Shown here: positions 1-64,000 of the stretch, piece after piece
Numbering within the stretch: the stretch's first letter is position 1
How the letters are laid out: the number at the start of each line of letters is the position of its first letter
From: Gemmatimonadales bacterium
GTDB lineage: Bacteria; Gemmatimonadota; Gemmatimonadetes; Gemmatimonadales; GWC2-71-9
Assembly: GCA_036006525.1 (NCBI GenBank)
Contig: DASYPP010000109.1
Span: 29,518-93,517 of the forward strand
Direction of reading: 5' to 3'
DNA length: 64,000 nt
Translations under genes and position numbers: made by a program
Notes under the pieces: model-generated
Told to the model about the DNA's origin: nothing
What the model saw: the letters and a program-made list of their open reading frames with translations, nothing else
Database searches by the model: none

Positions 1-594
1 GGAAATGGCGCGGGCCGCGCCCGCGATCTGGGTGAGCGGCTGGGCGATGGAGCGCCCGGCGACAAAGGCGAGGGCGGAACCGAGCAGGATCGCCAGGATC
101 GCCGCGGCCAGGACCGCGCGCTGGGCGCGGTGCACCGGCAGGTTCACCTGGTCGAGATCGGCCGCCACCCGGACGACTCCGGGACCGCCGGGAACCGCGA
201 CGTACAGTAGCTGGTGGCCCACCGTGGCGCTGCTTCGCTCGGAACGCCCGGTCTTTCCGGTGAGAGCCGCCCGGACCTCGGGCCGTCCCGCATGATTCTC
301 CAGGCTGGGAAGCTGCTCCGCCGGAACGTCGCTGTCGGCCCGGACCCGCCCGGACCGGTCGATCACCGTGATGCGATGGCCGTTCTGCCGGGTGAGCTCA
401 TGGACCGCCAGGTTCCACAGCAGGCTGTCCGCCGGGAGCGCCTCCCGGATCAACAGCGCTTCGCGCTCCAGCGCCGCGGCGAAATCATCCTCGAGGTCGT
501 GGCGCAGCGACACCTCGGAAACGATGACCAGCACGCTGATGGTGACGAGCAGGATCGCCACCGTGCCGGCCACCATCCGTCCCGCAAATCTCAT
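1..594 (-). CDS. Sensor histidine kinase, N-terminal 198 aa only (runs off the window start); PhoR-like partner of the adjacent response regulator
   Basis: My own translation of the minus strand from the ATG at 594 gives MRFAGRMVAGTVAILLVTISVLVIV (TM1), ENHAGRPEVRAALTGKTGRS, RAVLAAAILAILLGSALAFV (TM2), then AGRSIAQPLTQIAGAARAIS (HAMP-like start). There is no stop down to base 1. ATGA start/stop overlap with the upstream regulator (591-594). It is absent from the ORF track because it is truncated. Confidence 0.7.
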   Translation of the reverse strand, partial: MRFAGRMVAGTVAILLVTISVLVIVSEVSLRHDLEDDFAAALEREALLIREALPADSLLWNLAVHELTRQNGHRITVIDRSGRVRADSDVPAEQLPSLENHAGRPEVRAALTGKTGRSERSSATVGHQLLYVAVPGGPGVVRVAADLDQVNLPVHRAQRAVLAAAILAILLGSALAFVAGRSIAQPLTQIAGAARAIS

Positions 595-1298
595 CGCGCC
601 GGAGTCCCCCGCTCCCCGCCCCGGAAGCGATAGCCGAATCCCCGCACCGTTTCGATCATCGATCCGGCGTCGCCCAGCTTGGCCCGGAGTCGCTGGACGT
701 GCATGTCCACTGTCCGGGTCTGGATGTCGGGCTGGGCCTCCCAGACCGTTTCCAGCAACTGGGGCCGGGACTGGACCCGTCCCCGGCGTTCCAGCAGGGT
801 CAGCAGCAGCTTGTACTCGGTCGCCGTGAGCTCCAGCTCCTGGCCGTGGACGGTGGCCCGGTGCGACGAGCGATCGATGATGATGGGGCCCGCGGTGATG
901 GTGGAGCCGGAGGCCACCGCCGGCGCGCCGAGCCGGCGGAGCAGGGCATTGACCCGGAGCGCCAGCTCCGGGGGAGAGAACGGCTTCACGAGATAGTCGT
1001 CGGCGCCCAGGGAAAGGCCCCGGATCCGGTCGGCCTCGTCGCGCCGGGCGGTCAGCAGGATCACGCCGACGTCCCTGGTTTCCTCCCGCCGCCGCATTTC
1101 GGCCAGGACGTCATAGCCCGACACGCCCGGCAGCATCACGTCGAGGATGACGACATCGGGGCGTTCCTCCCGCGCCGCCTTCAGGGCGTCGGGCCCATTG
1201 GCCGCGGTGGACACCCGGTAGCCCGCCTTGGCGAGGTGGTAGGCCACCAGCGCCGTGATATCCGGTTCATCATCGACCACGAGAATGCGGTGGGTCAT
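591..1298 (-). CDS. OmpR/PhoB-family response regulator
   Basis: 235 aa. Receiver motifs ILVVDDEPD, VVILDVMLPG, LVKPF. Winged-helix C-terminus TVDMHVQRLRAKL...VRGFGYRF. Confidence 0.9.
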   Translation of the reverse strand: MTHRILVVDDEPDITALVAYHLAKAGYRVSTAANGPDALKAAREERPDVVILDVMLPGVSGYDVLAEMRRREETRDVGVILLTARRDEADRIRGLSLGADDYLVKPFSPPELALRVNALLRRLGAPAVASGSTITAGPIIIDRSSHRATVHGQELELTATEYKLLLTLLERRGRVQSRPQLLETVWEAQPDIQTRTVDMHVQRLRAKLGDAGSMIETVRGFGYRFRGGERGTPAR

Positions 1299-1673
1299 TT
1301 ACTCCTCAGCATCACTGGAGGCGTCGACTCTGAGTCGGGTATGTGAACGGCTGCGATCCGAGGCCCGGTGCCGCTCGCCCCGCATGACTTCATCATGCGC
1401 GAGCGCATCGAGCACGGCGGTGAGCAAGCGGCCCCTGGGATCGGCGCCGCGGCGCAGCCGGTAAAGCACGAACTGGGAAATCGGCGTGTCCCGCACCACG
1501 TTGGCGCTGCGCAGCACCTTGAGATGGCGGGAGACGGTCGGCTGCGGCAGGTCCAGCACGTTCTGCAGGTCGGATACGAACAGGGGCGCCGCCGCCAGGC
1601 AGTTCAGAATCCGGAGCCGGGTGGGCTCCGCGATGGTGAGCAGCAGGTCGGTGTTGCTGAGCCCGGTGGACAT
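1299..1673 (-). CDS. ArsR/SmtB-family transcriptional regulator
   Basis: 124 aa. HTH region EPTRLRILNCL...VSDLQNVLDLPQPTVSRHLKVLRSANVV. The TAA stop (1299-1301) directly abuts the regulator ATG at 1298, which suggests a tricistronic operon. Confidence 0.8.
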   Translation of the reverse strand: MSTGLSNTDLLLTIAEPTRLRILNCLAAAPLFVSDLQNVLDLPQPTVSRHLKVLRSANVVRDTPISQFVLYRLRRGADPRGRLLTAVLDALAHDEVMRGERHRASDRSRSHTRLRVDASSDAEE

Positions 1674-1722
1674 ATGCGGCTAAACGAATAGACTAGCAGC
1701 CCGATGGACGCAAGTCCAAACA

Positions 1723-1822
1723 GGTGGGTCGGTGGGTACGTGGGTCGGTGGGTATGTGGGTAGGTGGGGCAGACAATGGGATGAACCAGGTTGCCCACTT
1801 ACCCACTTGCCCACTTACCCAC
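1723..1822. repeat. Inverted pair of tandem 8-mer arrays: GGTGGGTM-type x6 (1723-1769), 23-nt spacer, RCCCACTT x3.75 (1793-1822)
   Basis: Read directly: ggtgggtc ggtgggta cgtgggtc ggtgggta tgtgggta ggtgggg ... gcccactt acccactt gcccactt acccac. Each unit pairs over its GTGGGT/ACCCAC core (6 of 8 positions). It sits in the divergent promoter region. Confidence 0.9.
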
Positions 1823-1835
1823 GTTACTTTTCAGC

Positions 1836-4800
1836 ATGCTCCTCGCCCTCCTGCTGGCTCTTGGCACGCAGGCTCCCGACACAACCCACCTGGTCATCGT
1901 GTCCACGACCGACGTGCACGGGCACGCCACGGAGTGGAACTACCTGACTGACGCGCCGTACCCCGGCGGACTGGCCCGCGCCGCCACGGTGGTGGACTCA
2001 CTGCGCCGCCAGTATCCGGGACAGGTGATCCTGGTGGACGCGGGGGACATTATTGAAGGCGAGCCGTTCGCGGCCTACTTCGCCCGCGAGGCCCCCCGGG
2101 ATCCCCACCCGATTTTCGATGTCATGGCCGCCATGGGTTACGACGCGGCAACGCCTGGCAACCACGACTTCAACTACGGAGTTCCCTTCCTGTTCCGGTC
2201 GCTGCGCTCGGCCGGGTTTCCCTATGTCAGCGGAAACATCTACACCCTCCCGGTCGATACCCTCGCCTTGCCCGGGTTCGTCGTGGTGCAGCGCGGCGGC
2301 GTGCGGGTCGGGATCACCGGCTTTACCACGCCGGGCGTGATGCTCTGGGACCGGGATAACGTGGCGCAGAAGAGCCGAGTTGCCCGGATTGCCACGGCGG
2401 CGCCGGCGATCCTGCGCCGGCTCGCCGCCGCCTCCGACTTCAGCATTGTCCTGGCCCACTCCGGGCTGGACGGGGCCAGCTCCTACGATACCGCCGGGGT
2501 CGGGCCGGAGAATGTGGCGGCCGGCTTCGCGGCCTTCGAAAACAAGCCCAACCTGGTCATCGTCGGGCATACCCATCGCGAGTTCGCCGACTCGGTGATT
2601 AACGGCGTGCACTTCGTACAGCCGAAGCCGGGCGCCCAGAGCGTCTCGGTCGTCCACGTGACGCTGGAACGAAACGGCGAGGGCTGGCGGGTGCGGCGGA
2701 TCCGGGGAGAACTGATCCAGCTGGCGCGAGTCACTCCATCGGTGGCGATCACCCGCCGGCTGGCGACCGCCCACGAAGCCGTGCGCCGCTGGGCGACGGC
2801 GCCGCTCGCCAGCGCCAGCCAGGCGATGCCGGCGTTGACCGCCCGGGTCGAGCCTACGGCGATCATCAACTACCTCAACGAACTGCAGCGGCGCAAAGCG
2901 GGCACCGATCTCTCGGCCACCGCCGTCTTCGATCCGAATGCCGGGTTGCCCGCCGGTGACTTTACCCTGGCGCGGGTGACGGCGCTCTATCCCTATGAGA
3001 ACACGCTGGTAGGCATCCGCATCACCGGGGTCCAGCTCAAGGCATTCCTGGAACAGAGCGCTCGCTACTTCAACCTGGATGGCGCCGGGAAGGTATCGTT
3101 GAACGACAGCATCGCCGGATACAATTACGACGTGGTGGGCGGGGCCGAGTATGCCATCGATCTCCGGCTCCCGGTCGGAGACCGGATCCGGGGACTGTCG
3201 GTGCGTGGCCGGCCGGTCGAGCCGGGGGATCAATTCACCATTGCGCTCAACAGCTACCGGGCTGCCGGCGGAGGCGGATACGCCATGCTCGCCGGGTCGC
3301 CGGTGGTGTACAATCGCGGCGAAAACATCCGCGAGCTCATCGTGACCGACCTAAGGGCGCGCAGCATGCTTCGGGCGGAGGATTTCGCCACCCAGAACTG
3401 GCGGATCCTGCCGGATGAAGCTGCCCGGGCCGCGCGACGCCTCTTCACGCCGACGCCGGAACCGCCCCGTGCGATGCCGCCGCGGGACACCATCCTGCTC
3501 CGGATTTTCGCGATCACCGATCTGCACGGGGCGCTCGAAGCGAAGGTCCAGAGCTGGTCCGGGGACCGGCCGGTCGGCGGCATGCCGGCGCTCAAGCGTT
3601 TGATGGATAGCCTCACCACCCAGTGCGGGTGTGCCGATCTCCGGCTCGACAGCGGTGACGAAATGCAGGGGACCCTCGCCTCCAACCTGGAATACGGCCG
3701 CTCCACGGTCAGCGCGATGAACCGGCTGGGGATCGACGCGGCCGCGGTGGGCAACCATGACTTCGACTGGTCGGTGGATACCCTGCTCCGGCGCATGGCC
3801 GATGCCCGGTATCCCTGGCTGGTGGCGAACCTGGTGGACTCCGCCACCGGGGCCCGCCCCGATTGGGCGGTGCCCTACAAGGTGCTGCAGGCGGGGCGCC
3901 TTCGGGTCGGCGTTATCGGCTACATCACACCGGAGACCAAGGAGATCGTTCGCGGCGACCTTCTCGCCGGGCTCCGGTTCGAAGGCCCGGCCAGCCTGGT
4001 CCAGCCGCTGCAGGCGCTCCGGGCGGAGCATCCCGACCTGGTCATTCTCCTGGCCCACGAAGGCGCCAGCTGCGAGCAGGGGGCGGATGGCGGATGCAGT
4101 GGGCCGATCCTGGATCTGGCCCGGAACCTGGACAGCACGTCGGTGGACCTGATTCTGGCGGGTCACTCGCACCGGCTGGCCAACACCCGGGTCAACGGGA
4201 TCCCGATCCTCGAGGCGGCCAGCAGTGGCACCGCGGTCGCCCTGGTGGACGTGGTGAAGACGCTGGTGGGCTCGCGCGAGTTCAGGACTCGAATGATCAC
4301 GCCCTACGCGGACAGCATCGGGGCGGATACCGGCATGGCCAGACTGATCGCTCAGTCCAGGCGGGGCACCGACTCGCTGGCCAACCGGGTTATCGCCAGC
4401 CTGAAGGTTCCCATGAACCGGCAGGGCGACCAGTATCCGCTGGGCAATCTCTTCGCCGACGCTGAACGGAACGCGCTCCGGAGCGATTTCGCGCTCATGA
4501 ACAACGGCGGCATCCGGGCCGGGTTGCCGGCTGGTCCGGTCAATTATTCCCAGGTCTTCGAAGTAGCCCCGCTCGACAACAACCTGGTCCGGATCCGGAT
4601 TACGGGGAGCCAGATGAAAGCCGTGCTGGAGCATGTCCTCGAAGGCGGGACTCCATCCGCCCACGTCGCCGGACTTCGGGTCACCTATGATGCGAGCCGT
4701 CCTGTCGGTCGCCGAGTCCGCGAAGCCCTGCTGCTGAACGGTAAGCGGATGGAAGACCGCGCCACTTACACCCTCGCCATCAACGATTTCCTGGCCGGCG

Positions 4801-4943
4801 GCAAGAGCGGGTACACCACGCTTCCGGCGCTTCCCCAGGAAGCCTCGGGGATCGCCGCCCTCGATGCGTTGATCACCTACCTTCGGCGGTTGCCGCAGCC
4901 GGTCGCCCCGCCTGAAGATGTCCGTTTCGTCTCCGGACACTGA
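1836..4943 (+). CDS. Secreted bifunctional 5'-nucleotidase / 2',3'-cyclic phosphodiesterase-type protein with two complete tandem modules
   Basis: Module 1 motifs: STTDVHGH, DAGDIIEG, GNHDFNYG, GHTHREF. Module 2 (from about nt 3490): AITDLHGA, DSGDEMQG, GNHDFDW, GHSHRL. Each is followed by a 5'-nucleotidase C-terminal-like region. I prefer the ATG at 1836 (MLLALLLALGTQA signal-like). The track start at 1791 (TTG) lies inside a repeat arm. Confidence 0.8.
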   Translation: MLLALLLALGTQAPDTTHLVIVSTTDVHGHATEWNYLTDAPYPGGLARAATVVDSLRRQYPGQVILVDAGDIIEGEPFAAYFAREAPRDPHPIFDVMAAMGYDAATPGNHDFNYGVPFLFRSLRSAGFPYVSGNIYTLPVDTLALPGFVVVQRGGVRVGITGFTTPGVMLWDRDNVAQKSRVARIATAAPAILRRLAAASDFSIVLAHSGLDGASSYDTAGVGPENVAAGFAAFENKPNLVIVGHTHREFADSVINGVHFVQPKPGAQSVSVVHVTLERNGEGWRVRRIRGELIQLARVTPSVAITRRLATAHEAVRRWATAPLASASQAMPALTARVEPTAIINYLNELQRRKAGTDLSATAVFDPNAGLPAGDFTLARVTALYPYENTLVGIRITGVQLKAFLEQSARYFNLDGAGKVSLNDSIAGYNYDVVGGAEYAIDLRLPVGDRIRGLSVRGRPVEPGDQFTIALNSYRAAGGGGYAMLAGSPVVYNRGENIRELIVTDLRARSMLRAEDFATQNWRILPDEAARAARRLFTPTPEPPRAMPPRDTILLRIFAITDLHGALEAKVQSWSGDRPVGGMPALKRLMDSLTTQCGCADLRLDSGDEMQGTLASNLEYGRSTVSAMNRLGIDAAAVGNHDFDWSVDTLLRRMADARYPWLVANLVDSATGARPDWAVPYKVLQAGRLRVGVIGYITPETKEIVRGDLLAGLRFEGPASLVQPLQALRAEHPDLVILLAHEGASCEQGADGGCSGPILDLARNLDSTSVDLILAGHSHRLANTRVNGIPILEAASSGTAVALVDVVKTLVGSREFRTRMITPYADSIGADTGMARLIAQSRRGTDSLANRVIASLKVPMNRQGDQYPLGNLFADAERNALRSDFALMNNGGIRAGLPAGPVNYSQVFEVAPLDNNLVRIRITGSQMKAVLEHVLEGGTPSAHVAGLRVTYDASRPVGRRVREALLLNGKRMEDRATYTLAINDFLAGGKSGYTTLPALPQEASGIAALDALITYLRRLPQPVAPPEDVRFVSGH

Positions 4944-4963
4944 CCCGGAACTCCGTTCGATCC

Positions 4964-5197
4964 ATGCGGATCTTTATCAACGACCGGCCCTTCGATGCGA
5001 GTGACGGCGCCGATGTCGGGGGCGCCGTGATCGCCGGAAACCCCGACCTGGCGCCCCGGCTGGCCGATGGCAGCGCTTACGTCACCGACGGCCGGGGCAT
5101 TCGCGTGGCGCTGGACAGCCCGCTTGCCGCGGGTTCCATCCTGCGCGTGGTCCTCAGTGCCCGCCGACAGGACCCGGTCGCCGATGTTGACCCGTGA
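4964..5197 (+). CDS. Hypothetical 77-aa protein inside the nucleoside operon
   Basis: MRIFINDRPFDASDG... Strong G/C at third codon positions when read by eye. Overlaps the add start by 14 nt. No recognisable motif. Confidence 0.5.
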   Translation: MRIFINDRPFDASDGADVGGAVIAGNPDLAPRLADGSAYVTDGRGIRVALDSPLAAGSILRVVLSARRQDPVADVDP

Positions 5198-6206
5198 ACT
5201 GATCGGCCGGCTCCCCAAGGCGGAGCTGCACAATCATCTCGATGGCTCGCTCCGCCCTGCCACCCTGATCGAGCTGGCCCGGGAAGCGAACGTCCGGTTG
5301 CCCAGCCAGGATCCCGAGGGCATCCGGGATTTCATGCTGGTGAGCGACGCGCGCCACCTGGAGGATTATCTCGCCCGCTTCGACATCACCGTCGCCGTGC
5401 TGCAAACGGCCGAAGCACTGGAACGGGTGGCGTACGAGATGGTAGAGGACGCGGCGCAGGACAACGTGCGCTACCTCGAGGTCCGCTACTGCCCCCACCT
5501 CTCCATTCACCGGGGACTCACCCTGGAGCAGATCCTGGATGCCGAACTCCGGGGGTTTGCCCGGGGCGAGCGAGAGTTCGGAGTGAAGACCGGCGTCATC
5601 AACTGTTCGCTCCGGCACTTTGAACCGGCCCTTTCAGAGTCGATCGCGCGGGTGTCGGTGGATTTCCGGGACGCCGGGGTCGTCGCCTTTGACCTGGCGG
5701 GCGGTGAGGCGGGCCGCCCGCCCGGGGCGCACGGCACTGCATTCGATATCGCCGCCCAGGGACAGCTGGGGATCACCGTCCACGCGGGCGAAGCGGCCGG
5801 GTCGGAGTCGATCGCCCAGGCGATTTACCGCTGCCATGCCAACCGGATCGGCCATGGAACCCGGCTCTTCGAAGATCCCCACCTCCAGGCCTATGTCCGC
5901 GACCGGCAGATTCCGATCGAGATCAACCTGAGCAGCAACCTGCAGACCCGGGTGGTCGACGACCTGTCACGGCATCCGGTGCGGCGGTACTTCGACGCGG
6001 GACTCAACGTGACGCTGGCGACCGACAGCTGGCTGATGAGCGGCACCAGCCTTTCCCGGGAATACTGGCTGGCCCACCACGAGCTGGGATTCACCCGCGG
6101 GGAAATCGAGCAGATGATCCTGAATGGTTTTGAGGCAGCATTCCTCCCGCTGCCCGAGAAGCGGCAGCTGGTGGCCCGGGTCAGGCAGGAGATGGCCGCG
6201 CTGTGA
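5184..6206 (+). CDS. add: Adenosine deaminase
   Basis: MLTRELIGRLPKAELHNHLDGSLRP..., HAGE, TLATDS. I moved the start to the in-frame ATG at 5184; the track ORF begins at 5067. Confidence 0.85.
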   Translation: MLTRELIGRLPKAELHNHLDGSLRPATLIELAREANVRLPSQDPEGIRDFMLVSDARHLEDYLARFDITVAVLQTAEALERVAYEMVEDAAQDNVRYLEVRYCPHLSIHRGLTLEQILDAELRGFARGEREFGVKTGVINCSLRHFEPALSESIARVSVDFRDAGVVAFDLAGGEAGRPPGAHGTAFDIAAQGQLGITVHAGEAAGSESIAQAIYRCHANRIGHGTRLFEDPHLQAYVRDRQIPIEINLSSNLQTRVVDDLSRHPVRRYFDAGLNVTLATDSWLMSGTSLSREYWLAHHELGFTRGEIEQMILNGFEAAFLPLPEKRQLVARVRQEMAAL

Positions 6207-7645
6207 GCCGGTTTCGCCGCTGGGCTGAGAGCCTGGGTCGCTCCGGCATGGCGGCGCTCGTGGTGATCCTGACCGTTGTCGCGATCTGGGTCCTGCCCGG
6301 CCGGATCTCGCAGTTGGTGGGCCAGGTCGCGCCCCGCCCGTCCCCGGACTCGGCGTCGACCCAAACGCCGGTCCTGGCGCCGCCTCGGGACAGCAGCACG
6401 GCGGCAGCGGTGGTTCACCACTCGCCGCTCAGCCGATTCACCGGGCTCATCGGAATCTCTCTCATCCTCGCCCTGGGCATTGCCCTCTCCCACAACCGGC
6501 GGGCCATCCGCTGGCGAGTCGTGGGGTGGGGACTCGGCCTGCAGCTCGCCTTCGCCATCTTTGTATTACGGGTCCCCATCGGGCAGAGCCTCTTTCGCTT
6601 GCTGGGCCAGGTGGTTACCGGCATCCTGGGTTTCTCCTTCGCCGGATCCAGTTTCGTCTTTGGCGAGCTGGGGCGGCAACACTCCAGCTTCGGCGTGGTC
6701 CTCGCGTTTCAGATCCTGCCGGCGATCATTTTCGTGTCCGCGCTGTTTGCCATTCTGTACGACCTCGGCGTCATGCAGGTGATCGTCCAGGCGTTTGCCC
6801 TGGTCATGAGCAAGGTCATGGGGGCCAGTGGCGCGGAGAGTCTCGATGTGGCCGCCTCGATCTTCATGGGACAGACCGAGGCGCCGCTCACCATCCGGCC
6901 GTTTCTTCCCCGGCTCACCCGGTCGGAGCTGATGACCGTCATGACCTCCGGGATGGCCCACATCTCCGGCTCGATCATGGCGGCGTATATCGCGTTCGGG
7001 GTGGAGGCGCGCCACCTGCTGACCGCGGTCATCATGACCGCCCCGGGGACCATCATGATGTCCAAGCTCATGGAACCGGAGACCGAACAACCGGAGACAA
7101 ACGGCACCGTGAAGCTGGACATTCCGGTGACCGATGTAAACGTGCTGGACGCGGCCGCCCGGGGCACCAGCGAGGGGCTTCAGCTGATGCTGAACGTGAT
7201 CGCCATGCTGATTGCCTTCATTGCTCTGGTCGCACTGTTGAACGGTCTCTTCGGGGTGATTCACGGACAGCTGCCCGGATTTCCCCAGAGCCTGCAGGTG
7301 GTGCTGGGATGGGTCCTCCGACCGGTCGCCTGGGTGATGGGGGTGCCATGGCAGGACAGCGGCACTATCGGTAGCCTGCTCGGCACCCGGACCGTGCTGA
7401 ACGAGTTCATCGCGTACTCGCAGCTGGGACCGCTCAAGCCGGTGCTGGATCCGCGGTCGTTCACCATCGCGTCATTCGCGCTCGCCGGGTTCGCCAACTT
7501 CGGATCGGTGGGAATTCAAATCGGCGGTATCGGAGCGCTGGCTCCCAACCGGAAGGGCGACCTGGCGCGGCTCGGCCTCCGCGCCATGCTGGCGGGCACG
7601 CTGGCCAATTTCCTGTCGGCCTGTATCGCCGGGATTCTGTTGTGA
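6203..7645 (+). CDS. nupC: Concentrative nucleoside transporter (NupC/CNT family)
   Basis: 480 aa polytopic protein. SHNRRAIRWRVVGWGLGLQLAFAIFVLR and the C-terminal CNT region GFANFGSVGIQIGG. GTGA overlap with the add stop. The roughly 75-aa N-terminal extension makes the start uncertain. Confidence 0.8.
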   Translation: MSRFRRWAESLGRSGMAALVVILTVVAIWVLPGRISQLVGQVAPRPSPDSASTQTPVLAPPRDSSTAAAVVHHSPLSRFTGLIGISLILALGIALSHNRRAIRWRVVGWGLGLQLAFAIFVLRVPIGQSLFRLLGQVVTGILGFSFAGSSFVFGELGRQHSSFGVVLAFQILPAIIFVSALFAILYDLGVMQVIVQAFALVMSKVMGASGAESLDVAASIFMGQTEAPLTIRPFLPRLTRSELMTVMTSGMAHISGSIMAAYIAFGVEARHLLTAVIMTAPGTIMMSKLMEPETEQPETNGTVKLDIPVTDVNVLDAAARGTSEGLQLMLNVIAMLIAFIALVALLNGLFGVIHGQLPGFPQSLQVVLGWVLRPVAWVMGVPWQDSGTIGSLLGTRTVLNEFIAYSQLGPLKPVLDPRSFTIASFALAGFANFGSVGIQIGGIGALAPNRKGDLARLGLRAMLAGTLANFLSACIAGILL

Positions 7646-8472
7646 GCGAGGCACAGCGGCTGGATCGATCCCGAGCGGTGATTCGCCAACGGCTGGGAGA
7701 TCGGCGGCCGGTTGCCGCGGTGGTACTGGGTTCCGGTCTCGGGGTTCTGAGCAGCAAGGTCGCCAATGCGGTCCATATTCCATACCAGGAGATTCCTGGC
7801 TTCCCGGTCCCGTCGGTTGAGGGACATTCCGGTGAGCTGGTGGCCGGAACTCTTGCCGGCCGTGAAGTCCTGGTGCAAAGCGGCCGGTTCCACGTGTACG
7901 AGGGCCATTCGGCGGCGACGGCAGCGCTCCCGGTCCGGGTATTTGCCGCCCTGGGGATCGACACCCTCCTGCTGACCAATGCCGCGGGCGGCATCCGGCG
8001 TACCTTTGCACCCGGCACCCTGATGCTGATTGCGGACCAGGTGAACCTGAGCGGTCGCCACCCGCTCGCCGGCCCGGTACTCCCCGGCGAGGATCGGTTT
8101 CCCGACATGTCGGAGCCGTACGACGCCGAACTTTGCGCCAAGGCTCGACGAGTCGCGAAGGAGAAGGGAATTCGGCTCGCGGAAGGTGTCTACGCCGGGT
8201 TGCTGGGGCCGAGTTACGAGACGCCGGCGGAAATCCGGATGCTGGAGCGCCTGGGGGCGGATGCGGTAGGGATGTCCACCGTGCCCGAGGTGATCGTGGC
8301 GCGGGCGAGGGGCATGCGCTGTCTCGGTATCTCGACCATCACCAATGCGGCAGCGGGCATCAGCCTGACCAGGCTTTCCCATGCCGAAGTGATGAAAGCA
8401 GCGGAACTCGTGAAGAATGATCTTGCGGCGATTCTGGAAGGAGTCATTGAAGGACTGGGGACTAAGGACTAG
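7642..8472 (+). CDS. punA: Purine nucleoside phosphorylase (PNP/MTAP family, inosine/guanosine type)
   Basis: VVLGSGLG...IPGFPVPSVEGHSGELV...GRFHVYEGH...GMSTVPE...ISTITN. GTGA overlap with the nupC stop. The TAG stop lies inside the GGACTRR array. Confidence 0.85.
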   Translation: MSEAQRLDRSRAVIRQRLGDRRPVAAVVLGSGLGVLSSKVANAVHIPYQEIPGFPVPSVEGHSGELVAGTLAGREVLVQSGRFHVYEGHSAATAALPVRVFAALGIDTLLLTNAAGGIRRTFAPGTLMLIADQVNLSGRHPLAGPVLPGEDRFPDMSEPYDAELCAKARRVAKEKGIRLAEGVYAGLLGPSYETPAEIRMLERLGADAVGMSTVPEVIVARARGMRCLGISTITNAAAGISLTRLSHAEVMKAAELVKNDLAAILEGVIEGLGTKD

Positions 8473-8482
8473 GGACTAAGGA
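8452..8482. repeat. Single-arm tandem heptamer array, GGACTRR x4.4
   Basis: ggactgg ggactaa ggactag ggactaa gga. It contains the stop codons of both convergent genes: punA TAG at 8470-8472, and thiD TAG on the minus strand at 8476-8478. Confidence 0.9.
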
Positions 8483-9285
8483 ATTATGCGGTGATTTACC
8501 GGTCCGTGGCCTTTGCCGAGTGGAGCAGCCGTTTCAATGGCACGATGGACATAGCCGAGGCCATCTTCCACTGCCTGGTCCAGGCGTCGGCCCAGGGCCA
8601 GTCCGGCGGTGATCGCGGCGGACAGGGTGCAGCCGGTGCCGTGAGTGCTGCCGGAATTGATGCGCCGGTGGGTGAAACGGCGAGCCATGCCGGGGAGGAC
8701 CAGCAGGTCGACGATGCTGTCTCCGTCGAGGTGGCCGCCTTTGATCAGCGCCGCCCCGGCGCCCATCTCCAGCAGGCGGCGTCCGGCCGCTTCCATCTGA
8801 TCCGGATCGCGCACCCTGCTGCCGGTCAGCACCTCGGCTTCGTCCAGGTTCGGCGTCACCAGGGCGGCGAGTGGGAGCAGATCCTTCTGGAGCGCGGACT
8901 CCGCGTCGGTTGCCAGCAGGCGGTCGCCCGCCGTCGCCACCATGACCGGGTCGAGCACGTAGTGGCGCCAATCGCGCGCCCGGATCTCCCGTGCCACGAG
9001 CCGGATCAGGGCCGCGGTCGCCAGCATCCCGGTCTTGAGGGCGGCGGGCGGCAGGTCCTCGGCGACGGCAGCAATCTGGGCCGAAACGATGTCGTCGGGT
9101 ACCAGGTGGACGGCGCGGACGCCGACGGTATTCTGCGCCGTGATTGCCACGATCACGCTGGTGCCGTGCACGCCGAACTGATGAAAGGTCTTGAGATCGG
9201 CCTGGATGCCGGCGCCGCCGCCGGAATCGGACCCGGCGATCGTCAGGGCGATGGGGGGAGGAATGAGATTCGTAGCCATCTTCAC
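8476..9285 (-). CDS. thiD: Hydroxymethylpyrimidine/phosphomethylpyrimidine kinase
   Basis: [33 protein letters not shown]...[10 protein letters not shown]...HGTGCTLS. Confidence 0.9.
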
Positions 9286-9324
9286 TCAAGGTAAAACGAT
9301 GGGCTTCCCGAGGCAGCGGCGCGC

Positions 9325-10086
9325 ATGGCCAGTTCGCTCCTGACGGTCGTTCGCGATCTGCAGCGCCCGCGAGGGCGGGAGCGGCGCGAACTGACTCTCG
9401 CTGAAGGCGTGCGCCTGGTCGAAGAGGCCGTGGGGCGAGGTATCGAGATCACCGGGGCAGTGGTCTCTCCCGCGCTGGAAAAAGGAGCCCGGGGGGTTGC
9501 CCTCCTCGCGTCCCTGGCCCGGAATGCCATCCGGGTCGAGCGGGTGAGTGACAAGGACCTGGCGACGGTGGCGGAGACCGAACATCCCCAGGGCGTGATC
9601 GCCATCGTGCGTCCCCGGCAGTGGGCGTTCAAGGATCTCGACGTATCCCGAAAACCTGCCGTGCTGGTACTGGATGGGATCCAGGATCCGGGCAACGTCG
9701 GCACGCTGCTTCGTACCGCGCAGGGCCTGGGCGCCGCCGGCGTGATCGCCCTGCCGGGCACCGTCGAGCTGGCCAATCCCAAAGTGGTGCGCGGCAGCAT
9801 GGGCGCCCTGTTCTCGCTCCCCGCAGTGGTGGCCACCGCGGACGAGGTCCTGGAATGGTGCAAGGCGCGCAAATGCCAGCTGCTCATCGCCGCCGCCGAT
9901 GGAGAGTCGCTGGGCAAATCGCCGTTGCCGCGGCCGGCCGCCATCGTGCTGGGTAACGAAGGGGCAGGGGTGTCTCCCGGACTCCGGGCGGCCGGGCGCG
10001 CGGTGGCGATTCCGCTTGCCGCCGGGACCGAATCACTCAACGTGGCCGTCGCCGGAGGCATTCTCCTTTATGAGGTCCTCAAGTGA
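9325..10086 (+). CDS. SpoU/TrmH-family RNA 2'-O-methyltransferase
   Basis: [51 protein letters not shown]. Confidence 0.8.
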
Positions 10087-10856
10087 GCGATGAAACCCTG
10101 GTGGTGGCCTTCGCCGGCCTGGTCGGCGCCATCATCGGCAGCTTTCTCAACGTCTGCATTCTCCGGTTGCCGTCCAACCAGTCGGTCGTCCGGCCGCCCT
10201 CGCGCTGCCCCAAGTGCGGCCAGGGGGTGCGCTGGTACGACAACATCCCGGTGCTCTCCTGGTTGCTGTTGCGGGGCCGGTGTCGCCATTGCCAAAACCC
10301 CATTTCGATCCAGTATCCCCTGATCGAGCTGGCGACCGCCCTGATCTGGGCGGCATGCGCCTACCACTATGGCTATGAGCTCGATGCGATCAGGGCGGCG
10401 GTGTTCTTCACCCTGCTGCTCGGTATCGCCATGACCGATGCCCGGGAATACATCATTCCGGACGAATTCTCGCTGGGTGGCCTGGTGCTAGGCCTGGGGC
10501 TGAGCCTGATCCACGGATTGCCCGGGCTTTATCCCGCGCTGCTGGGTGCAGCGGTGGGTTTCGTGACCCTCTGGATCATCGCGGAACTCGGCAAGCGGGC
10601 GTTCAAGAAGGAGGCGATGGGTGGCGGCGACATCAAGATGATGGCGATGGTCGGCGCCTTTATCGGTTGGCAGGGCGTGTTCCTCACGATCTTCCTGGGC
10701 TCGGTGGTCGGCACGCTCATTTTCGGACCAATGGCGCTCATCGGCCGGAAGAAGGAAGTCCCCTTCGGGATATTCCTGGCGCTGGGGGCGGTGGTGACAT
10801 TCCTCTGGGGCGGCTGGCTGCTCGATTGGTATCGCCACTATTTGAGTGGCACCTGA
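10083..10856 (+). CDS. pilD: Prepilin peptidase (A24 family)
   Basis: CPKCGQGVRWYDNIPVLSWLLLRGRCRHCQNPISIQYPLIE, GGGDIKMMAMVG. GTGA overlap with the upstream stop. Confidence 0.85.
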   Translation: MSDETLVVAFAGLVGAIIGSFLNVCILRLPSNQSVVRPPSRCPKCGQGVRWYDNIPVLSWLLLRGRCRHCQNPISIQYPLIELATALIWAACAYHYGYELDAIRAAVFFTLLLGIAMTDAREYIIPDEFSLGGLVLGLGLSLIHGLPGLYPALLGAAVGFVTLWIIAELGKRAFKKEAMGGGDIKMMAMVGAFIGWQGVFLTIFLGSVVGTLIFGPMALIGRKKEVPFGIFLALGAVVTFLWGGWLLDWYRHYLSGT

Positions 10857-11027
10857 GGGATCAGGCTGAGGGCGAGGAGAACCGCACACCACAGAGATGC
10901 AGAGGTACCCAGAGGTTGCCGCAGAGGAAAGCGACAGGAATTGTTCTTCTTTGCGACTTCGCGCCTTTGGGTCAGGCAGTTGCAGGCCTCTACCCTCCGC
11001 TTTGTTCGCAAGGACCTCAGGAGGCGG

Positions 11028-12230
11028 ATGAAGAACCGTAATGCAGTTCCGATGGCCTGCCTTGTTCTCACACTTGCCTGCCGCGGCGAGGCCCGCGCTC
11101 CCGAGCGCGATGACCTCAGGTCCCTGGTGGACAGTCTCCAGCCATCGGTGGAACGGGCCGTCGGGCTCAAGTTCAAGGCGCCGATCACGGTGGCGACCCG
11201 GAACCGCGACCAGTTGCGCACGTTTCTTCTCGAAAAAGTCGACGAGGAGCTGCCGCCCGCGCGGTTGCACGGCACCGAATACGCGTATCGGCTGCTGGGA
11301 CTCCTGCCCGACACCCTGGACCTGGAGAAGTTCCTGGTGGCTCTGCTCACCGAGCAGGTCGCCGGGTTCTACGATCCGCGAACCGCAACGTTGTATGGCA
11401 TGGAAGGCTACGATCGCGCCAAGCTGACGCTGATCATGGCCCACGAGATGGTGCACGCGCTGCAACACCAGTACCTGCCGCTCGATTCCATTCTTCAGCC
11501 GCAGGCCGATGACGACCGGCAGGTCGCCGCCCAGGCCATCCTCGAGGGCCAGGCCACCATCGCGTCGGTCAAGGCGCTATTGCCGGAGGGGATGACAATT
11601 CCGCCCGAGCTATGGAGCCAGTCCCGCGACATGCTGGCGGACGCCCAGTCTTCCATGCCGCTCTTCGCCAACGCCCCACTGGTGATCCGGGAGGAGCTGC
11701 TCTTCCCGTATCTGGCCGGCGCGGACTTCATGATGTGGTGGTCCCAGTCGGCCCACAGCGACACTCTGCCGTACGGCCCGCTGATGCCGCGCTCCAGCGA
11801 GCAAATCCTCCAGCCGGAACGATACTCCGCCGGCGATGAACCCATGGCACTGCGCTTCGTCGGCCAGGACGATGCGCTGTTCGAAAACACCCTGGGTGAC
11901 CTCACCATCCGAATCCTGGCCGCCCAGCTCGCCGGGGCGCCGGAGATTGCAGCGAAACTCACCCTGGGATGGCGGGGCGATCGCTTTCGGGTCTACGACA
12001 CGCCGTCAGGCCCCGCGTTGATATGGGTGATCGCCTGGGATGACGAAACCGCTGCCGACCGCTTTGAACGCGGGACCGGCGCCGCGCTCGTTGCGCGTTC
12101 CCGGCCCGACTATCGAAACGACCTGGTGAGATCCGTGGTGGGGGGAGTGCGGGCGACGCGCATCGTGCTTGCTCCTGTCGGCTGGATGAGGTGGCTGAAC
12201 CTGCCGCAGGTGATGAGTACTGGGTACTGA
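11028..12230 (+). CDS. Putative zinc-metalloprotease lipoprotein (HExxH), function unknown
   Basis: I moved the start to the ATG at 11028, which has AGGAGG 4 nt upstream. MKNRNAVPMACLVLTLAC is a lipobox. HEMVHALQH motif. The TGA stop lies inside the GTACTGN array. Confidence 0.6.
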   Translation: MKNRNAVPMACLVLTLACRGEARAPERDDLRSLVDSLQPSVERAVGLKFKAPITVATRNRDQLRTFLLEKVDEELPPARLHGTEYAYRLLGLLPDTLDLEKFLVALLTEQVAGFYDPRTATLYGMEGYDRAKLTLIMAHEMVHALQHQYLPLDSILQPQADDDRQVAAQAILEGQATIASVKALLPEGMTIPPELWSQSRDMLADAQSSMPLFANAPLVIREELLFPYLAGADFMMWWSQSAHSDTLPYGPLMPRSSEQILQPERYSAGDEPMALRFVGQDDALFENTLGDLTIRILAAQLAGAPEIAAKLTLGWRGDRFRVYDTPSGPALIWVIAWDDETAADRFERGTGAALVARSRPDYRNDLVRSVVGGVRATRIVLAPVGWMRWLNLPQVMSTGY

Positions 12231-12305
12231 GTACTGCGTACTGAATTCCGGAGATTGAAACACCCCAGATCAGCACCCAGCACCCAGTACCCAGTCCCAG
12301 CACCT
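12217..12305. repeat. Inverted pair of heptamer arrays: GTACTGN x4 (12217-12244), 26-nt spacer, CAGYNCC x5 (12271-12305)
   Basis: gtactgg gtactga gtactgc gtactga ... cagcacc cagcacc cagtacc cagtccc cagcacc. The upstream gene stop (TGA at 12228-12230) is inside unit 2. Confidence 0.9.
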
Positions 12306-12668
12306 TTTGTATGGCACGAAGAAGCCGCCGCGATGCACAACGAGCCGCTGCCAGGCCGGTGTGGCGCGATTGGAGACAATGCGTGCCATAGGACTCGGGA
12401 TAGCACAGGTCTTCACAGAGGCGGTAACCACAAACGCGCACGACATAGTCAGGAAAACGCAGCCATCGCTGCCCCCCTCCCCATAGCTGTTGCTGTTTCA
12501 GTCATTGCCGGTCTCCGTGCAGCCTTCGTGTACTCCGTGACTCCGTGGTCAATTCCTGGGAAGAGCTCTCCCCCTTGGGAGCTATCCTCGCTCCCCAGCA
12601 CGGCTTACCTCATCTCGACGGGTCCCGCGAAGCCGCCCGCAAGACCAAGGCTAACCCCTATCCCCGAC

Positions 12669-12698
12669 TTGATTTACCCCCACCCCTAAGGGTATTAT
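12669..12698 (+). promoter_or_regulatory. Candidate sigma70-like promoter (TTGATT-18-TATTAT) just upstream of ffh
   Basis: ttgatt at 12669-12674 and tattat at 12693-12698. The ffh ATG at 12708 is only about 10 nt after the -10 box and has no Shine-Dalgarno, so the transcript would be leaderless or near-leaderless. Confidence 0.4.
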
Positions 12699-12707
12699 GG
12701 TCGGCTT

Positions 12708-14042
12708 ATGTTTGACGAGCTTTCTTCCAAGCTCAACGCCGCGCTGCAGAAGCTCACCGGTCGGGGTGTCCTCAACGAGGAAGCCGTCACCGAAGGGCTC
12801 AGAGAAATACGCCGGGTCCTGCTCGAAGCCGATGTCAGCTTCGACCTGACCCGCGAGTTTCTGGAGCGGGTCCGAGAGCAAGCGGTCGGTGTCGCGGCGC
12901 TGAAGGCGGTGCGTCCGGGACAGCAGTTGGTCAAGATCGTCTATGACGAGCTGGTCAAGCTGCTGGGTGAGAAACAGGCCCCGATCGCCTACGCGACGGT
13001 GCCGCCGACCATCATCCTGGTCGTGGGGCTGCAAGGTTCCGGCAAGACGACTACCGCCGGCAAGCTCGCTAAGCGGCTGAAGCTGGAACAAAAGGCGCCC
13101 TTTTTGGTGGCCGCCGACGTGTATCGCCCCGCCGCGGTGGACCAGCTGGTCACCCTGGCGAAGCAGGTGGATGTCGGGGTGCACGCCGAGCCGGGCGTCA
13201 CCGACGTTCCGGGGATCGTCAAGCGGGCCCTGGTGGCCGCGGAAAAGGCCCGGGCGCGCACCGTGATCGTGGATACCGCCGGGCGGCTCCAGATCGACGA
13301 CGCCATGATGGCGGAGTTGCAGGGGCTCAAGGCCGCGATCAAGCCGCACGAGATCCTGCTGGTGGCGGACGGCATGACCGGCCAGGACGCGGTGCGGATC
13401 GCGTCCGGTTTCCACGAGGCGCTCGGCATCACCGGCGTGGTGCTGACCAAGATGGACGGCGACGCGCGGGGTGGTGCGGCCCTCTCCATCTACGGAATAA
13501 CCAAAGCGCCGATCAAGTACATCGGGGTGGGGGAAAAGCTCGATGCGCTGGAGCCCTTCCATCCCGAGCGGATGGCCGGGCGGATCCTCCAGCAGGGCGA
13601 CGTGCTCTCGCTGGTCGAGAAGGCCCAGTCCACCGTGGACGCGGCCGAGGCCGAGAAGCTGGCCAAGAAGGCCACCTCTAAGAAGGGAATGGATCTGGGC
13701 GATTTTCTTACCGCCATGAAACAGATCCAGAAAATGGGGCCGCTCAAGAACGTGCTGGGCATGCTGCCGGGGGTGAATCCCGCCATGCTGTCGGCCGCCA
13801 AGGTCGACGACAAGAAGATCAAGCACGTGGAAGCCATCGTGCTGTCGATGACCGCCCGGGAACGCACCGAACCGGACCTGATCAACGGGTCGCGCCGGAT
13901 GCGCATCGCGAAAGGCTCCGGGCGCTCGGTGCAGGAAGTGAATCAGCTGCTGGCGCAGTTCAAGCAGATGCAGAAAATGATGAAGGGCGGCGGCAAGGGC
14001 ATTCGTTCGATGATGGGCAAAGGATTTCCTGGTATGGGATAA
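12708..14042 (+). CDS. ffh: Signal recognition particle protein
   Basis: [32 protein letters not shown], and a Met-rich M-domain tail. Confidence 0.95.
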
Positions 14043-14048
14043 GGGCGG

Positions 14049-14089
14049 GTCACTCGGACCTGTCACTTGTCATCTGTCACTTGTCACTA
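14049..14089. repeat. Single-arm heptamer array, GTCAYYT x4, plus one isolated copy
   Basis: gtcactc (14049-14055), then gtcactt gtcatct gtcactt gtcacta (14062-14089). Lies between ffh and rpsP. Confidence 0.85.
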
Positions 14090-14101
14090 TTTGGATGGTC
14101 T

Positions 14102-14350
14102 ATGGCAACTCGTATTCGCCTGCGTCGCGTGGGCCGCAAGGGATTGGCGCTGTACCGGATCGTGATCGCGGACAAGGAAGCCCCCCGCGACGGGCGGTTC
14201 ATTGAAACGATCGGCACCTACCAGCCCAAGGCGGACAAGAACCCGGTCACGGTGGACGCCGAGAAGGCGCGCGCCTGGATGGCCAAGGGCGCTACGCCGA
14301 CGGAGACGGTCGCTTCGCTTCTGAAGAAGGCTGGGGTCTTTGCGAAATAG
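14102..14350 (+). CDS. rpsP: 30S ribosomal protein S16
   Basis: [36 protein letters not shown] prefer the ATG at 14102 over the track TTG at 14081. Confidence 0.95.
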
Positions 14351-14438
14351 CTTATAGCATATGGCTTATGGCAACTGCCGCTAAGGGGGTCTGCCTCCGT
14401 CGCGGAACTGCCATATGCTATACGCCATACGTCTTATG
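14350..14438. repeat. Inverted pair of heptamer arrays, CATATGG-type family
   Basis: Left arm: gcttata gcatatg gcttatg gcaactg (14350-14377). Right arm: ccatatg ctatacg ccatacg tcttatg (14411-14438). There is a 13-nt perfect complement (tatagcatatggc / gccatatgctata). The rpsP stop abuts the left arm, and the rimM ATG is in the last right-arm unit. Confidence 0.9.
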
Positions 14439-14963
14439 AGTGAGACCCGAATCCTCATTGTGGGGCGGCTTCGGAAGCCGCATGGTCTCAAAGGCGGAGT
14501 CACGGTGTTTCCGCTCACCGATGATCCTGAAAAGGTCTTCGCTCCCGGACGGGAGCTGATCACCCTGGATCTGGGCGGCAAAGAAGTCGGGCCTCCGGTG
14601 GTGGTTGAATGGAGCCAGCAGTATCACCGGGAATGGCTGATGAAATTCCGGGGGCGGGACAGCCGGGACAGCCTGGAAGGGCTCCGCGATATCATGCTGG
14701 CTTCCCGGGCGGAAGACCTGACGCCCCTGGGACCCGATGAGGTCTACCTCCACGACCTTGCGGGCTTCGCGGTCGCCCTGGAAGACGAGACCCCGCTGGG
14801 ACTGGTCTCCGACCTGTACGACTTGCCCGGCGGGCTGATGCTGGAGGTGCAGGGACCCAAACGGGAATTCCTGCTGCCGTACAAGAAGGAGTTCATTCGC
14901 CAGGTAGACCGGGAGAATCGCCGGCTGGTGGTCGCGCTACCTGAGGGGTTGTTGGACCTTTAG
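14436..14963 (+). CDS. rimM: 16S rRNA processing protein RimM
   Basis: MSETRILIVGRLRKPHGLKGGVTVFPLTDDPE. The ATG at 14436 lies in the last unit of a repeat arm. Confidence 0.9.
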   Translation: MSETRILIVGRLRKPHGLKGGVTVFPLTDDPEKVFAPGRELITLDLGGKEVGPPVVVEWSQQYHREWLMKFRGRDSRDSLEGLRDIMLASRAEDLTPLGPDEVYLHDLAGFAVALEDETPLGLVSDLYDLPGGLMLEVQGPKREFLLPYKKEFIRQVDRENRRLVVALPEGLLDL

Positions 14964-14965
14964 AA

Positions 14966-15050
14966 GCCTATCGCGTATCGCTTATCGCGAGTCCTTGAGA
15001 GATTCGACCGCTCGAAGGCGCTGCCATATGCCATATGCCATATGCTGCTG
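14966..15050. repeat. Inverted pair of heptamer arrays: GCNTATC x4, then GCCATAT x3 plus one degenerate unit
   Basis: gcctatc gcgtatc gcttatc gcgagtc (14966-14993) ... gccatat gccatat gccatat gctgctg (15023-15050). The arms pair at 5 of 7 positions per unit. The trmD ATG (15042) is inside the right arm. Confidence 0.85.
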
Positions 15051-15728
15051 ATAAATGTGGTGACGTTGTTTCCGGAAGTGTTCGAGCCGTACCTGGCCAC
15101 CAGTATTCCGGGGCGGGCGCGCGCGGCGAACAAGGTGAGTTACCGGCTGGTGCAGCTCCGGGACTTCGCCCACGACAAGCACCAGACCGTGGACGACTAT
15201 GCCTACGGCGGCGGCGCCGGCATGGTGCTCAAGCCGGAACCGTTTTTCGAGGCGGTGGAATCGTTCAGTCCGCGGGGACCCATCGTGCTGCTGTCGGCGC
15301 GGGGACGACCTTTCCGCCACGATGACGCGGTGCGGCTGTCGCTGGAGCCGGAGCTCACCCTGCTCTGCGGGCACTACAAAGACGTGGACCAGCGGGTGGC
15401 CGAGGGCCTGGCGACCGAAGAGATCGCGGTGGGAGACATGGTCCTGTCGGGTGGCGAGCCGGCGGCGCTCTGCGTCATCGATGCGGTGGTGCGACTGCTC
15501 CCCGGCGCCCTGGGCGACCACGAGTCGGCCAGCAGTGATTCGCACTACGAGGGATTGTTGAGCCCGCCCAGCTACACCCGGCCGCCGGAGTTTCGCGGCC
15601 TGGCGGTGCCCGAGGTGCTGCGTTCCGGCAATCACGCCGACATCGAAGCCTGGCGCGCGGCGGAAGCGGAACGGATGACCCGGGAACGGCGCCCTGATTT
15701 GTGGGCTGAATACGAGAGAGACGGTTAG
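15042..15728 (+). CDS. trmD: tRNA (guanine37-N1)-methyltransferase
   Basis: INVVTLFPEVFE...DDYAYGGGAGMVLKPEP...LLCGHYKDVDQRV. The ATG lies inside the GCCATAT array. Confidence 0.95.
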   Translation: MLLINVVTLFPEVFEPYLATSIPGRARAANKVSYRLVQLRDFAHDKHQTVDDYAYGGGAGMVLKPEPFFEAVESFSPRGPIVLLSARGRPFRHDDAVRLSLEPELTLLCGHYKDVDQRVAEGLATEEIAVGDMVLSGGEPAALCVIDAVVRLLPGALGDHESASSDSHYEGLLSPPSYTRPPEFRGLAVPEVLRSGNHADIEAWRAAEAERMTRERRPDLWAEYERDG

Positions 15729-15729
15729 A

Positions 15730-15808
15730 GCGTACGGTTATAGCATATGGCAGTGTGCTGATTTGAGATCCCAACAATCACACTGCCATACGCCATACGC
15801 CATAAGCA
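15730..15808. repeat. Inverted pair of heptamer arrays, CATATGG-type family
   Basis: gcgtacggttatagcatatggcagtg (15730-15755) ... cactgcc atacgcc atacgcc ataagca (15781-15808). cactgccata is an exact complement of tatggcagtg. Starts 2 nt after the trmD stop. Confidence 0.9.
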
Positions 15809-15835
15809 GTGCACAAAACTTCAGGAGTCTTGAAA

Positions 15836-16183
15836 ATGGAAAGACTGGCGGCAGTGGCCCAGGAGGGCTTGCGGACGGACATCCCGGCATTCAATCCGGG
15901 CGACACCATCAAGGTGATGGTCCGGGTCCGGGAAGGTGACAAGGAGCGGCTCCAGGCCTTTGAAGGTCTCTGCATCGCCAAGCGGGGTGGCGGTATCAGC
16001 GAGATGTTCACGGTGCGGAAGATGTCGGCCGGTGTCGGGGTGGAGCGGATCTTCCCGCTGCACAGCCCGACCGTCGCCTCCATCGACGTGGTCCGCCGGG
16101 GCCGGGTGCGTCGGGCCAAGCTCTACTATCTGCGCGCGGTGACCGGCAAAGCCGGGCGCATCAAGGAGCGGAAAGAGAGCTGA
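15836..16183 (+). CDS. rplS: 50S ribosomal protein L19
   Basis: [40 protein letters not shown] Shine-Dalgarno about 9 nt upstream of the ATG at 15836. Confidence 0.95.
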
Positions 16184-16186
16184 GCC

Positions 16187-16843
16187 GTGGCCTCCCCATG
16201 CCCTTCGCTGTCCCGCGAAGCGGCGCTCTGGGCGGAGGCGCACCTCCTCATCGGGGTGGATGAAGTCGGCCGCGGTCCCCTGGCAGGTCCAGTGGTGGCC
16301 GCGGCCGTCGTTTTTCCCCCCCGGGTCAAGCGGCTGAACGGGCTCCGCGACAGCAAGATGCTGCCCCAGAAGAAACGGGAGAAACTCGCCCTCAAGGTAC
16401 GGGAGCGGGCCCTCTGCTTCGCGCTGGGCGCGGCATCTTCCCGCGAGATCGACCGCTTCAACATCCGGGTGGCCAGCGCCATCGCGATGCGGCGCGCCGT
16501 GTGCCGGGTGCTGGGCTACCTGGGCGCCGCCGGCATCTCGGCCCGGCCCGGCGACAGCGTCCACATCATCATCGACGGCCTGCCGCTGCCGGAGCTGGGG
16601 TATCCCCACCAGGCGCTGATCGATGGCGATGCCCATTGCGCCTCGATCGCCGCCGCGGCGGTGGTCGCGAAAACGGTGCGCGATCTCCTGATGCGCCGCC
16701 TGCACCTGCGGCATCCTGGCTATGGGTGGGATACCAATGTCGGATACGCCACCGAGTTTCATTGCCTGGCACTCGATCAGCGAGGCCCGACTCGGCATCA
16801 CCGCCTGACCTTCGAGCCGATTTCCCAGCTCAAACTGCTCTAG
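16187..16843 (+). CDS. rnhB: Ribonuclease HII
   Basis: GVDEVGRGPLAGPVVAAAVV...DSKML...IIDG. Confidence 0.9.
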   Translation: MASPCPSLSREAALWAEAHLLIGVDEVGRGPLAGPVVAAAVVFPPRVKRLNGLRDSKMLPQKKREKLALKVRERALCFALGAASSREIDRFNIRVASAIAMRRAVCRVLGYLGAAGISARPGDSVHIIIDGLPLPELGYPHQALIDGDAHCASIAAAAVVAKTVRDLLMRRLHLRHPGYGWDTNVGYATEFHCLALDQRGPTRHHRLTFEPISQLKLL

Positions 16844-16869
16844 TTGTTTGACCTCAACCGGCCCAATCG

Positions 16870-19308
16870 ATGCGTCTGCTTCTTCCACTTATTGCTCTTG
16901 CTGCCCTCGCTTCCCCCGCTTCCCTCGCTTCCCAGAGCAACACCGAGCGAATGGCCAACGATGCGTACACCAGGTCGCACGACTACGACCTGGTTCATCA
17001 GCGGATCGAGATCGGCGACTTCAACTGGGACTCCTTGAGCTTCAGCGGGAAGCTGGCGACCACGCTGGTGGCGCTCCGTCCCGGGTTCGATTCCATTATC
17101 CTCGACGCCGGCCACCTGCTCCAGGTCACCGGGGCGACCGACCCCGCCGGCCTTGCCCTTGCCACCGCCCGTTCCGGTGATACTCTCGTCATCCGTCTCG
17201 CGAAGCCGGCCGGGGTTGGCGACACGGTGCGATTCACCCTGACCTATGCCGGAAAGGTCGAGAACGGCCGCGGGCTCACCTTCCTCGACAGCGAGGGGCG
17301 GCGCCACCGGCCCCGCCAGATCTGGAGCCAGGGCGAAGACGATAACAACCACGATTGGTTCCCCACCTACGACTTCCCCAATGACCGCATGACCTGGGAG
17401 ATGGTGGCCACGGTGCCTGCCTCCTTCACCGCGGTCTCCAACGGCCGCCTGGTGAGCGATGTTCGAACCGCGCGGGGCCGGACCATGACCTGGCGCCAGG
17501 ACAAGCCGGCGTCCACCTACCTGGTCTCCCTCATCGTGGCTCCGCTGGTGAAGATCCACGATACCTGGGGCACCGTCCCGGTGGACTACTACGTCTACCG
17601 CGAGGACAGCGCCCGGGCCTGGCCGCTCTTCCACGTGACGCCGGACATGATCGCGGTCTATTCCCGGCTCACCGGGGTGCGCTATCCCTGGCCCAAGTAT
17701 GCCCAGACGACGGTCGCGGATTTTTTCGGCGGAATGGAGAATGTCAGCGCCACCACGCTGGTCGACTGGCTGCCGGACCCCGCCGCCTACCTCGACCGGC
17801 CCTGGTACCAGTACATCCTCATTCCCCACGAGCTGGCCCACCAATGGTTCGGGGACCTGGTCACCACCGAGAACTGGGCCAACATGTGGCTCAATGAAGG
17901 GTTCGCCGAGTTCATGCCGGGGCAGTACTGGCAGGTGAAAAAGGGCCGGCACCTGGAGGACGACTACTACCTGGACGAATACGGCCAGTTCATGCAGATC
18001 GACGAAGACCGGCGGATGCCGCTCGCGGCGCTGGGTTCCAACAACATCTATCCCAAGGGCGCGCTCGTGCTTCGCATGCTGCAGCGCTACCTGGGAAATC
18101 AGCGCTTCTGGGCCTCGGTCAAGCGCTACCTCGAGCAACACGCCTACGACAACGCGACGACCGACGACTTCCGCCAGGCGGTGCTCGACGCGACTGGTGA
18201 GAACCTCGACTGGTTCTGGGACCAGTGGATGTACCAGGCCGGGTACCCCGAGTTCGACGTCAAGGCAAATTATGACGGAGCCGCTCACACCCTGACGGTC
18301 AATGTCCAGCAGACCCAGGTGGACACCAACAAGGCCGACACCAGCTACGCCGGGCTCCGGTTCACCACGCCACCGGTGTTCCGGATGCCGATGACCGTTC
18401 GGGTCGGCACTGCCTCCGGCGACGTGGTCCGGAACGTCAGCCTCGACGCCCGGGAGCAGACCATTCGTATCGACAGTCTCCCGGCCGAGCCGACCATGGT
18501 GATCTTCGATGACGGGAACCGGGTGCTCAAGAAGTTGACCTTCGAGCAACCCACCGCCTGGCTGGCGGCCCAGCTCCAGAAGGATCCCGATCTCTGGAAT
18601 CGGCAGTGGGTGATCGAACAGCTGGCCAAGCGCACTACCGATGACCAGGCGGCCCGCGCCCTGGCCGGGGCCGCGATCGATGCCGACTACTTCCTGACCC
18701 GGGCCCAGGCCGTGAGCGCGCTCGCCGGATTCAGCACCGCGGCTTTGCCCACCCTGGAGGCAGCCGCGCGCGACACCTCGGCGGCGGTGCGGGTCGCGGC
18801 CCTGGAGGCGTTGGGTGAGGTGGGCGGTCCCCGCGGCGTGGATATCGCCCTGGACCACTTCCATCACGATCCGAGTTACCAGGTGCGGGGCGCCGCGGTT
18901 GGCGCGATTGCCAAGGCCGCCGATCCGGCTCAGCGCCAGGCCGTCCTCACCGAGGCCATGGCGACGGAGTCATACCAGGATGCCATCCGGAATTCGGCGT
19001 ACCAGACGATCGCCCGGTCCGCTGATACCACGTTTCTCGATGCGGTGAATGCGCGGGTGGCGGTGGATGAGAACGTGGTCTATGTGCTTGCGGGCCTGGG
19101 AAGACGGGGCAGTACCCGGGCACTGGACCTGCTGGCGAGCCACCTCAATGACGAGAAGCGCTACGTGCGGGACTGGGCACTCAACGCGTTCCGCAATGCC
19201 GTGCCGGCCGCGCTCGCGCTACCCCGGCTTCAGGCGGCGCAGGCTGCGATTTCGGACCCGGCGACCAAGGCCCGCGTGGCCGAGGCGATCCAGGATCTGG
19301 AAAAGTGA
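16870..19308 (+). CDS. M1-family aminopeptidase (PepN-like) with C-terminal HEAT-like repeats
   Basis: GGMENVS, HELAHQWFGDLVT...WLNEGFAEF. Signal peptide MRLLLPLIALAALASPASLASQ. C-terminal repeated ...VRxAA..AL... segments. Confidence 0.85.
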   Translation: MRLLLPLIALAALASPASLASQSNTERMANDAYTRSHDYDLVHQRIEIGDFNWDSLSFSGKLATTLVALRPGFDSIILDAGHLLQVTGATDPAGLALATARSGDTLVIRLAKPAGVGDTVRFTLTYAGKVENGRGLTFLDSEGRRHRPRQIWSQGEDDNNHDWFPTYDFPNDRMTWEMVATVPASFTAVSNGRLVSDVRTARGRTMTWRQDKPASTYLVSLIVAPLVKIHDTWGTVPVDYYVYREDSARAWPLFHVTPDMIAVYSRLTGVRYPWPKYAQTTVADFFGGMENVSATTLVDWLPDPAAYLDRPWYQYILIPHELAHQWFGDLVTTENWANMWLNEGFAEFMPGQYWQVKKGRHLEDDYYLDEYGQFMQIDEDRRMPLAALGSNNIYPKGALVLRMLQRYLGNQRFWASVKRYLEQHAYDNATTDDFRQAVLDATGENLDWFWDQWMYQAGYPEFDVKANYDGAAHTLTVNVQQTQVDTNKADTSYAGLRFTTPPVFRMPMTVRVGTASGDVVRNVSLDAREQTIRIDSLPAEPTMVIFDDGNRVLKKLTFEQPTAWLAAQLQKDPDLWNRQWVIEQLAKRTTDDQAARALAGAAIDADYFLTRAQAVSALAGFSTAALPTLEAAARDTSAAVRVAALEALGEVGGPRGVDIALDHFHHDPSYQVRGAAVGAIAKAADPAQRQAVLTEAMATESYQDAIRNSAYQTIARSADTTFLDAVNARVAVDENVVYVLAGLGRRGSTRALDLLASHLNDEKRYVRDWALNAFRNAVPAALALPRLQAAQAAISDPATKARVAEAIQDLEK
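16905..16933 (+). repeat. Tandem 9-mer x3 inside the aminopeptidase signal-peptide coding region
   Basis: cctcgcttc ccccgcttc cctcgcttc, translated as ALASPASLAS. The period of 9 keeps the reading frame. Confidence 0.8.
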
Positions 19309-19326
19309 TTATTTTCTTGGCGGCCT

Positions 19327-19347
19327 GTCCTTAGTCCTTAGTCCTTG
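19327..19347. repeat. Single-arm heptamer array, GTCCTTR x3 (reverse complement of the GGACTAA family)
   Basis: gtcctta gtcctta gtccttg. Lies between the aminopeptidase stop (19308) and tRNA-Lys (19356). Confidence 0.85.
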
Positions 19348-19355
19348 ATGTTGAA

Positions 19356-19428
<73 letters not shown>

Positions 19429-19557
19429 TGGCTCGAGCCAAAAACGGACCTCTAATTCGACGGAGCGCTTCAACCGGGAACGATGGTGCAACAGCCGGGC
19501 ACGGTCACGTCATAGAGTGACCGCTCGCTGCCATCCCCCTTTGAGAGGCTCCTTCAC

Positions 19558-19737
19558 ATGAGCACCAAACTGTTTGCCCGTGCCCTCGCTTTCGTGACCA
19601 TTGTCGCCGCTTCCTGCCAGTCGGACATGCCCTCCATCAAGCGATCAGAGTTGGTGACCCTGGTATTGTTGCTGACGACTGGGATAGCCGTGACGGTCGG
19701 ATCTCGGTTGCTCGTCGCCGCGAGGAATTGGATCTGA
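19558..19737 (+). CDS. Candidate 59-aa small lipoprotein/membrane peptide (below the ORF-track size cut-off)
   Basis: My own translation: MSTKLFARALAFVTIVAASCQSD (lipobox-like) followed by a hydrophobic segment LVTLVLLLTTGIAVTV. GAGAGG lies about 9 nt upstream. Confidence 0.3.
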   Translation: MSTKLFARALAFVTIVAASCQSDMPSIKRSELVTLVLLLTTGIAVTVGSRLLVAARNWI

Positions 19738-20026
19738 ATCCGCCCTGACACCGACACGCCGCACGCGCTTGGATCAGCCCTTCGAGCGCGTGCTGTTTCC
19801 TGCATGGTCATCCGTCAAAAGCTTTACATCCCTGCGCATCAGTTCCTCATCAAACCCGCCACACCATCGTGCCTCCCCCGGCCGTGCAGCATCTCGCAGT
19901 ATCCCGGTAACCGTCCCTGCCGGAACGAGTTGGCAGCTGTCGCAACAGTGGCCCGTGACCTGCCTATAGATAGAGCGTCAACCCGATACGGTAAGCAAAA
20001 ACATTCTTCGCCCTCTCTTCGAGGAC

Positions 20027-20743
20027 ATGATGCGGAAGCTCGGAGCAGTTCTGATGCTGGTCGGTGTCCTCGTCGTCCTGGCCGCCACCCCGGCGTTTGC
20101 CAACGGTTTCCAGTCGTATCGCATCTGCGGAGGCGATACGTTCACATCGTGCGCTGCCGTCGAGGTGAGCGTCGTGGGCCACAACGTGACGCTCCGGGTG
20201 TGGAACCTGGCGCAGAACGGTGGCGCCACCTACAACCAGGGCAGCGGCAGCATCGGCGTCATCGGCGCCATCGCGCTGTACAACCTGCCGTCCGGACTTT
20301 CCGTCAACGCCGGCTCGTTGTTGGTCAACGGCGCCCCTGGCGATTGGCGGCTGCAGACCGTGGGTAGCCACGGTATCGCCATCGATGGCCGCACCGCCCC
20401 CGGCCACCTGGGCAGCGGGATCGCCAGCGGCTGCGACAGCAATGCCCCGGTGGGCGCCCTCTCCAACCCGTGTACTTCGAATCTCACGAACGGCTGGACC
20501 GTCTTCAGCTTCCAGGTCAACGGCACCTTCGATCCCCGGACCTCCGAGCTGAGCGTATTGTCCTTTGATCCACGTACCGGCCAGAGCTCCGAGAACTGGA
20601 CTGGAACGACTCCGGGTGGCCAGGTTGGCATTGCGACAACCGTGACGCCCGAGCCGGTCACCATGACCCTGCTCGCGACCGGCCTTGCCGGCCTGAGCGG
20701 CGCCGGCTTCCTGCGGCGCGGGCGGAAGACGACCGACCTCTAA
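20027..20743 (+). CDS. PEP-CTERM sorting-domain secreted protein
   Basis: N-terminal signal peptide LVVLAATPAFA. C-terminus TVTPEPVTMTLLATGLAGLSGAGFLRRGRK, which is a PEP motif, a TM helix and a basic tail. Confidence 0.75.
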   Translation: MMRKLGAVLMLVGVLVVLAATPAFANGFQSYRICGGDTFTSCAAVEVSVVGHNVTLRVWNLAQNGGATYNQGSGSIGVIGAIALYNLPSGLSVNAGSLLVNGAPGDWRLQTVGSHGIAIDGRTAPGHLGSGIASGCDSNAPVGALSNPCTSNLTNGWTVFSFQVNGTFDPRTSELSVLSFDPRTGQSSENWTGTTPGGQVGIATTVTPEPVTMTLLATGLAGLSGAGFLRRGRKTTDL

Positions 20744-20844
20744 CGGTAAGGCGGTAGGGCGGTACGGCGGTAAAAAACGAAAAACCCCGGGCAACGAAGC
20801 TCGGGGTTTTTCCATACTACTTACCGCCGTACCGCCTTACCGCC
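20744..20844. repeat. Inverted pair of 8-mer arrays (CGGTANGG x3.75 / CKTACCGC x3) enclosing an intrinsic terminator
   Basis: cggtaagg cggtaggg cggtacgg cggtaa (20744-20773) ... cttaccgc cgtaccgc cttaccgc c (20820-20844). The arms are complementary over about 29 nt, with 1-2 mismatches. Confidence 0.9.
20781..20810. terminator. Bidirectional intrinsic terminator nested inside the 8-mer arms
   Basis: aaaaccccgggc aacgaa gctcggggtttt. GC-rich stem with one mismatch, an A-run on the 5' side and a T-run on the 3' side. Lies between convergent genes. Confidence 0.8.
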
Positions 20845-22001
20845 TATGGTGTCACTACGAACGAGTTGCTCTGCAGCTGCACCGTTCCGAAACCCGACAA
20901 GGACGCCGTCACCACGATCGCATAGGTGCCGGGACTGCTCACCCTGAGATCGTCGTAGGTCTCGATTCCTGAACTCCCGGTGACGTTGGTCAGCGTACCG
21001 GACAGATTGCCGGTCCCCGTGATCCTGACCAGCGTGAGCGTGGACGATACCTCGGGCAACGGGGTGCCCCCGTTCCCCTTCGCCAGTACCCGCACCGAAG
21101 GCGTGATCACCTGGCCGGCCTGGACGGTCGAGGGCTGGCTCAGATAGGACAGGTTGATGCTTTGGGCATCCACCACCCCGAAGTCACTGAAGCCGGTCGC
21201 CGAACCACCCACCGGACCCAGGGCATTCGTCCCGATCGGAGCCGGCGCGGAACAGGCGAGGAAAGAGCTTGCGTCGCGCAGGAAGAGGATGCTGTGCGGC
21301 GTCGCCGTGTGGCTTTCCTCGATCCGGTACCGGCCTGGATTGGTAATACAGAACCCGATCACCGCGCCGGCATTGATGATCGGGCTGGGCGGCAGCGAGG
21401 ACCAGGCGTACGGGCTCCCGACCAGGATCTCCTGGAAGGTCGCCGCCGGGTTAGGAGTTCCGAACAGGAGAACCCGCTTGCCGAACACGGCCGGCCAGGT
21501 GGACTCCTGCAACCCGACGCCGGAGAGGCCGTCGCTCGAGAGCACCGGTGCGGCCGGATCGGTAGTTCCGCCTCGCACCCCGAACCCACCCGGCCCAAGC
21601 GGACCCGAGAAGTCGATCGGCAATGCGGGCGAGCCCACGGTCATGCAGGCGAGCAGCGCGTTGGCCAGCGCCGAGCCGGCCTGGGGAGTGCCGATCTGCC
21701 GATGACCGTTCCTGGCGCTCTCGATCAGGGCCAGCACGTCAAATCCCTTGTCGGTCGCCCGGAGAAAGTCTCCGCCGACGAAGAACTGCTGCATCTGGGC
21801 GACCAGGCTCTTGGCCGGGGCCCGGTCGATCACGGCGAAGTAGCCCCGGATCAGGTCGTTCATGACGCCGAACTGGCAGGCGGCATCAGTAGTGGCGAGC
21901 GCCGGTTGATCGGTGGCCGTCGGCTGGCGGGAATCAACGCAGGCGACGGCAATAGCGGTGGCCGCGGCAAGGACGCCTAAGCCAAAATGTGTGGAACGCA
22001 T
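20844..22001 (-). CDS. Hypothetical lipoprotein with a C-terminal Ig-like/beta-sandwich-looking region
   Basis: I moved the start to the ATG at 22001 (MRSTHFGLGVLAAATAIAVAC, a lipobox). The C-terminal roughly 100 aa (INLSYLSQPSTVQAGQVITPSVRVLA...TYAIVVTASL) resembles Big-type domains. Confidence 0.6.
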   Translation of the reverse strand: MRSTHFGLGVLAAATAIAVACVDSRQPTATDQPALATTDAACQFGVMNDLIRGYFAVIDRAPAKSLVAQMQQFFVGGDFLRATDKGFDVLALIESARNGHRQIGTPQAGSALANALLACMTVGSPALPIDFSGPLGPGGFGVRGGTTDPAAPVLSSDGLSGVGLQESTWPAVFGKRVLLFGTPNPAATFQEILVGSPYAWSSLPPSPIINAGAVIGFCITNPGRYRIEESHTATPHSILFLRDASSFLACSAPAPIGTNALGPVGGSATGFSDFGVVDAQSINLSYLSQPSTVQAGQVITPSVRVLAKGNGGTPLPEVSSTLTLVRITGTGNLSGTLTNVTGSSGIETYDDLRVSSPGTYAIVVTASLSGFGTVQLQSNSFVVTP

Positions 22002-22117
22002 GGACCAGCCTTGTGCGAGTAATGCCAACGAGGAAGAAGTGAACCTATGGTTGTGCAGCCAATCGCGCCAGATTCGCCGGTGCTACGGTGTGATGCAGAA
22101 ATGAAACAACTGTTGCC

Positions 22118-24634
22118 TCAGCGAGGCTTTCCGATCAGGGTCGTGAATCTCGGGTCACCCTTCAGGTTGGCGAAGTACCATCCCTCGTCCTTGGCCATGA
22201 ACTCCCGCCGCTGCGGGTTGGCGGCGAGGTACTGCCCCAGCTGGTGCAGCGCCTCGTCCTTGTCATTGAGAAATGTCCTGGCGATGGCTTCCCACAAAGC
22301 CACGTCCCTGGTCGGGTCCACATCCGCGCTGGCCCGGGCCGCGGTGGCCACCGCGCGGGCACTGTCATCGAGCCCGGCGCGAGCCAGGGCGATTGCGACC
22401 ATCATCTGGCCCTTGTGCCGGGCAATCTTTTTCTGGCTGGCGGGAGAAAGCTCTTCCATCCGCTTCTGAGCCGCCCAGGCCCGGGGAATGTCCGCCGGGG
22501 TCGCCTCAAACGCGAAGACCATCAACTGACATTCCTGGAACTTGGCGTCGTCGGGGAAGCGGCGCTGTCCTTCCTCACACCAGTGCCGGGACTCGACTTT
22601 GTCGCCCAGGTCAAAGGAGCCGTTGAAGATTCTCCAGACGATCAGGTTGGCCTGGGTGAGGTAGGGGTCGGCTTCGTAGGCCTTGAGGGCGGCCAGCTTG
22701 CCCTCGGCCGATTGGGACTGGCTGAGCAGCATGTGGCTGAGCGAGGCCCAGGCAACCGCGCGCCCCGGATCGGCGGCGACGGCGGCGCGGAGGTCTGCTT
22801 CCGCCCGCTTGAGCAGCGCTTCGCTCCGCGCCGGGTCCGGCTCCAGGTTGAGCAGCCATACGAAGTATCGGACCGTCCCCGAGAGCTCCAGCGCTTCGGC
22901 ATCACCGGGCCGCTGCTTCAGGGCCCGGTCGGCATGCCCGATGCTTTGATCGAGCCACTGATGCATCGCATCGCGGTCCCAGGCCCCGGTCCGGGCCTGG
23001 CGATAGGCCACCCAGCCCCGGCTCACGATCGGCCGGAGCCAGCGGCTATCGAGCTCTTCCACCTCGGTGAAGACCGAATCGGCCGCGCGGAGCCGCGCCG
23101 ATGCCCCGGGAACGTCACCCGAGGCGACCAGCGGATCCACGTCATCCAGCAATTCCTGCCCGCGCTGGAATGCTTCCCAGGCCGCGACCTTGCTGGTTTC
23201 CGCCTGGCGTTGCTGCACCTGGATCTCCTGCCCCAGCCGTTGGCGCAGAAACATCGACACCTGGTTGGCCAGGTCGTCCTGCAGGGCCAGCATTTCGGCC
23301 CGGGGCCGCTCCATGGTTCGGCTGGCGATCTCCTTCCCGTTCGCGGCGTTGATCAGGGACACGGTCAGCCGCAACTGGTCGCCTCGCTCTTCGATCGTTC
23401 CATCCACCAGGGTTCCCACGCCCAGTACCCGGCCGATGCTGTCCGGAGCGATGGCCTTGCCCTTGAAGGGCAGCACGCCGTTTCTCGAAATCACGGTGAG
23501 CGCATCGATGCCGCTCAAATCGTGGATCAAGGCGTCGGTGAATCCATCAGCCACGTGCTGCATCTCGTGGTTGTTGCTGAGGTCGTCGAAATAGAGGACC
23601 GCGATGGAACGCAGCGCCTGCGCGGCCGCGGCGGATCCGGCCGAGCGGCCTCGCCTGGTCCACAGCCAGCCCGCCGCAACGAGAAGCGGCACCGCCGCAA
23701 TAATTCCCCAGCGCAGGTAGTGGCGCCGTGGCCCGTGGCCCCGCATCGGGGCGGCCCGGCTCAGCCGCTGCCGGGAGAGTCTCGGACTGGTGGTGCTGGA
23801 GCCCGGCGTTGACAGGGCCTTGGCAAACTGGGACGCCGTGGCGAACCGGTCGGCCGGGACCTTTTCCAGGGCATGAAGCACCGCGTCTTCCAGTTCGTCC
23901 GGAATACTCTGCCGTACGATCTGCAGGCTGGGGACGATCTCCATCGAGTGCTGCGCCATGATGGCGCTGGCGCTCGGCCCGGTGAATGGCGGGCGACCGC
24001 TCAGCATCTCGTAGAGCACGCACCCGAGGCTGTAGATATCGCTGCGGCCGTCGATCGAGCCGTCGCCCACCGCCTGCTCCGGGCTCATGTAGGCGGGGGT
24101 GCCGATCGAGGTCCCGGTCTGGGTGAGCCGATCGGGTCCCGACTGGGAGACCGCCCGCGCAATCCCGAAATCCGCCACCATGGCGTGGCCCCCGGAGAGC
24201 AGCACGTTTTCGGGCTTGATGTCCCGGTGCACCACGCCGTGACTGTGGGCGTAGCCCAGGGCATCAGCGATTTCCCGGGCCAGCTGCACCGCCTCGTCCA
24301 GCGGGAGCAGGGTCTCCCGGTTGAGCCGGTCCCGCAGTGACTCGCCCTCGACGAACGGCATCACGTAGTACAGCAAGCCGCCGGCGGCGCCGGAATCGTA
24401 GACCCCCAGGATGTGGGGATGCTGCAGCTTGGCGGCCAGCCGGATTTCCTGGAGGAACCGGTCTGATCCCAGGGAGGAGCTGATCTCGGGATTCAGAACT
24501 TTCACCGCGACCAGCCGGTCGTGCTTGAGGTCCTGCGCGAGGTAGACCGTGGCCATGCCGCCCTGGCCCAGCATACGCTCAACGGCGTATTGCCCGGCCA
24601 GTGCTTCCCGGAGAATGGCGAGAGGATCAGTCAT
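22118..24634 (-). CDS. Ser/Thr protein kinase with a TM segment and a long periplasmic/TPR-like tail
   Basis: Hanks motifs VAVKVL, HRDIKPENVL, DFGIA, GTPAYMSPE. TM segment WGIIAAVPLLVAAGWLW. About 480 aa of helical-repeat tail. Confidence 0.9.
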   Translation of the reverse strand: MTDPLAILREALAGQYAVERMLGQGGMATVYLAQDLKHDRLVAVKVLNPEISSSLGSDRFLQEIRLAAKLQHPHILGVYDSGAAGGLLYYVMPFVEGESLRDRLNRETLLPLDEAVQLAREIADALGYAHSHGVVHRDIKPENVLLSGGHAMVADFGIARAVSQSGPDRLTQTGTSIGTPAYMSPEQAVGDGSIDGRSDIYSLGCVLYEMLSGRPPFTGPSASAIMAQHSMEIVPSLQIVRQSIPDELEDAVLHALEKVPADRFATASQFAKALSTPGSSTTSPRLSRQRLSRAAPMRGHGPRRHYLRWGIIAAVPLLVAAGWLWTRRGRSAGSAAAAQALRSIAVLYFDDLSNNHEMQHVADGFTDALIHDLSGIDALTVISRNGVLPFKGKAIAPDSIGRVLGVGTLVDGTIEERGDQLRLTVSLINAANGKEIASRTMERPRAEMLALQDDLANQVSMFLRQRLGQEIQVQQRQAETSKVAAWEAFQRGQELLDDVDPLVASGDVPGASARLRAADSVFTEVEELDSRWLRPIVSRGWVAYRQARTGAWDRDAMHQWLDQSIGHADRALKQRPGDAEALELSGTVRYFVWLLNLEPDPARSEALLKRAEADLRAAVAADPGRAVAWASLSHMLLSQSQSAEGKLAALKAYEADPYLTQANLIVWRIFNGSFDLGDKVESRHWCEEGQRRFPDDAKFQECQLMVFAFEATPADIPRAWAAQKRMEELSPASQKKIARHKGQMMVAIALARAGLDDSARAVATAARASADVDPTRDVALWEAIARTFLNDKDEALHQLGQYLAANPQRREFMAKDEGWYFANLKGDPRFTTLIGKPR

Positions 24635-24770
24635 GAGATGGGGCCCGGCAACGCCAGGGCGGACAAGAATCTAATGTGGGTGCCGGGCCGCTGTGACCTT
24701 GGGACCCGGCCGGGCGTCTTAGAAGACAGTTCACCCTATCCTTTCAACTCCGATCACCAGAGGGCATCCG

Positions 24771-25340
24771 ATGACCGTGTCACCCCGGCTATATCCTGCG
24801 CTGTTGCGCCTGTTGCCTGTTGCTGGATCCCTGAGCATTGTGCTGGGTGGCTGTACCCCTCCGGCCCGCGAAATGGGACCCCGGCCCGACTTTATGGCCG
24901 ACTTCGAAGCCAAGCAGTTCATCTCCGCCCCCGGCGTCACCGGCGTCGAAGGATTCTCCCAGGCGATCAAGATCGGCAAGAGTATCTACCTGTCTGGCCA
25001 GGTGCCCCTCGACTCGGCCGGCCGGCTGGTGGGCCGGGACCTCTCCACCCAGGCCGCGCAGGTGTTCAGGAACCTGCGCGCCGTCCTGCTCGCCGCCGGG
25101 GCAACGCCCGAAGATGTTGTCCGGCTCGACGTCCAGGTCGTCGGTCTCAAGCCCGGTGACCTGGGACAGGTCCAGCAGGCCGACACCACGTTCTTCCCCC
25201 GGGGTCGCGGACCGGTGGGAAGCCTGGCCGGCGTGGAATCGCTGCCGGTTCCCGGCGCGTTGCTGGCCGTCAACGTTCTGGCTGAAACCCGGGGTCTCTT
25301 TCCGGATCGGCAACAACTCCAGCGCTATCGTCAGCCCTGA
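24771..25340 (+). CDS. RidA/YjgF-family protein with a lipoprotein signal
   Basis: LSIVLGGC lipobox. IYLSGQVPLD...AAQVFRNLRAVLLAAGATPEDVV. Confidence 0.75.
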   Translation: MTVSPRLYPALLRLLPVAGSLSIVLGGCTPPAREMGPRPDFMADFEAKQFISAPGVTGVEGFSQAIKIGKSIYLSGQVPLDSAGRLVGRDLSTQAAQVFRNLRAVLLAAGATPEDVVRLDVQVVGLKPGDLGQVQQADTTFFPRGRGPVGSLAGVESLPVPGALLAVNVLAETRGLFPDRQQLQRYRQP

Positions 25341-25432
25341 TCGTGTATCAGGATTGTCACCTGTACGCCGCGTCACATCCCGCCGTTGGCACGGTGGGTA
25401 AGCTGCAGCAATTACTCACTCTCGAGGCTGCT

Positions 25433-26527
25433 ATGGCGCGCTGGAACTCCTGTTCTCTGGTTGTTGGCCTGACCCTCGTCGTCGCCTGCGGCGGCCCGGG
25501 GGCTGACAAGAAGCCCGGGGCTGATTCATCAGCCGAGGGTACTGCCGCCGGGTCAGCCACCTTGACCGGCGCCGGGGCCACGTTCCCCAATCCGATCTAT
25601 GCGAAATGGTTCGACCAGTACGCGGCCCAGACCGGCGTGCATATCAACTATCAGTCAATAGGATCGGGGGGTGGCATCCGGCAGTTCACCGAGGGGACGG
25701 TTGATTTTGGTGCGACCGATGGGCCGATGTCGGATGCGGACATCGCGAAGGTGAATGGAAACGTCTTGCACGTTCCCACCGTCCTCGGCGCCGTTGTCGT
25801 CACCTACAACCTCGCCGGCCTGGGCGACGCGAAACTCCATTTCGACGGGCCGACGTTGGCCGCCATCTACCTGGGCCAGATCAAGAAGTGGAACGACCGC
25901 CGAGTCGGGGCGTTGAATCCCGGCGTCAAGCTCCCCGCGACCGATATCATCGTCGTGCATCGGTCCGACGGTTCCGGCACCAGCTTTATCTGGACCGATT
26001 TTCTGAGCAAGGTCTCTCCAGAATGGAAGACCAAGGTTGGGGCAGCCTCGTCGGTCAACTGGCCGACCGGACTGGGCGGCAAGGGCAACGAGGGCGTCAC
26101 CCAGCAGGTGAAACAGGTGGACGGGACCATCGGGTACGTGGAGTTGATCTACGCGATCTCCAACAACCTTCCCTACGCGGCCGTCAAGAACAGCACGGGG
26201 AACTTTGTCGAGCCGTCGCTCGAGTCCACCTCGGCCGCGGCGGCCGCGGTCGCCCTGGGGCCGGACACCGATTTCCGGATTTCGATCACCAATGCCCCGG
26301 GGGCGCAGGCTTATCCCATCGCGTCGTTTACCTGGTTGCTGGTCAAGAAGAACAATCCCGACGCGGCGAAGGGAAAGGCGATCAAGGACTTCCTGGCGTG
26401 GATGATCACCGACGAGGCCCAGGATGTGGCCGCGGGACTGCATTATGCCCCGCTGCCCCCGCCGATCCGGGCCCTGGTCGGCCAGAAAACCGCGGAATTG
26501 CAGGTCGGAGGTCAGCCGGCAAGCTGA
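25433..26527 (+). CDS. pstS: Phosphate ABC transporter substrate-binding lipoprotein
   Basis: I moved the start to the ATG at 25433 (MARWNSCSLVVGLTLVVAC). LTGAGATFPNPIYAKW...YQSIGSGGGIRQ...SDGSGTSFIWT. No pstCAB genes are adjacent. Confidence 0.85.
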   Translation: MARWNSCSLVVGLTLVVACGGPGADKKPGADSSAEGTAAGSATLTGAGATFPNPIYAKWFDQYAAQTGVHINYQSIGSGGGIRQFTEGTVDFGATDGPMSDADIAKVNGNVLHVPTVLGAVVVTYNLAGLGDAKLHFDGPTLAAIYLGQIKKWNDRRVGALNPGVKLPATDIIVVHRSDGSGTSFIWTDFLSKVSPEWKTKVGAASSVNWPTGLGGKGNEGVTQQVKQVDGTIGYVELIYAISNNLPYAAVKNSTGNFVEPSLESTSAAAAAVALGPDTDFRISITNAPGAQAYPIASFTWLLVKKNNPDAAKGKAIKDFLAWMITDEAQDVAAGLHYAPLPPPIRALVGQKTAELQVGGQPAS

Positions 26528-26642
26528 ACCAAACGTTTTCCCGAATCTTGCACGCCGGTGGAACCGCGAGGTTCTGCCGGCGGCTTGTTTCCATGCTTCC
26601 GCCGGTGCACTTTTCCAACCCCCGCCATCCCCTGGAGCAGGC

Positions 26643-27500
26643 GTGACCACGACGATTTTCATTGATGGCAAATGGCACGATCGGTCCACCGCGATGGTCT
26701 CGGTATTCGATCACGGCCTGCTGTACGGCGATGGCGTGTTCGAAGGCATGCGGGCCTACAACGGCAAGGTCTTCAAGCTCCGGGAGCACGTGGCCCGGCT
26801 TTTTGATTCCGCGCATTGCATCGCCCTGACGCCGCCCTTGGCGCAGGAGGAGCTGGTCCAGATCACCGAGGAAGGGGTCCGGAAATCGGGACTCAAAGAC
26901 GCCTACCTGCGGCACATTATCACCCGGGGCGTGGGCGATCTGGGGCTGGATCCCCGCAAGTGCCCCACGCCATCGATGCTGATCATCGTCGACCAGATCA
27001 AGCTGTGGTCACCCGAGCGCTATGAGCAGGGATTGAACGTCGTCACCGCCGCCACACCGATCCCCCAGAAAGAATCGCTCTCTCCCCGGGTCAAGTCCCT
27101 CAACTACCTCTGTCACATCCTCGCCAAGATCGAAGGGACCAACGCCGGCGCCGACGAGGTGCTGATGATGGATTCGAGTGGCACCGTGGTGGAGGCGTCA
27201 GGCATGAACGTGTTTGTGGTGAAGAACCGGGAATTGTTCACCCCCGCGCCCCACGCCGGCATCCTCAAGGGTATCACGCGCGACACCGTGATCGAGCTGG
27301 CCCGCGCCGCGGGCCTGGTGGTGCACGAGACGGTGCTCAACCGCTACGACATCTACACGGCCGACGAGGCATTTCTCACCGGTACCGCCGCCGAGATCGC
27401 CGCGATCCGCCAGCTTGACGGCCGGATGGTGGGCGCCGGACGCCAGGGACCGATAACCCGCGATCTTTCGTTGAAATTCCAGGCCTATGTGAGGGACTAA
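26643..27500 (+). CDS. ilvE: Class IV aminotransferase (branched-chain amino acid aminotransferase type)
   Basis: GTG start at 26643. VFDHGLLYGDGVFEGMRAYNGKVFKLREHVARL...SLNYL...GILKGITR. The TAA stop lies inside the GGACTAA array. Confidence 0.8.
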   Translation: MTTTIFIDGKWHDRSTAMVSVFDHGLLYGDGVFEGMRAYNGKVFKLREHVARLFDSAHCIALTPPLAQEELVQITEEGVRKSGLKDAYLRHIITRGVGDLGLDPRKCPTPSMLIIVDQIKLWSPERYEQGLNVVTAATPIPQKESLSPRVKSLNYLCHILAKIEGTNAGADEVLMMDSSGTVVEASGMNVFVVKNRELFTPAPHAGILKGITRDTVIELARAAGLVVHETVLNRYDIYTADEAFLTGTAAEIAAIRQLDGRMVGAGRQGPITRDLSLKFQAYVRD

Positions 27501-27566
27501 GGACTACGGACTAAGGACTCCAGCAGGCTAGTTCTCAGCACTTAGTCCTTAGTCCTTAGTCTTTAG
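27494..27566. repeat. Inverted pair of heptamer arrays: GGACTAA-type x4, 19-nt spacer, CTTAGTC x3.7
   Basis: ggactaa ggactac ggactaa ggactcc (27494-27521) ... cttagtc cttagtc cttagtc tttag (27541-27566). The ilvE TAA stop (27498-27500) is in unit 1. Confidence 0.95.
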
Positions 27567-27645
27567 ATTCGATCTTGCTGTCACTCTCGATTCAATGCAT
27601 ATTGGCCGCGCCTCCCGAGTTCCCTCAGACTTTGGAGTTCCCTGC

Positions 27646-27885
27646 ATGGCGTGGAGAATGGTTTCCCACGGTGACACCGTGTGGAACGTGATGGTAGCCG
27701 CTGAGCGGACTCCGCAGGCATCGTCCTGGCGCCTGGTTCTCTCCTTCCGCGCCGCCGGGCCCGCACGGGCCGCGTTCTGGACCCCGTACCCGCTCGTGTC
27801 CACCTCGAAAACTGCTCTCTTTGCCCAGGCGGAGCAGATCACCAACGAGAAGTTGACCGCCGTCCTGGCGGACCACCTTCGCTGA
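27646..27885 (+). CDS. Hypothetical 79-aa protein
   Basis: ATG at 27646 with GGAG about 8 nt upstream. MAWRMVSHGDTVWNVMVAAERTPQASSWRLVLSFR... Third codon positions are G/C-rich. No motif recognised. Confidence 0.45.
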   Translation: MAWRMVSHGDTVWNVMVAAERTPQASSWRLVLSFRAAGPARAAFWTPYPLVSTSKTALFAQAEQITNEKLTAVLADHLR

Positions 27886-27898
27886 CCTCCGGGGACTC

Positions 27899-28153
27899 AT
27901 GCCGCACACCTCGTTGCAGGACCTCCGCCGGATGGCGGAATCGATGGCCTTGCTCAAGGGGCGTACCGTCCTTGGTGCCTCGCTGCGGTCCGACTTTCGC
28001 CAGCTGAATCTGGAGTTGTCCGATGGGATGATTCTAGTCGTCGCGCTGGAGGCCGACGAAGCGGGGCGGCCCCGCCTCGAGATCGACGTGGTTCGTCAAC
28101 CCGAAGAAGTCCACCGCCACCAGTTGGAAGTGCGATTCGACGCGGTATCCTGA
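27899..28153 (+). CDS. Hypothetical 84-aa protein
   Basis: Starts 13 nt after the previous ORF. MPHTSLQDLRRMAESMALLKGRTVLG... No motif recognised. Confidence 0.45.
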   Translation: MPHTSLQDLRRMAESMALLKGRTVLGASLRSDFRQLNLELSDGMILVVALEADEAGRPRLEIDVVRQPEEVHRHQLEVRFDAVS

Positions 28154-28156
28154 GCC

Positions 28157-29047
28157 TTACCTGCCCTTCATTACCCCCTCATAAACCAGGCGGGAAATCC
28201 CGCTGACATGGTGCATGGCGTCTTCCCGTTTCTCGAAGCCCCGGGTGAGCACCACCAGGATGACCGGGGCCCCGCGGGACGGAAACACCACGCCCGCGTC
28301 GTGGGCGATCTGGGTGATCTCCCCCGTCTTGTGCGCCACCCGAGTCCCCGGTGGCAATCCCGCCGGAATCCCGTCGTTGAACTCCTGCGCGCTCAGAATG
28401 CGGAGCATCTCGTTGGTGCCGGCAGGTGATGCAGCCCGGCCCCGCACGATCGCTTCCAGCAGCCGCGCCAGATCCCGCGCCGTCGTGGTATTGTTCAATC
28501 CATGGTCGTAGGCCTTGCCATCCTCCACACCGCGGCGGACCTCGATCGAATCGGCGCCCAGGGCGTGCGCCGTGCGATTCACCCGGACCGGGTCCAGCCG
28601 CTCGATCAGGATATTGGTCGCCAGGTTGCTGCTGCGCTCGATCATCCGCTCCGCCAGGTAGCGGACCGTCGCCCCGGATCCGACTAACCCGTACACCGAG
28701 GAGTCGGAGTCGACCGCCGGGTCCAGCGTGAACGGCGAGCCATCGACGATCGAGACAAACTGGTTCTTCACCGGGAGCGAGTCGGTCCAGCTTAGCTCAC
28801 CGCCGTCGATCCGCCGGGCCAGCTCGATCAACACCGGCACCTTCATGGTGCTGGCCGCATGGAATCTGAGGTCCGGAGAGAGCATCAGGGTGTCGCTGCT
28901 GCCCAGGTCCCAGGCGACAACCGCGATGGTTCCTCCACTCCCGGCGATCAATTGGCGGATCTCCCCGTCCGGGATCCCCCGGTCCTGCGCAGCCGCGGGC
29001 CGGGCTACCAAGCCCAGTCCCAGGGCTACAAGGCATAAGATTCGCAT
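28157..29047 (-). CDS. Class A beta-lactamase-like serine hydrolase (secreted)
   Basis: I moved the start to the ATG at 29047 (MRILCLVALGLGLVARPAAAQ signal). SxxK motif ASTMK, then SSN, then HKTG (KTG box). Confidence 0.75.
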   Translation of the reverse strand: MRILCLVALGLGLVARPAAAQDRGIPDGEIRQLIAGSGGTIAVVAWDLGSSDTLMLSPDLRFHAASTMKVPVLIELARRIDGGELSWTDSLPVKNQFVSIVDGSPFTLDPAVDSDSSVYGLVGSGATVRYLAERMIERSSNLATNILIERLDPVRVNRTAHALGADSIEVRRGVEDGKAYDHGLNNTTTARDLARLLEAIVRGRAASPAGTNEMLRILSAQEFNDGIPAGLPPGTRVAHKTGEITQIAHDAGVVFPSRGAPVILVVLTRGFEKREDAMHHVSGISRLVYEGVMKGR

Positions 29048-29096
29048 GAATGCCCCGGTTACCTTTCCCTCACGTTTTCCGAGCTGAGAATCGGCA

Positions 29097-29513
29097 ATGC
29101 CGAATTCCAAAGTGCCTGACCGACTGCGATTCACCGACTTCTTGCTGGACCGGTTGGCGAATGGCCGCTGCCGGGCCCGGGTTGTCCTGACCTGGATCGA
29201 CGACGTGGAGTACGTGGGAGAATCCGAGGGCCTGGCCTCCCAGGCGGGTGAGCTGCGGTGCGCCGCCCAGGCCACCGTTGAATGCCTGGTGAAAGCCGTC
29301 GGCAATAGCGTGCGATTCGAGCTCTTCGGCGTCAAGGCGGTCCGTGCGTTCGACTCCACCGTGGTGATCGTCTCGCTGGCACTGAGCGGCGAGGCCGGAG
29401 CCCACCGCCTGGTCGGGTGTTGCCTCACTGAAATCGACGCCTCTCGCGGCGCCGCGCTGGCCGTCCTGAACGCGACGAACCGAGTCCTCGGGAATCGGTT
29501 CTTCATGCGCTGA
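29097..29513 (+). CDS. Hypothetical 138-aa protein
   Basis: Coding-like codon bias. Two internally similar halves (VGESEGLASQAGELRCAAQATVECL and VGCCLTEIDASRGAALAVLNATNRVL). No family recognised. Confidence 0.5.
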   Translation: MPNSKVPDRLRFTDFLLDRLANGRCRARVVLTWIDDVEYVGESEGLASQAGELRCAAQATVECLVKAVGNSVRFELFGVKAVRAFDSTVVIVSLALSGEAGAHRLVGCCLTEIDASRGAALAVLNATNRVLGNRFFMR

Positions 29514-29879
29514 AACATAGTTCGAGTCGCAACGGTACGGCTGGGTGAGGCATCTCAGATTCGTGCCGCGCAGTTCTCGAAAAACGCCAATCCGCCGTCA
29601 ATCTGCGGCAGAACAATTTCCCTTGGAAAACAGCCAGAGTCCCCAACCCGGTACCCCGGGCGTATCCGAAGTTTGACCGAAGCCGTTCTCCAGCCGGGAA
29701 GCTTGAGCTATAATGCGATGACTCTTGAAGTTGCGACAAAACCGCCGGGGTCGCGCCGGTCGCCTGGGCGACTTGGGCCCGGTTGGTGCGAGCTTGGATC
29801 CGGAGAAACTGCTCAGGTTCATTACCGTCCGGTTGCCGCAAGGAGTCTGGTGTGGCCTGGTGAAAAGAGGAGTCCAGTC

Positions 29880-31625
29880 ATGCAGCGATGGTTCTTGTTT
29901 GCAATGGCATCCGTCCTTACAGCGTGCGCCGGCCGGTCCCATCCGGTAGCCACTGCGCCGCGGGATTCGGTCAGGACAGCTCGTGAAGCCGGCTCGACCG
30001 TGGCCGCCGCCGCGGCGGTCCCAAGCACCGCCCCCGATTCAGTCCGGCCTCCTCCACCCGATTCACTACTGCCCGTTGCTGAAGTAGCCGCCGAGCTTCG
30101 CTCCGCGGTCGATTCCGCCGCCGATGCGGAAGTCCTGGAGCAACTGGATAGCGCGACCGCCGCGGGAGATGATTCCGGCGAGGTTTCGACCGGGGGTACC
30201 AATGCGGTAGAGGCGGTAACCTGGGACATCGATGTCGCTACCTTCACGAACCACGATCGAGTCCAATACTTCCTGAACTTCTTCCAGGGGCCCGCGCGGG
30301 AGCGTTTTACCGTCTGGCTCTCCCGGATGCCCCGCTATGAGAGCCTGATCCGCCAGTCTCTCGCCGAGCAGGGGCTGCCCGGCGATCTGATTTACCTGGC
30401 GTTGATTGAAAGCGGGTTTTCCAATACCGCGGTGAGCCGCGCCCGGGCCACCGGGATGTGGCAGTTCATGCGGGGGACGGCGCGGATGTACGGTCTCCGG
30501 GTGGATTCGTGGGTGGACGAGCGGCGCGACCCCTATCGCGCGACCTGGGCCGCAGTCCGCCACCTTCGCGACCTGCGAGACCGGTTCGGGTCCGTCTACC
30601 TCGCCGCTGCCGCATACAACGCGGGAGGCGGAAAAGTCAGCCGCGGTCTTTCCCGGCTGCCCGAGGAAGAAGATGACAGCCTGAACTCCGACGCGACCTT
30701 TTTCCGCCTGGCCGATACCCGGCACCTGCGCCAGGAAACCCGCGACTACGTGCCCAAGCTGATCGCCGCGGCGCTCATTGCCAAGGAGCCGGGGCGCTAC
30801 GGATTCCCTTCGTTCGGTGACAGCATCCATGTCGAGCCCCTTACCTGGGACTCGTTGCTGGTTCCCGACGCCACCGGGCTCGACGTCGTAGCCCGGCTGG
30901 CCGACACGACAGTGACCTTCATTCGTGAGTTGAACCCGATGTATCTCCGGCTGGCGACCCCGCCGGGGAGCCGCAGTATCATCCGGATTCCAGCCGGCAG
31001 CGGCGACAAGGTGCGCGCGGCCTACGCCGTACTGCCTCCGGGCAAACGGGTGTCCTTCCGGGAGCATTTCGTAACCCGGGGTGAAACCCTGGGGCACATC
31101 GCCCAGCGCTATCACATGAGCGTCAGCGAACTTCGGGAGGCGAACCCGCGGATCAGCACCAAGCTCCGTATCGGCCAGCGCCTGATCATACCGACCAGCG
31201 GCGTCGTCGTCGCCCGGGAGGCGGCCGCGGCCGAGGACCGCCGGGCCGAGATTCATCGCTCGGTCACCAGCACGCACACGGTACGGTCGGGAGAAACCCT
31301 GTCCGAAATTGCCGAGCATTATCATCTGTCGGTGACCCAGCTGAAGTCACTGAACGGGCTGCGCAGTAACACCATCCGGGCGGGCCAGCGGCTGCGGGTT
31401 CGTGCTTCATCCGCCGCGCCGTCCACTACCTCGAACCGGGTGGCCACTACCAGCACTACCAGGAGCAGCACGAGCACCAGCGGCTATCACGTGGTGCGCC
31501 CTGGCGACACCATCTCCGGTGTGGCGGCGCGTTACGGGGTCACCCAGGCGGCACTCCGCACCGCCAATGGACTGGGGAGCAGCTCCGTCATTAAGGCCGG
31601 CACTCGACTCAAAATTCCCGGATAG
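29880..31625 (+). CDS. Membrane-bound lytic murein transglycosylase (MltD-like) with three LysM domains
   Basis: I moved the start to the ATG at 29880 (MQRWFLFAMASVLTAC lipobox, AAGAGGA Shine-Dalgarno). SLT core LIESGFSNTAVSRARATGMWQFM. Three LysM repeats (HFVTRGETLGHIAQRY.., HTVRSGETLSEIAEHY.., YHVVRPGDTISGVAARY..). Confidence 0.85.
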   Translation: MQRWFLFAMASVLTACAGRSHPVATAPRDSVRTAREAGSTVAAAAAVPSTAPDSVRPPPPDSLLPVAEVAAELRSAVDSAADAEVLEQLDSATAAGDDSGEVSTGGTNAVEAVTWDIDVATFTNHDRVQYFLNFFQGPARERFTVWLSRMPRYESLIRQSLAEQGLPGDLIYLALIESGFSNTAVSRARATGMWQFMRGTARMYGLRVDSWVDERRDPYRATWAAVRHLRDLRDRFGSVYLAAAAYNAGGGKVSRGLSRLPEEEDDSLNSDATFFRLADTRHLRQETRDYVPKLIAAALIAKEPGRYGFPSFGDSIHVEPLTWDSLLVPDATGLDVVARLADTTVTFIRELNPMYLRLATPPGSRSIIRIPAGSGDKVRAAYAVLPPGKRVSFREHFVTRGETLGHIAQRYHMSVSELREANPRISTKLRIGQRLIIPTSGVVVAREAAAAEDRRAEIHRSVTSTHTVRSGETLSEIAEHYHLSVTQLKSLNGLRSNTIRAGQRLRVRASSAAPSTTSNRVATTSTTRSSTSTSGYHVVRPGDTISGVAARYGVTQAALRTANGLGSSSVIKAGTRLKIPG

Positions 31626-31640
31626 GGGTTTCCCCGCCCG

Positions 31641-31679
31641 AAAAAAAAGCGCCGCCCACCGGGCGGCGCTTCTGTTTTG
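31641..31679. terminator. Bidirectional intrinsic terminator between the two convergent lytic transglycosylase genes
   Basis: aaaaaaaa gcgccgccc acc gggcggcgc ttctgtttt. A 9-10 bp GC stem flanked by an A-run and a T-run. Confidence 0.85.
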
Positions 31680-31700
31680 ATCGGCTTCAAGTGGCTCCAG

Positions 31701-32393
31701 CTACTCCACGGTTGGACGTGCCGGATTGGTCCGGTACCCCTTGAGCACCGCGTGTTCGTAGCCGTTGGTAGGGTCGCCACCGGTGGCGACGATCTGGTCC
31801 ACGATGCCGGGACCCCGGTTGTAGGCCAGCAGCGCGAGTTCCAGGGTATCGTAGCGGCGCAGCAGGTCCTTCAGGTATCGGAAGCCAAGGCGAAGATTGG
31901 TTTCCTGTTCGAACAGCTTCTCCACCGTGATGGCGGGAGCGTAAAATCTCGCGGTCGCGGGCTGGATCTGGGTATATCCGATCGCGTCCTTATTGCTCCG
32001 GGCCCGCAGCACGAAGTTGCTTTCCACCTTCACCAGGCGGAATCCAAGGGAGGGGTCGATGCCCTCACTCAAGGCGATGTCATAGATCGATGCGGCCAGG
32101 TCAGCCGGGACCTTGTAACGCCGCGAGTACTCCATGATCGCGTTGGCCCGATCGACCTGGAGCCGGGCCACGGCCAGCTCACCCCGGGCCGATTCCAGCT
32201 GGGTCCGGAGGTCCGACAATTCCCGTGACGCGACTTCCGCGCTTACCGGCATCGCTTTGTCTGCCGCGCGCGCGCCCCCAATGGAGCCACCCAATCCACT
32301 CACCAGCAGGGCTGCGGCGACAACCAATAACCCCCGGGCCAGTAATCCCCTGGCTCCGAGCGGTCGCTTCGCCTCACTCGTCGGTTCGTGCAT
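31701..32393 (-). CDS. SLT-domain lytic transglycosylase
   Basis: VKVESNFVLRARSNKDAIGYTQIQPATA...LLAYNRGPG. N-terminal TM/signal segment plus a coiled segment. Confidence 0.8.
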   Translation of the reverse strand: MHEPTSEAKRPLGARGLLARGLLVVAAALLVSGLGGSIGGARAADKAMPVSAEVASRELSDLRTQLESARGELAVARLQVDRANAIMEYSRRYKVPADLAASIYDIALSEGIDPSLGFRLVKVESNFVLRARSNKDAIGYTQIQPATARFYAPAITVEKLFEQETNLRLGFRYLKDLLRRYDTLELALLAYNRGPGIVDQIVATGGDPTNGYEHAVLKGYRTNPARPTVE

Positions 32394-32426
32394 GGATCTC
32401 CCCCTGTTGTATTCGAGAAACCGGGT

Positions 32427-32906
32427 TCACTCTCCTGCGCGGCGCCAGTCTCCGCGGGTCCCGCCGGTCTTGCTCATCAGGCGCACTGCATCAATCACCA
32501 TTTCCCGATCTACCGCTTTGACCATGTCGTACACGGTCAGGCAGGCCACCGTGACCGCGGTAAGTGCCTCCATCTCCACGCCCGTCCGGCCCACGACCTT
32601 TGCCGTGGCCGCCACCCGGACCCCGGGTAGTTCCGGGTCGAGATCCAGCCGGACCTCAATTGCCTCGAGCCCGAGCGGATGACACAAGGGAATTAACTCC
32701 CCGGTCCGCTTTGCCGCTGTGATCCCGGCAACCTGCGCGACCGCCAGTACATCACCCTTGGCCACCGACTGGGCCTGGACCTCTTCGAAGGCCGCCCGGG
32801 ACATCCGCACCATTCCTTCAGCGGTAGCGGTCCGCGTGGCCATCGGCTTGTCGCTGACATCGACCATGCGGGCCCGGCCGGTATCATTCAGGTGCGAAAG
32901 GCTCAC
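32427..32906 (-). CDS. moaC: Cyclic pyranopterin monophosphate synthase
   Basis: MVDVSDKP...GDVLAVAQVAGITAAKRTGELIPLCHPL...TGVEMEALTAV. I chose the GTG at 32906, which forms a GTGA overlap with the holB stop. The track ORF extends further upstream. Confidence 0.85.
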   Translation of the reverse strand: MSLSHLNDTGRARMVDVSDKPMATRTATAEGMVRMSRAAFEEVQAQSVAKGDVLAVAQVAGITAAKRTGELIPLCHPLGLEAIEVRLDLDPELPGVRVAATAKVVGRTGVEMEALTAVTVACLTVYDMVKAVDREMVIDAVRLMSKTGGTRGDWRRAGE

Positions 32907-33964
32907 AGGGTCTCCGCCAGATCCTGACCGAGGACCGCCAACAACAACTGCGGGTTCACGTTGCCCTGGGCCATTTCCCGGGCTTCTCCCACCCGGTCCA
33001 GCGCCGCCAGCAATCGGCGGGGTGGCACCGAGGTCAGCCGCGAGCCGGCTCTGGGGCCCCGGAGGGCCTCCGCCAGCATTTCCGCCATCGCGTCCAGGGC
33101 GGCGGTGAAGTCTCCACGGGCCGAGAACGTGGTCTGCTTGAGCGCCAATTCCCACAACCCCGGCGACTTCGCCCGGGCCGATTCCAGCAGCGCCGCCGCG
33201 AGGGCGGACCCCTTTTCCGCGCTGGCCGGGTCGGTCACCGCCCGTCCGATGGAGCCCTGGGCCTGCGCCAGCATGGCATCCAAGTCCCCCGAGGCCTCTC
33301 CGCCGTGCGAACCCAGGAAGCCGCGCACTTGTTCGTCCCTCAGGGTTCCCAGCCGCATTGCCACCGCGCGGGACCGGATAGTTGGCAGCACCGACTCCGG
33401 GTCTTCCGCCGTCAGGACGAAATAGGTCCCAGGGGCCGGCTCTTCCAACAGCTTGAGCAGGGCATTGGCTGCCTCCGGGCTCGACTCCTGGGGAACTAGG
33501 CGATCGGCATACCCGATCAGGAAAACCCGGATATTGCCCTCCACTGGTCGCAGCGCGGCCCGGCGGATGATCAACCGGGCCGTGGCGACAAAGTGCCCTG
33601 CGAGACCTTCCGGCGGACCGTACAAGGGCTGTTTCCGCCGCTCCTCGAGAACCTCACCGAGCAGGTCTTCAACCTCCTCGACCTGCTTATCCGGCTCCGC
33701 CGTCTTGGGGCGCGGCACTGGCATCAGCCAATGCACATCCGGATGGCCCAAGCCCAGAACCAAGCGACAGGGCCGGCAGGACCCGCACGGCTCACCTGGA
33801 GGTCCCTCGCAGAGAAGCCGTTGGGCCAACCAGAGTCCCATCCGCTGCTTGCCCACTCCCTGTGGACCCGTCAGCAAGAGGAGCTGAGGGAGGCTGCCGC
33901 GACGAACGGCAGTGGAAAACTGATCTCTCAGAACCTCATGCCCGACCAAGGGGAGCAGCGGCAT
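32903..33964 (-). CDS. holB: DNA polymerase III delta' subunit
   Basis: LLLTGPQGVGKQRMGLWLAQRLLCEGPPGEPCGSCRPCRLV, HPDVHWL, TIRSR. Confidence 0.8.
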   Translation of the reverse strand: MPLLPLVGHEVLRDQFSTAVRRGSLPQLLLLTGPQGVGKQRMGLWLAQRLLCEGPPGEPCGSCRPCRLVLGLGHPDVHWLMPVPRPKTAEPDKQVEEVEDLLGEVLEERRKQPLYGPPEGLAGHFVATARLIIRRAALRPVEGNIRVFLIGYADRLVPQESSPEAANALLKLLEEPAPGTYFVLTAEDPESVLPTIRSRAVAMRLGTLRDEQVRGFLGSHGGEASGDLDAMLAQAQGSIGRAVTDPASAEKGSALAAALLESARAKSPGLWELALKQTTFSARGDFTAALDAMAEMLAEALRGPRAGSRLTSVPPRRLLAALDRVGEAREMAQGNVNPQLLLAVLGQDLAETL

Positions 33965-34357
33965 GTAACGAAGGTAAGCAGGGGGGCGGGAAACGGTAGC
34001 CGGAATGATGTAACATCTTTTTCAACAAGAGCTTACGCGGTTCAGGCATGCGCCAAATTGACGCGAAAATGGGGGAAAAGTCCCCAATTTCGTGTTGCGA
34101 GTACCCACTATCCTATTTTTGACGTGAGTGCATGCTCATTTGCTTTGCAACTGATTGTTAATGGAGCAGTTACAGGCTTGTGATTTCTCTCACTTGCTTG
34201 GGCTAAGTTGTCGTCGCGCTGCCATTCCAGCCGCCCCCGAATTGTGCGATGTCACGACACTAGTCCCATGGTGACAGCACCAAAAACTGACGAGATTCAT
34301 GCCGTTGCTCGTCCTCGCGGCATTGGTTAGGATTGACCCCGCTTGTCGCCAGGCCTT

Positions 34358-34430
34358 TCCCGAGTAGCTCAGTTGGTAGAGCAGGTGACTGTTAATCACC
34401 GGGTCGGGGGTTCGAGTCCCTCCTCGGGAG
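34358..34430 (+). tRNA. tRNA-Asn (anticodon GUU)
   Basis: Acceptor TCCCGAG/CTCGGGA, anticodon stem GGTGA/TCACC with loop CTGTTAA, T arm GGGGG TTCGAGT CCCTC, discriminator G. Confidence 0.9.
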
Positions 34431-34460
34431 CTCCAGTAGATCGAAGAGTTCGCGTCTCAA

Positions 34461-34498
34461 CGGGTCAGCCTTTGCCGGCTGGCCCTTTTTCATTTTGC
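34461..34498 (+). terminator. Intrinsic terminator downstream of tRNA-Asn
   Basis: cgggtcagcc tttgcc ggctggccc tttttcatttt. A 9-bp stem (one G-U pair) plus a T-run. Confidence 0.75.
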
Positions 34499-34513
34499 TG
34501 TCCCCAAGGGGCC

Positions 34514-34572
34514 TTGACGGTTGTCAGAGGGAGCTGTATATAACATATTAGTTATGCAACCTATAAGTTATA
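34514..34572 (+). promoter_or_regulatory. Sigma70-like promoter (TTGACG-17-TATATA) with AT-rich inverted repeats, giving a near-leaderless arsR transcript
   Basis: ttgacg at 34514-34519, tatata at 34537-34542, ATG at 34554, and no Shine-Dalgarno. Candidate operators: ATAAC-N6-GTTAT (34540-34555) and TATAAgTTATA (34562-34572). Confidence 0.5.
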
Positions 34573-34922
34573 AACAGGCCGATCGGCTCGACGCGACGTT
34601 TGCGGCGCTGGCCGATCCAACCCGGCGGGCGATTCTGGCACGACTCGCGTCGGGCCAGGCGTCGGTGAGCGAATTGGCCAAGCCGTTCGCGATGAGCCAA
34701 CCGGCAATCTCAAAGCACCTCAAGGTGCTGGAGCGGGCCGGGCTGGTCTCGCGCGGGGTAGACGCCCAGCGCCGGCCCCGCCGGCTGGAAGCCAAGCCGC
34801 TGGCGGAAGTCACCCAGTGGCTGGAGCGCTACCGTGAGTTCTGGGAGGAGAATTACCAGCGCCTCGACGCGGTTCTCGAGGAGATGAAGACCATGCAGAA
34901 GAAGCATCCACCCACGAAATGA
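34554..34922 (+). CDS. ArsR/SmtB-family transcriptional regulator
   Basis: FAALADPTRRAILARLASGQASVSELAKPFAMSQPAISKHLKVLERAGLV. I prefer the ATG at 34554. Confidence 0.85.
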   Translation: MQPISYKQADRLDATFAALADPTRRAILARLASGQASVSELAKPFAMSQPAISKHLKVLERAGLVSRGVDAQRRPRRLEAKPLAEVTQWLERYREFWEENYQRLDAVLEEMKTMQKKHPPTK

Positions 34923-34935
34923 CCGGAGATCTTCG

Positions 34936-35430
34936 ATGAGCAGCGGAACCCTAAGAGTCACCACGCCCAGTGATCGAGAAATCGCGATGACCCGCGTCTT
35001 CGACGCGCCGCGCACCATGGTCTGGGACGCCTGGACCAAACCCGAGCTGCTGCAGCGCTGGCTCGGCCTCCAGAACGGCTGGACCTTCCCGGTCTGCGAA
35101 GTCGACCTGCGCGTCGGCGGCGAGTACCGCTACGTCTGGCGCAGCGCGGCGGGGCAGGAGATGGGGATGCGCGGCGTTTTCCGCGAGATCACGCCGCCGA
35201 GCCGGCTCGTGAGCGCCGAGCGGTTCGATGACCCGTGGTATGAAGGGGAGGGCATCTCGACGGTCACGCTGGAAGAGCGCGCAGGGAAAACCATGCTCAT
35301 CATGACGCTCCGCTACGACTCGAAGGAGATCCGCGACAGCGTGCTCAAGTCGCCGATGGAATCGGGCGTCGCGATCAGCTTCGACCAACTCGACCGGCTG
35401 CTGTCCACGCCGGCACACAAGGGAGCCTGA
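34936..35430 (+). CDS. SRPBCC/AHSA1-family protein (Activator of Hsp90 ATPase homolog-like)
   Basis: EIAMTRVFDAPRTMVWDAWTKPELLQRWLG. This is the typical partner of ArsR regulators. Confidence 0.8.
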   Translation: MSSGTLRVTTPSDREIAMTRVFDAPRTMVWDAWTKPELLQRWLGLQNGWTFPVCEVDLRVGGEYRYVWRSAAGQEMGMRGVFREITPPSRLVSAERFDDPWYEGEGISTVTLEERAGKTMLIMTLRYDSKEIRDSVLKSPMESGVAISFDQLDRLLSTPAHKGA

Positions 35431-35432
35431 CA

Positions 35433-35894
35433 GTGCAGAAGATCACCACGTTTCTCTGGTTCGATGGCAATGCCGAACAGGCGGCCGACTTCTACGTCTC
35501 GATCTTCAAGAATTCGAAGGTCTTGAGCACCATGGGTCCCAAGGGCAACGCTATGGGGGTGACGTTCCAGCTCGAGGGGCAGGAGTTCATCGGGCTGAAT
35601 GGCGGACCCAAGTACAAGTTTACGCCGGCGATATCGCTGTTCGTGAGCTGCGAGACCCAGGCCGAAGTGGACGAGCTGTGGGGGAAGCTCTCCGACGGCC
35701 ATTACGAGCAGTGCGGCTGGCTCCAGGACAAATACGGCCTGTCCTGGCAGATCATTCCCACGATCCTGGGCAAGTTGCTCGGGGACAAGGACCGGGTGAA
35801 GGCAGACCGGGCGATGCAGGCGATGCTGCAGATGAAGAAGATCGACATCGCAAAACTGAAGCAGGCGTTCGACGGTGTGATGCCCACGGCATGA
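35433..35894 (+). CDS. VOC/glyoxalase-superfamily protein (PhnB / 3-demethylubiquinone-9 methyltransferase-like domain)
   Basis: MQKITTFLWFDGNAEQAADFYVSIFKNSK...CGWLQDKYGLSWQIIP. Confidence 0.8.
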   Translation: MQKITTFLWFDGNAEQAADFYVSIFKNSKVLSTMGPKGNAMGVTFQLEGQEFIGLNGGPKYKFTPAISLFVSCETQAEVDELWGKLSDGHYEQCGWLQDKYGLSWQIIPTILGKLLGDKDRVKADRAMQAMLQMKKIDIAKLKQAFDGVMPTA

Positions 35895-36565
35895 ACGCGA
35901 CGGAAGCGGTGGCGTGGCTCAAGAGTCACGGTACCCGGCGCACCCGGGAGGGAATGGCGCGATACGCCATTCCCTCCGACCACGCGTTCGGCGTGACGGT
36001 ATCGGACATCCGGGTGCTGGCCAGGCGCATCGGACCCGACCACGGGCTGGCGACCACTATCTGGGATACCGGGTGGTACGAGGCCCGCATGCTTACGGCG
36101 TTCGTCGCCGAACCGGCGCGGGTTACGGCGGCGCAGATGGACCGGTGGGCGAGGGATTTCGACAATTGGGCCATCTGCGATACTTTGTGCTTTCACCTGT
36201 TCGACCGCACGCCGCACGCCTGGGGCAAGGTCGAGCAGTGGAGCCGGCGGCGCGAGGAGTTCGTCAAGCGCGCGGCTTTTGCGACGCTGTGGGGCCTCAC
36301 CGCGCATGACAAGGCCGCCGCCGACGGGCTGTTTGCCCTTGGGCTGCGCCTCATCGAGCGCGAGGCCAGCGACGAGCGCAACTTCGTCAAGAAGGCGGTG
36401 AACATGGCCCTCAGGGCGATCGGCAAACGTAAACCCACGCTTCGAGTTGCTGCCGAGGCCGTGGCCCGGCGCCTGGCCGACTCCCCGGAACCCGCAGCCC
36501 GGTGGGTGGGGAAGGACGCTCTCCGGGAGTTCTCCAGCAAATCCACGAAGGTCCGGGATGCTTGA
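35891..36565 (+). CDS. DNA alkylation repair protein (AlkD-like HEAT-like repeat family)
   Basis: ATG at 35891 with an ATGA overlap. YAIPSDHAFGVTVSDIRVLARRIG...WYEARMLTAF...FDNWAICDTLC...FVKKAVNMALRAIGK. Confidence 0.75.
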   Translation: MNATEAVAWLKSHGTRRTREGMARYAIPSDHAFGVTVSDIRVLARRIGPDHGLATTIWDTGWYEARMLTAFVAEPARVTAAQMDRWARDFDNWAICDTLCFHLFDRTPHAWGKVEQWSRRREEFVKRAAFATLWGLTAHDKAAADGLFALGLRLIEREASDERNFVKKAVNMALRAIGKRKPTLRVAAEAVARRLADSPEPAARWVGKDALREFSSKSTKVRDA

Positions 36566-37541
36566 GGCGGTCCGACCCATCGAATTGGCCGAGGTCCGGG
36601 AGGCGCGCCAGCGGATCGCGGGGACCATCGTCCGCACCCCCCTGGTGCGGCTGGAGCTGGGGCCAGACTACCCGGACATCCGACTCAAGCTGGAGAATCT
36701 GCAGCCGATCAACGCCTACAAGCTGAGGGGCGCCGCCAATGCGGTTGCCATGCTGACCGAGTCGGAACGCAAGCGCGGGGTCTGGACGATCAGCGCCGGC
36801 AACGCCGGACAGGGCGTGGCGTATGCCGCCAGGAAAGCCGGGGTGCCGTGCATGGTCGTGGCGATCGAGACGGCCCCTGCCGCCAAGATCGAGCGGATGA
36901 GAGCACTCGGCGCCAAGCTCATCCTGGTGTCTTTCGAAGTTGCCTGGCAGGCGCTCGAAGCCCGGACATTTCCCGGGGCCGAGGGGACCTTCGTACACCC
37001 GTTCGACGATCACAACTTCATCGCCGGCCACGCGACCATGGGCCTGGAGATTCTGGAGGACGCACCGGACACCGTGGCGGTCATTGCCGGTATCGGCGGC
37101 GGGGGGCTCGTCACCGGGGTGGGTAGCGCCATCAAGGCGCTCAAGCCGGAGGTCAAAGTCTGGGGCGCCGAACCGGAGACCGCCGCTCCGGCTGCGCTTT
37201 CCTTCAGCATGGGGTCGCCGCAGGTGTTTACGGCATGGAAGGCTTCGTTCGTGGACGGCGCCGGTGGGCGAAGCGTTTTCCCCCGGATGTGGGAGCGAAT
37301 GAAGCCAGTGGTCGACGGCTTCATCGTGGTCAGCCTGGAGGAGATTCGAAATGCGATGCGACTCATGGCGGAGAAGGCGCGAGTCATCTCCGAAGGGGCG
37401 GGGGCCCTGCCGCTCGCGGCGGCGTTGACCGGGAAAGCGGGCCCCGGACCCATCGTAGGGATTGTCTCGGGCGGCAACATCGATCTTAAGAAATTCTCGG
37501 AGCTGATCGAAGATCCGATCCTGGAGTCCAAGGTCCCGTAG
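36558..37541 (+). CDS. PLP-dependent threonine/serine dehydratase family enzyme
   Basis: NLQPINAYKLRGAANAV (PLP lysine context), SAGNAGQGVAYAA, GIGGGGL. I moved the start to the ATG at 36558. Confidence 0.85.
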   Translation: MLEAVRPIELAEVREARQRIAGTIVRTPLVRLELGPDYPDIRLKLENLQPINAYKLRGAANAVAMLTESERKRGVWTISAGNAGQGVAYAARKAGVPCMVVAIETAPAAKIERMRALGAKLILVSFEVAWQALEARTFPGAEGTFVHPFDDHNFIAGHATMGLEILEDAPDTVAVIAGIGGGGLVTGVGSAIKALKPEVKVWGAEPETAAPAALSFSMGSPQVFTAWKASFVDGAGGRSVFPRMWERMKPVVDGFIVVSLEEIRNAMRLMAEKARVISEGAGALPLAAALTGKAGPGPIVGIVSGGNIDLKKFSELIEDPILESKVP

Positions 37542-37561
37542 GGACAAGCGCTTAGACGGGT

Positions 37562-37643
37562 GATCCGGGAGGTTAAGGCCCGGATCCCGGACGTTTGGCT
37601 CTTTCTGCGGGTCAGTCCTCACGGCTGGCCCGCTTCCTTTTGC
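37562..37643 (+). terminator. Two consecutive hairpins after the dehydratase gene; the second resembles the tRNA-Asn terminator
   Basis: gatccggg aggttaagg cccggatc (37562-37586). cgggtcag tcctca cggctggccc gcttccttttgc (37608-43) shares cgggtcag, cggctggccc and ttttgc with 34461-34498. Confidence 0.6.
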
Positions 37644-37700
37644 CCAGGTTTCTCTCAGGGTTTCCCCGAATCCACCCACCAGGGAGGTCTCATCTCATCT

Positions 37701-39920
37701 GTGGTCAGCAAACCTGCAGTGGGGCGAGAGAGTTCTTCCACTACGCAGCCGGTCAATGGCAGTGGTGTTGCAAAAAAACCGGTGCGCACGCCGTGGCCAG
37801 ATCGCTGGCTCCTGGACGCTTTCCGGGCTCTCAAACATCCCGTGGTCGAGAAGCTCACCGGGTCCAAGGCGGATTGCGCGTGGGACGCACTGGAAGCTGC
37901 CGGTGCCAGCCCTGAGGAAGTGCTCGACCTTGCTTGCGCCGTTTCCAGCCGGCCCGCCGCCGATCTTTCTGAATCGGGCCCTGACCGGGCGGACCTGCTC
38001 GATGGCGCGGTCGCGATTCGGTATGAGGCGGTGCCGGTCCGAGTGGTCGATGGCCGGCTCGAGGTGGCCTGTGCCAATCCGCTCCATCCTTCCCTCGAAG
38101 CCGACCTGGAGTTCGCTACCGGGCGGCGCGTGGTGCTGAGCGTCGCCAGTCCCGCGGCCATTCGCCGAGCCCGGGAGCTTGTGTTTGGCCAGCGAACCGC
38201 TGCGCCAACCGATCAGCGTTTCTCATGGGTGCTCGCGGCCCCCTCGACTCGCAATGAGGTCATCGTCCCGGTTCGCGGCAAGGCGGTGGAAACCCTCGAC
38301 CAGGTCGTCATGAATGCGGTGAGCACCGGGGCGAGCGACATTCACTTCGAGCCGACTGAGCGCGGCCTGCTGGTGCGATGCAGGGTTGACGGCATCCTTC
38401 ACGACGTGGCCCAGCTTTCCACCGATGTTGCGGCCCATCTCATCAGCCGCCTCAAGGTGATGGCGAACCTGGACATCGCAAACCGCAAGAAGCCGCAGGA
38501 CGGCAGCGCCTCGGTCATTTTTGATGGCCGGCCCATCGACCTCCGGGTATCGACGCTGCCCCTGGGTTCCCATGGGGAGAAGGCGGTCATCCGAATCCTG
38601 GATCCGCGGAACGCGATCTCAGACTTCAGCAAGTTGGGCTATGGTCCCGGAGAGACCCATCGCTTCGAGAAACTGCTGGCCTCACCCGAGGGCCTGGTGC
38701 TGGTGACCGGGCCAACCGGCTCCGGGAAGACGACAACCCTTTACTCGGGCCTCCGTTACGTCCAGTCGCAGCAGAAGAACATTGTGACTGTCGAAGACCC
38801 TATCGAGTACCGTATCGAGGGAGTCAACCAGGTCCAGGTCCACGATCGGTCCGGACTCACCTTCGCGGCGGCATTGCGCTCCATTCTGCGTCAAGACCCT
38901 GACGTCGTTCTGGTGGGGGAAATTCGGGATCGCGAAACCGCCGAAATCGCGCTGAAGGCCGGGATGACCGGTCACCTCGTGCTGTCCACGCTGCACACCA
39001 ACGACGCCGTGTCCACGATAACCCGTCTGGTGGAAATGGGGGTGGATCGGGCGTCCCTGAGCGGCGCGCTCAAGGGAATCGTGGCGCAACGACTGGTCCG
39101 GCGACTTTGCATCCAATGTTCCCAGCCGGTGACGCTGGCCGAATTGCCGGTCGACCATCAGCAGCTGCTCATGGGGTGTTCGGTTGAGAAACTTCGGAAG
39201 TCGGTCGGGTGTGCCGAATGTCTCAACACCGGCTACCGCGGTCGAATCGCCCTGGCCGAGGTGCTGACGGTGAACGAGGAGGTGGCGCGGGCGATAGCCC
39301 AGGACCAGTCGATTGAGCAGGTCGTCGAGGCGGCGAAACGCGCCGGGATGCGCTCATTGTGGGAATCAGGTCTGGAGCGGGTCACCGCGGGCACGACCAC
39401 CATCCATGAATTGATCGACAACGTGGCGTCGCCGACGGTGAAGGCGGCGGAGTCGCAATCAACGGTCGACGAGATCCTTGCCCGGCTCAAAGGTCCACAG
39501 GCGACCCCGGTCGCGCCCTTTTCCAGAGCGGCGCCGCCGCCCCCGCGGGCCCGAGCGACGGGCCTCCGCCTGCTGCTGGTGGATGATGACCGTGGGGACC
39601 GCCGTACGGCGAAGGAAGAGCTGGAGCGGGCCGGGTACACCGTCATCGAGGCTGCGGACGGCGAGGCTGCCGTGGCGTATGCCAGGCGGCTCAAGCCGGA
39701 TGCCGTCGTCACCGACGTCGCCTTACCGAAGCTGGATGCCGTGGGCCTGTTGCAGGCCCTCCAGGGTCCCGGGTCCCCGCCGGTCCTGGTGTACACCCGG
39801 CAGACCGACGAGGTCATGCTGGACTGGCTTCGAGAACTCGGCGCTTCCGATGTCCTAAGCAAGGTGGGCGAATCCGAAACGTTGATCGCCAGCCTCCGGG
39901 CCCGCCTGGGCCCGGCATGA
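37701..39920 (+). CDS. GspE/PilB-type secretion/pilus ATPase fused to a C-terminal response-regulator receiver domain
   Basis: T2SSE_N-like N-terminal domain. Walker A GPTGSGKTTT, ILRQDPDVVLVGEIRD, TGHLVLSTLHTND, and Cys cluster CIQCSQP...CAECLNTGYRGR. C-terminal REC domain: LLLVDDDRGD...AVVTDVALP...VLVYT...LSKV. The start is uncertain (GTG at 37701 or 37719). The track start at 37560 lies within terminator hairpins. Confidence 0.85.
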   Translation: MVSKPAVGRESSSTTQPVNGSGVAKKPVRTPWPDRWLLDAFRALKHPVVEKLTGSKADCAWDALEAAGASPEEVLDLACAVSSRPAADLSESGPDRADLLDGAVAIRYEAVPVRVVDGRLEVACANPLHPSLEADLEFATGRRVVLSVASPAAIRRARELVFGQRTAAPTDQRFSWVLAAPSTRNEVIVPVRGKAVETLDQVVMNAVSTGASDIHFEPTERGLLVRCRVDGILHDVAQLSTDVAAHLISRLKVMANLDIANRKKPQDGSASVIFDGRPIDLRVSTLPLGSHGEKAVIRILDPRNAISDFSKLGYGPGETHRFEKLLASPEGLVLVTGPTGSGKTTTLYSGLRYVQSQQKNIVTVEDPIEYRIEGVNQVQVHDRSGLTFAAALRSILRQDPDVVLVGEIRDRETAEIALKAGMTGHLVLSTLHTNDAVSTITRLVEMGVDRASLSGALKGIVAQRLVRRLCIQCSQPVTLAELPVDHQQLLMGCSVEKLRKSVGCAECLNTGYRGRIALAEVLTVNEEVARAIAQDQSIEQVVEAAKRAGMRSLWESGLERVTAGTTTIHELIDNVASPTVKAAESQSTVDEILARLKGPQATPVAPFSRAAPPPPRARATGLRLLLVDDDRGDRRTAKEELERAGYTVIEAADGEAAVAYARRLKPDAVVTDVALPKLDAVGLLQALQGPGSPPVLVYTRQTDEVMLDWLRELGASDVLSKVGESETLIASLRARLGPA

Positions 39921-40056
39921 ATACATCCAACTCCTCACGTCTCTCGTAGGTAGCGAGCAGGTCTCTCCAGGGCCCTCCGGTGGACTCTTTCGGTTCGCAG
40001 TCCCCGGACATATTATCCGGCATTCCGGTAAGGTCTCGACTCCCTAGAGGTGCGTC

Positions 40057-40494
40057 ATGTCCGCCCAATCATCGCGGCGCGAATTCGTTTTTTTCTGCTC
40101 CGGAACGATCCTCGCCCTGGCGACCGGAGTCCGGCGTCGCACCCCGCAGCCTGCTTCGTGTCATCATCACATTCGGCACGTCACCCACCCGGAGCCGCGG
40201 CCCGGGATCACCGCTGCCAGGGTCCTGCCCAAGGAAAAGCTGACCGATCACCCGGACGCCATTACCGCGTTCGAGCAGGTGCGCCAGATCCCCCAGATCG
40301 TGGACGGTATCGGCTGTCACTGCGGCTGTGCTACCCGGGCCGGCTTCTACTCCCTGCTCAGCTGTTACGAGGGAGAGGGCATGGCCATGATGTGCGAGGT
40401 CTGCCAGGGCCAGGGCCGGCTCGCGTTCCGCCTGCACCAGGCCGGGAAAACGCTGGACCAGATCCGGGCGGGGATTGATGCCCGGTACGGATAA
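40057..40494 (+). CDS. Cys-rich exported protein with a Tat-like signal (resembles the PCYCGC-motif family)
   Basis: MSAQSSRREFVFF... is a twin-arginine-like signal. DGIGCHCGCATRAGFYSLLSCYEGEG..MMCEVCQGQG. Confidence 0.55.
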   Translation: MSAQSSRREFVFFCSGTILALATGVRRRTPQPASCHHHIRHVTHPEPRPGITAARVLPKEKLTDHPDAITAFEQVRQIPQIVDGIGCHCGCATRAGFYSLLSCYEGEGMAMMCEVCQGQGRLAFRLHQAGKTLDQIRAGIDARYG

Positions 40495-40535
40495 GTTACC
40501 CATCGCCGTTCACCTATAAACGCTACAGGAGTTCT

Positions 40536-41486
40536 ATGGCTTCCAGGGTTTTTCCCGTCATGGCGGGAATGATCGGTGTTGCTCTCGCCGCCGCTGCCGC
40601 GCCGCTCGAGGGCCAGATCCGCGCCAGCGAACGGGGCCAGGTCGCCCAGACTGTCGACGGCACGACGATCAAGCTGGATTATGCGCGACCGCGGGCCCGG
40701 GGGCGGGACAGTGTCTTCGGTGGAGAAGTGAAATGGGGAGAAGTGTGGACCCCAGGCGCGAACTACGCGACCACGCTTGAGCTGGATAGGGACGTGCAGA
40801 TCAACGGCCACGCGGTACCCAAGGGGAAATACTCAGTCTGGATGACGGTGCGTGCCGACAGCGACTGGACCGTCATGTTCGACACCACCGCGAAACTGTA
40901 CCACACCGAGCGCCCGGCCGAACATCCGTGGCAGATCCGTATTACGGCTCATCCAGAACACCGCGCCCCGATCGACGTATTGACCTGGTGGTTCCCCGAG
41001 GTTCGCCCGGACGGTGCCATCATGGCGATGCAATGGGGGGACCGGTACGTACCGCTCAATGTGACGGTGACGCCGTCGCATCCCATCACGGTCGCCGCCG
41101 ACCTGGCCCGCCAGTATGTCGGCAAGTACGATTTCGCGTGGGTGGAAGAGGACTCCGCGAAGGGCAGCTCGGACAGCACGGGCCAATCCGCAACCGCTGA
41201 CAGTGGTGCCGCGAAGGCGCCGCCGCCGACGACGTTCACCGTTGTCTATGAAAGAGGGTCGCTATGGGGGATGTGGGACCCGGCGCCGTGGCCCGGGATG
41301 GAGAAGGTCCTGCTCATCAGGGCGGGTGATGATCTGTTCTTCCCGACGGTGATGAAAGACGGCCAGATCTATGATTCCATGGCCGACATGGCCGTTGAGT
41401 TCCAGGTCGCCAACGGCCGCGCCAGCGGATTCGAGGTACGAATCGACACCGATGAGATGATCGCGAAGGCGACCCGGAAACCCTAG
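40536..41486 (+). CDS. DUF2911-like secreted protein
   Basis: Signal peptide, then IKLDYARPRARGRDSVFGGEVKWGEVWTPGANYATTLELDRDVQINGHAVPKGKYSVWM, which is a DUF2911-type pattern recalled from memory. Confidence 0.6.
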   Translation: MASRVFPVMAGMIGVALAAAAAPLEGQIRASERGQVAQTVDGTTIKLDYARPRARGRDSVFGGEVKWGEVWTPGANYATTLELDRDVQINGHAVPKGKYSVWMTVRADSDWTVMFDTTAKLYHTERPAEHPWQIRITAHPEHRAPIDVLTWWFPEVRPDGAIMAMQWGDRYVPLNVTVTPSHPITVAADLARQYVGKYDFAWVEEDSAKGSSDSTGQSATADSGAAKAPPPTTFTVVYERGSLWGMWDPAPWPGMEKVLLIRAGDDLFFPTVMKDGQIYDSMADMAVEFQVANGRASGFEVRIDTDEMIAKATRKP

Positions 41487-41499
41487 ACGCTAGCGCGGT

Positions 41500-42273
41500 T
41501 CAGTGTTGAGTTGAAAACCGGTCCAGGACTTCGCGCTCACCGGCGGTGAGGCTGGCGATGCCCTTGGCGCTGATCTTGTCCAGGATTCGGTCCACTTCCT
41601 CCCGATTCACTTCGTGCATCTTGTCACGACGGATCGAGGACCATCGCTGCAGGTCGGCAGTCCCGCCGGACATCCGCGGCTTCTGAGGAAGCGGCGTGGC
41701 GCGGGCCCGGAAGCTCCGGGCCGGGGACCGGAGCTGGATCCACTTCAGATAGAGATATCCGCCCAGGAACCCGCCCAGGTGGGCGAAGTGGGCGATGCCG
41801 TCGCCCTGACCGATCGCTGAAATGGCGGGCAGCAGGTTCATCACCGTCATGATCGCGATGAGCACAAAGGCGGGAACCGGCAGAACAAACCAGAGGAGGA
41901 TCTGGTCGCGGGGCCAGAAGATGGCGTACGCCAGCATGACGCCAAAAATGGCCCCGGACGCGCCGATGATGGGGACATGAGGAGAAAAGAGCGAGAGGAC
42001 GCCTCCCATGATGCCGCTGGCGAAATAGAGTCCCAGGAAATGACGGTCACCCAGCCGGCTTTCCACCCGGGGGCCGAAGAAAAACAGTGCCAGCATGTTC
42101 CAGAACAGATGTCCGGGGCTGCCGTGGATAAACATCGAAGTGACGGCGGTCCAGGGCCGGACCAGGAGCTCCGCCGGAACCAGCCACAACTGGTAGACTA
42201 TCCGGGGACTCAGCTCGGACAGGAAATACATCACCACGTTGGCGACGATCAGGCGGAGGGTCCAGCGCGTCAT
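41500..42273 (-). CDS. Rhomboid-family intramembrane serine protease with a C-terminal soluble extension
   Basis: I moved the start to the ATG at 42273. FIHGSPGHLFWNM, GASGAIFGV (catalytic Ser), HFAHLGGFLGG (catalytic His). The tail is EEVDRILDKISAKGIASLTAGEREVLDRF. Confidence 0.85.
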   Translation of the reverse strand: MTRWTLRLIVANVVMYFLSELSPRIVYQLWLVPAELLVRPWTAVTSMFIHGSPGHLFWNMLALFFFGPRVESRLGDRHFLGLYFASGIMGGVLSLFSPHVPIIGASGAIFGVMLAYAIFWPRDQILLWFVLPVPAFVLIAIMTVMNLLPAISAIGQGDGIAHFAHLGGFLGGYLYLKWIQLRSPARSFRARATPLPQKPRMSGGTADLQRWSSIRRDKMHEVNREEVDRILDKISAKGIASLTAGEREVLDRFSTQH

Positions 42274-42428
42274 GGGGAGAAGGCTAGAAGGGAACCGATA
42301 CGGGCGCCAGTGGGAGGAGGCAGAGGGCGCGGAGCACTGCACACCACTGAGAAGCCGAGTTTCGCTGAGGCCAGCAACTGCCTAACGCAAGGGTGCAAGA
42401 AGCAAAGTAGAACGATCATTAATTGCTG

Positions 42429-43328
42429 CTACCTTCTCCTCAGTTCTTCGAGTTCCTCAAGTGACCTCGGCCAATCCTCTCTCAGCAGGCGGGACAGGCT
42501 GCGATCGGCCAGCAGCCGGCCGCCGGTCTGGCAGGTGGGGCAGTAGTTGGTCTCGTTGCTGGCGTAGCGGATCCGCTGCACCGGCGACGCGCAAACCGGA
42601 CAGGGTTGGCCGAAACGGCCGTGCACGGCCATGCCCTCCCGGAAAGCGGTCACTTTTACGGGGAAACCGTCGCCGGTTTCTCGCCGCAACCGGTCGATCC
42701 ATTCGGCGAGTACTTCGCGGGTCGCCTGGTGCAGGGTCGCGACTTCCCTATCGGTCAACTGCCGAGTGAGACGGACCGGGGACAGGCGGGCCCGGTGGAG
42801 AATCTCGTCGGAGTAGGCGTTGCCGATCCCGCTGAACAGTCGGGGGTCGGTGAGCGCTCGCTTGAGGGTGTGGCTTTCCCGCTTCAGCGCCTCCGTGAAT
42901 TCGGCCAGCGAACTCTCCATGACCTCCAGCCCTCCCCGGGCGTGGCTCGCCAGTCCTTCCTTCCCTCGCACCAGGTAAATCGAGGCGCGCCGCTTCGCGC
43001 CGGCTTCGGTGAGGACCAGGGTGCCGGTGGCGAAATCGAACGCTGCGAGTCCTACCTTCCGGGGAACCGGGGCAGCCGGCCCCAGCCACTTGAGTCTTCC
43101 CGCGATCATCAGATGGAGCACCAGGTAGAAATCCCCTTCGAACCGGAAGACGATGCGCTTGCCCATCCGCTCCAGCCCGGTGACCCGGCGGCCGGTCAAA
43201 TCCGAAGCCGGGGGATGCACTGAACGAAGTACGAACGGGCTGGTGATCCGGAGGCCGATCAGCGGCTGGTTGAGCACCCGGGGAGCCAGCGCTTCGATAT
43301 AGACGGTGATATCGGGAAGCTCAGGCAT
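42429..43328 (-). CDS. Fpg/Nei-family DNA glycosylase/AP lyase
   Basis: I moved the start to the ATG at 43328. MPELPDITVY (N-terminal Pro, Glu), H2TH region, C-terminal zinc finger CPVCASPV...YCPTCQ. Confidence 0.85.
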   Translation of the reverse strand: MPELPDITVYIEALAPRVLNQPLIGLRITSPFVLRSVHPPASDLTGRRVTGLERMGKRIVFRFEGDFYLVLHLMIAGRLKWLGPAAPVPRKVGLAAFDFATGTLVLTEAGAKRRASIYLVRGKEGLASHARGGLEVMESSLAEFTEALKRESHTLKRALTDPRLFSGIGNAYSDEILHRARLSPVRLTRQLTDREVATLHQATREVLAEWIDRLRRETGDGFPVKVTAFREGMAVHGRFGQPCPVCASPVQRIRYASNETNYCPTCQTGGRLLADRSLSRLLREDWPRSLEELEELRRR

Positions 43329-44166
43329 CGGTGGCCAGCCTTCCGTTCCGCCTGGCGTCAAGCGCCAGCAGCACGCCGGAGAGAACCACCAGGCCCGCGC
43401 CGGCCAGCTGGAGGATCCCGGAGTGCTCGCCGAAGATCGGAATTGCGAGCATGTGGGTGAACACGATGCTGAGATAGGTGAGGACGCTCAAGGGGGCCGC
43501 GCCACTGCTGAAGGCATATGAGCGGGTCATGGCGATCTGGCCGATACCGCCGGTCAGTCCGGTCCCTACCAGGAAGAGCGCGGCCTCCGGGTTGGGCGTG
43601 ACCCATACCGGGATCGAGATCGCAAAATTGGTGAGGGCGGCGACCACGGAAAAGTGGAGGACGATCGCTTCGCTGCTCTCGCTGGGCCCGATTTTCCTGA
43701 GCCAGATCATCGCGAGCGCATAGAAGAACGCGCTCGACGTCGCCATGAGCGCCACCGGAGCCGCGCTCTGAAACGTGGGTCGGACCACGCCGACAACCCC
43801 GATGAAGGCCAGCAGCACGACGATGCCGAGATGGCGGCCGACCCGTTCGCCGAGCAGGGGCCGGGAGAGCAGGGCGACGAAGATGGGCCCGGTGGCGCCC
43901 AAGGTGATGGCGTCCCCCAGCGGGATTCGCGGCGACGTGACACTGTAGAAGAACCCGATCGAGGCCAGGGTTCCGAAGATGGAGCGGAGCCAGGTGTTTT
44001 TCCGGTCAGTCGCCTTGAGCGAGGCTCCGTTGGCTCTCGCGACCAGGAGGACAACGATGGCCCCGAAGAGAAAGCGCGCCCCGGCCACCTCGCTCCAGGG
44101 GACGTCCTCGCCGGCCAGCCGGCTGAAAATGTTCATGGCCGTGAACATGAGCTGGGCCAGGACCAT
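43321..44166 (-). CDS. EamA/DMT-family transporter
   Basis: A polytopic protein of about 10 TM helices with two EamA-like halves. The N-terminus may start further upstream with a non-canonical codon. Confidence 0.75.
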   Translation of the reverse strand: MVLAQLMFTAMNIFSRLAGEDVPWSEVAGARFLFGAIVVLLVARANGASLKATDRKNTWLRSIFGTLASIGFFYSVTSPRIPLGDAITLGATGPIFVALLSRPLLGERVGRHLGIVVLLAFIGVVGVVRPTFQSAAPVALMATSSAFFYALAMIWLRKIGPSESSEAIVLHFSVVAALTNFAISIPVWVTPNPEAALFLVGTGLTGGIGQIAMTRSYAFSSGAAPLSVLTYLSIVFTHMLAIPIFGEHSGILQLAGAGLVVLSGVLLALDARRNGRLATDA

Positions 44167-44209
44167 CCAGGCGATTGCCGGGGCGAGGAACCGGGGCAGG
44201 GGAGAAGAA

Positions 44210-44241
44210 GTCAGGGGGTCAGGGATTCGGGTCGGCAGGGA
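44210..44241. repeat. Degenerate 8-mer array (GTCAGGGR-like x4), weak
   Basis: gtcagggg gtcaggga ttcgggtc ggcaggga, in the divergent eamA/alkA-like intergenic region. It is followed by the inverted repeat gataat-N10-attatc (44243-44264). Confidence 0.4.
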
Positions 44242-44290
44242 AGATAATGCCCACCGGGATTATCATTCGGTCCCTTTCATTCCCAGCGCC

Positions 44291-44914
44291 ATGAACCTGC
44301 CCTACGATCGAGATATCTCAGTTCAGCATCTCCGTGCCGCCGACCCCCGGCTCGCGTTGGTGATCGACCGCGCCGGGCCCTGCCGCCTGGAACTGGAAAC
44401 GGTGCAAGATCCCTTCGCGGCGCTGGCGCAGTCCATCGTGTATCAGCAACTCACCGGCAAGGCGGCCGGGACCATTCATGGCCGGCTGGTCGGACTGTTC
44501 AAGCCGGCCCGGCGGCTCAGGCCCGAATCGCTGCTGGAAGCCTCGGATGAGCGGCTCCGTGGCGCGGGCCTTTCCCGCGGCAAGGTCGCGGCTCTGCGAG
44601 ACCTCGCCTTGAAGAGCCTGGACGGCACGGTGCCCTCCATGACCAGACTGCGGCGCATGGAGAACGAGGAGATCATCGAGCGACTGACCTCGATCCGGGG
44701 AATCGGCCGCTGGACGGTGGAAATGCTGCTGATCTTCCGACTGGGCCGCCCGGACGTGCTGCCGGTGACCGACTACGGAGTCCGCAAGGGGTTCGCGCGG
44801 GCGTTCAGGAAGCGGAAGCTGCCGACACCCGCCCAGCTGGAGCGATACGGCCGGCGATGGGCGCCGTATCGCTCAGTGGCTGCCTGGTACCTGTGGCGAG
44901 CCTGTGAGGAATGA
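44291..44914 (+). CDS. HhH-GPD DNA glycosylase (AlkA / 3-methyladenine glycosylase II-like)
   Basis: I moved the start to the ATG at 44291. FAALAQSIVYQQLTGKAA, LTSIRGIGRWTVEMLLIF..GRPDVLPVTDYGVRKG. The TGA stop overlaps the first unit of the 9-mer array. Confidence 0.8.
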   Translation: MNLPYDRDISVQHLRAADPRLALVIDRAGPCRLELETVQDPFAALAQSIVYQQLTGKAAGTIHGRLVGLFKPARRLRPESLLEASDERLRGAGLSRGKVAALRDLALKSLDGTVPSMTRLRRMENEEIIERLTSIRGIGRWTVEMLLIFRLGRPDVLPVTDYGVRKGFARAFRKRKLPTPAQLERYGRRWAPYRSVAAWYLWRACEE

Positions 44915-45031
44915 GGGGATTGAAGGGATTGAGGGGATTGAAGGGATTGAAGGGATTGAGGGGATTGAGGGGATTGAAAGTATCTCAACCCAATCCCATC
45001 AATCCCGTCAATCCTATCAATCCCCTCAATC
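44913..45031. repeat. Inverted pair of 9-mer arrays: GARGGGATT x7.5 (44913-44980), 10-nt spacer, CAATCCNNT x4.5 (44991-45031)
   Basis: Read directly. This is the largest array in the window. It fills the whole gap between two convergent stop codons (44912-44914 and 45033-45035). Confidence 0.95.
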
Positions 45032-45032
45032 T

Positions 45033-46463
45033 TCAAGATCCCCGAATCCGCAGGAACAGCAGCTGCCCATTCTCCTTCGTCAGGTTCGCGGCCGGGGCGG
45101 GGAGGCTGTGAGCCTGGATGTCAAAGAGCCAGGTTCCCGGCCCCATCCACGCTGATGCGTCGATGATCCCGCTCGACTCCCAGCAGGTTCCCTGAGCCTC
45201 TACGCAATTGGTGTTCTCCAACTCGACGACCGCCTGTCCCCGGGAGGCGAGCCGGCCGCGCCGGTCAAAGCCAAACTGGTAGATCCGGGGTGCTCGCGCG
45301 AACGTCGGCACCGCGGGATCTTCCTGGACCATCAGGCTGTTGCGCCCGGCGGAAATGTTATCGGGCGAAGCCCACTCGCTCAGCCAGCCCCGCGAGCGCT
45401 CCAGCAGCATGAGCGTTGCCCTGGTCGGATCGTTCCGATCAAAGACTACCCGATAAATGGACCCGTAGGTATCGCACACCACGCCGCCGGAACAGAAGGT
45501 CACGTCATTGCCGGTGTCCACGAAGTAGATCGACGGGTTGCCGTCAGGTCCGACCCCCTTCTGGTAGTCCGCATCCTCGAGCCGGACAAAGGGAAACGCG
45601 CCGAGCGCGGTCACCGCGGCCTGCAGCTGAGAAGAGGACATCGATGCCGCATTGGGCACTTCGACGAACTGACCCGGATACTCTCCGCCTTCGTGCAGCA
45701 CCGACACGTCGACCGCGGCTGAAGTGGTGAACACGTACAGCTTGCCGGTGCCGTTGATCACATCGGCTTCGCTATTGCCGACATACAGGTACAACTCTGA
45801 AGCTCCCCGCGTGTCATCGGTGCCAACGGTGACCACCTTGCCCGGAAATCCGGGCACGCCGATCTGGTTCTCATGGGCGTAGCGACCCAGCCAGGGCAGT
45901 TCGTGAACGGTTCCATTCTGTCCGATCGCCAGCTGAATGCCATCGTGGACGCCGCCCGAGGATTCTTCGCCGGTGAAGAAGTAGCCGGAGGGGAAACCTT
46001 CATGGAGACCGACATAGGTCGCGGAACAGAGCCGCTGATACTGTTCCGTGCCGGTGATGAAAAACGTGGCATCCGAGACGGTCTTGGCCCGGGGATCCAG
46101 AATGAGATGCGACACCCGGGCGTTGAGGAACTGGGCGACGCCGTTGTTGTCGGGAACGCCGGAAGACGTCAGCTCATGGTTGGCGAACAGGACGAGGTTG
46201 GTGCCGTCACTGTAGGCGCCGAGTCCATCCGGTACGGGGGCCCAGATGGCACCGCCGGGCAGAGTATCCCCAGTAGTTACGATGGGGACCAGGTCGGCGC
46301 GGGGTACCAGGGCGTGGGCCTGCGCCGACTGGGAGGTGCGAAACCCGCCGAGCGCGGAGGTCTCGAGGCTGGGAATGCTGGTGGTGGGGAGGTCCTGCGA
46401 TTTGTCACAACCCAGCAACACTGTCACGGCGGCGGCAACAAGAATGGATCGGGGTCTCAGCAT
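45033..46463 (-). CDS. Secreted lipoprotein, DUF839/PhoX-like beta-propeller candidate
   Basis: MLRPRSILVAAAVTVLLGC lipobox. GLGAYSDGTNLVLFANHEL and later GRYAHEN resemble the PhoX/DUF839 pattern. Recognised from memory only. Confidence 0.45.
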   Translation of the reverse strand: MLRPRSILVAAAVTVLLGCDKSQDLPTTSIPSLETSALGGFRTSQSAQAHALVPRADLVPIVTTGDTLPGGAIWAPVPDGLGAYSDGTNLVLFANHELTSSGVPDNNGVAQFLNARVSHLILDPRAKTVSDATFFITGTEQYQRLCSATYVGLHEGFPSGYFFTGEESSGGVHDGIQLAIGQNGTVHELPWLGRYAHENQIGVPGFPGKVVTVGTDDTRGASELYLYVGNSEADVINGTGKLYVFTTSAAVDVSVLHEGGEYPGQFVEVPNAASMSSSQLQAAVTALGAFPFVRLEDADYQKGVGPDGNPSIYFVDTGNDVTFCSGGVVCDTYGSIYRVVFDRNDPTRATLMLLERSRGWLSEWASPDNISAGRNSLMVQEDPAVPTFARAPRIYQFGFDRRGRLASRGQAVVELENTNCVEAQGTCWESSGIIDASAWMGPGTWLFDIQAHSLPAPAANLTKENGQLLFLRIRGS

Positions 46464-46516
46464 GGTGGAGCCTCGCGAAGAGAGTGAAGCGACGAACCGC
46501 TAGCGCCGTATCATCT

Positions 46517-49342
46517 CTAGGCGATGTCACCAACCCGCCATTCAGTGGTCTCAGGGATGTAAACAGTTTCCTCCAGCGCGTCGCGCAGGTAGCGACCGGT
46601 GTGGGAGCGCGGCTCGGCGGCCACGATTTCCGGCGGCCCCTGCACCACCACCTGCCCGCCGCCCGGGCCGCCTTCCGGCCCCATGTCGATGATCCAGTCC
46701 GCCCGCTTGATCACATCGATGTGATGCTCGATCACGACGACCGTGTGCCCGGCATCGACTAACCGGTCGAGAACCTGGATGAGGACCCGGACATCCTCCA
46801 GGTGAAGCCCGGTAGTGGGTTCATCGAGCAGGTACAGCTTGCGCCCGCTCTTCTTTCCCGCCGACAGCAGCTCCCGGGCGATCTTCAGCCGCTGCGCCTC
46901 GCCGCCGGACAGGGTCGTCGCCGGCTGGCCCAGCCGGAGGTATCCCAGGCCCACCTGCTGGAGTTGCCACAACGCGGCGCCCAGCCTGGGCTGGTGCCGG
47001 AACCGGTTGATGGCGTCGTCCACCGTCCATTGCAGCACGTCGTGGATCGAGTGGCCCCGGATCCGGACCTGCAGCACCTCGGGCTTGAAGCGGGTCCCCG
47101 CGCAGGCTTCGCAGGGCACGAACACGTCGGCGAGGAACACCATCTCGACCTGGACGAAGCCCGCGCCTTCGCACGTCTCACAGCGGCCACCGGGGACATT
47201 GAACGAGAAAGTCGCGGGAGAATAGCGCCGACGCCTGGCCTCGGGCTGATCGGCAAAGAGCTCGCGGATCTCGTCGAACGCGCGGATATAGGTGACCGGG
47301 TTGGAGCGGGGCGAGCGGCCGATCGGGCTCTGGTCGATGAGCCCCACGTCGTGGATCGTCTCCCACCCTGTCAGCGCCTCCACCGCTCCGACCGGTTCAC
47401 CCAGGTGAGACTTGGCGCTGTGCCCGCCCCGCAGCCGCGCCTCCAGCTGGCGATACAGGACGTCGTGCAGCAGTGTGCTCTTCCCGGAGCCGGATACGCC
47501 GGTCACCACGGTGAGGGTGCCGAGCGGAATATCGGCATTTACCCGGTCAAGGTTGTGAAGGGTCGCTCCCCGGATGCCAAGCCAGGCGGGCCCGGCCACT
47601 CGTCGCACGCTGGGCACGCCGATCCGGCGCCGCCCGGTGAGATACTCGCCGGTCAGTGAGTTGGTCGCGCCCTCCAGGGGCCCGGCATACACCACCTCGC
47701 CGCCCTTCTCCCCGGCGCCCGGTCCCAGCTCCAGCATGAAATCCGCCTGCCGGATCGCGGCCATGTCATGTTCCACCACGACCAGGGTGTTCCCCTGGTC
47801 GCGTAACCGGCGGAGCAGGCCGAGCAGCCGGTCGATATCCCGCTGGTGCAGGCCGACTGATGGTTCATCCAGCACGTACAGCGTATCCACCAGCCGGGAA
47901 CCCAGCGCGTTGGCGAGGGCGATGCGTTGCGCCTCGCCACCGGAAAGGGTCCGGGTCTGCCGGTCGAGCGAGAGGTAGCCCAGCCCCACGTCGCGCAGGT
48001 AGGCGATGCGTGATTCGAGCTGTTCCAGGATCAGCGCCGCGATCGTGCGGTCAGATTCGCCGAGCTCGAGCCGCTCCAACCAGAGGTGGATGTCGTCGAT
48101 CGAACGGCTGGCTACCTCCGCGATGGTCTCGCCGTTGATGCGCACCGAAAGCGCCTGGGCGTTCAACCGGGAGCCGGAACAGAGCGGGCAGGTGTTGGCG
48201 AGCTGGTATTGCCGGAGAAACACCCGGATGTACTGCTTGTAGCGCTTTTCTTCCAGGCCCTTGAGAAAGGGAAAGATCCCCAGGTACCGGCCCACCTTGC
48301 CATAGAGCAGCTCGCGCCGGTGCGCCGCCTTAAGCCGTGCCCATGGCTTGTCGGGATCGGCGCCCAGCTTGCGGGCCGCTTCGATCAGCAGCCGGCGCCG
48401 GGTCTCGTAGCGAGGCTTGGTCCACGGGTCAATCGCGCCCTGGGCCAGGCTCTTCGAAGGATCGGGAATCACCAGCGACTCGTCGTACTCCAGTACCGCC
48501 CCGAAGCCGTTGCATCCGCCGCAGGCGCCTCGCGGATTATTAAAGGAAAAGAGCGCGGGAGTGATCGATGGCGCGGGCGTTTCGCAGCTGCTGCACGCGG
48601 GCGACTCGGAGAACCGGATCCGCCCGATCTCGTGCACGGCCAGCGCCACGCCTTCACCCTGCTGGAACGCGGTAGCGATCGCATCGCTGATCCGGAGCCG
48701 GTCGCTTTCCTGGACGCCCAGCCGGTCGACGACCACCAGGACTTCTTTCGCGGCGCCGAGGTTGGCCTCGGGCGGCAGCTCGTCCAGCCGGACCGGACGG
48801 TTGTCGACCAGGAGCCGGACAAAGCCCAGGGCCGCCAGGTTCTCGACGACCAGCTGGTGATTGGTTCGAGCCGCGGCGACCAGGGGGAACGCGACCTGGA
48901 GCCGCCCCGCCAGTGTTGCCATGATGGTGGCGGTCGCGCTTTCCGGGGAGTCACGCCGAACCGCCGCGCCGCACTTCCGGCAGATCGGCTTGCCGACCCG
49001 GGCCCAGAGCAGTCGGAGAAAGTCATAGACCTCGGTGGCCGTCCCCACGGTGGAGCGGCTCGACACCGTCGGATTTCGCTGTTCGATCGCCACGGCTGGC
49101 GCCAGCCCTTCGAGCCGGTCCACCATCGGCTTGGGCATCCGGTCGAGAAACTGCTTGGCGTAAGTCGACAACGACTCGATGTAGCGGCGCTGTCCCTCGG
49201 CGTAGAGCGTCTCGAATGCGAGCGAACTCTTGCCGGAGCCGGAGGGGCCGGTGACGACCGTCAGCGCTCGGTGGGGGAGGTCTACGGTAACGCCGCGAAG
49301 GTTGTTCTGGCGGGCATTGACGATGCGGATGTAACCGGGCAT
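46517..49342 (-). CDS. uvrA: Excinuclease ABC subunit A
   Basis: 941 aa. Two ABC modules (GPSGSGKSSLAF, GVSGSGKSTLL; LSGGEAQR twice) and zinc-finger Cys clusters. Confidence 0.95.
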   Translation of the reverse strand: MPGYIRIVNARQNNLRGVTVDLPHRALTVVTGPSGSGKSSLAFETLYAEGQRRYIESLSTYAKQFLDRMPKPMVDRLEGLAPAVAIEQRNPTVSSRSTVGTATEVYDFLRLLWARVGKPICRKCGAAVRRDSPESATATIMATLAGRLQVAFPLVAAARTNHQLVVENLAALGFVRLLVDNRPVRLDELPPEANLGAAKEVLVVVDRLGVQESDRLRISDAIATAFQQGEGVALAVHEIGRIRFSESPACSSCETPAPSITPALFSFNNPRGACGGCNGFGAVLEYDESLVIPDPSKSLAQGAIDPWTKPRYETRRRLLIEAARKLGADPDKPWARLKAAHRRELLYGKVGRYLGIFPFLKGLEEKRYKQYIRVFLRQYQLANTCPLCSGSRLNAQALSVRINGETIAEVASRSIDDIHLWLERLELGESDRTIAALILEQLESRIAYLRDVGLGYLSLDRQTRTLSGGEAQRIALANALGSRLVDTLYVLDEPSVGLHQRDIDRLLGLLRRLRDQGNTLVVVEHDMAAIRQADFMLELGPGAGEKGGEVVYAGPLEGATNSLTGEYLTGRRRIGVPSVRRVAGPAWLGIRGATLHNLDRVNADIPLGTLTVVTGVSGSGKSTLLHDVLYRQLEARLRGGHSAKSHLGEPVGAVEALTGWETIHDVGLIDQSPIGRSPRSNPVTYIRAFDEIRELFADQPEARRRRYSPATFSFNVPGGRCETCEGAGFVQVEMVFLADVFVPCEACAGTRFKPEVLQVRIRGHSIHDVLQWTVDDAINRFRHQPRLGAALWQLQQVGLGYLRLGQPATTLSGGEAQRLKIARELLSAGKKSGRKLYLLDEPTTGLHLEDVRVLIQVLDRLVDAGHTVVVIEHHIDVIKRADWIIDMGPEGGPGGGQVVVQGPPEIVAAEPRSHTGRYLRDALEETVYIPETTEWRVGDIA

Positions 49343-49412
49343 TGCCCGAAAGATAATTGGGCGACGGCTCGCCCCTAGCCCCGGGTCTCATCGGCCTGTA
49401 GTTTCCCGGCTC

Positions 49413-50513
49413 ATGGCGAAAAACGTCCTCGCTCCTCGCCTGCTGCTTCGCGGTCTCGAGATCTTCCTCCTCATTTCTCTGGTGGGATATGGGGCGGTCC
49501 TGTTGTACGGCAACAACCTTCCCGCGTTCATCCAGTCCCTGAAAGGTGTGCGCTGGCCCTGGCTGGTGGTCGGGCTGGGCCTGGCATCGATGGACTGGAT
49601 CGGCGGCGGGCTCCGGCTCTGGGTGGTAGCGCGCCATATCCACCCCAAGCCGCCGTTGAAGGGAATGATCCTGGCGGGAGGGATGAGCGCCTGGGCGGCG
49701 TACCTGACGCCGCTGCAGTCCGGGGCCGCGCCGATGATGATCTACACCATGCGGCGCTACGGCTTGAGCGTGCCGGTGGCCATGACGTCCACGCTCATGA
49801 CCTTCATTGCCACGGTGGCGTTCTTCGCCATGGCCGGCCCGCTGGCATTCGTATTCGGGGCAGGGAAATCACTGGGCGACAAGGGCAACGTGCTTGGGCT
49901 GTCGCTCTACGACCTTTTCCTCGGCAGCTGGGGAATTTTCGCCTTCCTTGGCCTGCTCTTCGTTTTTGTGATCTTCTTTCCCCGCATCGTGCGCGATTTT
50001 ATCAACTGGATCGCGGGGAAAGTCGGGAAGCGGAGCCGGCGGGTCAGCGAACGGCTGGAGAAGCTGCGGGCCGGAGTGGAAGAAGCCCACAAGAGCGTGG
50101 TGGCCTTCAACACGCCGCGCGGTTGGCTGGCGTTGTTCTGGGCGACGATCATCTCCGGTCCCTCGCATGCCAACAAGCTGCTGGCCGGGTATGTCGCCCT
50201 CAGGGCGGTGGGCATTCACGCGAACTTCGTCGACATCCTGCTGGTGCAGACCCTCATCACCTTCCTGCTCTATTTCGCCCCGACTCCCGGCGCGTCGGGA
50301 GTGGCCGAAGTGCTATCGACCGTGGTCATGTCGGTGTACGTCGCGAAGGGCACCGCGCCGCTCTATACCCTGATCTGGCGACTGATCCTGAGCTACTATA
50401 CCATCGCGTTCGGGTTCATCGTCTTTTCCCGCTGGGTGCGGCAGGGAATCAAGGAAAAGCTGGAGGACGGCCTGACGGCGGACGAGAAGCTGGCCGTGAG
50501 CGAGAAGCAGTGA
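49413..50513 (+). CDS. UPF0104 / lysylphosphatidylglycerol-synthase-TM-like (flippase-like) membrane protein
   Basis: An integral membrane protein of about 8 TM helices. The N-terminal pattern RLLLRGLEIFLLISLVGY...WPWLVVGLGLASMDWIGGGLRLWVV is typical of this family. Confidence 0.7.
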   Translation: MAKNVLAPRLLLRGLEIFLLISLVGYGAVLLYGNNLPAFIQSLKGVRWPWLVVGLGLASMDWIGGGLRLWVVARHIHPKPPLKGMILAGGMSAWAAYLTPLQSGAAPMMIYTMRRYGLSVPVAMTSTLMTFIATVAFFAMAGPLAFVFGAGKSLGDKGNVLGLSLYDLFLGSWGIFAFLGLLFVFVIFFPRIVRDFINWIAGKVGKRSRRVSERLEKLRAGVEEAHKSVVAFNTPRGWLALFWATIISGPSHANKLLAGYVALRAVGIHANFVDILLVQTLITFLLYFAPTPGASGVAEVLSTVVMSVYVAKGTAPLYTLIWRLILSYYTIAFGFIVFSRWVRQGIKEKLEDGLTADEKLAVSEKQ

Positions 50514-50526
50514 CCGCAGCCTGACG

Positions 50527-52311
50527 ATGGACCACAGCGAAGAACCTCTCGAACGATCCTACGACGCCGCGTTGTTCCGGCGGCTGCTCCGGTATCTCCG
50601 GCCGTACCGGTGGGCCGCGCTGCTGGCCATCGTGCTGTTGCTGGCGACCGCGGCGCTGTCCCTGGTGGGCCCGGCGCTCACCCAGCAGGCGCTCGACGTT
50701 GCGGTCCCCCACCACGATCCCGGCCTGCTGGCTACCCTGGCCCTCTTCTTCGCCATCGCACTGGTCCTGGAATTCGTCTTCGAGTATGGCGGCACCATCC
50801 TGACGGCCTACCTCGGACAGCGGGTGATGTACGACCTCCGGCTCCAGGTGTTCGGCCACCTCCAGCGGCTCAGCATTCCCTACTTCGACCGGCACCCGGT
50901 CGGCCGGCTGATGACCCGGGTGACTTCGGACGTGGAAACCCTGAACGAGCTGTTCTCCTCGGGGCTGGTGACGGTGTTCGGGGACGTGTTCACCCTGTTC
51001 GCCATCATGACGATGATGCTGGTGCAGGACTGGCGCCTGGCTCTGGTGGCGTTCGGGGTCATCCCGCTGGTCTTTCTCGCGGCGTCCATTTTCCGCCGCC
51101 GGGTCCGCGACGCCTTTCGCGACATCCGGGTCCGCCTGGCAAAGATCAACAGTTTCCTCCAGGAGCACCTGGGCGGGATGCGAGTGGTACAACTGTTCAA
51201 CCGCGAGGCGGCGGCGGCCCGTCAGTTCGACGCGATCAACCGGGAGCACCTGGAGTCGCACCTCAAGTCGATCACCATTTACGCGGTCTTCTTTCCAGTG
51301 ATCGAGCTGCTCACCTCGGTCGCGATCGCGGCGTTGTTGTACTACGGGGGGCTCCGCGCCATCGCCGGCACCCTCACCGTCGGCGTGCTGGCGGCGTTCA
51401 TCCAGCTCACCCGCCGGTTCTTTCAGCCGCTGCAGGACCTCTCGGAGAAGTACAACCTGCTGCAAAGCGCGATGGCCTCGTCGGAGCGGATCTTCCGCCT
51501 GCTGGATACCGACATCAGCGTCGCCGAGCCGGCGCATCCGAAGGTGCTTCCCCAACCGGTGCGCGGCGCGATCGCCTTCGAAGGGGTCTGGTTTCGCTAC
51601 TCCGAAGACGGGCCCTGGGTGTTGCGGGATGTCTCGTTTGTGGCGCCGGCCGGAGGAACCGTGGCGCTGGTAGGGCACACTGGAGCCGGGAAGACCACCA
51701 TCATCAGCCTGCTCCTCCGATTCTACCAGCCGGTCCGGGGCCGGATTACGCTCGATGGAGTCGATATCAGGGAGATCCCCACCGACCTTTTGCGGGCCCA
51801 GATGGGGTTCGTACAGCAGGACCTTTTCCTCTTTACCGGCGATATCCAGCGCAACCTCGCCCTCGACGCACCGATTGGAGAGCCGGAGGTTCGGGAGGCT
51901 GCTCTGCGGGTTGGCGCCGACCGGTTCATCGCGCGCCTGCCCTCGGGTTACCGCCATGTGCTGGGGGAACGGGGACGATCGCTGAGCGTGGGGGAACGAC
52001 AGTTGCTGAGTTTCGCGCGGGCTCTGGCCCGAAACCCGCGGGTGCTGATCCTGGACGAGGCGACGAGCTCGGTGGACACCGAGTCGGAGGCCCTGATCCA
52101 GCGGGCCATCGCCGAGGTAATGGAAGGGAGAACCAGCCTGGTCGTGGCCCACCGTCTGTCGACCATTCTCCACGCCGATGAAATCCTGGTGTTGCACCAC
52201 GGCGAGATCCGGGAGCGGGGAACCCATCGGGGTCTCCTGGCGCAGCAAGGCATCTACCACCGGCTCTATCGCTTGCAATTCGAGCAGCAGCGCCCGGCCC
52301 AAACTGCGTAA
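50527..52311 (+). CDS. ABC exporter, fused permease/ATPase (MsbA/ABCB type)
   Basis: 6-TM N-terminal domain. Walker A GHTGAGKTT, signature LSVGERQ, Walker B LILDEATSSVD, H-loop AHRLST. Confidence 0.9.
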   Translation: MDHSEEPLERSYDAALFRRLLRYLRPYRWAALLAIVLLLATAALSLVGPALTQQALDVAVPHHDPGLLATLALFFAIALVLEFVFEYGGTILTAYLGQRVMYDLRLQVFGHLQRLSIPYFDRHPVGRLMTRVTSDVETLNELFSSGLVTVFGDVFTLFAIMTMMLVQDWRLALVAFGVIPLVFLAASIFRRRVRDAFRDIRVRLAKINSFLQEHLGGMRVVQLFNREAAAARQFDAINREHLESHLKSITIYAVFFPVIELLTSVAIAALLYYGGLRAIAGTLTVGVLAAFIQLTRRFFQPLQDLSEKYNLLQSAMASSERIFRLLDTDISVAEPAHPKVLPQPVRGAIAFEGVWFRYSEDGPWVLRDVSFVAPAGGTVALVGHTGAGKTTIISLLLRFYQPVRGRITLDGVDIREIPTDLLRAQMGFVQQDLFLFTGDIQRNLALDAPIGEPEVREAALRVGADRFIARLPSGYRHVLGERGRSLSVGERQLLSFARALARNPRVLILDEATSSVDTESEALIQRAIAEVMEGRTSLVVAHRLSTILHADEILVLHHGEIRERGTHRGLLAQQGIYHRLYRLQFEQQRPAQTA

Positions 52312-52386
52312 CCCTCACTGGCTTGCGCCTTTAGGGTGAATCCCAGTACGTTTGTCGAAAACCTGTAACGATCAGGATCAGCCCAC

Positions 52387-53943
52387 ATGATGCAACTCGA
52401 GTTCGGCGGGCGACGTTTCGACATACCCGCCGGCGAACTCACGGTTGGAACCGACGCCTCCAGTGGCCTGGTGCTGGAGGGAGAGGGCATTCTCGCCCGT
52501 CACGCGGTTCTCCGTGCCACGACCGAGGGCAGCGCCATTGTCTCGCGGGCATCCGACGCGGCGGCGATCCTCGTCAATGGCGTCCGGGTGGGCGCCGAGT
52601 CGGTGCCGGTGCTGCATGGCGACCGGATCGAGATCGATGGTCTCGAATTGCTGGTGGTGGACAATCGCAAGAGCGGGTCGACCCAGTTCCTCGATGCCTC
52701 CGCCATCGCGGCGATGTCGAGCGCCCCATCGGCTCCCAGGAGCGCCGGTGGCCCCGCCCCGGTGACCGGGGGGCGGCTGGTCTGCCTCACCGACGGCCGC
52801 GAATACACCGTGGGTCCCAGCCTGGTGTTCGGCCGGGAAGCCGGTAACGATGTCGTGGTGGAGAACAACCAGGTTTCCCGGCGCCACGCGGAGATCACCG
52901 CGACTTCCGAGGGGTACGTCCTCACCGATCTCAGCACCAACGGAACCTTCGTCAACGGGACGCGGATCCAGGGCCCGCGCACTCTCGCGCGCGCCGACAT
53001 GATCCGGGTGGGAGATTCCGAGTTCCGCTTTTACGCCGACCAGGCGCCCAAGGCGCCTCCGCCTCCGCCGGCAGTGTCGGCAGCTCCCGAGAAGCTTCCG
53101 TTGCCGCCGGGGGTACCGCCCCTGTCCACTCCGATGTCGAGCGGACCGATAATTCCGCCGATCAAGCCTGACCCGGCTCCGTTGCCAGGCGGCATGCCTC
53201 CGGCGACGGCAATGTCGAGCGGCGGGGTGATTCCGCCCGCCGGCGCTTCGCACCGGCTCAACGACACGATGCACGGGCAATCGCTTCGCCCCTTCGCGCC
53301 CCCGGCTGCCGCGACCGCTCCTCCGGAAGCGCCCTCCCGTCCCTCGGGGAGCGCGGGACAGATGGCCGCGTTCCTGGTGCGGAGCGGCAAGCTCAAGGGA
53401 ACCCGGCTTTCGATCCGGGTCCCGGTGGTCAACATCGGGCGCGCGGACTACAACGACGTGGTGATCGCCGATGACAGCGTAAGCACCGCCCACGCCAAGC
53501 TGCAGCGGAGGGAAGGCGTCTGGGTGCTGACCGATCTCGGGTCTACCAACGGGACATTCGTGGATGGGGAGGCCGTAAGCGGTGAGGTCGCGCTGGGTCC
53601 GGGAGTGACCGTGCGTTTCGGCCAGGTCTCCGTCCTCTTCGAGCCAACCGACGATGCCATGGGCGTGGCGAAGGGCAGTGGAACCCAGATGATGGAGCCG
53701 GTCAAGGTTCCACCCCCGCCTCCCGCACCGACGCCGCGGCCAACCCCAGCACCGCCCGCGTCCGCCGCTCCGCCCCGAGCTCCGGCTCCAGCGCCCCGGG
53801 AAGCGCAGGCCCGCCCCGTCCCCACGGCACGGCGCCCACCTCCGGTGGTGACGGCCCCGGCGAAATCCGGAGGCAAGTGGATAATCCCCACCCTGCTGAT
53901 CGCAGGCCTGGCCGCACTCGTCTACTACCTGCTGAACCGATAA
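52387..53943 (+). CDS. Triple-FHA-domain protein with Pro-rich linkers and a C-terminal membrane anchor
   Basis: FHA1 from about 52387, FHA2 from about 52768 (VFGREAGNDVVVENNQVSRRHAEI...TDLSTNGTFVNG), FHA3 from about 53363 (NIGRADYNDVVIADDSVSTAHAKL...TDLGSTNGTFVDG). The tail is KWIIPTLLIAGLAALVYYLL. Confidence 0.85.
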   Translation: MMQLEFGGRRFDIPAGELTVGTDASSGLVLEGEGILARHAVLRATTEGSAIVSRASDAAAILVNGVRVGAESVPVLHGDRIEIDGLELLVVDNRKSGSTQFLDASAIAAMSSAPSAPRSAGGPAPVTGGRLVCLTDGREYTVGPSLVFGREAGNDVVVENNQVSRRHAEITATSEGYVLTDLSTNGTFVNGTRIQGPRTLARADMIRVGDSEFRFYADQAPKAPPPPPAVSAAPEKLPLPPGVPPLSTPMSSGPIIPPIKPDPAPLPGGMPPATAMSSGGVIPPAGASHRLNDTMHGQSLRPFAPPAAATAPPEAPSRPSGSAGQMAAFLVRSGKLKGTRLSIRVPVVNIGRADYNDVVIADDSVSTAHAKLQRREGVWVLTDLGSTNGTFVDGEAVSGEVALGPGVTVRFGQVSVLFEPTDDAMGVAKGSGTQMMEPVKVPPPPPAPTPRPTPAPPASAAPPRAPAPAPREAQARPVPTARRPPPVVTAPAKSGGKWIIPTLLIAGLAALVYYLLNR

Positions 53944-53947
53944 CCTC

Positions 53948-54733
53948 GTGCGTTTCTCCTGCGCCGCCCGCACCGATGTCGGAATCGTTCGCTCCGGCAA
54001 CGAGGACAACTACCTGATGCTCGCCGACCGCGGCGTCTTCATCGTCGCGGATGGCATGGGGGGGCATGCGGCGGGCGAGGTAGCGAGTGAGATGGCGGTC
54101 CGGATCATTTCGAAGGAGCTGGGCTCGCTCCGGGGGCTCAATGACGAGGGTGTTGGGGAGCGGCTCCGGGTAGCAATCCGCTCCGCCAACGAAGCGATCT
54201 TCGACCGGACACTCGCCGAGCACGACAAGCGAGGCATGGGGACCACGGTCACCACGCTCACCCTGCTGCCCCGCCGGTACATGATCGGCCAGGTGGGCGA
54301 TAGCCGGGCCTACCTGCTTCGCGACGGGCATTTCCTGCAGGTCACCAAGGATCACTCCTACGTCCAGGAGCAGGTGGACGCCGGGTTGCTCACTCCAGAA
54401 CAGGCGCGGGTCCATCCCTACAGCAACGTGATTACCCGCTGCGTGGGCGCCAGCAACGAGGTGGTGGCCGACGTGTACTTTGGAAGCCTGAGGGCGGGGG
54501 ACGTCCTGCTGCTCGCCTCCGATGGACTGACGGGGATGCTGGAGGACGAGCAACTCAGCAAGATCCTCGCTTCCGACGGCGGCCCGCAGACCTGGGTGGA
54601 CCGGATGATCACCGAGGCGAACCGGCGGGGCGGACTCGACAACATCACCGCGATCATCATCAAGATCGAAACCATCGACACGCCGTCGGGCGAGCATCCG
54701 GCGGTCCCGGTCTCCGCGGGTATTACCGGCTGA
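53948..54733 (+). CDS. PP2C-family Ser/Thr phosphatase
   Basis: RTDVGIVRSGNEDN, VADGMGGHAAGEVAS, GTTV, ASDGL, DNITAI. Confidence 0.9.
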   Translation: MRFSCAARTDVGIVRSGNEDNYLMLADRGVFIVADGMGGHAAGEVASEMAVRIISKELGSLRGLNDEGVGERLRVAIRSANEAIFDRTLAEHDKRGMGTTVTTLTLLPRRYMIGQVGDSRAYLLRDGHFLQVTKDHSYVQEQVDAGLLTPEQARVHPYSNVITRCVGASNEVVADVYFGSLRAGDVLLLASDGLTGMLEDEQLSKILASDGGPQTWVDRMITEANRRGGLDNITAIIIKIETIDTPSGEHPAVPVSAGITG

Positions 54734-55982
54734 TCTGGCGCAGCACCCTCTCCGCCGGCAGCCTCACCAGTTCCAAGACCCAATCCATAGGCTGTTTCGG
54801 CATCGCCGCCACGAAGACCCTGAAGCGGCGCGCCGTGCGGTACAGCTCTTCGGCCACCCGGGGCAGGCCGAGCTGGCCTTCGCGTCCCTCCGAGGTCAAC
54901 CGGTCGACCAGCCCGTCCCGGGTACGCAACGGGAGGTCCACACCCAGCATCGCCGAGCGCACCGGGAAGTCGAGGAGGACTTCTCCCGGTTTCAGTCCCG
55001 CCCGTGCCGCGCACATGTCCTCGACCTTTCCGAGCAGGCCCGGTTGTTCCCAGAGCCAGGGCTGGGCATCCTCCGGCACTTCACTCGCGGGAAGGTCGAG
55101 CGCCCGTTTGTAGAGCCGCCGCTGGTGCACGGCGAGGGCGAGGCCCGATGGATCCGCGACGAAGAGCCGTTCCATCAGTCCCCCGTCGGTCAGCCCCGCC
55201 ACCGCTTCAGCCGTGAGATTCCCCGCGAGGACCGCGGCCCCCACTGCCCGTTTGAACATGCAGGTTGCCGAGCGCACCGCGTGGTGCCAATACACGTTCC
55301 GGTACATCTGGTATTTCGCGAAGAGCAGCGACTCCAGCGCGCTCACTCCCTTCTCATGAACCCCGATCTCGGGTCCCCGCTCGGTGGAGACCAGCGACAA
55401 GGCTGAGATCAGGCGCGCCACGTCAACTGCGCCGTAGGGAACCCCGCACATCCGGGCGTCTCGACTCAAGTACTCGATCTTGTCCAGGTCCAGGGAGCCG
55501 GAGATGAGGCCGGCCAGCGGGCTCTTGCTCCGCCCCCGGATGAGCGCACCGATCCGGGACTCGAGGTCGCTCACGCCGAAGGTCGCCAGAGCCTGGGCCA
55601 GCTCACCTTGTGCCAGGTACTGAACGCCCAGGGCTTCGTGATGGAGAAACCCGGCTTCCTCCAGCGCGTGGGAGAACGGATAGTGCCCGATATCATGGAG
55701 CAGGGCGGCCAACCGAACCGCGAGCTGGTCTTCCTCCGAGACCTGGGCCAGCTCGCCCCGCTCGGCCAGGGCGCTCAACGCGAGCTTGGTCAGGTGATAG
55801 GTGCCGAGAGCGTGTTCGAAGCGGGAATGGGTCGCACCGGGGTAGACCAGGAAGGCGTGTCCCAGCTGGCGGATGTAGCGCAACCGCTGGAGGGCCGGCG
55901 TGTCCACCAGCCGCATAACAGCGCGATCCACCCGGATGTTGTCCCAGAGTGGATCGCGAATTATCTCGAAGTCGACTGTCAT
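54723..55982 (-). CDS. HD-domain phosphohydrolase (dNTP triphosphohydrolase/SAMHD1-like architecture)
   Basis: LQRLRYIRQLG, THSRFEHALGTYHL, LLHDIGHYPFSHALE. Its 3' end overlaps the PP2C 3' end by 11 nt (convergent). Confidence 0.75.
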   Translation of the reverse strand: MTVDFEIIRDPLWDNIRVDRAVMRLVDTPALQRLRYIRQLGHAFLVYPGATHSRFEHALGTYHLTKLALSALAERGELAQVSEEDQLAVRLAALLHDIGHYPFSHALEEAGFLHHEALGVQYLAQGELAQALATFGVSDLESRIGALIRGRSKSPLAGLISGSLDLDKIEYLSRDARMCGVPYGAVDVARLISALSLVSTERGPEIGVHEKGVSALESLLFAKYQMYRNVYWHHAVRSATCMFKRAVGAAVLAGNLTAEAVAGLTDGGLMERLFVADPSGLALAVHQRRLYKRALDLPASEVPEDAQPWLWEQPGLLGKVEDMCAARAGLKPGEVLLDFPVRSAMLGVDLPLRTRDGLVDRLTSEGREGQLGLPRVAEELYRTARRFRVFVAAMPKQPMDWVLELVRLPAERVLRQISR

Positions 55983-56003
55983 CCGGAGGGGAGCTTCGCT
56001 AGC

Positions 56004-57605
56004 TCAGGCCCGGGGCCCTGCGGCCCGCACTGCTTCCGGCACCTCGCTGGCGTACTTCCCGAAATTCTCGCGAAACATTCCGGCCAGCTTCGCTGCCTGC
56101 GTATCGTAGGCTGCCTTGTCGGTCCAGGTCTCCCGCGGCGTCAGCAGCGATGCCGGTACCTGGGGAATCTCGGTCGGAACCTCGAACCCGAAGATGTCAT
56201 CCTTCCGATAGCGGACTTTGTCGAGGCCGCCGGCCAGCGCCGCCCGCACGATGGTGCGGGTATGGGGCAGGCTGATGCGGCTGCCGGTGCCGTAGGCCCC
56301 GCCGGTCCACCCGGTGTTGATCAACCAGACCCGCGACCCGTACTGCGCGATCCGCTCGCCCAGCATGCGGGCGTACACCCCGGGATGTAGCGGCAGGAAT
56401 GGCGCTCCAAAGCACGCGCTGAACGTCGCGGAGGGTTCGGTCACTCCTCGTTCGGTCCCCGCGACCTTGGCCGTGTAGCCGGACAGGAAATGGTACATCG
56501 CCTGTTCCGGGGTGAGCCGGGCGATCGGGGGCAGCACGCCGAACGCGTCCGCCGTCAGGAAGACGATGTTCCGGGGCAGGCCGCCGACCCCGGTGGGCAC
56601 GTGGTTGGGAATGAATTCGATCGGGTAGCTGGCGCGGGTGTTCTCGGTGATCCTCGCCGAATCGAAATCGATGCGCCGGGTCTCGGGATTGAGGTCGACG
56701 TTTTCCAGGATGGTGCCGAAGGTGTGCGTGGTGGCGTAAATCTCTGGCTCGGTGTCGGGCCGGAGCTTGATCACCTTGGCGTAGCACCCACCCTCGAAGT
56801 TGAAGACGCCGTGCTCGCTCCAGCCGTGTTCATCATCGCCGATCAGGCCGCGGGTCGCGTCGGCCGACAGGGTGGTCTTGCCGGTGCCCGAGAGCCCGAA
56901 GAAGATCGCGGTATCGCCGTCCTTGCCGATGTTGGCGGAACAGTGCATCGGCAATACGCCCTGCTGGGGCAGGAAATAATTGAGGACGGTGAAAATCGCC
57001 TTCTTCATTTCGCCCGCGTACCGGGTTCCCCCGATCAGCGCCATGCGCCGCCCGAAGTGCAGCACGATGAAGGTCCCGGTCCGAGTCCCGTGCACCGCCG
57101 GGTCGGCCTGCAGCTCCGGCGCATGCAGCACGGTAAACCCGGGATCGAATCCCTCCAGCTCGGCCTGGCGCGGCCGGATGAACATGTTCCGCACGAACAG
57201 GGCCTGCCAGGCATTGGGCGTCACGAAGCGAACCGCGAGGCGGTAGGCGGGGTCTGCTCCGCCATAAAGATCCTGGAGATACACTTCCTGGCCGGACAGG
57301 TGGGACGTGACCTGGGCCAGGAGTTTGTCGAACTGAGGATCGGAGAGCTTCGCGTTCTTTTCCCACCAGATCTGGCGGCTGGAACCGGGTTCGTCGACCA
57401 CGAACTTGTCGTTCGGGGACCGCCCGGTATGCGGCGAGGTGACGACCGCCAGCGCACCACCCTCAGCCACGACACCTTCATTGCGCCGGAGCGCGTGCTC
57501 GTACAACTGCGGCGCGATCAGGTTGGCGTGGATGCCGCGAGGCTCGAAGCCCAGGCGGTAGTCCGGGTGCCGATCACGGGTGCGGGGGGCAGCCTGCGTA
57601 CTCAT
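56004..57605 (-). CDS. pckA: Phosphoenolpyruvate carboxykinase (ATP)
   Basis: 533 aa. [29 protein letters not shown]. Confidence 0.95.
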
Positions 57606-57781
57606 GAAATCCTTCCGCGTTTCGGGCGCTGGGTGTTCAAGTGGCAGCGCCCGACCTCCGAACTGGAAGGCAGGGCGCGTATACAGGGAGGGGAAAGATC
57701 AACCGTGGAGCGGCGTGTCGCAACCACCCGGGGCGTGGAGTCCCTAAATCTCTTTGCTGCAAGTACTTGCGTTACCCGAAA

Positions 57782-58450
57782 TCAGGGCCTTACCGGATGC
57801 ATGTCCGCCTCGCGGTGGTACAGGGCCTCCACGGTCGCGATGTCCCGGTCCGAGAGCCGGATCGCCTGCGGGTCGGTGAACATGATGTCGTTCACGTCGC
57901 CCGAGTGCTGCAGCAGCCCCATGGTGTGTCCGACTTCGTGGGTCGCGGTGATTCTCAAGCAGAGGCCGAGGCTGTCGCTCTGGAACTTGGGATTCAGAAA
58001 GACCCGGACCGGCACCAGGAACTCCTGCCGGGTGGCGACGGTGTCCACGTCGGTCGCGCCCTCGCACTCGGGGCGAAGGCTTGCCAGCCGGATGGTTGAC
58101 GGGCTGGGCTTGGGCGGGATGTTCTCCACCCGGACGATGACATCGGCCGAATTGGAATCGCTCACCACGGTGGCGTCCCATTCATTGTAGAGGAATGCCG
58201 TTTTCCAGGTCGCGATGGCATTCCGCACCAGGGCCGGAGCCCCCACGCTGTCTTCCACCCAATAGCGAACCGGGATGGCGGTTCGGGGCCAGTGAAAGCG
58301 AAGGCTGTCCACCGCCGGCTGGCCCTGGTTGTCGAACGGAATGAACAGCCGCGATTCATAGGGTATCGGCCGCGTCGGCGTGCCGATATCGGTGCAGCCG
58401 GCCAGCAGGGTCGCGGCGATCCAAAGCGACAGGCGCATGGTTGGTTTCAT
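57782..58450 (-). CDS. Metzincin (matrixin-like) zinc protease lipoprotein
   Basis: MKPTMRLSLWIAATLLAGC lipobox. HEVGHTMGLLQH matches HExxHxxGxxH. Confidence 0.75.
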   Translation of the reverse strand: MKPTMRLSLWIAATLLAGCTDIGTPTRPIPYESRLFIPFDNQGQPAVDSLRFHWPRTAIPVRYWVEDSVGAPALVRNAIATWKTAFLYNEWDATVVSDSNSADVIVRVENIPPKPSPSTIRLASLRPECEGATDVDTVATRQEFLVPVRVFLNPKFQSDSLGLCLRITATHEVGHTMGLLQHSGDVNDIMFTDPQAIRLSDRDIATVEALYHREADMHPVRP

Positions 58451-58451
58451 C

Positions 58452-59051
58452 TCAGAAATCCTTCACCACTCCGACCTCGAGTCCCACGCGGTGAATGGCC
58501 TGGCTCCGGGTGAAGCCGCGGGATTGCAGCTCCTTGGTGGTGAAGCTGCTTAGCCCATAGCGCGCCGCCGCCACCCACTCCCAACCGGGGTGAAGGTCTT
58601 TGCGATACTCGGCCGTAAAGTTTCCGGTGATCCGGGTGGGCCCCCCCTGCTGGAATATCCCGGTCTTTTCCGAGGGCAGGTATTTCATCAGGCCAACGCC
58701 GATCCGGAAATAGAAATCCCGCACCATGAGCGGGCCTTCCGCCGCCAGCAGGATGGTCGCGGTACGCAGCGAGCCCAGGTCGGTGTCGACGCCATTCTCA
58801 GTTGCCTTCACTGAGGCGGTGGTGAACACCGTCTCCAGGCCGAGCCGGTACTTCCTGCCGCTCGGAATCGAGGCGCTGAGCGCCAGGGTGGGGGCGATGC
58901 CTGCCTTCACGCTGATCGGACTGACCACGACGTCCTTCATGAGCGTCGAGGACCAGGTCGCGCCCAGTCGAGCGCCGAGCCGCACCTGCTGGGCCGAGAC
59001 GGTGGTGGCGAGCGCAATGGTGATCAGTGTCGTGATGTTTAGGATTCGCAT
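58452..59051 (-). CDS. Small outer-membrane beta-barrel protein
   Basis: I moved the start to the ATG at 59051 (MRILNITTLITIALATTVSAQQ). Alternating beta-strand pattern. C-terminal GLEVGVVKDF with a terminal Phe. Confidence 0.6.
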   Translation of the reverse strand: MRILNITTLITIALATTVSAQQVRLGARLGATWSSTLMKDVVVSPISVKAGIAPTLALSASIPSGRKYRLGLETVFTTASVKATENGVDTDLGSLRTATILLAAEGPLMVRDFYFRIGVGLMKYLPSEKTGIFQQGGPTRITGNFTAEYRKDLHPGWEWVAAARYGLSSFTTKELQSRGFTRSQAIHRVGLEVGVVKDF

Positions 59052-59236
59052 GGCCGGAAGATGGGGACGAACCGCCTGAGGGTCAACGCACCAACACGAC
59101 AAATTCTGCAGTCCCTTCAGCCCCTTCTCCCGGCACCCTGTAGTGGCCCTGACGCGACATAGAGGACCACTTCCAAGTGCTTCTGGCAGCGGCAGTTCCA
59201 CGATGAAAGACTTTGCAATTGGGCCAGTTAGGGGGT

Positions 59237-59256
59237 GTCCGGTCCGGTCCGGTCTG
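59237..59256. repeat. Tandem pentamer GTCCG x3 plus GTCTG
   Basis: gtccg gtccg gtccg gtctg, within a 455-bp non-coding divergent region. Confidence 0.7.
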
Positions 59257-59506
59257 GCAGGTACGAATCGTGCGCATTCACCCCCCGAGGCTGCTAAGTT
59301 CCGGCTCGCCTCGAAACGATTCGAAAACCAATCTGGCCGATCCAGGCTCGCCCCGATCGCCACGCCTCCTCCCGGCGGTGGAATTCGCCCGGGTTCGAAA
59401 CGTGTGGACCGAGGCGATCGTCGTCTTGGCGACGCTGGGGCGCTTGCTTTCGCTTGACAGAGGTGACCCTGAGGGTACGTTCCCCCGCTCTTTTTAGGCG
59501 ATACCG

Positions 59507-60943
59507 GTGACTGAACTCGTACGCCCTCGCGTTCTTCTCCTTGGCGATCCGGCCGCGCGGCCGGAAGGGCTGGAGCGCGCGCTGGTGCGAGGTGGTTTCC
59601 AGGTTACCGAAGCCGACAGCATCACGATTTCCCGCCCCAGCGGTCCCCTCCCCGATCTCATCCTGCTGACCTCGGCCGAAGCCGATGCGCATCTGACCGA
59701 GGAGCTGGGCCGGCTCGCCGGCCGGCATTGGCAAGGGGTACCTATCGTCGTCGTGCTGAACCGTGGCGATGCCGAGGCGGTGACTCGCATGCTCGGGCTG
59801 GGCGCGTCCGACGTGATGGTGAGTCCCGGCCACCTGCCCGAGATCATTGCCCGGGCCCATGCCCGGATCAAGGGGCGCACCGATGTGGACGGAATGCGCC
59901 AGTCATCCGAGCAGCATGAACTGCTGTTCGACATTTTTCAGGAAGCCTCCGGCGCGCTCCGGCCCGATGAGATCGTGCAGACGCTGGTGCGCCGCATCGG
60001 CGAGGCGCTGAACCTGGCGCGGTGCTCCTTCGTGCTCACCCCCGCCGGGGAGCAGGTGGGGCGGGTGCTCGCGGTCTTCGAGAATCCCACGGTGCGCGAT
60101 CTCCAGGTGGACCTGACCCGCTACCCGGAGATCGTCGAAGCGGTGCGCACCGAACGGCCGGTGGTCGTGTCCGATGTGCAGGAGCATCCGCTTTTCCAGA
60201 GCGTACGGCAGCGATGGTCGGACCAGCACGTGCAGCCCGACCTCAGGAGCGTGGTGGCGCTGCCGGTGAACCTGCAGGGCCGCACGCCTGGAGTCTTCCT
60301 GCTGCGCACCGGCGCCAACGATGTCCCCCTCACCGACCAGCAGCTCGAGTTTGCCCAGACCCTGTCCAAGGCCGCCAGCCGGCTCTTGGAAACCGAAGAA
60401 CGGCGGGCCGGCGTCTACCGCCGCCAGGCGCAGGCGGGCGCCACCGATCCGCTCACTGGCTGCGGCAGCCTCGACGCGCTGGACCGGAGAATTCGCGAGG
60501 AGTTCGAGCGGGCCCGGCGCTACGCCCTGAGCTTCAGTCTCATCCTGCTCGATGTCGATGAGCTGCGGACCCTCAACGACCGCTTCGGCACCGTTACCGG
60601 CGACCGGGTGCTGGTGGAGCTGGGCTCCATTCTGCAGCGCGAGCTTCGCGCTCCGGATTTCGTCTCCCGCTATGGCGGCGACGAGTTTGCCCTCATCCTC
60701 CCCGAGACCGACCTGGACGGCGCCCGCCGCTCGGTAGGCCGGGTGCGCAATCGCATTGCGTCGCATCCCTTCGCCGATCTCCTCCCCGAGAACCGGCCCC
60801 GGCTGTCCGCCGGCATCGTGTCATTCCCTCATCCTTCCGCGCTGCAGACCGAAGACCTGTTCGCGTTGGTGGAAGCGGCGTTGTTGCGGGGGAAGGCGCA
60901 GAAGGAAGAGAGAATCGGTACTGCGGAGAGTGTCGCCGCCTGA
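59507..60943 (+). CDS. Diguanylate cyclase: degenerate receiver, GAF and GGDEF domains
   Basis: The N-terminal REC-like fold lacks the acidic pocket (LLLGDP, LILLTSAE). GAF-like middle region. RYGGDEFALILPE preceded by RAPD (RxxD I-site spacing). Confidence 0.85.
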   Translation: MTELVRPRVLLLGDPAARPEGLERALVRGGFQVTEADSITISRPSGPLPDLILLTSAEADAHLTEELGRLAGRHWQGVPIVVVLNRGDAEAVTRMLGLGASDVMVSPGHLPEIIARAHARIKGRTDVDGMRQSSEQHELLFDIFQEASGALRPDEIVQTLVRRIGEALNLARCSFVLTPAGEQVGRVLAVFENPTVRDLQVDLTRYPEIVEAVRTERPVVVSDVQEHPLFQSVRQRWSDQHVQPDLRSVVALPVNLQGRTPGVFLLRTGANDVPLTDQQLEFAQTLSKAASRLLETEERRAGVYRRQAQAGATDPLTGCGSLDALDRRIREEFERARRYALSFSLILLDVDELRTLNDRFGTVTGDRVLVELGSILQRELRAPDFVSRYGGDEFALILPETDLDGARRSVGRVRNRIASHPFADLLPENRPRLSAGIVSFPHPSALQTEDLFALVEAALLRGKAQKEERIGTAESVAA

Positions 60944-61026
60944 TCCTGAGCGCCGCGAAGGATCTCTAGCCGGCGTCTTCTGGTGCGAGTAAAGAGATCC
61001 TTCGGTTCGCTACGCTCCCTCAGGAT
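60942..61026. terminator. Long hairpin between the convergent diguanylate cyclase and envC-like genes
   Basis: Inner 12-bp stem: cgaaggatctct (60956-60967) / agagatccttcg (60993-61004). Outer stem: atcctgag (60942-60949) / ctcaggat (61019-61026). There is no clear U-run. Confidence 0.55.
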
Positions 61027-62237
61027 TACCGTCGTCGCCGCAGCCAGTCTGCCGGGTCCAGCGCAATTCCATTCTCACCGCGAATCTCGAAGTACAGTTG
61101 GGAGCCCTCGTCCGAGGTGGCCTCGCCTACCGTCGCGATGACCTGCCCCCGGGCGACCGCCGCTCCGACTGCGACCCGGGTTTCGCCCAGGTGCATGTAG
61201 AGGGAGCGGTACCCATTGCCGTGCTGGATGCCCAGCGTGAGGCCATAGGTGCTGAGCCGCTGGATAAACTCCACCGTGCCGGACTCAACGGCCTTGACCG
61301 CGGTTCCCGGGCTGGCCGCGATTCCGATCCCGTTGCGCCGAATCACGCCGCCACTGGGCAGGGTTACCCGCCCAAACGGATACAGGATGTTGCCGTCGAC
61401 CGGCCAATCGAGCTTGCCGATGTCGGACGTGGTAAGCGAGCCGGCAACCGGAGTGCCGGCCTCGCCGGCCCGGCGGTTGCGCTCCAGCGTGGCGAGCAGG
61501 TCATTGAGCCGGTTCTCGTCCCGCTCCAGGTCGCTCAATCGCTGCTCGGTGCTCCGGGTCCGGCCCTGGACCTGGCGCAACCGCTGCGATCGCTCGTTGG
61601 CCAGGGTGCCGTAGTTCTGCAGCTCGGTCTCCCGTTCCGCTCGCCGCCGGCTGAATTCGCTCCGCATCTGCACCACTTCCTGCCGCTGCCGCTGCACCCG
61701 GTCGCGGAGGCTTTCGACTTCGGTGAGCAGGGTGCGGTCCTGCCGGCTGGTGAGGTAGAGGTACTTGTAGCGGCTCAGCAGGTCGCCGAAGGACTCGGCT
61801 GCGAGCATGACCTGGAAGCCGTACAGCGGTCCCCGCTTGTAGATGTCCACCAGGCGGCGGGAGAGCACCGCGCGCTTCTCGGCCAGGTTGTCTTCCGCCA
61901 GCGCGAGATCCGAACTGACCTTGTCCACCTGCACGTTGAGCCCGCCGATCTGGGACTCCAGCTCGTTGACGATCCGATTGGTGGTCTCCCGCTGCCGCTC
62001 GATGTTGGACAATTCCTGGTCCAGGGTGTGAGCCTGGCCCTGTAGCCGGGTCCGCTCCTCCTGCAGCTGTTCCCGTTCCCGGCGGATCTGGTCGATCCGC
62101 CGCCGGCTTTCTTCCAGTTGTTGGGGGACGTTGTTCTGGGCAGCAACGACTGAAGGGGCGGCAACCAGCAGGAATCCGAGACACGCGAGGCTGTTCCTTA
62201 CCGCCGTACCGCCGTACCGCCTTAGCGCCCTAGACAT
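61026..62237 (-). CDS. EnvC-like murein hydrolase activator (coiled-coil plus M23/LytM domain)
   Basis: Long heptad-rich region (QLEESRRRIDQIRREREQLQEE...). C-terminal M23 domain GIGIAASPGTAVKAVESGTV...HLGE. I chose the start at 62237, which gives an 8-nt overlap with ftsX. The N-terminus is encoded by a repeat array. Confidence 0.8.
   Translation of the reverse strand: MSRALRRYGGTAVRNSLACLGFLLVAAPSVVAAQNNVPQQLEESRRRIDQIRREREQLQEERTRLQGQAHTLDQELSNIERQRETTNRIVNELESQIGGLNVQVDKVSSDLALAEDNLAEKRAVLSRRLVDIYKRGPLYGFQVMLAAESFGDLLSRYKYLYLTSRQDRTLLTEVESLRDRVQRQRQEVVQMRSEFSRRRAERETELQNYGTLANERSQRLRQVQGRTRSTEQRLSDLERDENRLNDLLATLERNRRAGEAGTPVAGSLTTSDIGKLDWPVDGNILYPFGRVTLPSGGVIRRNGIGIAASPGTAVKAVESGTVEFIQRLSTYGLTLGIQHGNGYRSLYMHLGETRVAVGAAVARGQVIATVGEATSDEGSQLYFEIRGENGIALDPADWLRRRR
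62196..62233. repeat. Single-arm 8-mer array, CCKTACCG x4.7 (same family as 20744-20844)
   Basis: ccttaccg ccgtaccg ccgtaccg ccttagcg ccctag. It contains the ftsX stop (62230-62232) and encodes the envC-like N-terminus SRALRRYGGTAVRN. Confidence 0.9.
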
Positions 62238-63099
62238 TACGCAAATGCCGGCCGACACTCACCAGGCTGGCGCTCAGACCCAGCAGCGTCCCGAACAGTA
62301 TGATGAGCGCGATGTGCACCGGCTGGAAGAACACCAGGCCGGTCGTGGTGCCGATCTGGTTGCCCCGGAACAGCAGGTAGCCCAGGTAACTGAGCAAGAC
62401 GGCCAGCGCTCCTCCCAGGAACCCTTTCAGCGCACCCTCAAGGAGGAATGGACCCCGCACGAACCAGTCACTGGCACCCACCAGCCGCATGATGGCGATT
62501 TCCCGGGCCCGTTGCAGCACGGTCATCCGGATGGTGGTCCCGATGATCACCACGGCCACTACGGCAAACGCCAGCCCGATCGTCATCACCACGAGTCCGG
62601 CAATGTTACGCAGCTTGTCCAGCCGCTCGATCCAGTCGCGGCCATAGCGCACGTCCTCCACGAACTGGTACGCCTTGACCCGGTCCGCCACGGCCCGCGC
62701 GTGCTCGGCGTCGCGGAAGCCTTCTTTCAGGCTGATCTCCAGCGAGGCCGGCAACGGATTCACCTGGAGGTCACGGTAGACGTCGCGGAACTCGACCATC
62801 GTGGTCCGGGCCCGCGCCAGCGCCTGCTCGGCGCTCACGTAGTCCACCGTCTGCACCTCGGGAAAGGCGGAGATGTCTTCCGAGGCGGTCGCGATGGTTT
62901 CCGGCGGTGTGCCGCGAAGCAGGAACGCCACGACCTCCACCCGCTCCTCCACGCCCCGCAATGCCGCCCGCAGGTTCAGCGCGACCAAGCCGAACAGGCC
63001 GACCACGAAGAGCGAAAAGGCGATGGTGGTGACGGAGAGTGCCGACAAGAGCGGTGCCCGGCGGAACGACAGCAGGGCCTCACGGGAAACCAGCCTCAC
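62230..63099 (-). CDS. ftsX: Cell division ABC transporter permease FtsX
   Basis: 289 aa with 4 TM helices and a large first periplasmic loop. Sits immediately downstream of ftsE with a 4-nt overlap. Confidence 0.9.
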   Translation of the reverse strand: MRLVSREALLSFRRAPLLSALSVTTIAFSLFVVGLFGLVALNLRAALRGVEERVEVVAFLLRGTPPETIATASEDISAFPEVQTVDYVSAEQALARARTTMVEFRDVYRDLQVNPLPASLEISLKEGFRDAEHARAVADRVKAYQFVEDVRYGRDWIERLDKLRNIAGLVVMTIGLAFAVVAVVIIGTTIRMTVLQRAREIAIMRLVGASDWFVRGPFLLEGALKGFLGGALAVLLSYLGYLLFRGNQIGTTTGLVFFQPVHIALIILFGTLLGLSASLVSVGRHLRNV

Positions 63100-63788
63100 T
63101 GCAGGTCCGCCCCGTTGGATTCGTCGAGCCCACTGTCGAAAACGATGCTGCCCTCCCGGAGTTCCACCGTGCGGTAGGACGTCTGGCGCACCAGGTCGAG
63201 GTCGTGCGTCGCCATGACGACACAGGTGCCACCTGCATTGATGTCCCGGAGGAGCTGAAAGACGCCACGGGTCGCCCGCTCGTCGAGATTGCCGGTCGGC
63301 TCGTCGGCGAGGAGAATCGCCGGGTCGTTCACCAGGGCGCGCGCGATCGCTACCCGCTGCTGCTCGCCCCCGGACAACTCCCGGGGATAGGCCGAGGCCT
63401 TTCCGGCCAGTCCCACCTGGGTCAGGACCCGCTGGACCCGGCCCGGGATGATCTCCCTGCGGGACCCGGTGACCTCGAGCGCAAAAGCCACGTTCTCTTC
63501 CGCGGTCCGGTCTTCCAGCAGTCGGAAATCCTGGAACACGATGCCCAGCCGCCGCCGGAGCTTGGGAATCTCCGAGGGAGACAGATCTCCGATGTCAAAA
63601 CCGGACACCCGCACATCGCCCGAGGAGGGACGCTGTTCGGCGAACATCAGTTTCAACATGGTAGACTTGCCGGCGCCGGAATGCCCGGTCAGAAAAACGA
63701 ACTCACCCTTCGCCACGTGAAGGGAGGCGTCTTTCAGCGCAAATCCACCCTTGGGAAACGACTTGAAGACGTGGGAGAATTGGATCAC
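63096..63788 (-). CDS. ftsE: Cell division ATP-binding protein FtsE
   Basis: GTG start at 63788 ([11 protein letters not shown]...). [28 protein letters not shown]. The track ORF extends through the repeat region. Confidence 0.9.
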
Positions 63789-63826
63789 ATGCGGAAGATA
63801 GGGATGGCAGCGGTCGGGGTAAAGAA

Positions 63827-63905
63827 GTACTGGGTGACGGGTACTGGGTACTGGGTGAACTTGCACGTCCAATCCAGTACGCAGTACCCGGTACCTTGGT
63901 TACCC
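63827..63905. repeat. Inverted pair of heptamer arrays (GTACTGG family, same as 12217-12305)
   Basis: gtactgg gtgacgg gtactgg gtactgg gtgaac (63827-63860), 13-nt spacer, ccagtac gcagtac ccggtac then degenerate units (63874-63905). The upstream gene stop (63900-63902) is in the degenerate end. Confidence 0.9.
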
Positions 63906-64000
63906 TAAGGCCTGCTCCAGGTCGGCGATCAGGTCATCCGAGTTTTCGATGCCGCAGCTTAACCGGACGAAACCGTCGGGAACGCCCATCTTCGCCCGTT
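63900..64000 (-). CDS. C-terminal 33 aa of a Cys/Met-metabolism PLP enzyme (cystathionine gamma-synthase / O-acylhomoserine sulfhydrylase family), partial
   Basis: My own translation: ...AKMGVPDGFVRLSCGIENSDDLIADLEQALG*. This matches the conserved family C-terminus (RLSVGIE..DLI.DL.QAL). The TAA stop at 63900-63902 lies within a repeat arm. Confidence 0.6.
   Translation of the reverse strand, partial: RAKMGVPDGFVRLSCGIENSDDLIADLEQALG

Follow-up and report, generated by a model that had tools for sequence, protein, structure and literature searches.

Tandem arrays of 7-9-nt units, many in inverted pairs, at gene 3' ends in a Gemmatimonadales genome

That heptameric long simple-sequence repeats (SSRs) are over-represented in bacteria has been known since a survey of 2007, which both PMC4692102 and PMC4679880 cite. 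In Xanthomonas, GGGAATC arrays form 70-75 pairs in convergent orientation per genome (Rehm et al. 2015, PMC4692102), and they lie on average 28 nt from the upstream ORF and 160 nt from the next one (PMC4692102). Here we describe arrays of 7-9-nt units in a 64,000-nt stretch of a Gemmatimonadales genome (hereafter, the window). The original prediction, made from this DNA alone, had named the heptameric STRR repeats of cyanobacteria as the closest analogue; this likeness is fair, but the Xanthomonas GGGAATC arrays are a much closer precedent (PMC4692102).

Array census and gene context

With minimum values of 2.85 copies and 78% identity, our own detector found 18 period 7-9 arrays in the window, against a mean of 0.2 expected from 30 dinucleotide-preserving shuffles. 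All 14 loci at which such arrays had been predicted exist, and Tandem Repeats Finder reported period 7-9 arrays at or beside every listed coordinate. They form one real class with several unit families, as had been proposed, and the units recur as described (GGACTAA and the CATATGG type three times each, GTACTGG and GGCGGTAA twice each). We found at least eight unrelated unit sequences in the 64-kb window and dozens across relatives, and higher-order periods of 14, 16 and 18 also occur. The view that CDS, CRISPR, IS and REP models do not account for the class was borne out, and an Rfam search returned no match at the arrays. Two independent assemblies of the same species (JGI contig L001 and Logan contig L082) carry identical arrays, which are thus no assembly artefact. 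About half of all arrays lack a partner, and five such loci lie in the window.

The arrays had been said to mark gene boundaries and nearly all to adjoin a stop codon. This is true of 3' gene ends, in that 12 loci hold a stop codon or start no more than about 20 nt from one, but not of loci 1723 and 16905, which lie in a divergent promoter region and in coding sequence, respectively; the class is better described as arrays that are tied to the 3' ends of genes and occupy short spacers. At 1723, a G-rich 5' arm (1723-1768, GGTGGGTN, 5.8 copies) pairs with a C-rich 3' arm (1794-1824, CCCACTTR, 3.6-4 copies) within a divergent spacer that is flanked by an ArsR-type regulator gene (1299-1673, minus strand) and a 5'-nucleotidase gene (start 1836, plus strand), the second arm ending 12 nt before the ATG at 1836. 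Sitting between two start codons, it was rejected as a stop-codon locus. The repeat at 16905 was removed from the class as an in-frame 9-nt repeat in the part of an M1 peptidase gene (16870-19308) that encodes the signal peptide; the sole in-gene array has this in-frame period of 9.

Three loci lie between convergent genes. The unpaired array at 8452 (8450-8482, GGACTRR, 4.7 copies) contains both stops, TAG 8470-8472 for the plus-strand gene and, for the minus-strand gene, a TAG that reads CTA at 8476-8478, and codes for the final residues of a PNP-family protein. At 20744, the G-rich 5' arm (20744-20772, CGGTANGG, 3.6 copies) starts on the base following the stop TAA 20741-20743, and the C-rich 3' arm (20820-20845, TACCGCCN, three copies) abuts the convergent gene's stop at 20844; nested within the pair is a canonical bidirectional intrinsic terminator, AAAAACCCCGGGC...GCTCGGGGTTTTT (20779-20812), whose stem the arms lengthen. 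At 44913, the G-rich 5' arm (44908-44978, GGGATTGAR, 7.9 copies) contains the stop TGA 44912-44914 of an HhH-GPD gene and the C-rich 3' arm (44991-45031, CAATCCCNT, 4.6 copies) abuts the stop of a convergent PhoX-like gene at 45033; the two convergent stop codons pair together at the base of the stem.

On the plus strand, the 5' arm at 12217 (12214-12243, GTACTGN, 4.4 copies) holds the stop TGA and the last 4-5 codons of the gene at 10941-12230, and its 3' arm consists of five CAGYACC units followed by TTTT (12271-12304); the counterpart of this 3' arm in the sister species L083 has 6.4 perfect CCAGTAC units. The ffh/rpsP spacer, 97% conserved between the window and L083, carries an unpaired array of four TGTCACT units (locus 14062, 14060-14088). 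At 14350, the 5' arm (14347-14372, ATAGCTT/ATGGCTT, 3.7 copies) starts within the rpsP stop TAG 14348-14350, and the 3' arm (14408-14431, GCCATAY-type) stops 4 nt short of the rimM ATG at 14436. Three TATCGCG units (14966-14989) start 3 nt past the rimM stop, and 3.4 TGCCATA units (15022-15045) overlap the trmD start codon at 15042. The degenerate 5' arm at 15730 (15729-15757, GCGTACGGTTATAGCATATGGCAGTGTG) begins immediately past the trmD stop at 15728, and a 40-nt leader containing AGGAG separates its 3' arm (15779-15808, CACACTG plus 2.9 copies of GCCATAC) from rplS. Further downstream, an unpaired GTCCTTA array (19327-19346, 2.9 copies) lies between the peptidase stop at 19308 and tRNA-Lys at 19356, while at 27494 a GGACTAA arm (27494-27519, 3.7 copies) overlaps the stop TGA 27498-27500 of a class IV aminotransferase gene and faces a CTTAGTC arm (27541-27566, 3.7 copies).

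Two loci belong to the minus strand. An unpaired array, GGCGGTAM on the sense strand, lies directly past the stop of an ftsX-like gene (locus 62196, array 62199-62229, gene 62230-63099). At 63827, the 5' arm of the minus-strand transcript (63873-63895, CCAGTAC-type on the plus strand) begins 5 nt past the upstream stop TAA 63901-63903, and the 3' arm (63827-63856, GTACTGG on the plus strand, 4.3 copies) lies upstream of the ftsE-like start (63788), at a distance of 38 nt.

The anchoring at stops also holds in a wider set of cases, since, of 26 5' arms, 20 started between -20 and +10 nt relative to the upstream stop, and several arrays include the stop codon itself. In long co-directional spacers, the hairpin was found at the upstream stop in 7 of 7, which left 89-394 nt of free spacer up to the next gene.

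Pairing, lineage distribution and constraint

Eight of the nine inverted pairs predicted are true (1723, 12217, 14350, 15730, 20744, 27494, 44913 and 63827), with 13-49 nt between the arms. The ninth, 14966/15022, was rejected: TATCGCG and TGCCATA are unrelated and not complementary, and the folding z score of -1.2 is not above chance. Against 200 dinucleotide shuffles, the RNA folding z scores of the eight pairs were -5.4 (1723), -4.8 (12217), -3.9 (14350), -3.3 (15730), -12.5 (20744), -5.4 (27494), -8.9 (44913) and -4.9 (63827); thus, arm complementarity is better than in shuffled sequence throughout (z -3.3 to -12.5). A reverse-complement array lies 13-50 nt (occasionally ~90 nt) downstream in about half of the cases, and the paired spacer can then be folded into one long stem of 25-40 bp with periodic mismatches, about one per unit, and a loop of up to 50 nt. 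The G-rich (G/purine-rich) arm is the 5' arm in all 22 array hairpins, in contrast to the other inverted repeats in the same DNA, of which 27 are G-first, 27 C-first and 17 neutral. In operon hairpins with a known sense strand, we saw no RNA wobble signature (13 G.U-type versus 22 A.C-type mismatches). Antisense RNA would fold much better at 12217 (-62.5 versus -35.3 kcal/mol) and at 15730 (-41.0 versus -29.2 kcal/mol). Most array hairpins lack a U-tract, and a terminator scan flagged none of them.

The array trait is common to the Gemmatimonadales lineage and runs through it. Gemmatimonadota relatives carry 127 period 7-9 arrays in 750 kb (0.17 per kb), whereas controls had 10 in 977 kb (0.01 per kb) and high-GC controls a single one in 161 kb. 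Counts for periods 7, 8, 9, 10 and 11 were 70, 32, 25, 1 and 0, a sharp cut-off. Orthologous spacers that lack arrays measure 0-30 nt, and those that carry them 60-175 nt; most carry none, and the same operon junction in different species holds unrelated units. These comparisons count in favour of the arrays having arisen repeatedly and independently.

Comparison of the window with L083, of L007 with L084 and of L024 with L030 revealed different copy numbers in each case. Two contigs that are 99.9% identical (L096 and L097) differ at only eight positions, all within a 43-nt array, which amount to one 7-nt unit and one SNP; such whole-unit growth and shrinkage is the mark of replication slippage. 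In five orthologous hairpins, substitutions or gaps affect 45 of 332 arm positions but 75 of 218 loop positions, so that the arms diverge 2.5 times more slowly. The 15730 hairpin shows one compensatory pair, G-C to A-T. At an overall identity of 86%, conservation reaches 97-100% in the 5' arms at 14350 and throughout the 14062 spacer. One array-bearing spacer has an unrelated inverted-repeat element instead in the sister species, and a GGCGGTAA-type array past the stop of gene g7 is present in L083 and missing in the window.

Origin and possible roles

We tentatively favour, with a probability somewhat short of even, the reading that the arrays are lineage-typical long SSRs built by slippage and retained as hairpins at gene 3' ends. 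These Gemmatimonadota long SSRs, with units of 7 nt more frequent than 8 and 8 more than 9, lie just past the stop codon, change by whole units as in replication slippage, and widen the spacers. The enrichment and its lineage spread, the whole-unit changes, the repeated independent origins, the folding scores, the anchoring at stops, the slow divergence of the arms, the uniform polarity and the terminator nested at 20744 all count in favour of this reading. The second arm may originate from template switching or fold-back copying, after which each arm would evolve through its own slippage. The hairpin would be retained as a 3'-end structure on the upstream gene's message, one that may need no U-tract, and could serve as a terminator or pause site or else block 3'-exonucleases. 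Between convergent genes it might work in both directions, and within operons it might punctuate the message and bury the next start site, like enterobacterial REP/BIME hairpins. REP hairpins stabilise upstream mRNA segments, and in the E. coli rpsP-rimM-trmD-rplS operon the expression of rimM and trmD is lowered by mRNA folding. Several observations run against a functional hairpin: the lack of a wobble signature, the better antisense folding at 12217 and 15730, the mostly missing U-tract, the unpaired arrays, the absence from most orthologous spacers, the array-bearing spacer with an unrelated element in the sister species, and the divergent locus 1723.

An unlikely alternative is that an unusually high rate of 7-9-nt slippage and template switching piles up arrays without function past the stop, where frameshifts are harmless. 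The arrays missing from most orthologous spacers, the turnover of unit sequences, the whole-unit indels between near-identical strains, the in-frame period of the sole in-gene array and the lack of a wobble signature would all follow, and the several arrays that contain a stop fit as well, since duplications containing the stop leave the protein unchanged. A by-product of this kind does not readily explain why arms diverge more slowly than loops, why the 14350 arms and the 14062 spacer are so conserved, why hairpins stay at the stop despite long free spacers, why the polarity is uniform and confined to array hairpins, or why distant loci share one unit. [quoted passage not shown] The G-rich strand runs 5' to 3' towards the pair centre in every case, the arms at 1723 and 44908 are canonical motifs of four G3+ tracts, the unit GGGGATT(GA) matches that of Nostoc, and the missing wobble signature is compatible with a DNA-level role. 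Yet four G3 tracts are present in only 26 of 126 arrays, the GGACTAA, GTACTGG, CATATGG, TGTCACT and TATCGCG families are incapable of canonical quadruplexes, and the nearby complementary arm would compete through hairpin formation; we regard this account as quite unlikely.

It also seems improbable that the arrays are operon translation devices, in which the stem would join the upstream stop to the downstream start and bury the initiation region until a terminating ribosome opens it, coupling expression or setting its ratio. Such a device is inapplicable to the convergent spacers 8452, 20744 and 44913, to the divergent locus 1723 and wherever 89-394 nt separate the hairpin from the next gene. 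It would, however, suit rpsP/rimM, rimM/trmD and several relatives (L007, L008 and L033), where the arms span from the stop to 0-12 nt from the following start codon and take the place of any Shine-Dalgarno sequence; rplS instead retains a free AGGAG leader past its hairpin, and array-free orthologous spacers have GGAG or AGGA. If the arrays were small non-autonomous mobile elements of the REPIN or MITE kind, with gene ends as their insertion sites, one unit family could recur within a genome at distances of 19-50 kb, as GGACTAA, GGCGGTAA and GTACTGG do in the window and GAGGGTGTC, with three occurrences, does in L024, and the g7 array could be present in L083 only. We consider this very improbable: the copies have only the repeat unit in common, with unrelated loops and flanks and no conserved termini or target duplications, unit singletons outside arrays are mostly not over-represented, and arms vary in single-unit steps. 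Scarcely probable at all are binding-site arrays with one single-strand or double-strand nucleic-acid-binding protein per unit, an idea already raised for TAACTGA repeats (PMC4679880); cold-shock proteins have been suggested as binders of other heptamer repeats. Variation is indeed focused on one unit phase around an invariant core (71 observed versus 49.7 +/- 2.5 in the null), and 5' arm conservation exceeds pairing needs; however, block duplication accounts for much of this concentration, and the diversity of unrelated units, both in 64 kb and in relatives, would call for a protein without sequence preference.

Comparison with known systems

Long SSRs of bacteria (units of 5-11 nt, heptamers commonest) share with the present arrays the period peak at 7, the intergenic bias and whole-unit gain and loss, whereas that class, as the 2007 survey is cited in the two papers above, is silent on stop anchoring, inverted partners and arm polarity. 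Marine Beggiatoaceae likewise have abundant intergenic heptamer arrays of 2-6 units (PMC4679880), but with the single unit TAACTGA, directly upstream of start codons and almost never inverted, with 1 indirect repeat among 170 sets (PMC4679880). Rho-independent terminators resemble the array hairpins in placing a stable stem-loop just past the stop, symmetric and hence able to serve either direction between convergent genes, and the 20744 pair encloses a true one; the array hairpins differ in their long mismatched stems, large loops, usual lack of a U-tract and occurrence also within operons. The REP/BIME/REPIN elements of enterobacteria and pseudomonads are similarly extragenic, located at gene 3' ends and in operons, arranged as inverted pairs that form long hairpins, and divided into species-specific families, and by analogy they are a likely model for how the arrays would act on mRNA. 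Those elements are fixed imperfect palindromes of 20-40 nt that a dedicated transposase spreads, unlike the arms here, which are locus-specific, consist of tandem micro-units and have no common loops or ends.

The cyanobacterial STRRs (Calothrix, and Nostoc GGGGAYT) are also tandem, mostly intergenic heptamers in a few families that recur within a genome, and GGGGATT(GA) is the same unit as in Nostoc; there, however, inverted pairs are rare and many arrays intragenic, whereas here pairs are common and coding sequence is avoided. Closest are the Xanthomonas arrays, which are intergenic heptamers of about four units, many in stem-loop-capable pairs with the G-strand inward, much nearer the upstream ORF than the next one, and variable in length among related species but constant in position and pair type. 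Xanthomonas differs in phylum and in having essentially one unit genome-wide, with a G3 tract that forms quadruplexes in vitro (PMC4692102), whereas only about one-fifth of the present arrays, with their unrelated units of 7, 8 and 9 nt, are canonical-quadruplex-capable. Density is several times higher here, at 0.28 per kb versus ~0.04 per kb in Xanthomonas (calculated from counts in PMC4692102). Given the published Xanthomonas precedent and the 2007 survey, the kind of element is already known; what is new is the Gemmatimonadota lineage, the density and the many 7-, 8- and 9-nt unit families within a single genome.

Tandem arrays and their position at gene ends

Tandem Repeats Finder, run on the window, returned arrays of period 7–9 at or beside all the coordinates at which the original prediction had placed 14 array loci, and direct reading of the sequence at 14/14 loci (named here by their start positions) showed the arrays to be real, with small corrections. 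Using our own detector (period 7–9, a minimum of 2.85 copies, successive copies 78% identical or more), we counted 18 arrays in the 64-kb window, whereas 30 dinucleotide-preserving shuffles averaged 0.2 and never exceeded 2. The arrays have a mean size of 4.1–4.3 units in a window with a G+C content of 63–68% along its whole length, and, being head-to-tail short units that are commoner than chance, they are long simple-sequence repeats (a class with units of 5–11 nt). They are not an assembly artefact: the species has also been assembled independently in a JGI metagenome contig (L001, 99.92% identical to the window) and in a Logan assembly (L082), and both have the arrays in identical copy numbers, with nothing but single substitutions separating them from the window.

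Genes were assigned by a rough codon-usage call, with a Pfam check for the genes adjoining each array. Ten loci lie in co-directional spacers, 8452, 20744 and 44913 lie in convergent spacers, and 1723 lies in the divergent spacer between an ArsR-type regulator and a 5'-nucleotidase. The ffh-rpsP-rimM-trmD-rplS cluster has arrays in five spacers in succession. The locus at 16905, which had been counted as a member of the class, falls outside it, as it is an in-frame 9-nt coding repeat (GCTTCCCTC, 16900–16933) within the signal-peptide region of an M1 peptidase gene (16870–19308). The corresponding array in L083, a contig of the sister species, is longer and reaches 57 nt, which means that this signal peptide varies in length.

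The 5' arm (the first array of an inverted pair) starts between −20 and +10 nt from the stop codon of the upstream gene in 20/26 cases, and three of the outliers reflect small genes missed by the gene caller. Where co-directional spacers leave room for a choice (89–394 nt spare), the hairpin adjoins the stop rather than the next start in 7/7 cases. Several arrays include coding sequence: both convergent genes at 8452 terminate within the array, which also specifies the tail of one of their proteins; the 12217 array encodes the last residues and the stop codon within it; and at 44913 the stem is closed at its base by pairing between the stop codons of the two convergent genes. Because a number of stop codons and C-terminal residues fall within them, the arrays shift gene ends, and arrays of this kind also break short-read assemblies. 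Seeding of the units by the stop codon is weakly supported: 49/126 purine-strand units include a stop triplet, compared with 41.3 ± 4.3 in shuffled ones (p ~0.04), which is too weak to retain the idea even though the stop is plainly part of several arrays.

Pairing, polarity and unit structure

Nine loci had been described as inverted pairs, and eight are genuine. The RNA fold z-scores against 200 dinucleotide shuffles are −5.4 (1723), −4.8 (12217), −3.9 (14350), −3.3 (15730), −12.5 (20744), −5.4 (27494), −8.9 (44913) and −4.9 (63827); arm complementarity is thus better than in shuffled sequence, and each pair folds into a single long stem with about one interruption per unit. The ninth, 14966/15022, consists of two unrelated units and is at chance level (z −1.2). 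About half of all arrays are unpaired; among these, 14062, 19327 and 62196 fold no better than chance (200 dinucleotide shuffles), and neither does 8452 (RNAfold, mononucleotide shuffles).

A general inverted-repeat scan revealed a fixed polarity. In 22/22 array-based inverted repeats, a G-rich 5' arm is followed by a C-rich 3' arm, whereas the other inverted repeats in the same DNA comprise 27 G-first, 27 C-first and 17 neutral cases; the G-first arrangement is identical when read on either strand. The 3' arms are somewhat more uniform than the 5' arms (18 vs 7), which weakly suggests that, of the two arms, the C-rich one is derived. Three relatives have a G-rich array and a complementary C-rich array spaced ~480–550 nt apart, also G-first (9355–9385 and 9863–9940 in L011; 9346–9380 and 9892–9959 in L040; 248 and 725 in L121), and in L011 and L040 the C-rich array is directly upstream of the ffh promoter region.

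The window contains at least eight unit families, four of which recur within its 64 kb. Recurrences far apart are GGACTAA (8.4, 19.3 and 27.5 kb), GTACTGG (12.2 and 63.8 kb) and GGCGGTAA (20.7 and 62.2 kb), and GAGGGTGTC occurs three times in the Gemmatimonadaceae contig L024. Single-linkage clustering of the unit families gave one giant chained group and nothing beyond these obvious recurrences, and unit singletons outside arrays are not over-represented, except for a modest excess of GTACTGG and GGCGGTA. Several arrays vary at one unit position only, with three different bases there: GTACTG[G/A/C] at 12217 and CGGTA[A/G/C]GG at 20744 in the window, CGGT[G/C/A]AA at 6217 of L010, GGCGGAC[G/T/A] at 9355 of L011 and GACTCT[G/A/C] at 11951 of L016. 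In the whole set of arrays, variation tends to fall at one phase of the unit (71 vs 49.7 ± 2.5 expected), and block duplication accounts for this only in part. We rejected a non-templated nucleotide at each unit junction, as block duplication explains much of the pattern and three bases at one phase are seen in only five arrays.

Orthologous spacers and distribution among lineages

The synteny of ffh-rpsP-rimM-trmD-rplS is kept among relatives, so orthologous spacers can be compared. Those free of arrays measure 0–30 nt and frequently include GGAG or AGGA as the ribosome-binding site, compared with 60–175 nt for those bearing arrays; at most junctions the arrays are dispensable. Unrelated units occupy one junction across species, as in the rimM-trmD spacer with TATCGCG + TGCCATA, TAGCGGA, CGGGAAGGN, GGCGGACN, GGAGGTCT and CACGACC. 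L083, at 86% DNA identity, retains the arrays 12217, 14062, 14350 and 15730 with the same units in different copy numbers (6.4 perfect units make up the 3' arm at 12217), carries an unrelated inverted-repeat element in the rimM-trmD spacer instead, and has an additional GGCGGTAA-type array after the next gene. An inverted-repeat element distinct from the arrays fills a convergent spacer of the window at 60940–61030 (CTGATCCTGAGCGCCGCGAAGGATCTCT ... AGAGATCCTTCGGTTCGCTACGCTCCCTCAGGATTAC) and holds both stop codons; the same family (GTCATCCTGAGCGCAGCGAAGGA...) is found in the rimM-trmD spacer of L018 and L083 and in the spacer between g7 and g8 of L003 and L011, and it appears to be a second hairpin family, REP- or MITE-like and dispersed, that competes for those spacers.

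Unit-number polymorphism in orthologous spacers, for which the original prediction proposed a check, was observed in these copy-number differences between the window and L083 and also at close range. Between the contigs L096 and L097 (99.9% identical), every difference falls inside a 43-nt array and amounts to one 7-nt unit plus one substitution; the indel is their sole length difference and changes the copy number by a whole unit. Most other near-identical contig pairs have no surplus of differences in arrays. Therefore, the arrays slip yet are not hypermutable, and we rejected contingency loci on the same absence of excess and on the unchanged copy numbers between the window and L001/L082.

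Arms are better conserved than loops: across five orthologous hairpin pairs, differences affect 45/332 aligned positions of the arms and 75/218 of the loops. The 14350 5' arm is 100% conserved in L083, the inner stem at 15730 has undergone a double change from G-C to A-T and two wobble changes that keep it paired, and the ffh-rpsP spacer with its TGTCACT array (14043–14101) is 97% identical between these genomes. Conservation of this spacer exceeds that of the adjacent coding sequence at synonymous sites. In Gemmatimonadaceae, the ffh-rpsP spacer has a conserved ~90-nt element upstream of rpsP (L024 10992–11100 and the equivalent spacers of L025–L032; consensus …GGTGCG..CCGGAA..CCGG..GCGAKGAGC…), which has no Rfam match and may be an undescribed ribosomal-protein leader. 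On the other side of ffh, a promoter-like TTGATT-18-TATTAT (12669–12698) lies 10 nt 5' of the ffh start; the 360-nt stretch that separates it from the 12271 arm has no recognised gene and matches L083 at only 42% identity.

By Ffh, the closest relatives (77–81% identity) are without exception metagenome-assembled genomes of Gemmatimonadales. In the window and 72 non-redundant Gemmatimonadota loci (750 kb), we counted 70, 32, 25, 1 and 0 arrays of periods 7, 8, 9, 10 and 11, respectively, against 9, 0, 1, 0 and 0 in controls from other phyla (977 kb) and 1, 0, 0, 0 and 0 in high-GC controls (161 kb). The trait is therefore a property of the lineage and not of base composition, and unit size has a sharp ceiling in Gemmatimonadota. 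One control, the Deltaproteobacteria metagenome-assembled genome L039, contains three heptamer arrays (at 1, 4317 and 10518), and repeats of a similar sort are thus present in at least one further lineage of the sample.

Origin, possible function and relation to known repeats

Several known classes of element do not describe the arrays. Rfam at gathering score detected only tRNAs in the window and six related loci, with no family at the arrays. A CRISPR array has direct repeats of 23–47 nt with unique spacers of similar length, whereas the units here are 7–9 nt and contiguous; REP, BIME and REPIN elements are defined by a conserved, imperfect 20–40 nt palindrome common to all copies in the genome, whereas copies of one family here share the micro-unit only. 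The array hairpins also lack the short GC-rich stem, 3–8 nt loop and direct U-tract of rho-independent terminators: most have no U-tract, with TTTT following only at 12304, and a consensus terminator scan of 8001–28000 flagged no array hairpin, with counts at chance level. The scan flagged only the canonical terminator nested at 20782–20802. This bidirectional intrinsic terminator (20779–20812; A-tract, CCCCGGGC/GCTCGGGG stem, T-tract) sits between the array arms of 20744, which lengthen its stem to ~38 bp.

Any mechanism must account for arrays that begin at the stop codon, for the G-first order of the arms, and for arms that are conserved while loops drift. In the most likely account, slippage would build the arrays, mirroring would turn them into hairpins, and these would be retained at gene 3' ends. 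Identical units at distant loci (GGACTAA, GGCGGTAA and GTACTGG; GAGGGTGTC in L024) call for explanation and could suggest mobile elements, but an origin of this kind is unlikely, because same-unit copies have no common loops, flanks or ends. None of the 20 window proteins scanned against Pfam was a RAYT (IS200/IS605-like) transposase. Canonical quadruplexes cannot be a general explanation, with four G3 tracts in only 26/126 arrays. A role in translation coupling fits the operon-internal cases, where the arms span stop to start in place of a ribosome-binding site, but convergent and long spacers are beyond its reach.

A function of the hairpins at mRNA ends is a serious candidate to which we give somewhat less than even weight, because the 12217 and 15730 hairpins fold much better as antisense RNA, U-tracts are few, about half of the arrays are unpaired, arrays are dispensable at most junctions, and there is no wobble excess. 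Selection on RNA pairing predicts more G.U-type than A.C-type mismatches on the sense strand, and the operon hairpins with a known sense strand have 13 and 22, respectively, which gives no support for pairing at the RNA level; the arrays may act as RNA or as DNA. If the hairpins do act on mRNA ends, they would constitute a major unannotated layer of operon punctuation in Gemmatimonadota, a widespread soil phylum. The original prediction, that the arrays mark gene boundaries, is in sum partly supported as an interpretation, its underlying observation having been borne out.

It is also conceivable, albeit improbable, that the arrays are the visible product of a sequence-independent process tied to gene 3' ends, with polarity fixed. 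In one version, the nascent RNA past the stop would be free of ribosomes and the G-rich non-template DNA there prone to R-loops or other structures; this structure-prone DNA would expand by slippage, and the G-rich nascent strand would fold back and copy itself to give the C-rich arm. Such a process would explain jointly why the arrays are anchored at the stop, why 22/22 are G-first, why there are so many unit families and why 3' arms are slightly more uniform. It would amount to a mutational mechanism that makes terminator-like hairpins de novo at gene ends and operates in several phyla, at least Gemmatimonadota and Xanthomonas; if the arrays are mutational, RNA structure can arise without prior selection.

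Heptamers are the most over-represented bacterial long simple-sequence repeats according to a 2007 survey, as cited in PMC4692102 and PMC4679880, and heptamer-type repeats are among the least understood elements of bacterial non-coding DNA, their function in Xanthomonas and cyanobacteria being still open. The STRR repeats named as the closest analogue belong to heterocystous cyanobacteria, whereas the nearest Ffh relatives here are all Gemmatimonadales, and our literature search found no link between Gemmatimonas or Gemmatimonadetes and such repeats. Xanthomonas genomes have ~185 GGGAATC arrays each, mostly of four units, with 70–75 convergent array pairs whose mean distance is 28 nt to the upstream ORF and 160 nt to the following one; array length differs by species while position is kept, and function is unknown (PMC4692102). 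Like these, the arrays here are intergenic, have about four units, lie nearer the upstream ORF and form pairs whose G-rich strands converge, so that the Xanthomonas architecture, including polarity and stop anchoring, is that of the arrays here. Unlike in Xanthomonas, many unrelated units of three lengths coexist in one genome, density is several-fold higher, the phylum is different, and quadruplex potential is not general (26/126 arrays). Since the defining single G3-tract unit (GGGNATC, quadruplex-capable) is missing, we did not file the arrays in the GGGAATC family. The kind of repeat is therefore already published, and the arrays here are a variant of it outside that family. Gemmatimonadota provide a denser and more varied set of examples, with many units, three unit lengths and one junction independently filled across species, and this variety lets effects of sequence be told apart from effects of architecture.

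Follow-up and report, generated by a model that had tools for sequence, protein, structure and literature searches.

All four intergenic spacers of the ffh-rpsP-rimM-trmD-rplS operon in this Gemmatimonadales genome carry short tandem-repeat arrays. We consider it probable that these are local copies of a clade-wide, fast-evolving class of repeats that fills gene junctions, and that the layout of stop and start codons around them follows from where insertion is tolerated. The array class is abundant in, and specific to, the Gemmatimonadales clade, an order of soil bacteria. A sequence-only reading of the window (the whole 64-kb stretch of DNA analyzed) had proposed that the hairpins formed by the arrays juxtapose stop and start codons, so that a terminating ribosome exposes a start lacking a Shine-Dalgarno (SD) sequence across ~80 nt. 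As an account of why the arrays exist, we regard this as unlikely.

Operon genes and translation starts

Pfam matches bear out the gene identities of the sequence-only reading. The operon features, all on the + strand, are as follows.

12669..12698, +, promoter-like site TTGATT-18-TATTAT (consensus match only)
12708..14042, +, ffh, Pfam SRP54 (PF00448, PF02978, PF02881)
14102..14350, +, rpsP, Pfam S16
14436..14963, +, rimM, Pfam RimM; start backed by an indel and by independent gene calls
15042..15728, +, trmD, Pfam tRNA_m1G_MT; conserved N-terminus
15823..15827, +, SD sequence AGGAG of rplS, 8 nt before its ATG (15836) and outside the hairpin
15836..16183, +, rplS, Pfam L19

A scan of positions 12200 to 16400 returned the site at 12669..12698, whose 3′ end lies 10 nt upstream of the ffh ATG, as the sole sigma-70-like site; inside the operon it gave no promoter-like site. 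This putative promoter may drive the operon transcript. The spacer sequences were identical in two independent assemblies.

Both start codons assumed previously held up. In a close relative, L081, a 1-nt indel shifts the ATGs within the array out of frame; the rimM start is therefore 14436, in agreement with independent gene calls, and the candidate at 14415 is ruled out. The trmD start at 15042 opens a conserved N-terminus, MLxI(N/D)VVTLFPE. The gene trmD is essential in studied bacteria. As had been noted, no SD-like motif lies upstream of either rimM or trmD. Among relatives, an SD-like motif precedes rplS in 100 of 107 cases, rimM in 4 of the 84 short and none of the 5 long spacers, and trmD in 4 of 30 spacers of at least 45 nt; its absence from the remaining 26 trmD spacers and all 5 long rimM spacers is what a coupling device would lead one to expect.

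Arrays in the four spacers

Tandem Repeats Finder (TRF) recovered period-7 arrays in every spacer (14060-14088, 14350-14372, 14969-14989, 15022-15045, and 15785-15804), confirming that the whole cluster is occupied and matching the definition of intergenic heptamer-type repeats (units of 5 to 11 nt, typically 7, in at least three copies). The elements, all on the + strand, are the following.

14060..14088, +, spacer 1 array, four copies of TGTCACT (TRF); single arm with a C-rich sense strand
14348..14373, +, spacer 2 left arm, (A)TAGCTT ATAGCAT ATGGCTT ATGGCA (array/motif matches)
14374..14408, +, spacer 2 loop, fast evolving and containing a small GC hairpin of its own
14409..14438, +, spacer 2 right arm, TGCCATA TGCTATA CGCCATA CGTCTTA TG, closing with the rimM ATG
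14966..14989, +, spacer 3 left arm, GCCTATC GCGTATC GCTTATC GCG (TRF and 3-mismatch motif matches)
15020..15044, +, spacer 3 right arm, GCTGCCATAT GCCATAT GCCAT-ATG (TRF and motif matches)
15730..15757, +, spacer 4 left arm, GCGTACG GTTATAG CATATGG CAGTGTG
15779..15806, +, spacer 4 right arm, CACACTG CCATACG CCATACG CCATAAG (TRF and motif matches)

The claim that spacers 2 to 4 share one family stands: CCATAYG matches the 64 kb 18 times against 3.3 expected, a number attained in 0 of 100 shuffles, and every match within an array is in these three spacers. Spacer 1 does hold an array, ending 14 nt upstream of the rpsP ATG (14102), but it belongs to a different family, has a single arm, and forms no hairpin. 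The arms of spacers 2 and 4 have TTATAGCATATGGC and CTGCCATAYGCYATACGCCATA in common, and their loops are unrelated.

The arrays run into the codons that bound them. The rpsP stop TAG (14348-14350), at the 5′ base of the spacer 2 left arm, is part of that arm's first unit, and the RpsP C-terminus is shorter than in relatives; the rimM ATG (14436-14438) lies in the last, degenerate unit of the right arm, also as described. In spacer 3, the trmD ATG (15042-15044) keeps the phase of the final GCCATAT unit, and the periodicity of the spacer 4 left arm extends back across the trmD stop (15726-15728). A CTTAT direct repeat surrounds the spacer 2 element; it belongs to the unit periodicity, and the empty sites of relatives are too diverged to give boundaries.

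Folding of the spacers

The hairpins proposed from the sequence fared unevenly. Those of spacers 2 and 4 are clearly significant (z −3.6 and −2.9 on the sense strand), but the hairpin of spacer 3 is borderline, and none forms in spacer 1 (z −0.7). The whole of spacer 3 folds at −26 kcal/mol (z −1.2, with 22 of 200 shuffles equally good) and its arms-only duplex reaches z −2.2 (12 of 500 shuffles); each unit contains a C.C mismatch because the left arm is a GCGATAx variant of the CCATAYG family, read on the complementary strand. The right arm, which ends in the trmD ATG, pairs only weakly with the left. Homogenization inside single arms disrupts pairing in both spacer 3 and spacer 4.

The structure of spacer 2 speaks for coupling. 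In its minimum free energy structure, the rimM AUG pairs with the 6 nt just 3′ of the rpsP UAG, giving a 7-bp foot that includes the AUG and begins at the G of UAG. A start sequestered in a stem within reach of the upstream ribosome is predicted in spacer 2, and marginally in spacer 3. With the rimM AUG inside the hairpin foot, spacer 2 matches the RNA-unfolding model of coupling, for which phage f1 VII/IX and rpmI-rplT (at +52 nt) are precedents (PMC12548453). Moreover, since experiments in E. coli and Haloferax show termination-reinitiation to be lost once genes are ~20 nt apart on a linear spacer (PMC10666635), spacers of 78 to 85 nt would need some compensation. Against a device selected for this purpose stand the lack of significant structure in hairpin 3, the fact that shuffled GC-rich spacers likewise bring their ends close, and a library screen in which structure right after the stop codon correlated negatively with coupling (PMC12548453). 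The mismatches of the window's hairpins also fall as A.C on the mRNA strand.

On the antisense strand, the folds of spacers 2 and 4 equal or exceed those of the sense strand (z −4.7 and −5.5).

This result bears on whether the hairpins punctuate the mRNA, blocking 3′-5′ exonucleases or capping processed 5′ ends in the manner of REP elements so that the ribosomal protein cistrons, rpsP closing in hairpin 2 and rplS opening past hairpin 4, outlive rimM-trmD; differential mRNA stability or processing was the alternative named in the sequence-only reading. The strong hairpins 2 and 4 flank the ribosomal protein genes, with the weak one between rimM and trmD; among relatives the sense strand folds better in 72 cases against 43 for the antisense (P = 0.003, kinship ignored); RNase R and PNPase target structured mRNAs containing REP sequences (PMC12320835); and transcript stability has been suggested as a role for hairpins of cyanobacterial short tandemly repeated repetitive (STRR) sequences (PMC2670836). 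Nevertheless, the equal or better antisense folding in the window, the occurrence of the same elements within coding sequence, and their rapid turnover and absence from most relatives (below) leave us giving this explanation little credence.

That the hairpins are intraoperon terminators or attenuators lowering rimM and trmD mRNA seems to us barely credible. They are stable and contain GC, and one member of the class (at 20744) encloses a canonical terminator. However, the + strand between 12200 and 16400 yielded no terminator-like site, none of the operon hairpins is followed by a U-tract, and rplS, a highly expressed ribosomal protein gene with a strong SD sequence, lies downstream of all three hairpins with no internal promoter-like site. 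Searches of the window with Rfam covariance models at the gathering score returned two tRNAs only and no known structured RNA or ribosomal protein leader; matches below the threshold were generic miRNA-precursor hairpins.

The array class in the window and across the Gemmatimonadales

The operon arrays have many counterparts. The window contains 13 array loci. Nine are inverted pairs, with folds at z −5 to −12; further members of the class are listed below.

1722..1827, divergent junction, hairpin of six GGTGGGTN and four CCCACTTR, −67.1 kcal/mol, z −6.5
12214..12304, hairpin of four GTACTGN and five CAGYACC, −40 kcal/mol, z −5.2
20744..20845, arrays of four CGGTAAGG and three CTTACCGC, −76.8 kcal/mol, z −12.2
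27492..27566, hairpin of four GGACTAA and four CTTAGTC, −37.3 kcal/mol, z −5.1
44908..45031, 9-mer arrays of eight GGATTGARG and five CAATCCCNT, −76.7 kcal/mol, z −8.0
63827..63897, between two minus-strand genes, hairpin of four GTACTGG and CCAGTAC-type units, −37.2 kcal/mol, z −6.0

Stops fall within arrays here too: at 12214..12304 the left array contains the stop of the gene upstream, and the upstream TAA lies within a unit at 27492..27566, a family also found at 8450-8484 and 19326-19346. The arrays at 20744..20845 flank a bidirectional terminator and occupy the entire gap between two convergent stops. Elements of one kind thus sit at convergent (20744-20843) and divergent (1722-1827) junctions as well as within open reading frames, which argues against a device for coupling cotranscribed genes. 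At least seven unrelated unit families occur in the 64 kb, with no single imperfect-palindrome consensus of the REP/BIME kind, and some recur (AAGGACT at three loci, CGGTAAGG at two, GGTACTG at two; CCATAYG in the operon only). Inverted repeats with family copies dispersed over several sites, as for AAGGACT and CGGTAAGG, are the pattern of MITE or foldback elements.

Arrays of period 7 or 8 number 29.7 per 100 kb in the window and 22.8 per 100 kb across Gemmatimonadales loci (747 kb); sequence of this operon taken from other phyla (101 kb) has none. The period histogram (912 kb) peaks at 7 (106 arrays) and 8 (95 arrays). By crude gene calls, 98 of 189 such arrays fall between genes and 47 at the ends of predicted ones. 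With ~88% of the DNA coding, this is an enrichment outside coding sequence over many loci. Units of the class measure 7 to 9 nt and usually form two inverted copies, G-rich 5′ and C-rich 3′, that make a long imperfect hairpin; unit sequences vary from locus to locus yet recur as families. Of 32 inverted pairs, 30 have the G-rich arm 5′ (controls, 128:174), and the G-rich strand is sense just after stops and antisense just before starts. The G-first polarity is a new observation; it suggests selective filtering or some directed mechanism, and the insertion model leaves it unexplained. A separate REP-like family (GTCATCCCGAGCG...) is present alongside the arrays in these genomes.

Occupancy of the operon itself is sparse. 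Arrays are present in 2 of 104 cases at spacer 1, 4 of 116 at spacer 2, 30 of 100 at spacer 3, and 8 of 111 at spacer 4; 51 of 79 relatives have an array-free operon, and only the window has arrays in all four spacers. In-frame arrays occur inside ffh of relatives. The rpsP-rimM gap is at most 13 nt in 70 of 76 relatives, typically an overlapping TGATG, and the rimM/trmD gap is often no more than 4 nt.

The stop/start placement is not conserved, an outcome that the sequence-only reading had named as refuting it. In about 10 relatives the array runs over the trmD ATG; their likely start is either in the loop, behind an SD sequence of its own (L039 and L030), or overlaps the rimM stop (L014, L046, and L011), and in the latter case the array apparently encodes an N-terminal extension. 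Four others (L054, L057, L104, and L110) have single-arm arrays of 40 to 71 nt before trmD with neither hairpin nor SD sequence.

Turnover and possible constraint relative to a close relative

L081 is the single close relative available, so the rates given here rest on two sequences, with neutral divergence of ~17% at 4-fold sites. Copy number and units vary between the two: L081 has one unit more in the right arm at 12271, its spacer 2 right arm has reshuffled units, and its spacer 3 holds a REP-like palindrome instead of arrays. Turnover of the class consists of shifts in copy number, homogenization within arms, and swaps of whole elements at the same junction between close relatives. Near-identical assemblies showed zero indels and one SNP within a unit. 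Loops differ by 28 to 45% between the window and L081, that of spacer 2 by 9 substitutions in 32 positions plus 2 indels.

Other parts are conserved. Spacer 1 differs at 2 of 59 positions and the spacer 2 left arm at 0 of 24, less than 4-fold sites, which hints at constraint. The spacer 4 hairpin shows one compensatory change, G-C to A-U. In favor of coupling, spacer 2 keeps its geometry in L081, with the start 5 nt past the 3′ foot. The conservation of spacer 1, so close to the rpsP ATG, might instead reflect single-stranded heptamers acting as landing or regulatory sites for a protein or the ribosome (S1, Csp, or a CsrA-like factor). The operon arrays are AT-rich relative to the genome, a single position varies around the constant core of each unit, and the poorly paired right arm of spacer 3 adjoins the trmD ATG. 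We nonetheless rate this as very improbable: no single specificity fits so many unrelated families together with the GC-rich units found in relatives, and most arrays are paired in stable stems.

Discussion

We favor the junction-filling repeat class. The arrays would be DNA-level, duplicative, slippage-prone elements, of which the CCATAYG family spread locally into three adjacent junctions, and they would be kept only at sites where genes still work. Given the ancestral TGATG overlap of rpsP and rimM and the gap of at most 4 nt between rimM and trmD, a tolerated insertion puts stop and start at opposite feet. The element itself would provide the rpsP stop and continue in phase into the rimM and trmD ATGs. 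Hairpins 2 and 4 would form in a single operon mRNA, in which SD-less rimM and trmD probably still rely on ribosomes completing the upstream gene. On reaching the stop, a ribosome could open the stem foot and so release the start codon a few nucleotides across the stem. Hairpin-assisted coupling of rimM and trmD is therefore plausible on sequence grounds, favored by the coupled ancestor, the SD-less starts, and the spacer 2 foot, but the unconserved geometry and the indifference of the arrays to context suggest that foot melting makes insertion tolerable rather than being the arrays' purpose. Counting against the insertion model are the sense-strand folding bias, the compensatory change, conservation in L081, and G-first polarity; nor did the 64 kb reveal a copying mechanism such as a transposase or a target-site duplication.

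REP and BIME elements of enterobacteria and pseudomonads are intergenic, occur within operons at hundreds of sites, and form hairpins when transcribed. The arrays resemble them in lying between genes and within an operon and in forming hairpins, but REPs share one genome-wide consensus of 20 to 40 nt and are mobilized by RAYTs, unlike tandem 7- to 9-mers with locus-specific units. Drosophila FB elements have inverted arms built of short tandem repeats. In such foldback transposons, Tetris among them (PMC4079207), the arms vary in length between copies around a variable middle, as here; these elements, however, are eukaryotic, kilobase-sized, and transposase linked.

The nearest known kinds are cyanobacterial STRR sequences and other heptamer repeats between genes. 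STRR sequences are likewise intergenic 7-bp tandem units at many loci per genome, and the hairpin possible between the cotranscribed hupS and hupL was proposed to act in transcript stability or translational coupling (PMC2670836). The present arrays differ in occurring in Gemmatimonadota of 60 to 70% GC, in having many unrelated families rather than a few, in commonly using 8- and 9-mers, and in their systematic inverted pairing, G-first polarity, and contact with stop and start codons. TAACTGA repeats of marine Beggiatoaceae (MacGregor 2015) are likewise heptamers a few nucleotides upstream of starts mostly lacking a canonical ribosome-binding site, ribosomal protein operons included, which is the precedent for a binding role; as here, stop triplets in the unit limit overlap with the coding end (PMC4679880). 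They comprise one unit, nearly always direct (1 indirect set in 170) and with no predicted structure, whereas ours are many units in mostly inverted pairs. GGGNATC repeats of Xanthomonas and Nostoc (Rehm 2015) are also overrepresented between co-oriented ORFs and follow the same rule of a G-rich strand that is sense right after stops and antisense right before starts (PMC4692102), but they were read as G-quadruplex formers preferring four units, while most units here are G4 incapable and find their pairing partner in an inverted copy. The long simple sequence repeats of Mrazek 2007, as cited in PMC4679880, are a comparable kind. In RNA-unfolding coupling (f1 VII/IX, MS2 coat/lysis, and E. coli rpmI-rplT), structure masks a start that ribosomes finishing upstream open, and this works at +52 to +62 nt if the ribosome enters the hairpin (PMC12548453); there the upstream ORF enters the structure, while here the stop lies at the stem foot and only basal pairs would be expected to open.

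A bolder reading, which we consider doubtful, is that the Gemmatimonadales arrays are undescribed self-propagating polar foldback elements that split SD-less stop/start overlaps, including that of trmD, with fold-back restoring proximity. If true, such elements would resemble a head-to-head telomere fusion, since either strand has its G-rich arm 5′, and these bacteria would possess a shunt-like form of termination-reinitiation operating over 80 to 200 nt.

Period-7 arrays fill every spacer of the operon

The sequence-only reading held that each gap of the ffh-rpsP-rimM-trmD-rplS cluster carries a repeat array, and Tandem Repeats Finder bears this out, with period-7 arrays in 4/4 spacers between genes assigned by Pfam:

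12708-14042, ffh
spacer 1, single arm, TGTCACT x4
14102-14350, rpsP
spacer 2, left arm (A)TAGCTT ATAGCAT ATGGCTT ATGGCA, right arm TGCCATA TGCTATA CGCCATA CGTCTTA-TG
14436-14963, rimM
spacer 3, left arm GCCTATC GCGTATC GCTTATC, right arm GCCATAT x3
15042-15728, trmD
spacer 4, left arm GTTATAG CATATGG CAGTGTG, right arm CACACTG CCATACG CCATACG CCATAAG
15836-16183, rplS

Three spacers had also been assigned to one family, and CCATAYG arrays are indeed confined, within the 64 kb, to spacers 2 to 4 (18 motif matches against 3.3 expected, far above chance). In two independently produced public assemblies of this strain the spacers recur without any indel, so they are not assembly artefacts. Over the ~4 kb compared, the window differs from the near-identical strains L149 and L150 (99.9% identity, no indels, no copy-number polymorphism) at two positions only, both in spacers: 14073 (T/C within a TGTCAT/TGTCAC unit) and 14990 (A/G directly after the left arm of spacer 3).

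The described placement of stops and starts is likewise accurate for the window. The rpsP stop lies inside the first array unit of spacer 2, at the left foot, and the rimM ATG (14436) inside its last, degenerate unit, at the right foot; in the minimum-energy fold this ATG pairs with the six bases 3' of the rpsP stop. A 175-aa RimM product is also what independent gene calls predict, and an in-frame ATG at 14415 was rejected as the start because a 1-nt indel in L081, the closest relative, shifts the in-array ATGs out of frame. The trmD ATG (15042) sits at the array edge and continues the phase of the final GCCATAT unit of spacer 3, and its position agrees with the conserved N-terminus MLxI(N/D)VVTLFPE. 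Related TrmD sequences place the organism in the Gemmatimonadales. Neither rimM nor trmD has a Shine-Dalgarno (SD)-like motif upstream, while rplS has AGGAG 8 nt upstream, outside the hairpin of spacer 4. Promoter and terminator scans found none inside the operon. A promoter-like TTGATT-18-TATTAT lies at 12669-12698, and since only 10 nt separate its end from the ffh ATG, ffh may be read from an almost leaderless mRNA. The 477 nt preceding ffh (12231-12707) are partly conserved with L081, though interrupted by large indels, and have no match in Rfam.

Two of the four spacers form significant hairpins

Folding of the operon spacers
Spacer 1: whole-spacer fold -15.6 kcal/mol, z -0.7; arms-only duplex not run; no hairpin
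Spacer 2: whole-spacer fold -38.6 kcal/mol, z -3.6; arms-only duplex z -4.8; significant
Spacer 3: whole-spacer fold -26 kcal/mol, z -1.2; arms-only duplex z -2.2; marginal
Spacer 4: whole-spacer fold -34.4 kcal/mol, z -2.9; arms-only duplex z -6.5; significant

The hairpins attributed to these spacers are good in spacers 2 and 4, marginal in spacer 3 and absent in spacer 1; the original observation is real, though partly overstated. In spacer 3 the left arm is a GCGATAx variant, with a C.C mismatch in each unit. The right arms of the window hairpins (14348-14441, 15726-15808 and 12214-12304) carry C at positions where pairing needs T; the bases facing each other are then A.C in the mRNA and G.U in the antisense strand. 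For this reason hairpins 2 and 4 fold equally well or better antisense (z -4.7 and -5.5; for spacer 4, -45.4 kcal/mol against -34.4 sense). Relatives overall show the opposite, the sense strand folding better in 72:43, a count that ignores kinship and composition; as a sign of selection on the RNA, the strand comparison thus points both ways. Rfam searches in gathering and E-value modes returned no known RNA family for the arrays, with sub-threshold matches to generic hairpin-like entries only. The exterior-loop distance between stop and start was rejected as a test of bridging, since the ends of shuffled GC-rich spacers also lie no more than about 9-14 steps apart.

The spacers as insertions into coupled junctions

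In the sequence-only reading, a ribosome ending the upstream gene melts the stem foot and frees the distal start, coupling translation across ~80 nt. Comparison with related loci points to a different origin for this layout. The rpsP-rimM gap is at most 13 nt in 70/76 relatives, typically an overlapping TGATG without an SD, and about one locus in three has a rimM-trmD gap of at most 4 nt. Spacers 1 to 4 carry arrays at 2/104, 4/116, 30/100 and 8/111 loci, respectively; only the window has all four, L081 has three, and 51/79 loci have none. The RpsP C-terminus is shorter in the window (AGVFAK*) than in relatives (AGVFKAATV*), so the element appears to supply the rpsP stop. The comparison indicates that the spacers are derived, having been inserted at junctions that were coupled. 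At a junction of ~0 nt, an insertion sparing both genes must end up with the stop at its left foot and the start at its right foot, and the geometry thus follows from where insertions are tolerated; we conclude that it is largely a by-product of such insertion.

The position of stop and start relative to the arms is not kept in relatives, an outcome that the sequence-only reading had itself named as counting against coupling. In ~10 of them (including L062, L039, L030, L044, L018, L014, L046 and L011) the ancestral trmD ATG is overrun by an array, and in L054, L057, L104 and L110 trmD is preceded by single-arm arrays (40-71 nt) that lack both a hairpin and an SD. Where the ATG is overrun, the open frame extends upstream across the C-rich arm and reaches either a loop start, in some cases with a good SD, or one overlapping the rimM stop, so the arm is probably translated as a Pro/Arg/Ser-rich N-terminal extension. 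Likely starts lie in the loop behind their own SD in L039 (GGAGG-5 nt-GTG), L030 (AGGAG-3 nt-GTG) and L062, L044 and L018 (ATG at -51 to -54); in L014, L046 (GTGA) and L011 (ATGA) the start likely overlaps the rimM stop, which would make the array an N-terminal extension of the protein. In-frame 7/8-mer arrays also occur inside ffh of several relatives, all at one surface loop after a VGVPVF/VGVGAY motif; the window ffh has no insertion:

L008, 2275-2339, inverted pair
L010, 2256-2284
L065, 2320-2346
L105, 619-653
L110, 1325-1350
L078, 2653-2682

A genome-wide and clade-wide array class with strict polarity

The window contains 13 array loci (unit length 7-9 nt) at co-directional, convergent and divergent junctions, and nine of them are inverted pairs. 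The six pairs outside the operon (-37 to -77 kcal/mol, z -5 to -12) fold into stronger hairpins than those of the operon. Unit families recur: AAGGACT (8450, 19326, 27492/27537), CGGTAAGG (20744/20820 and 62199) and GGTACTG (12214/12271 and 63827/63875). At 20744-20843, CGGTAAGG x4 and CTTACCGC x3 arrays surround a canonical bidirectional terminator (AAAAACCCCGGGC...GCTCGGGGTTTTT) and lengthen its stem (-76.8 kcal/mol); the element occupies precisely the interval from one convergent stop codon to the other. Across 912 kb (the window and 148 related loci) the period histogram has maxima at 7 and 8. Period-7/8 density per 100 kb is 29.7 in the window (64 kb), 22.8 in Gemmatimonadales loci (747 kb) and 0 in the same operon of other phyla (101 kb). 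The split between coding and non-coding arrays is approximate, as the GC3-based gene caller over-extends 5' ends and yields spurious antisense ORFs. The notion of a three-frame stop cassette, with a stop triplet in each unit, holds for most AT-rich window units and fails for the GC-rich units of relatives.

Inverted pairs follow a strict and new anatomical rule, with a G-rich 5' arm and a C-rich 3' arm in 30/32 cases (window and L001-L148; for example 1722-1827, 20744-20845, 27492-27566 and 44908-45031), a polarity that by symmetry holds on both strands. Perfect array-borne stems are G-first 95:9; the corresponding ratio for ordinary inverted repeats of this DNA is 128:174. Single arrays obey the rule as well, being G-rich in the sense strand when they follow a stop (41:22) and C-rich when they precede a start (40:21), and the same positional rule has been reported for the GGGNATC heptamers of Xanthomonas and Nostoc (PMC4692102). 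The rule constrains how arrays arise or which survive. It also means that the start-proximal arm cannot hold an SD-like G-run; the lack of a visible SD is thus an inherent property of the element.

Comparison with L081, 17% divergent from the window at 4-fold degenerate sites, suggests that array dynamics are fast and act at the DNA level. In L081 the right arm of spacer 2 has reshuffled units, the arm at 12271 has one extra unit and is homogeneous, loops are 28-45% different, with indels, and a REP-like palindrome (GTCATCCCGAGC...GCTCGGAATGAC) stands in place of the spacer 3 arrays. Units are homogenised within one arm despite lost pairing in the left arm of spacer 3 and the right arm of spacer 4.

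That palindrome belongs to a separate REP-like family (GTCATCC[CT]GAGCG.AGCGA[AG]GGATC and its inverse), found in the window at a convergent junction (60944-61025) and nested in array-hairpin loops of L029, L001, L003, L025 and L067.

Translational coupling and significance

TrmD is essential in bacteria where tested. SD-like motifs precede rimM in only about 5% of relatives and rplS in 100/107; for trmD they accompany 46% of short spacers versus 13% of spacers of at least 45 nt. Since a spacing of ~20 nt nearly abolishes termination-reinitiation in E. coli and Haloferax experiments (PMC10666635), an SD-less trmD 45-200 nt from the upstream stop needs explanation. Spacer 2 fits the RNA-unfolding model of coupling, known examples of which operate at +52 to +62 nt (PMC12548453). 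Weak hints of constraint come from spacer 1 (2/59 positions differ from L081), the left arm of spacer 2 (0/24), a single compensatory change (G-C to A-U) in hairpin 4 and the sense-strand bias of relatives. Hairpin-assisted coupling is thus a plausible, predicted reason why such insertions are tolerated; we do not regard it as the purpose of the arrays.

The closest known kinds are the cyanobacterial STRR heptamer arrays, including a hairpin between hupS and hupL for which transcript stability or translational coupling has been proposed (PMC2670836); the TAACTGA repeats of Beggiatoaceae, which within r-protein operons precede starts that lack an SD (PMC4679880); and the GGGNATC repeats (PMC4692102). 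Unlike the Gemmatimonadales arrays, REP/BIME elements share a single consensus, and intrinsic terminators need a U-tract, absent at the operon hairpins; eukaryotic foldback transposons likewise have tandem-repeat arms.

The literature searched contained no description of such arrays in Gemmatimonadota. The analysis documents an abundant repeat class (~23-30 arrays per 100 kb) in a poorly studied phylum. Its arrays make most long spacers, provide stop codons, overwrite start codons and even invade coding sequence; gene calling and operon prediction will go wrong at such sites. If the arrays are clade-wide junction-filling repeats and the stop/start layout a by-product, the operon finding is ordinary for the lineage. 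With a structured repeat of 45-200 nt between the upstream stop and an SD-less trmD in dozens of lineages, the class is a natural experiment on translational coupling.
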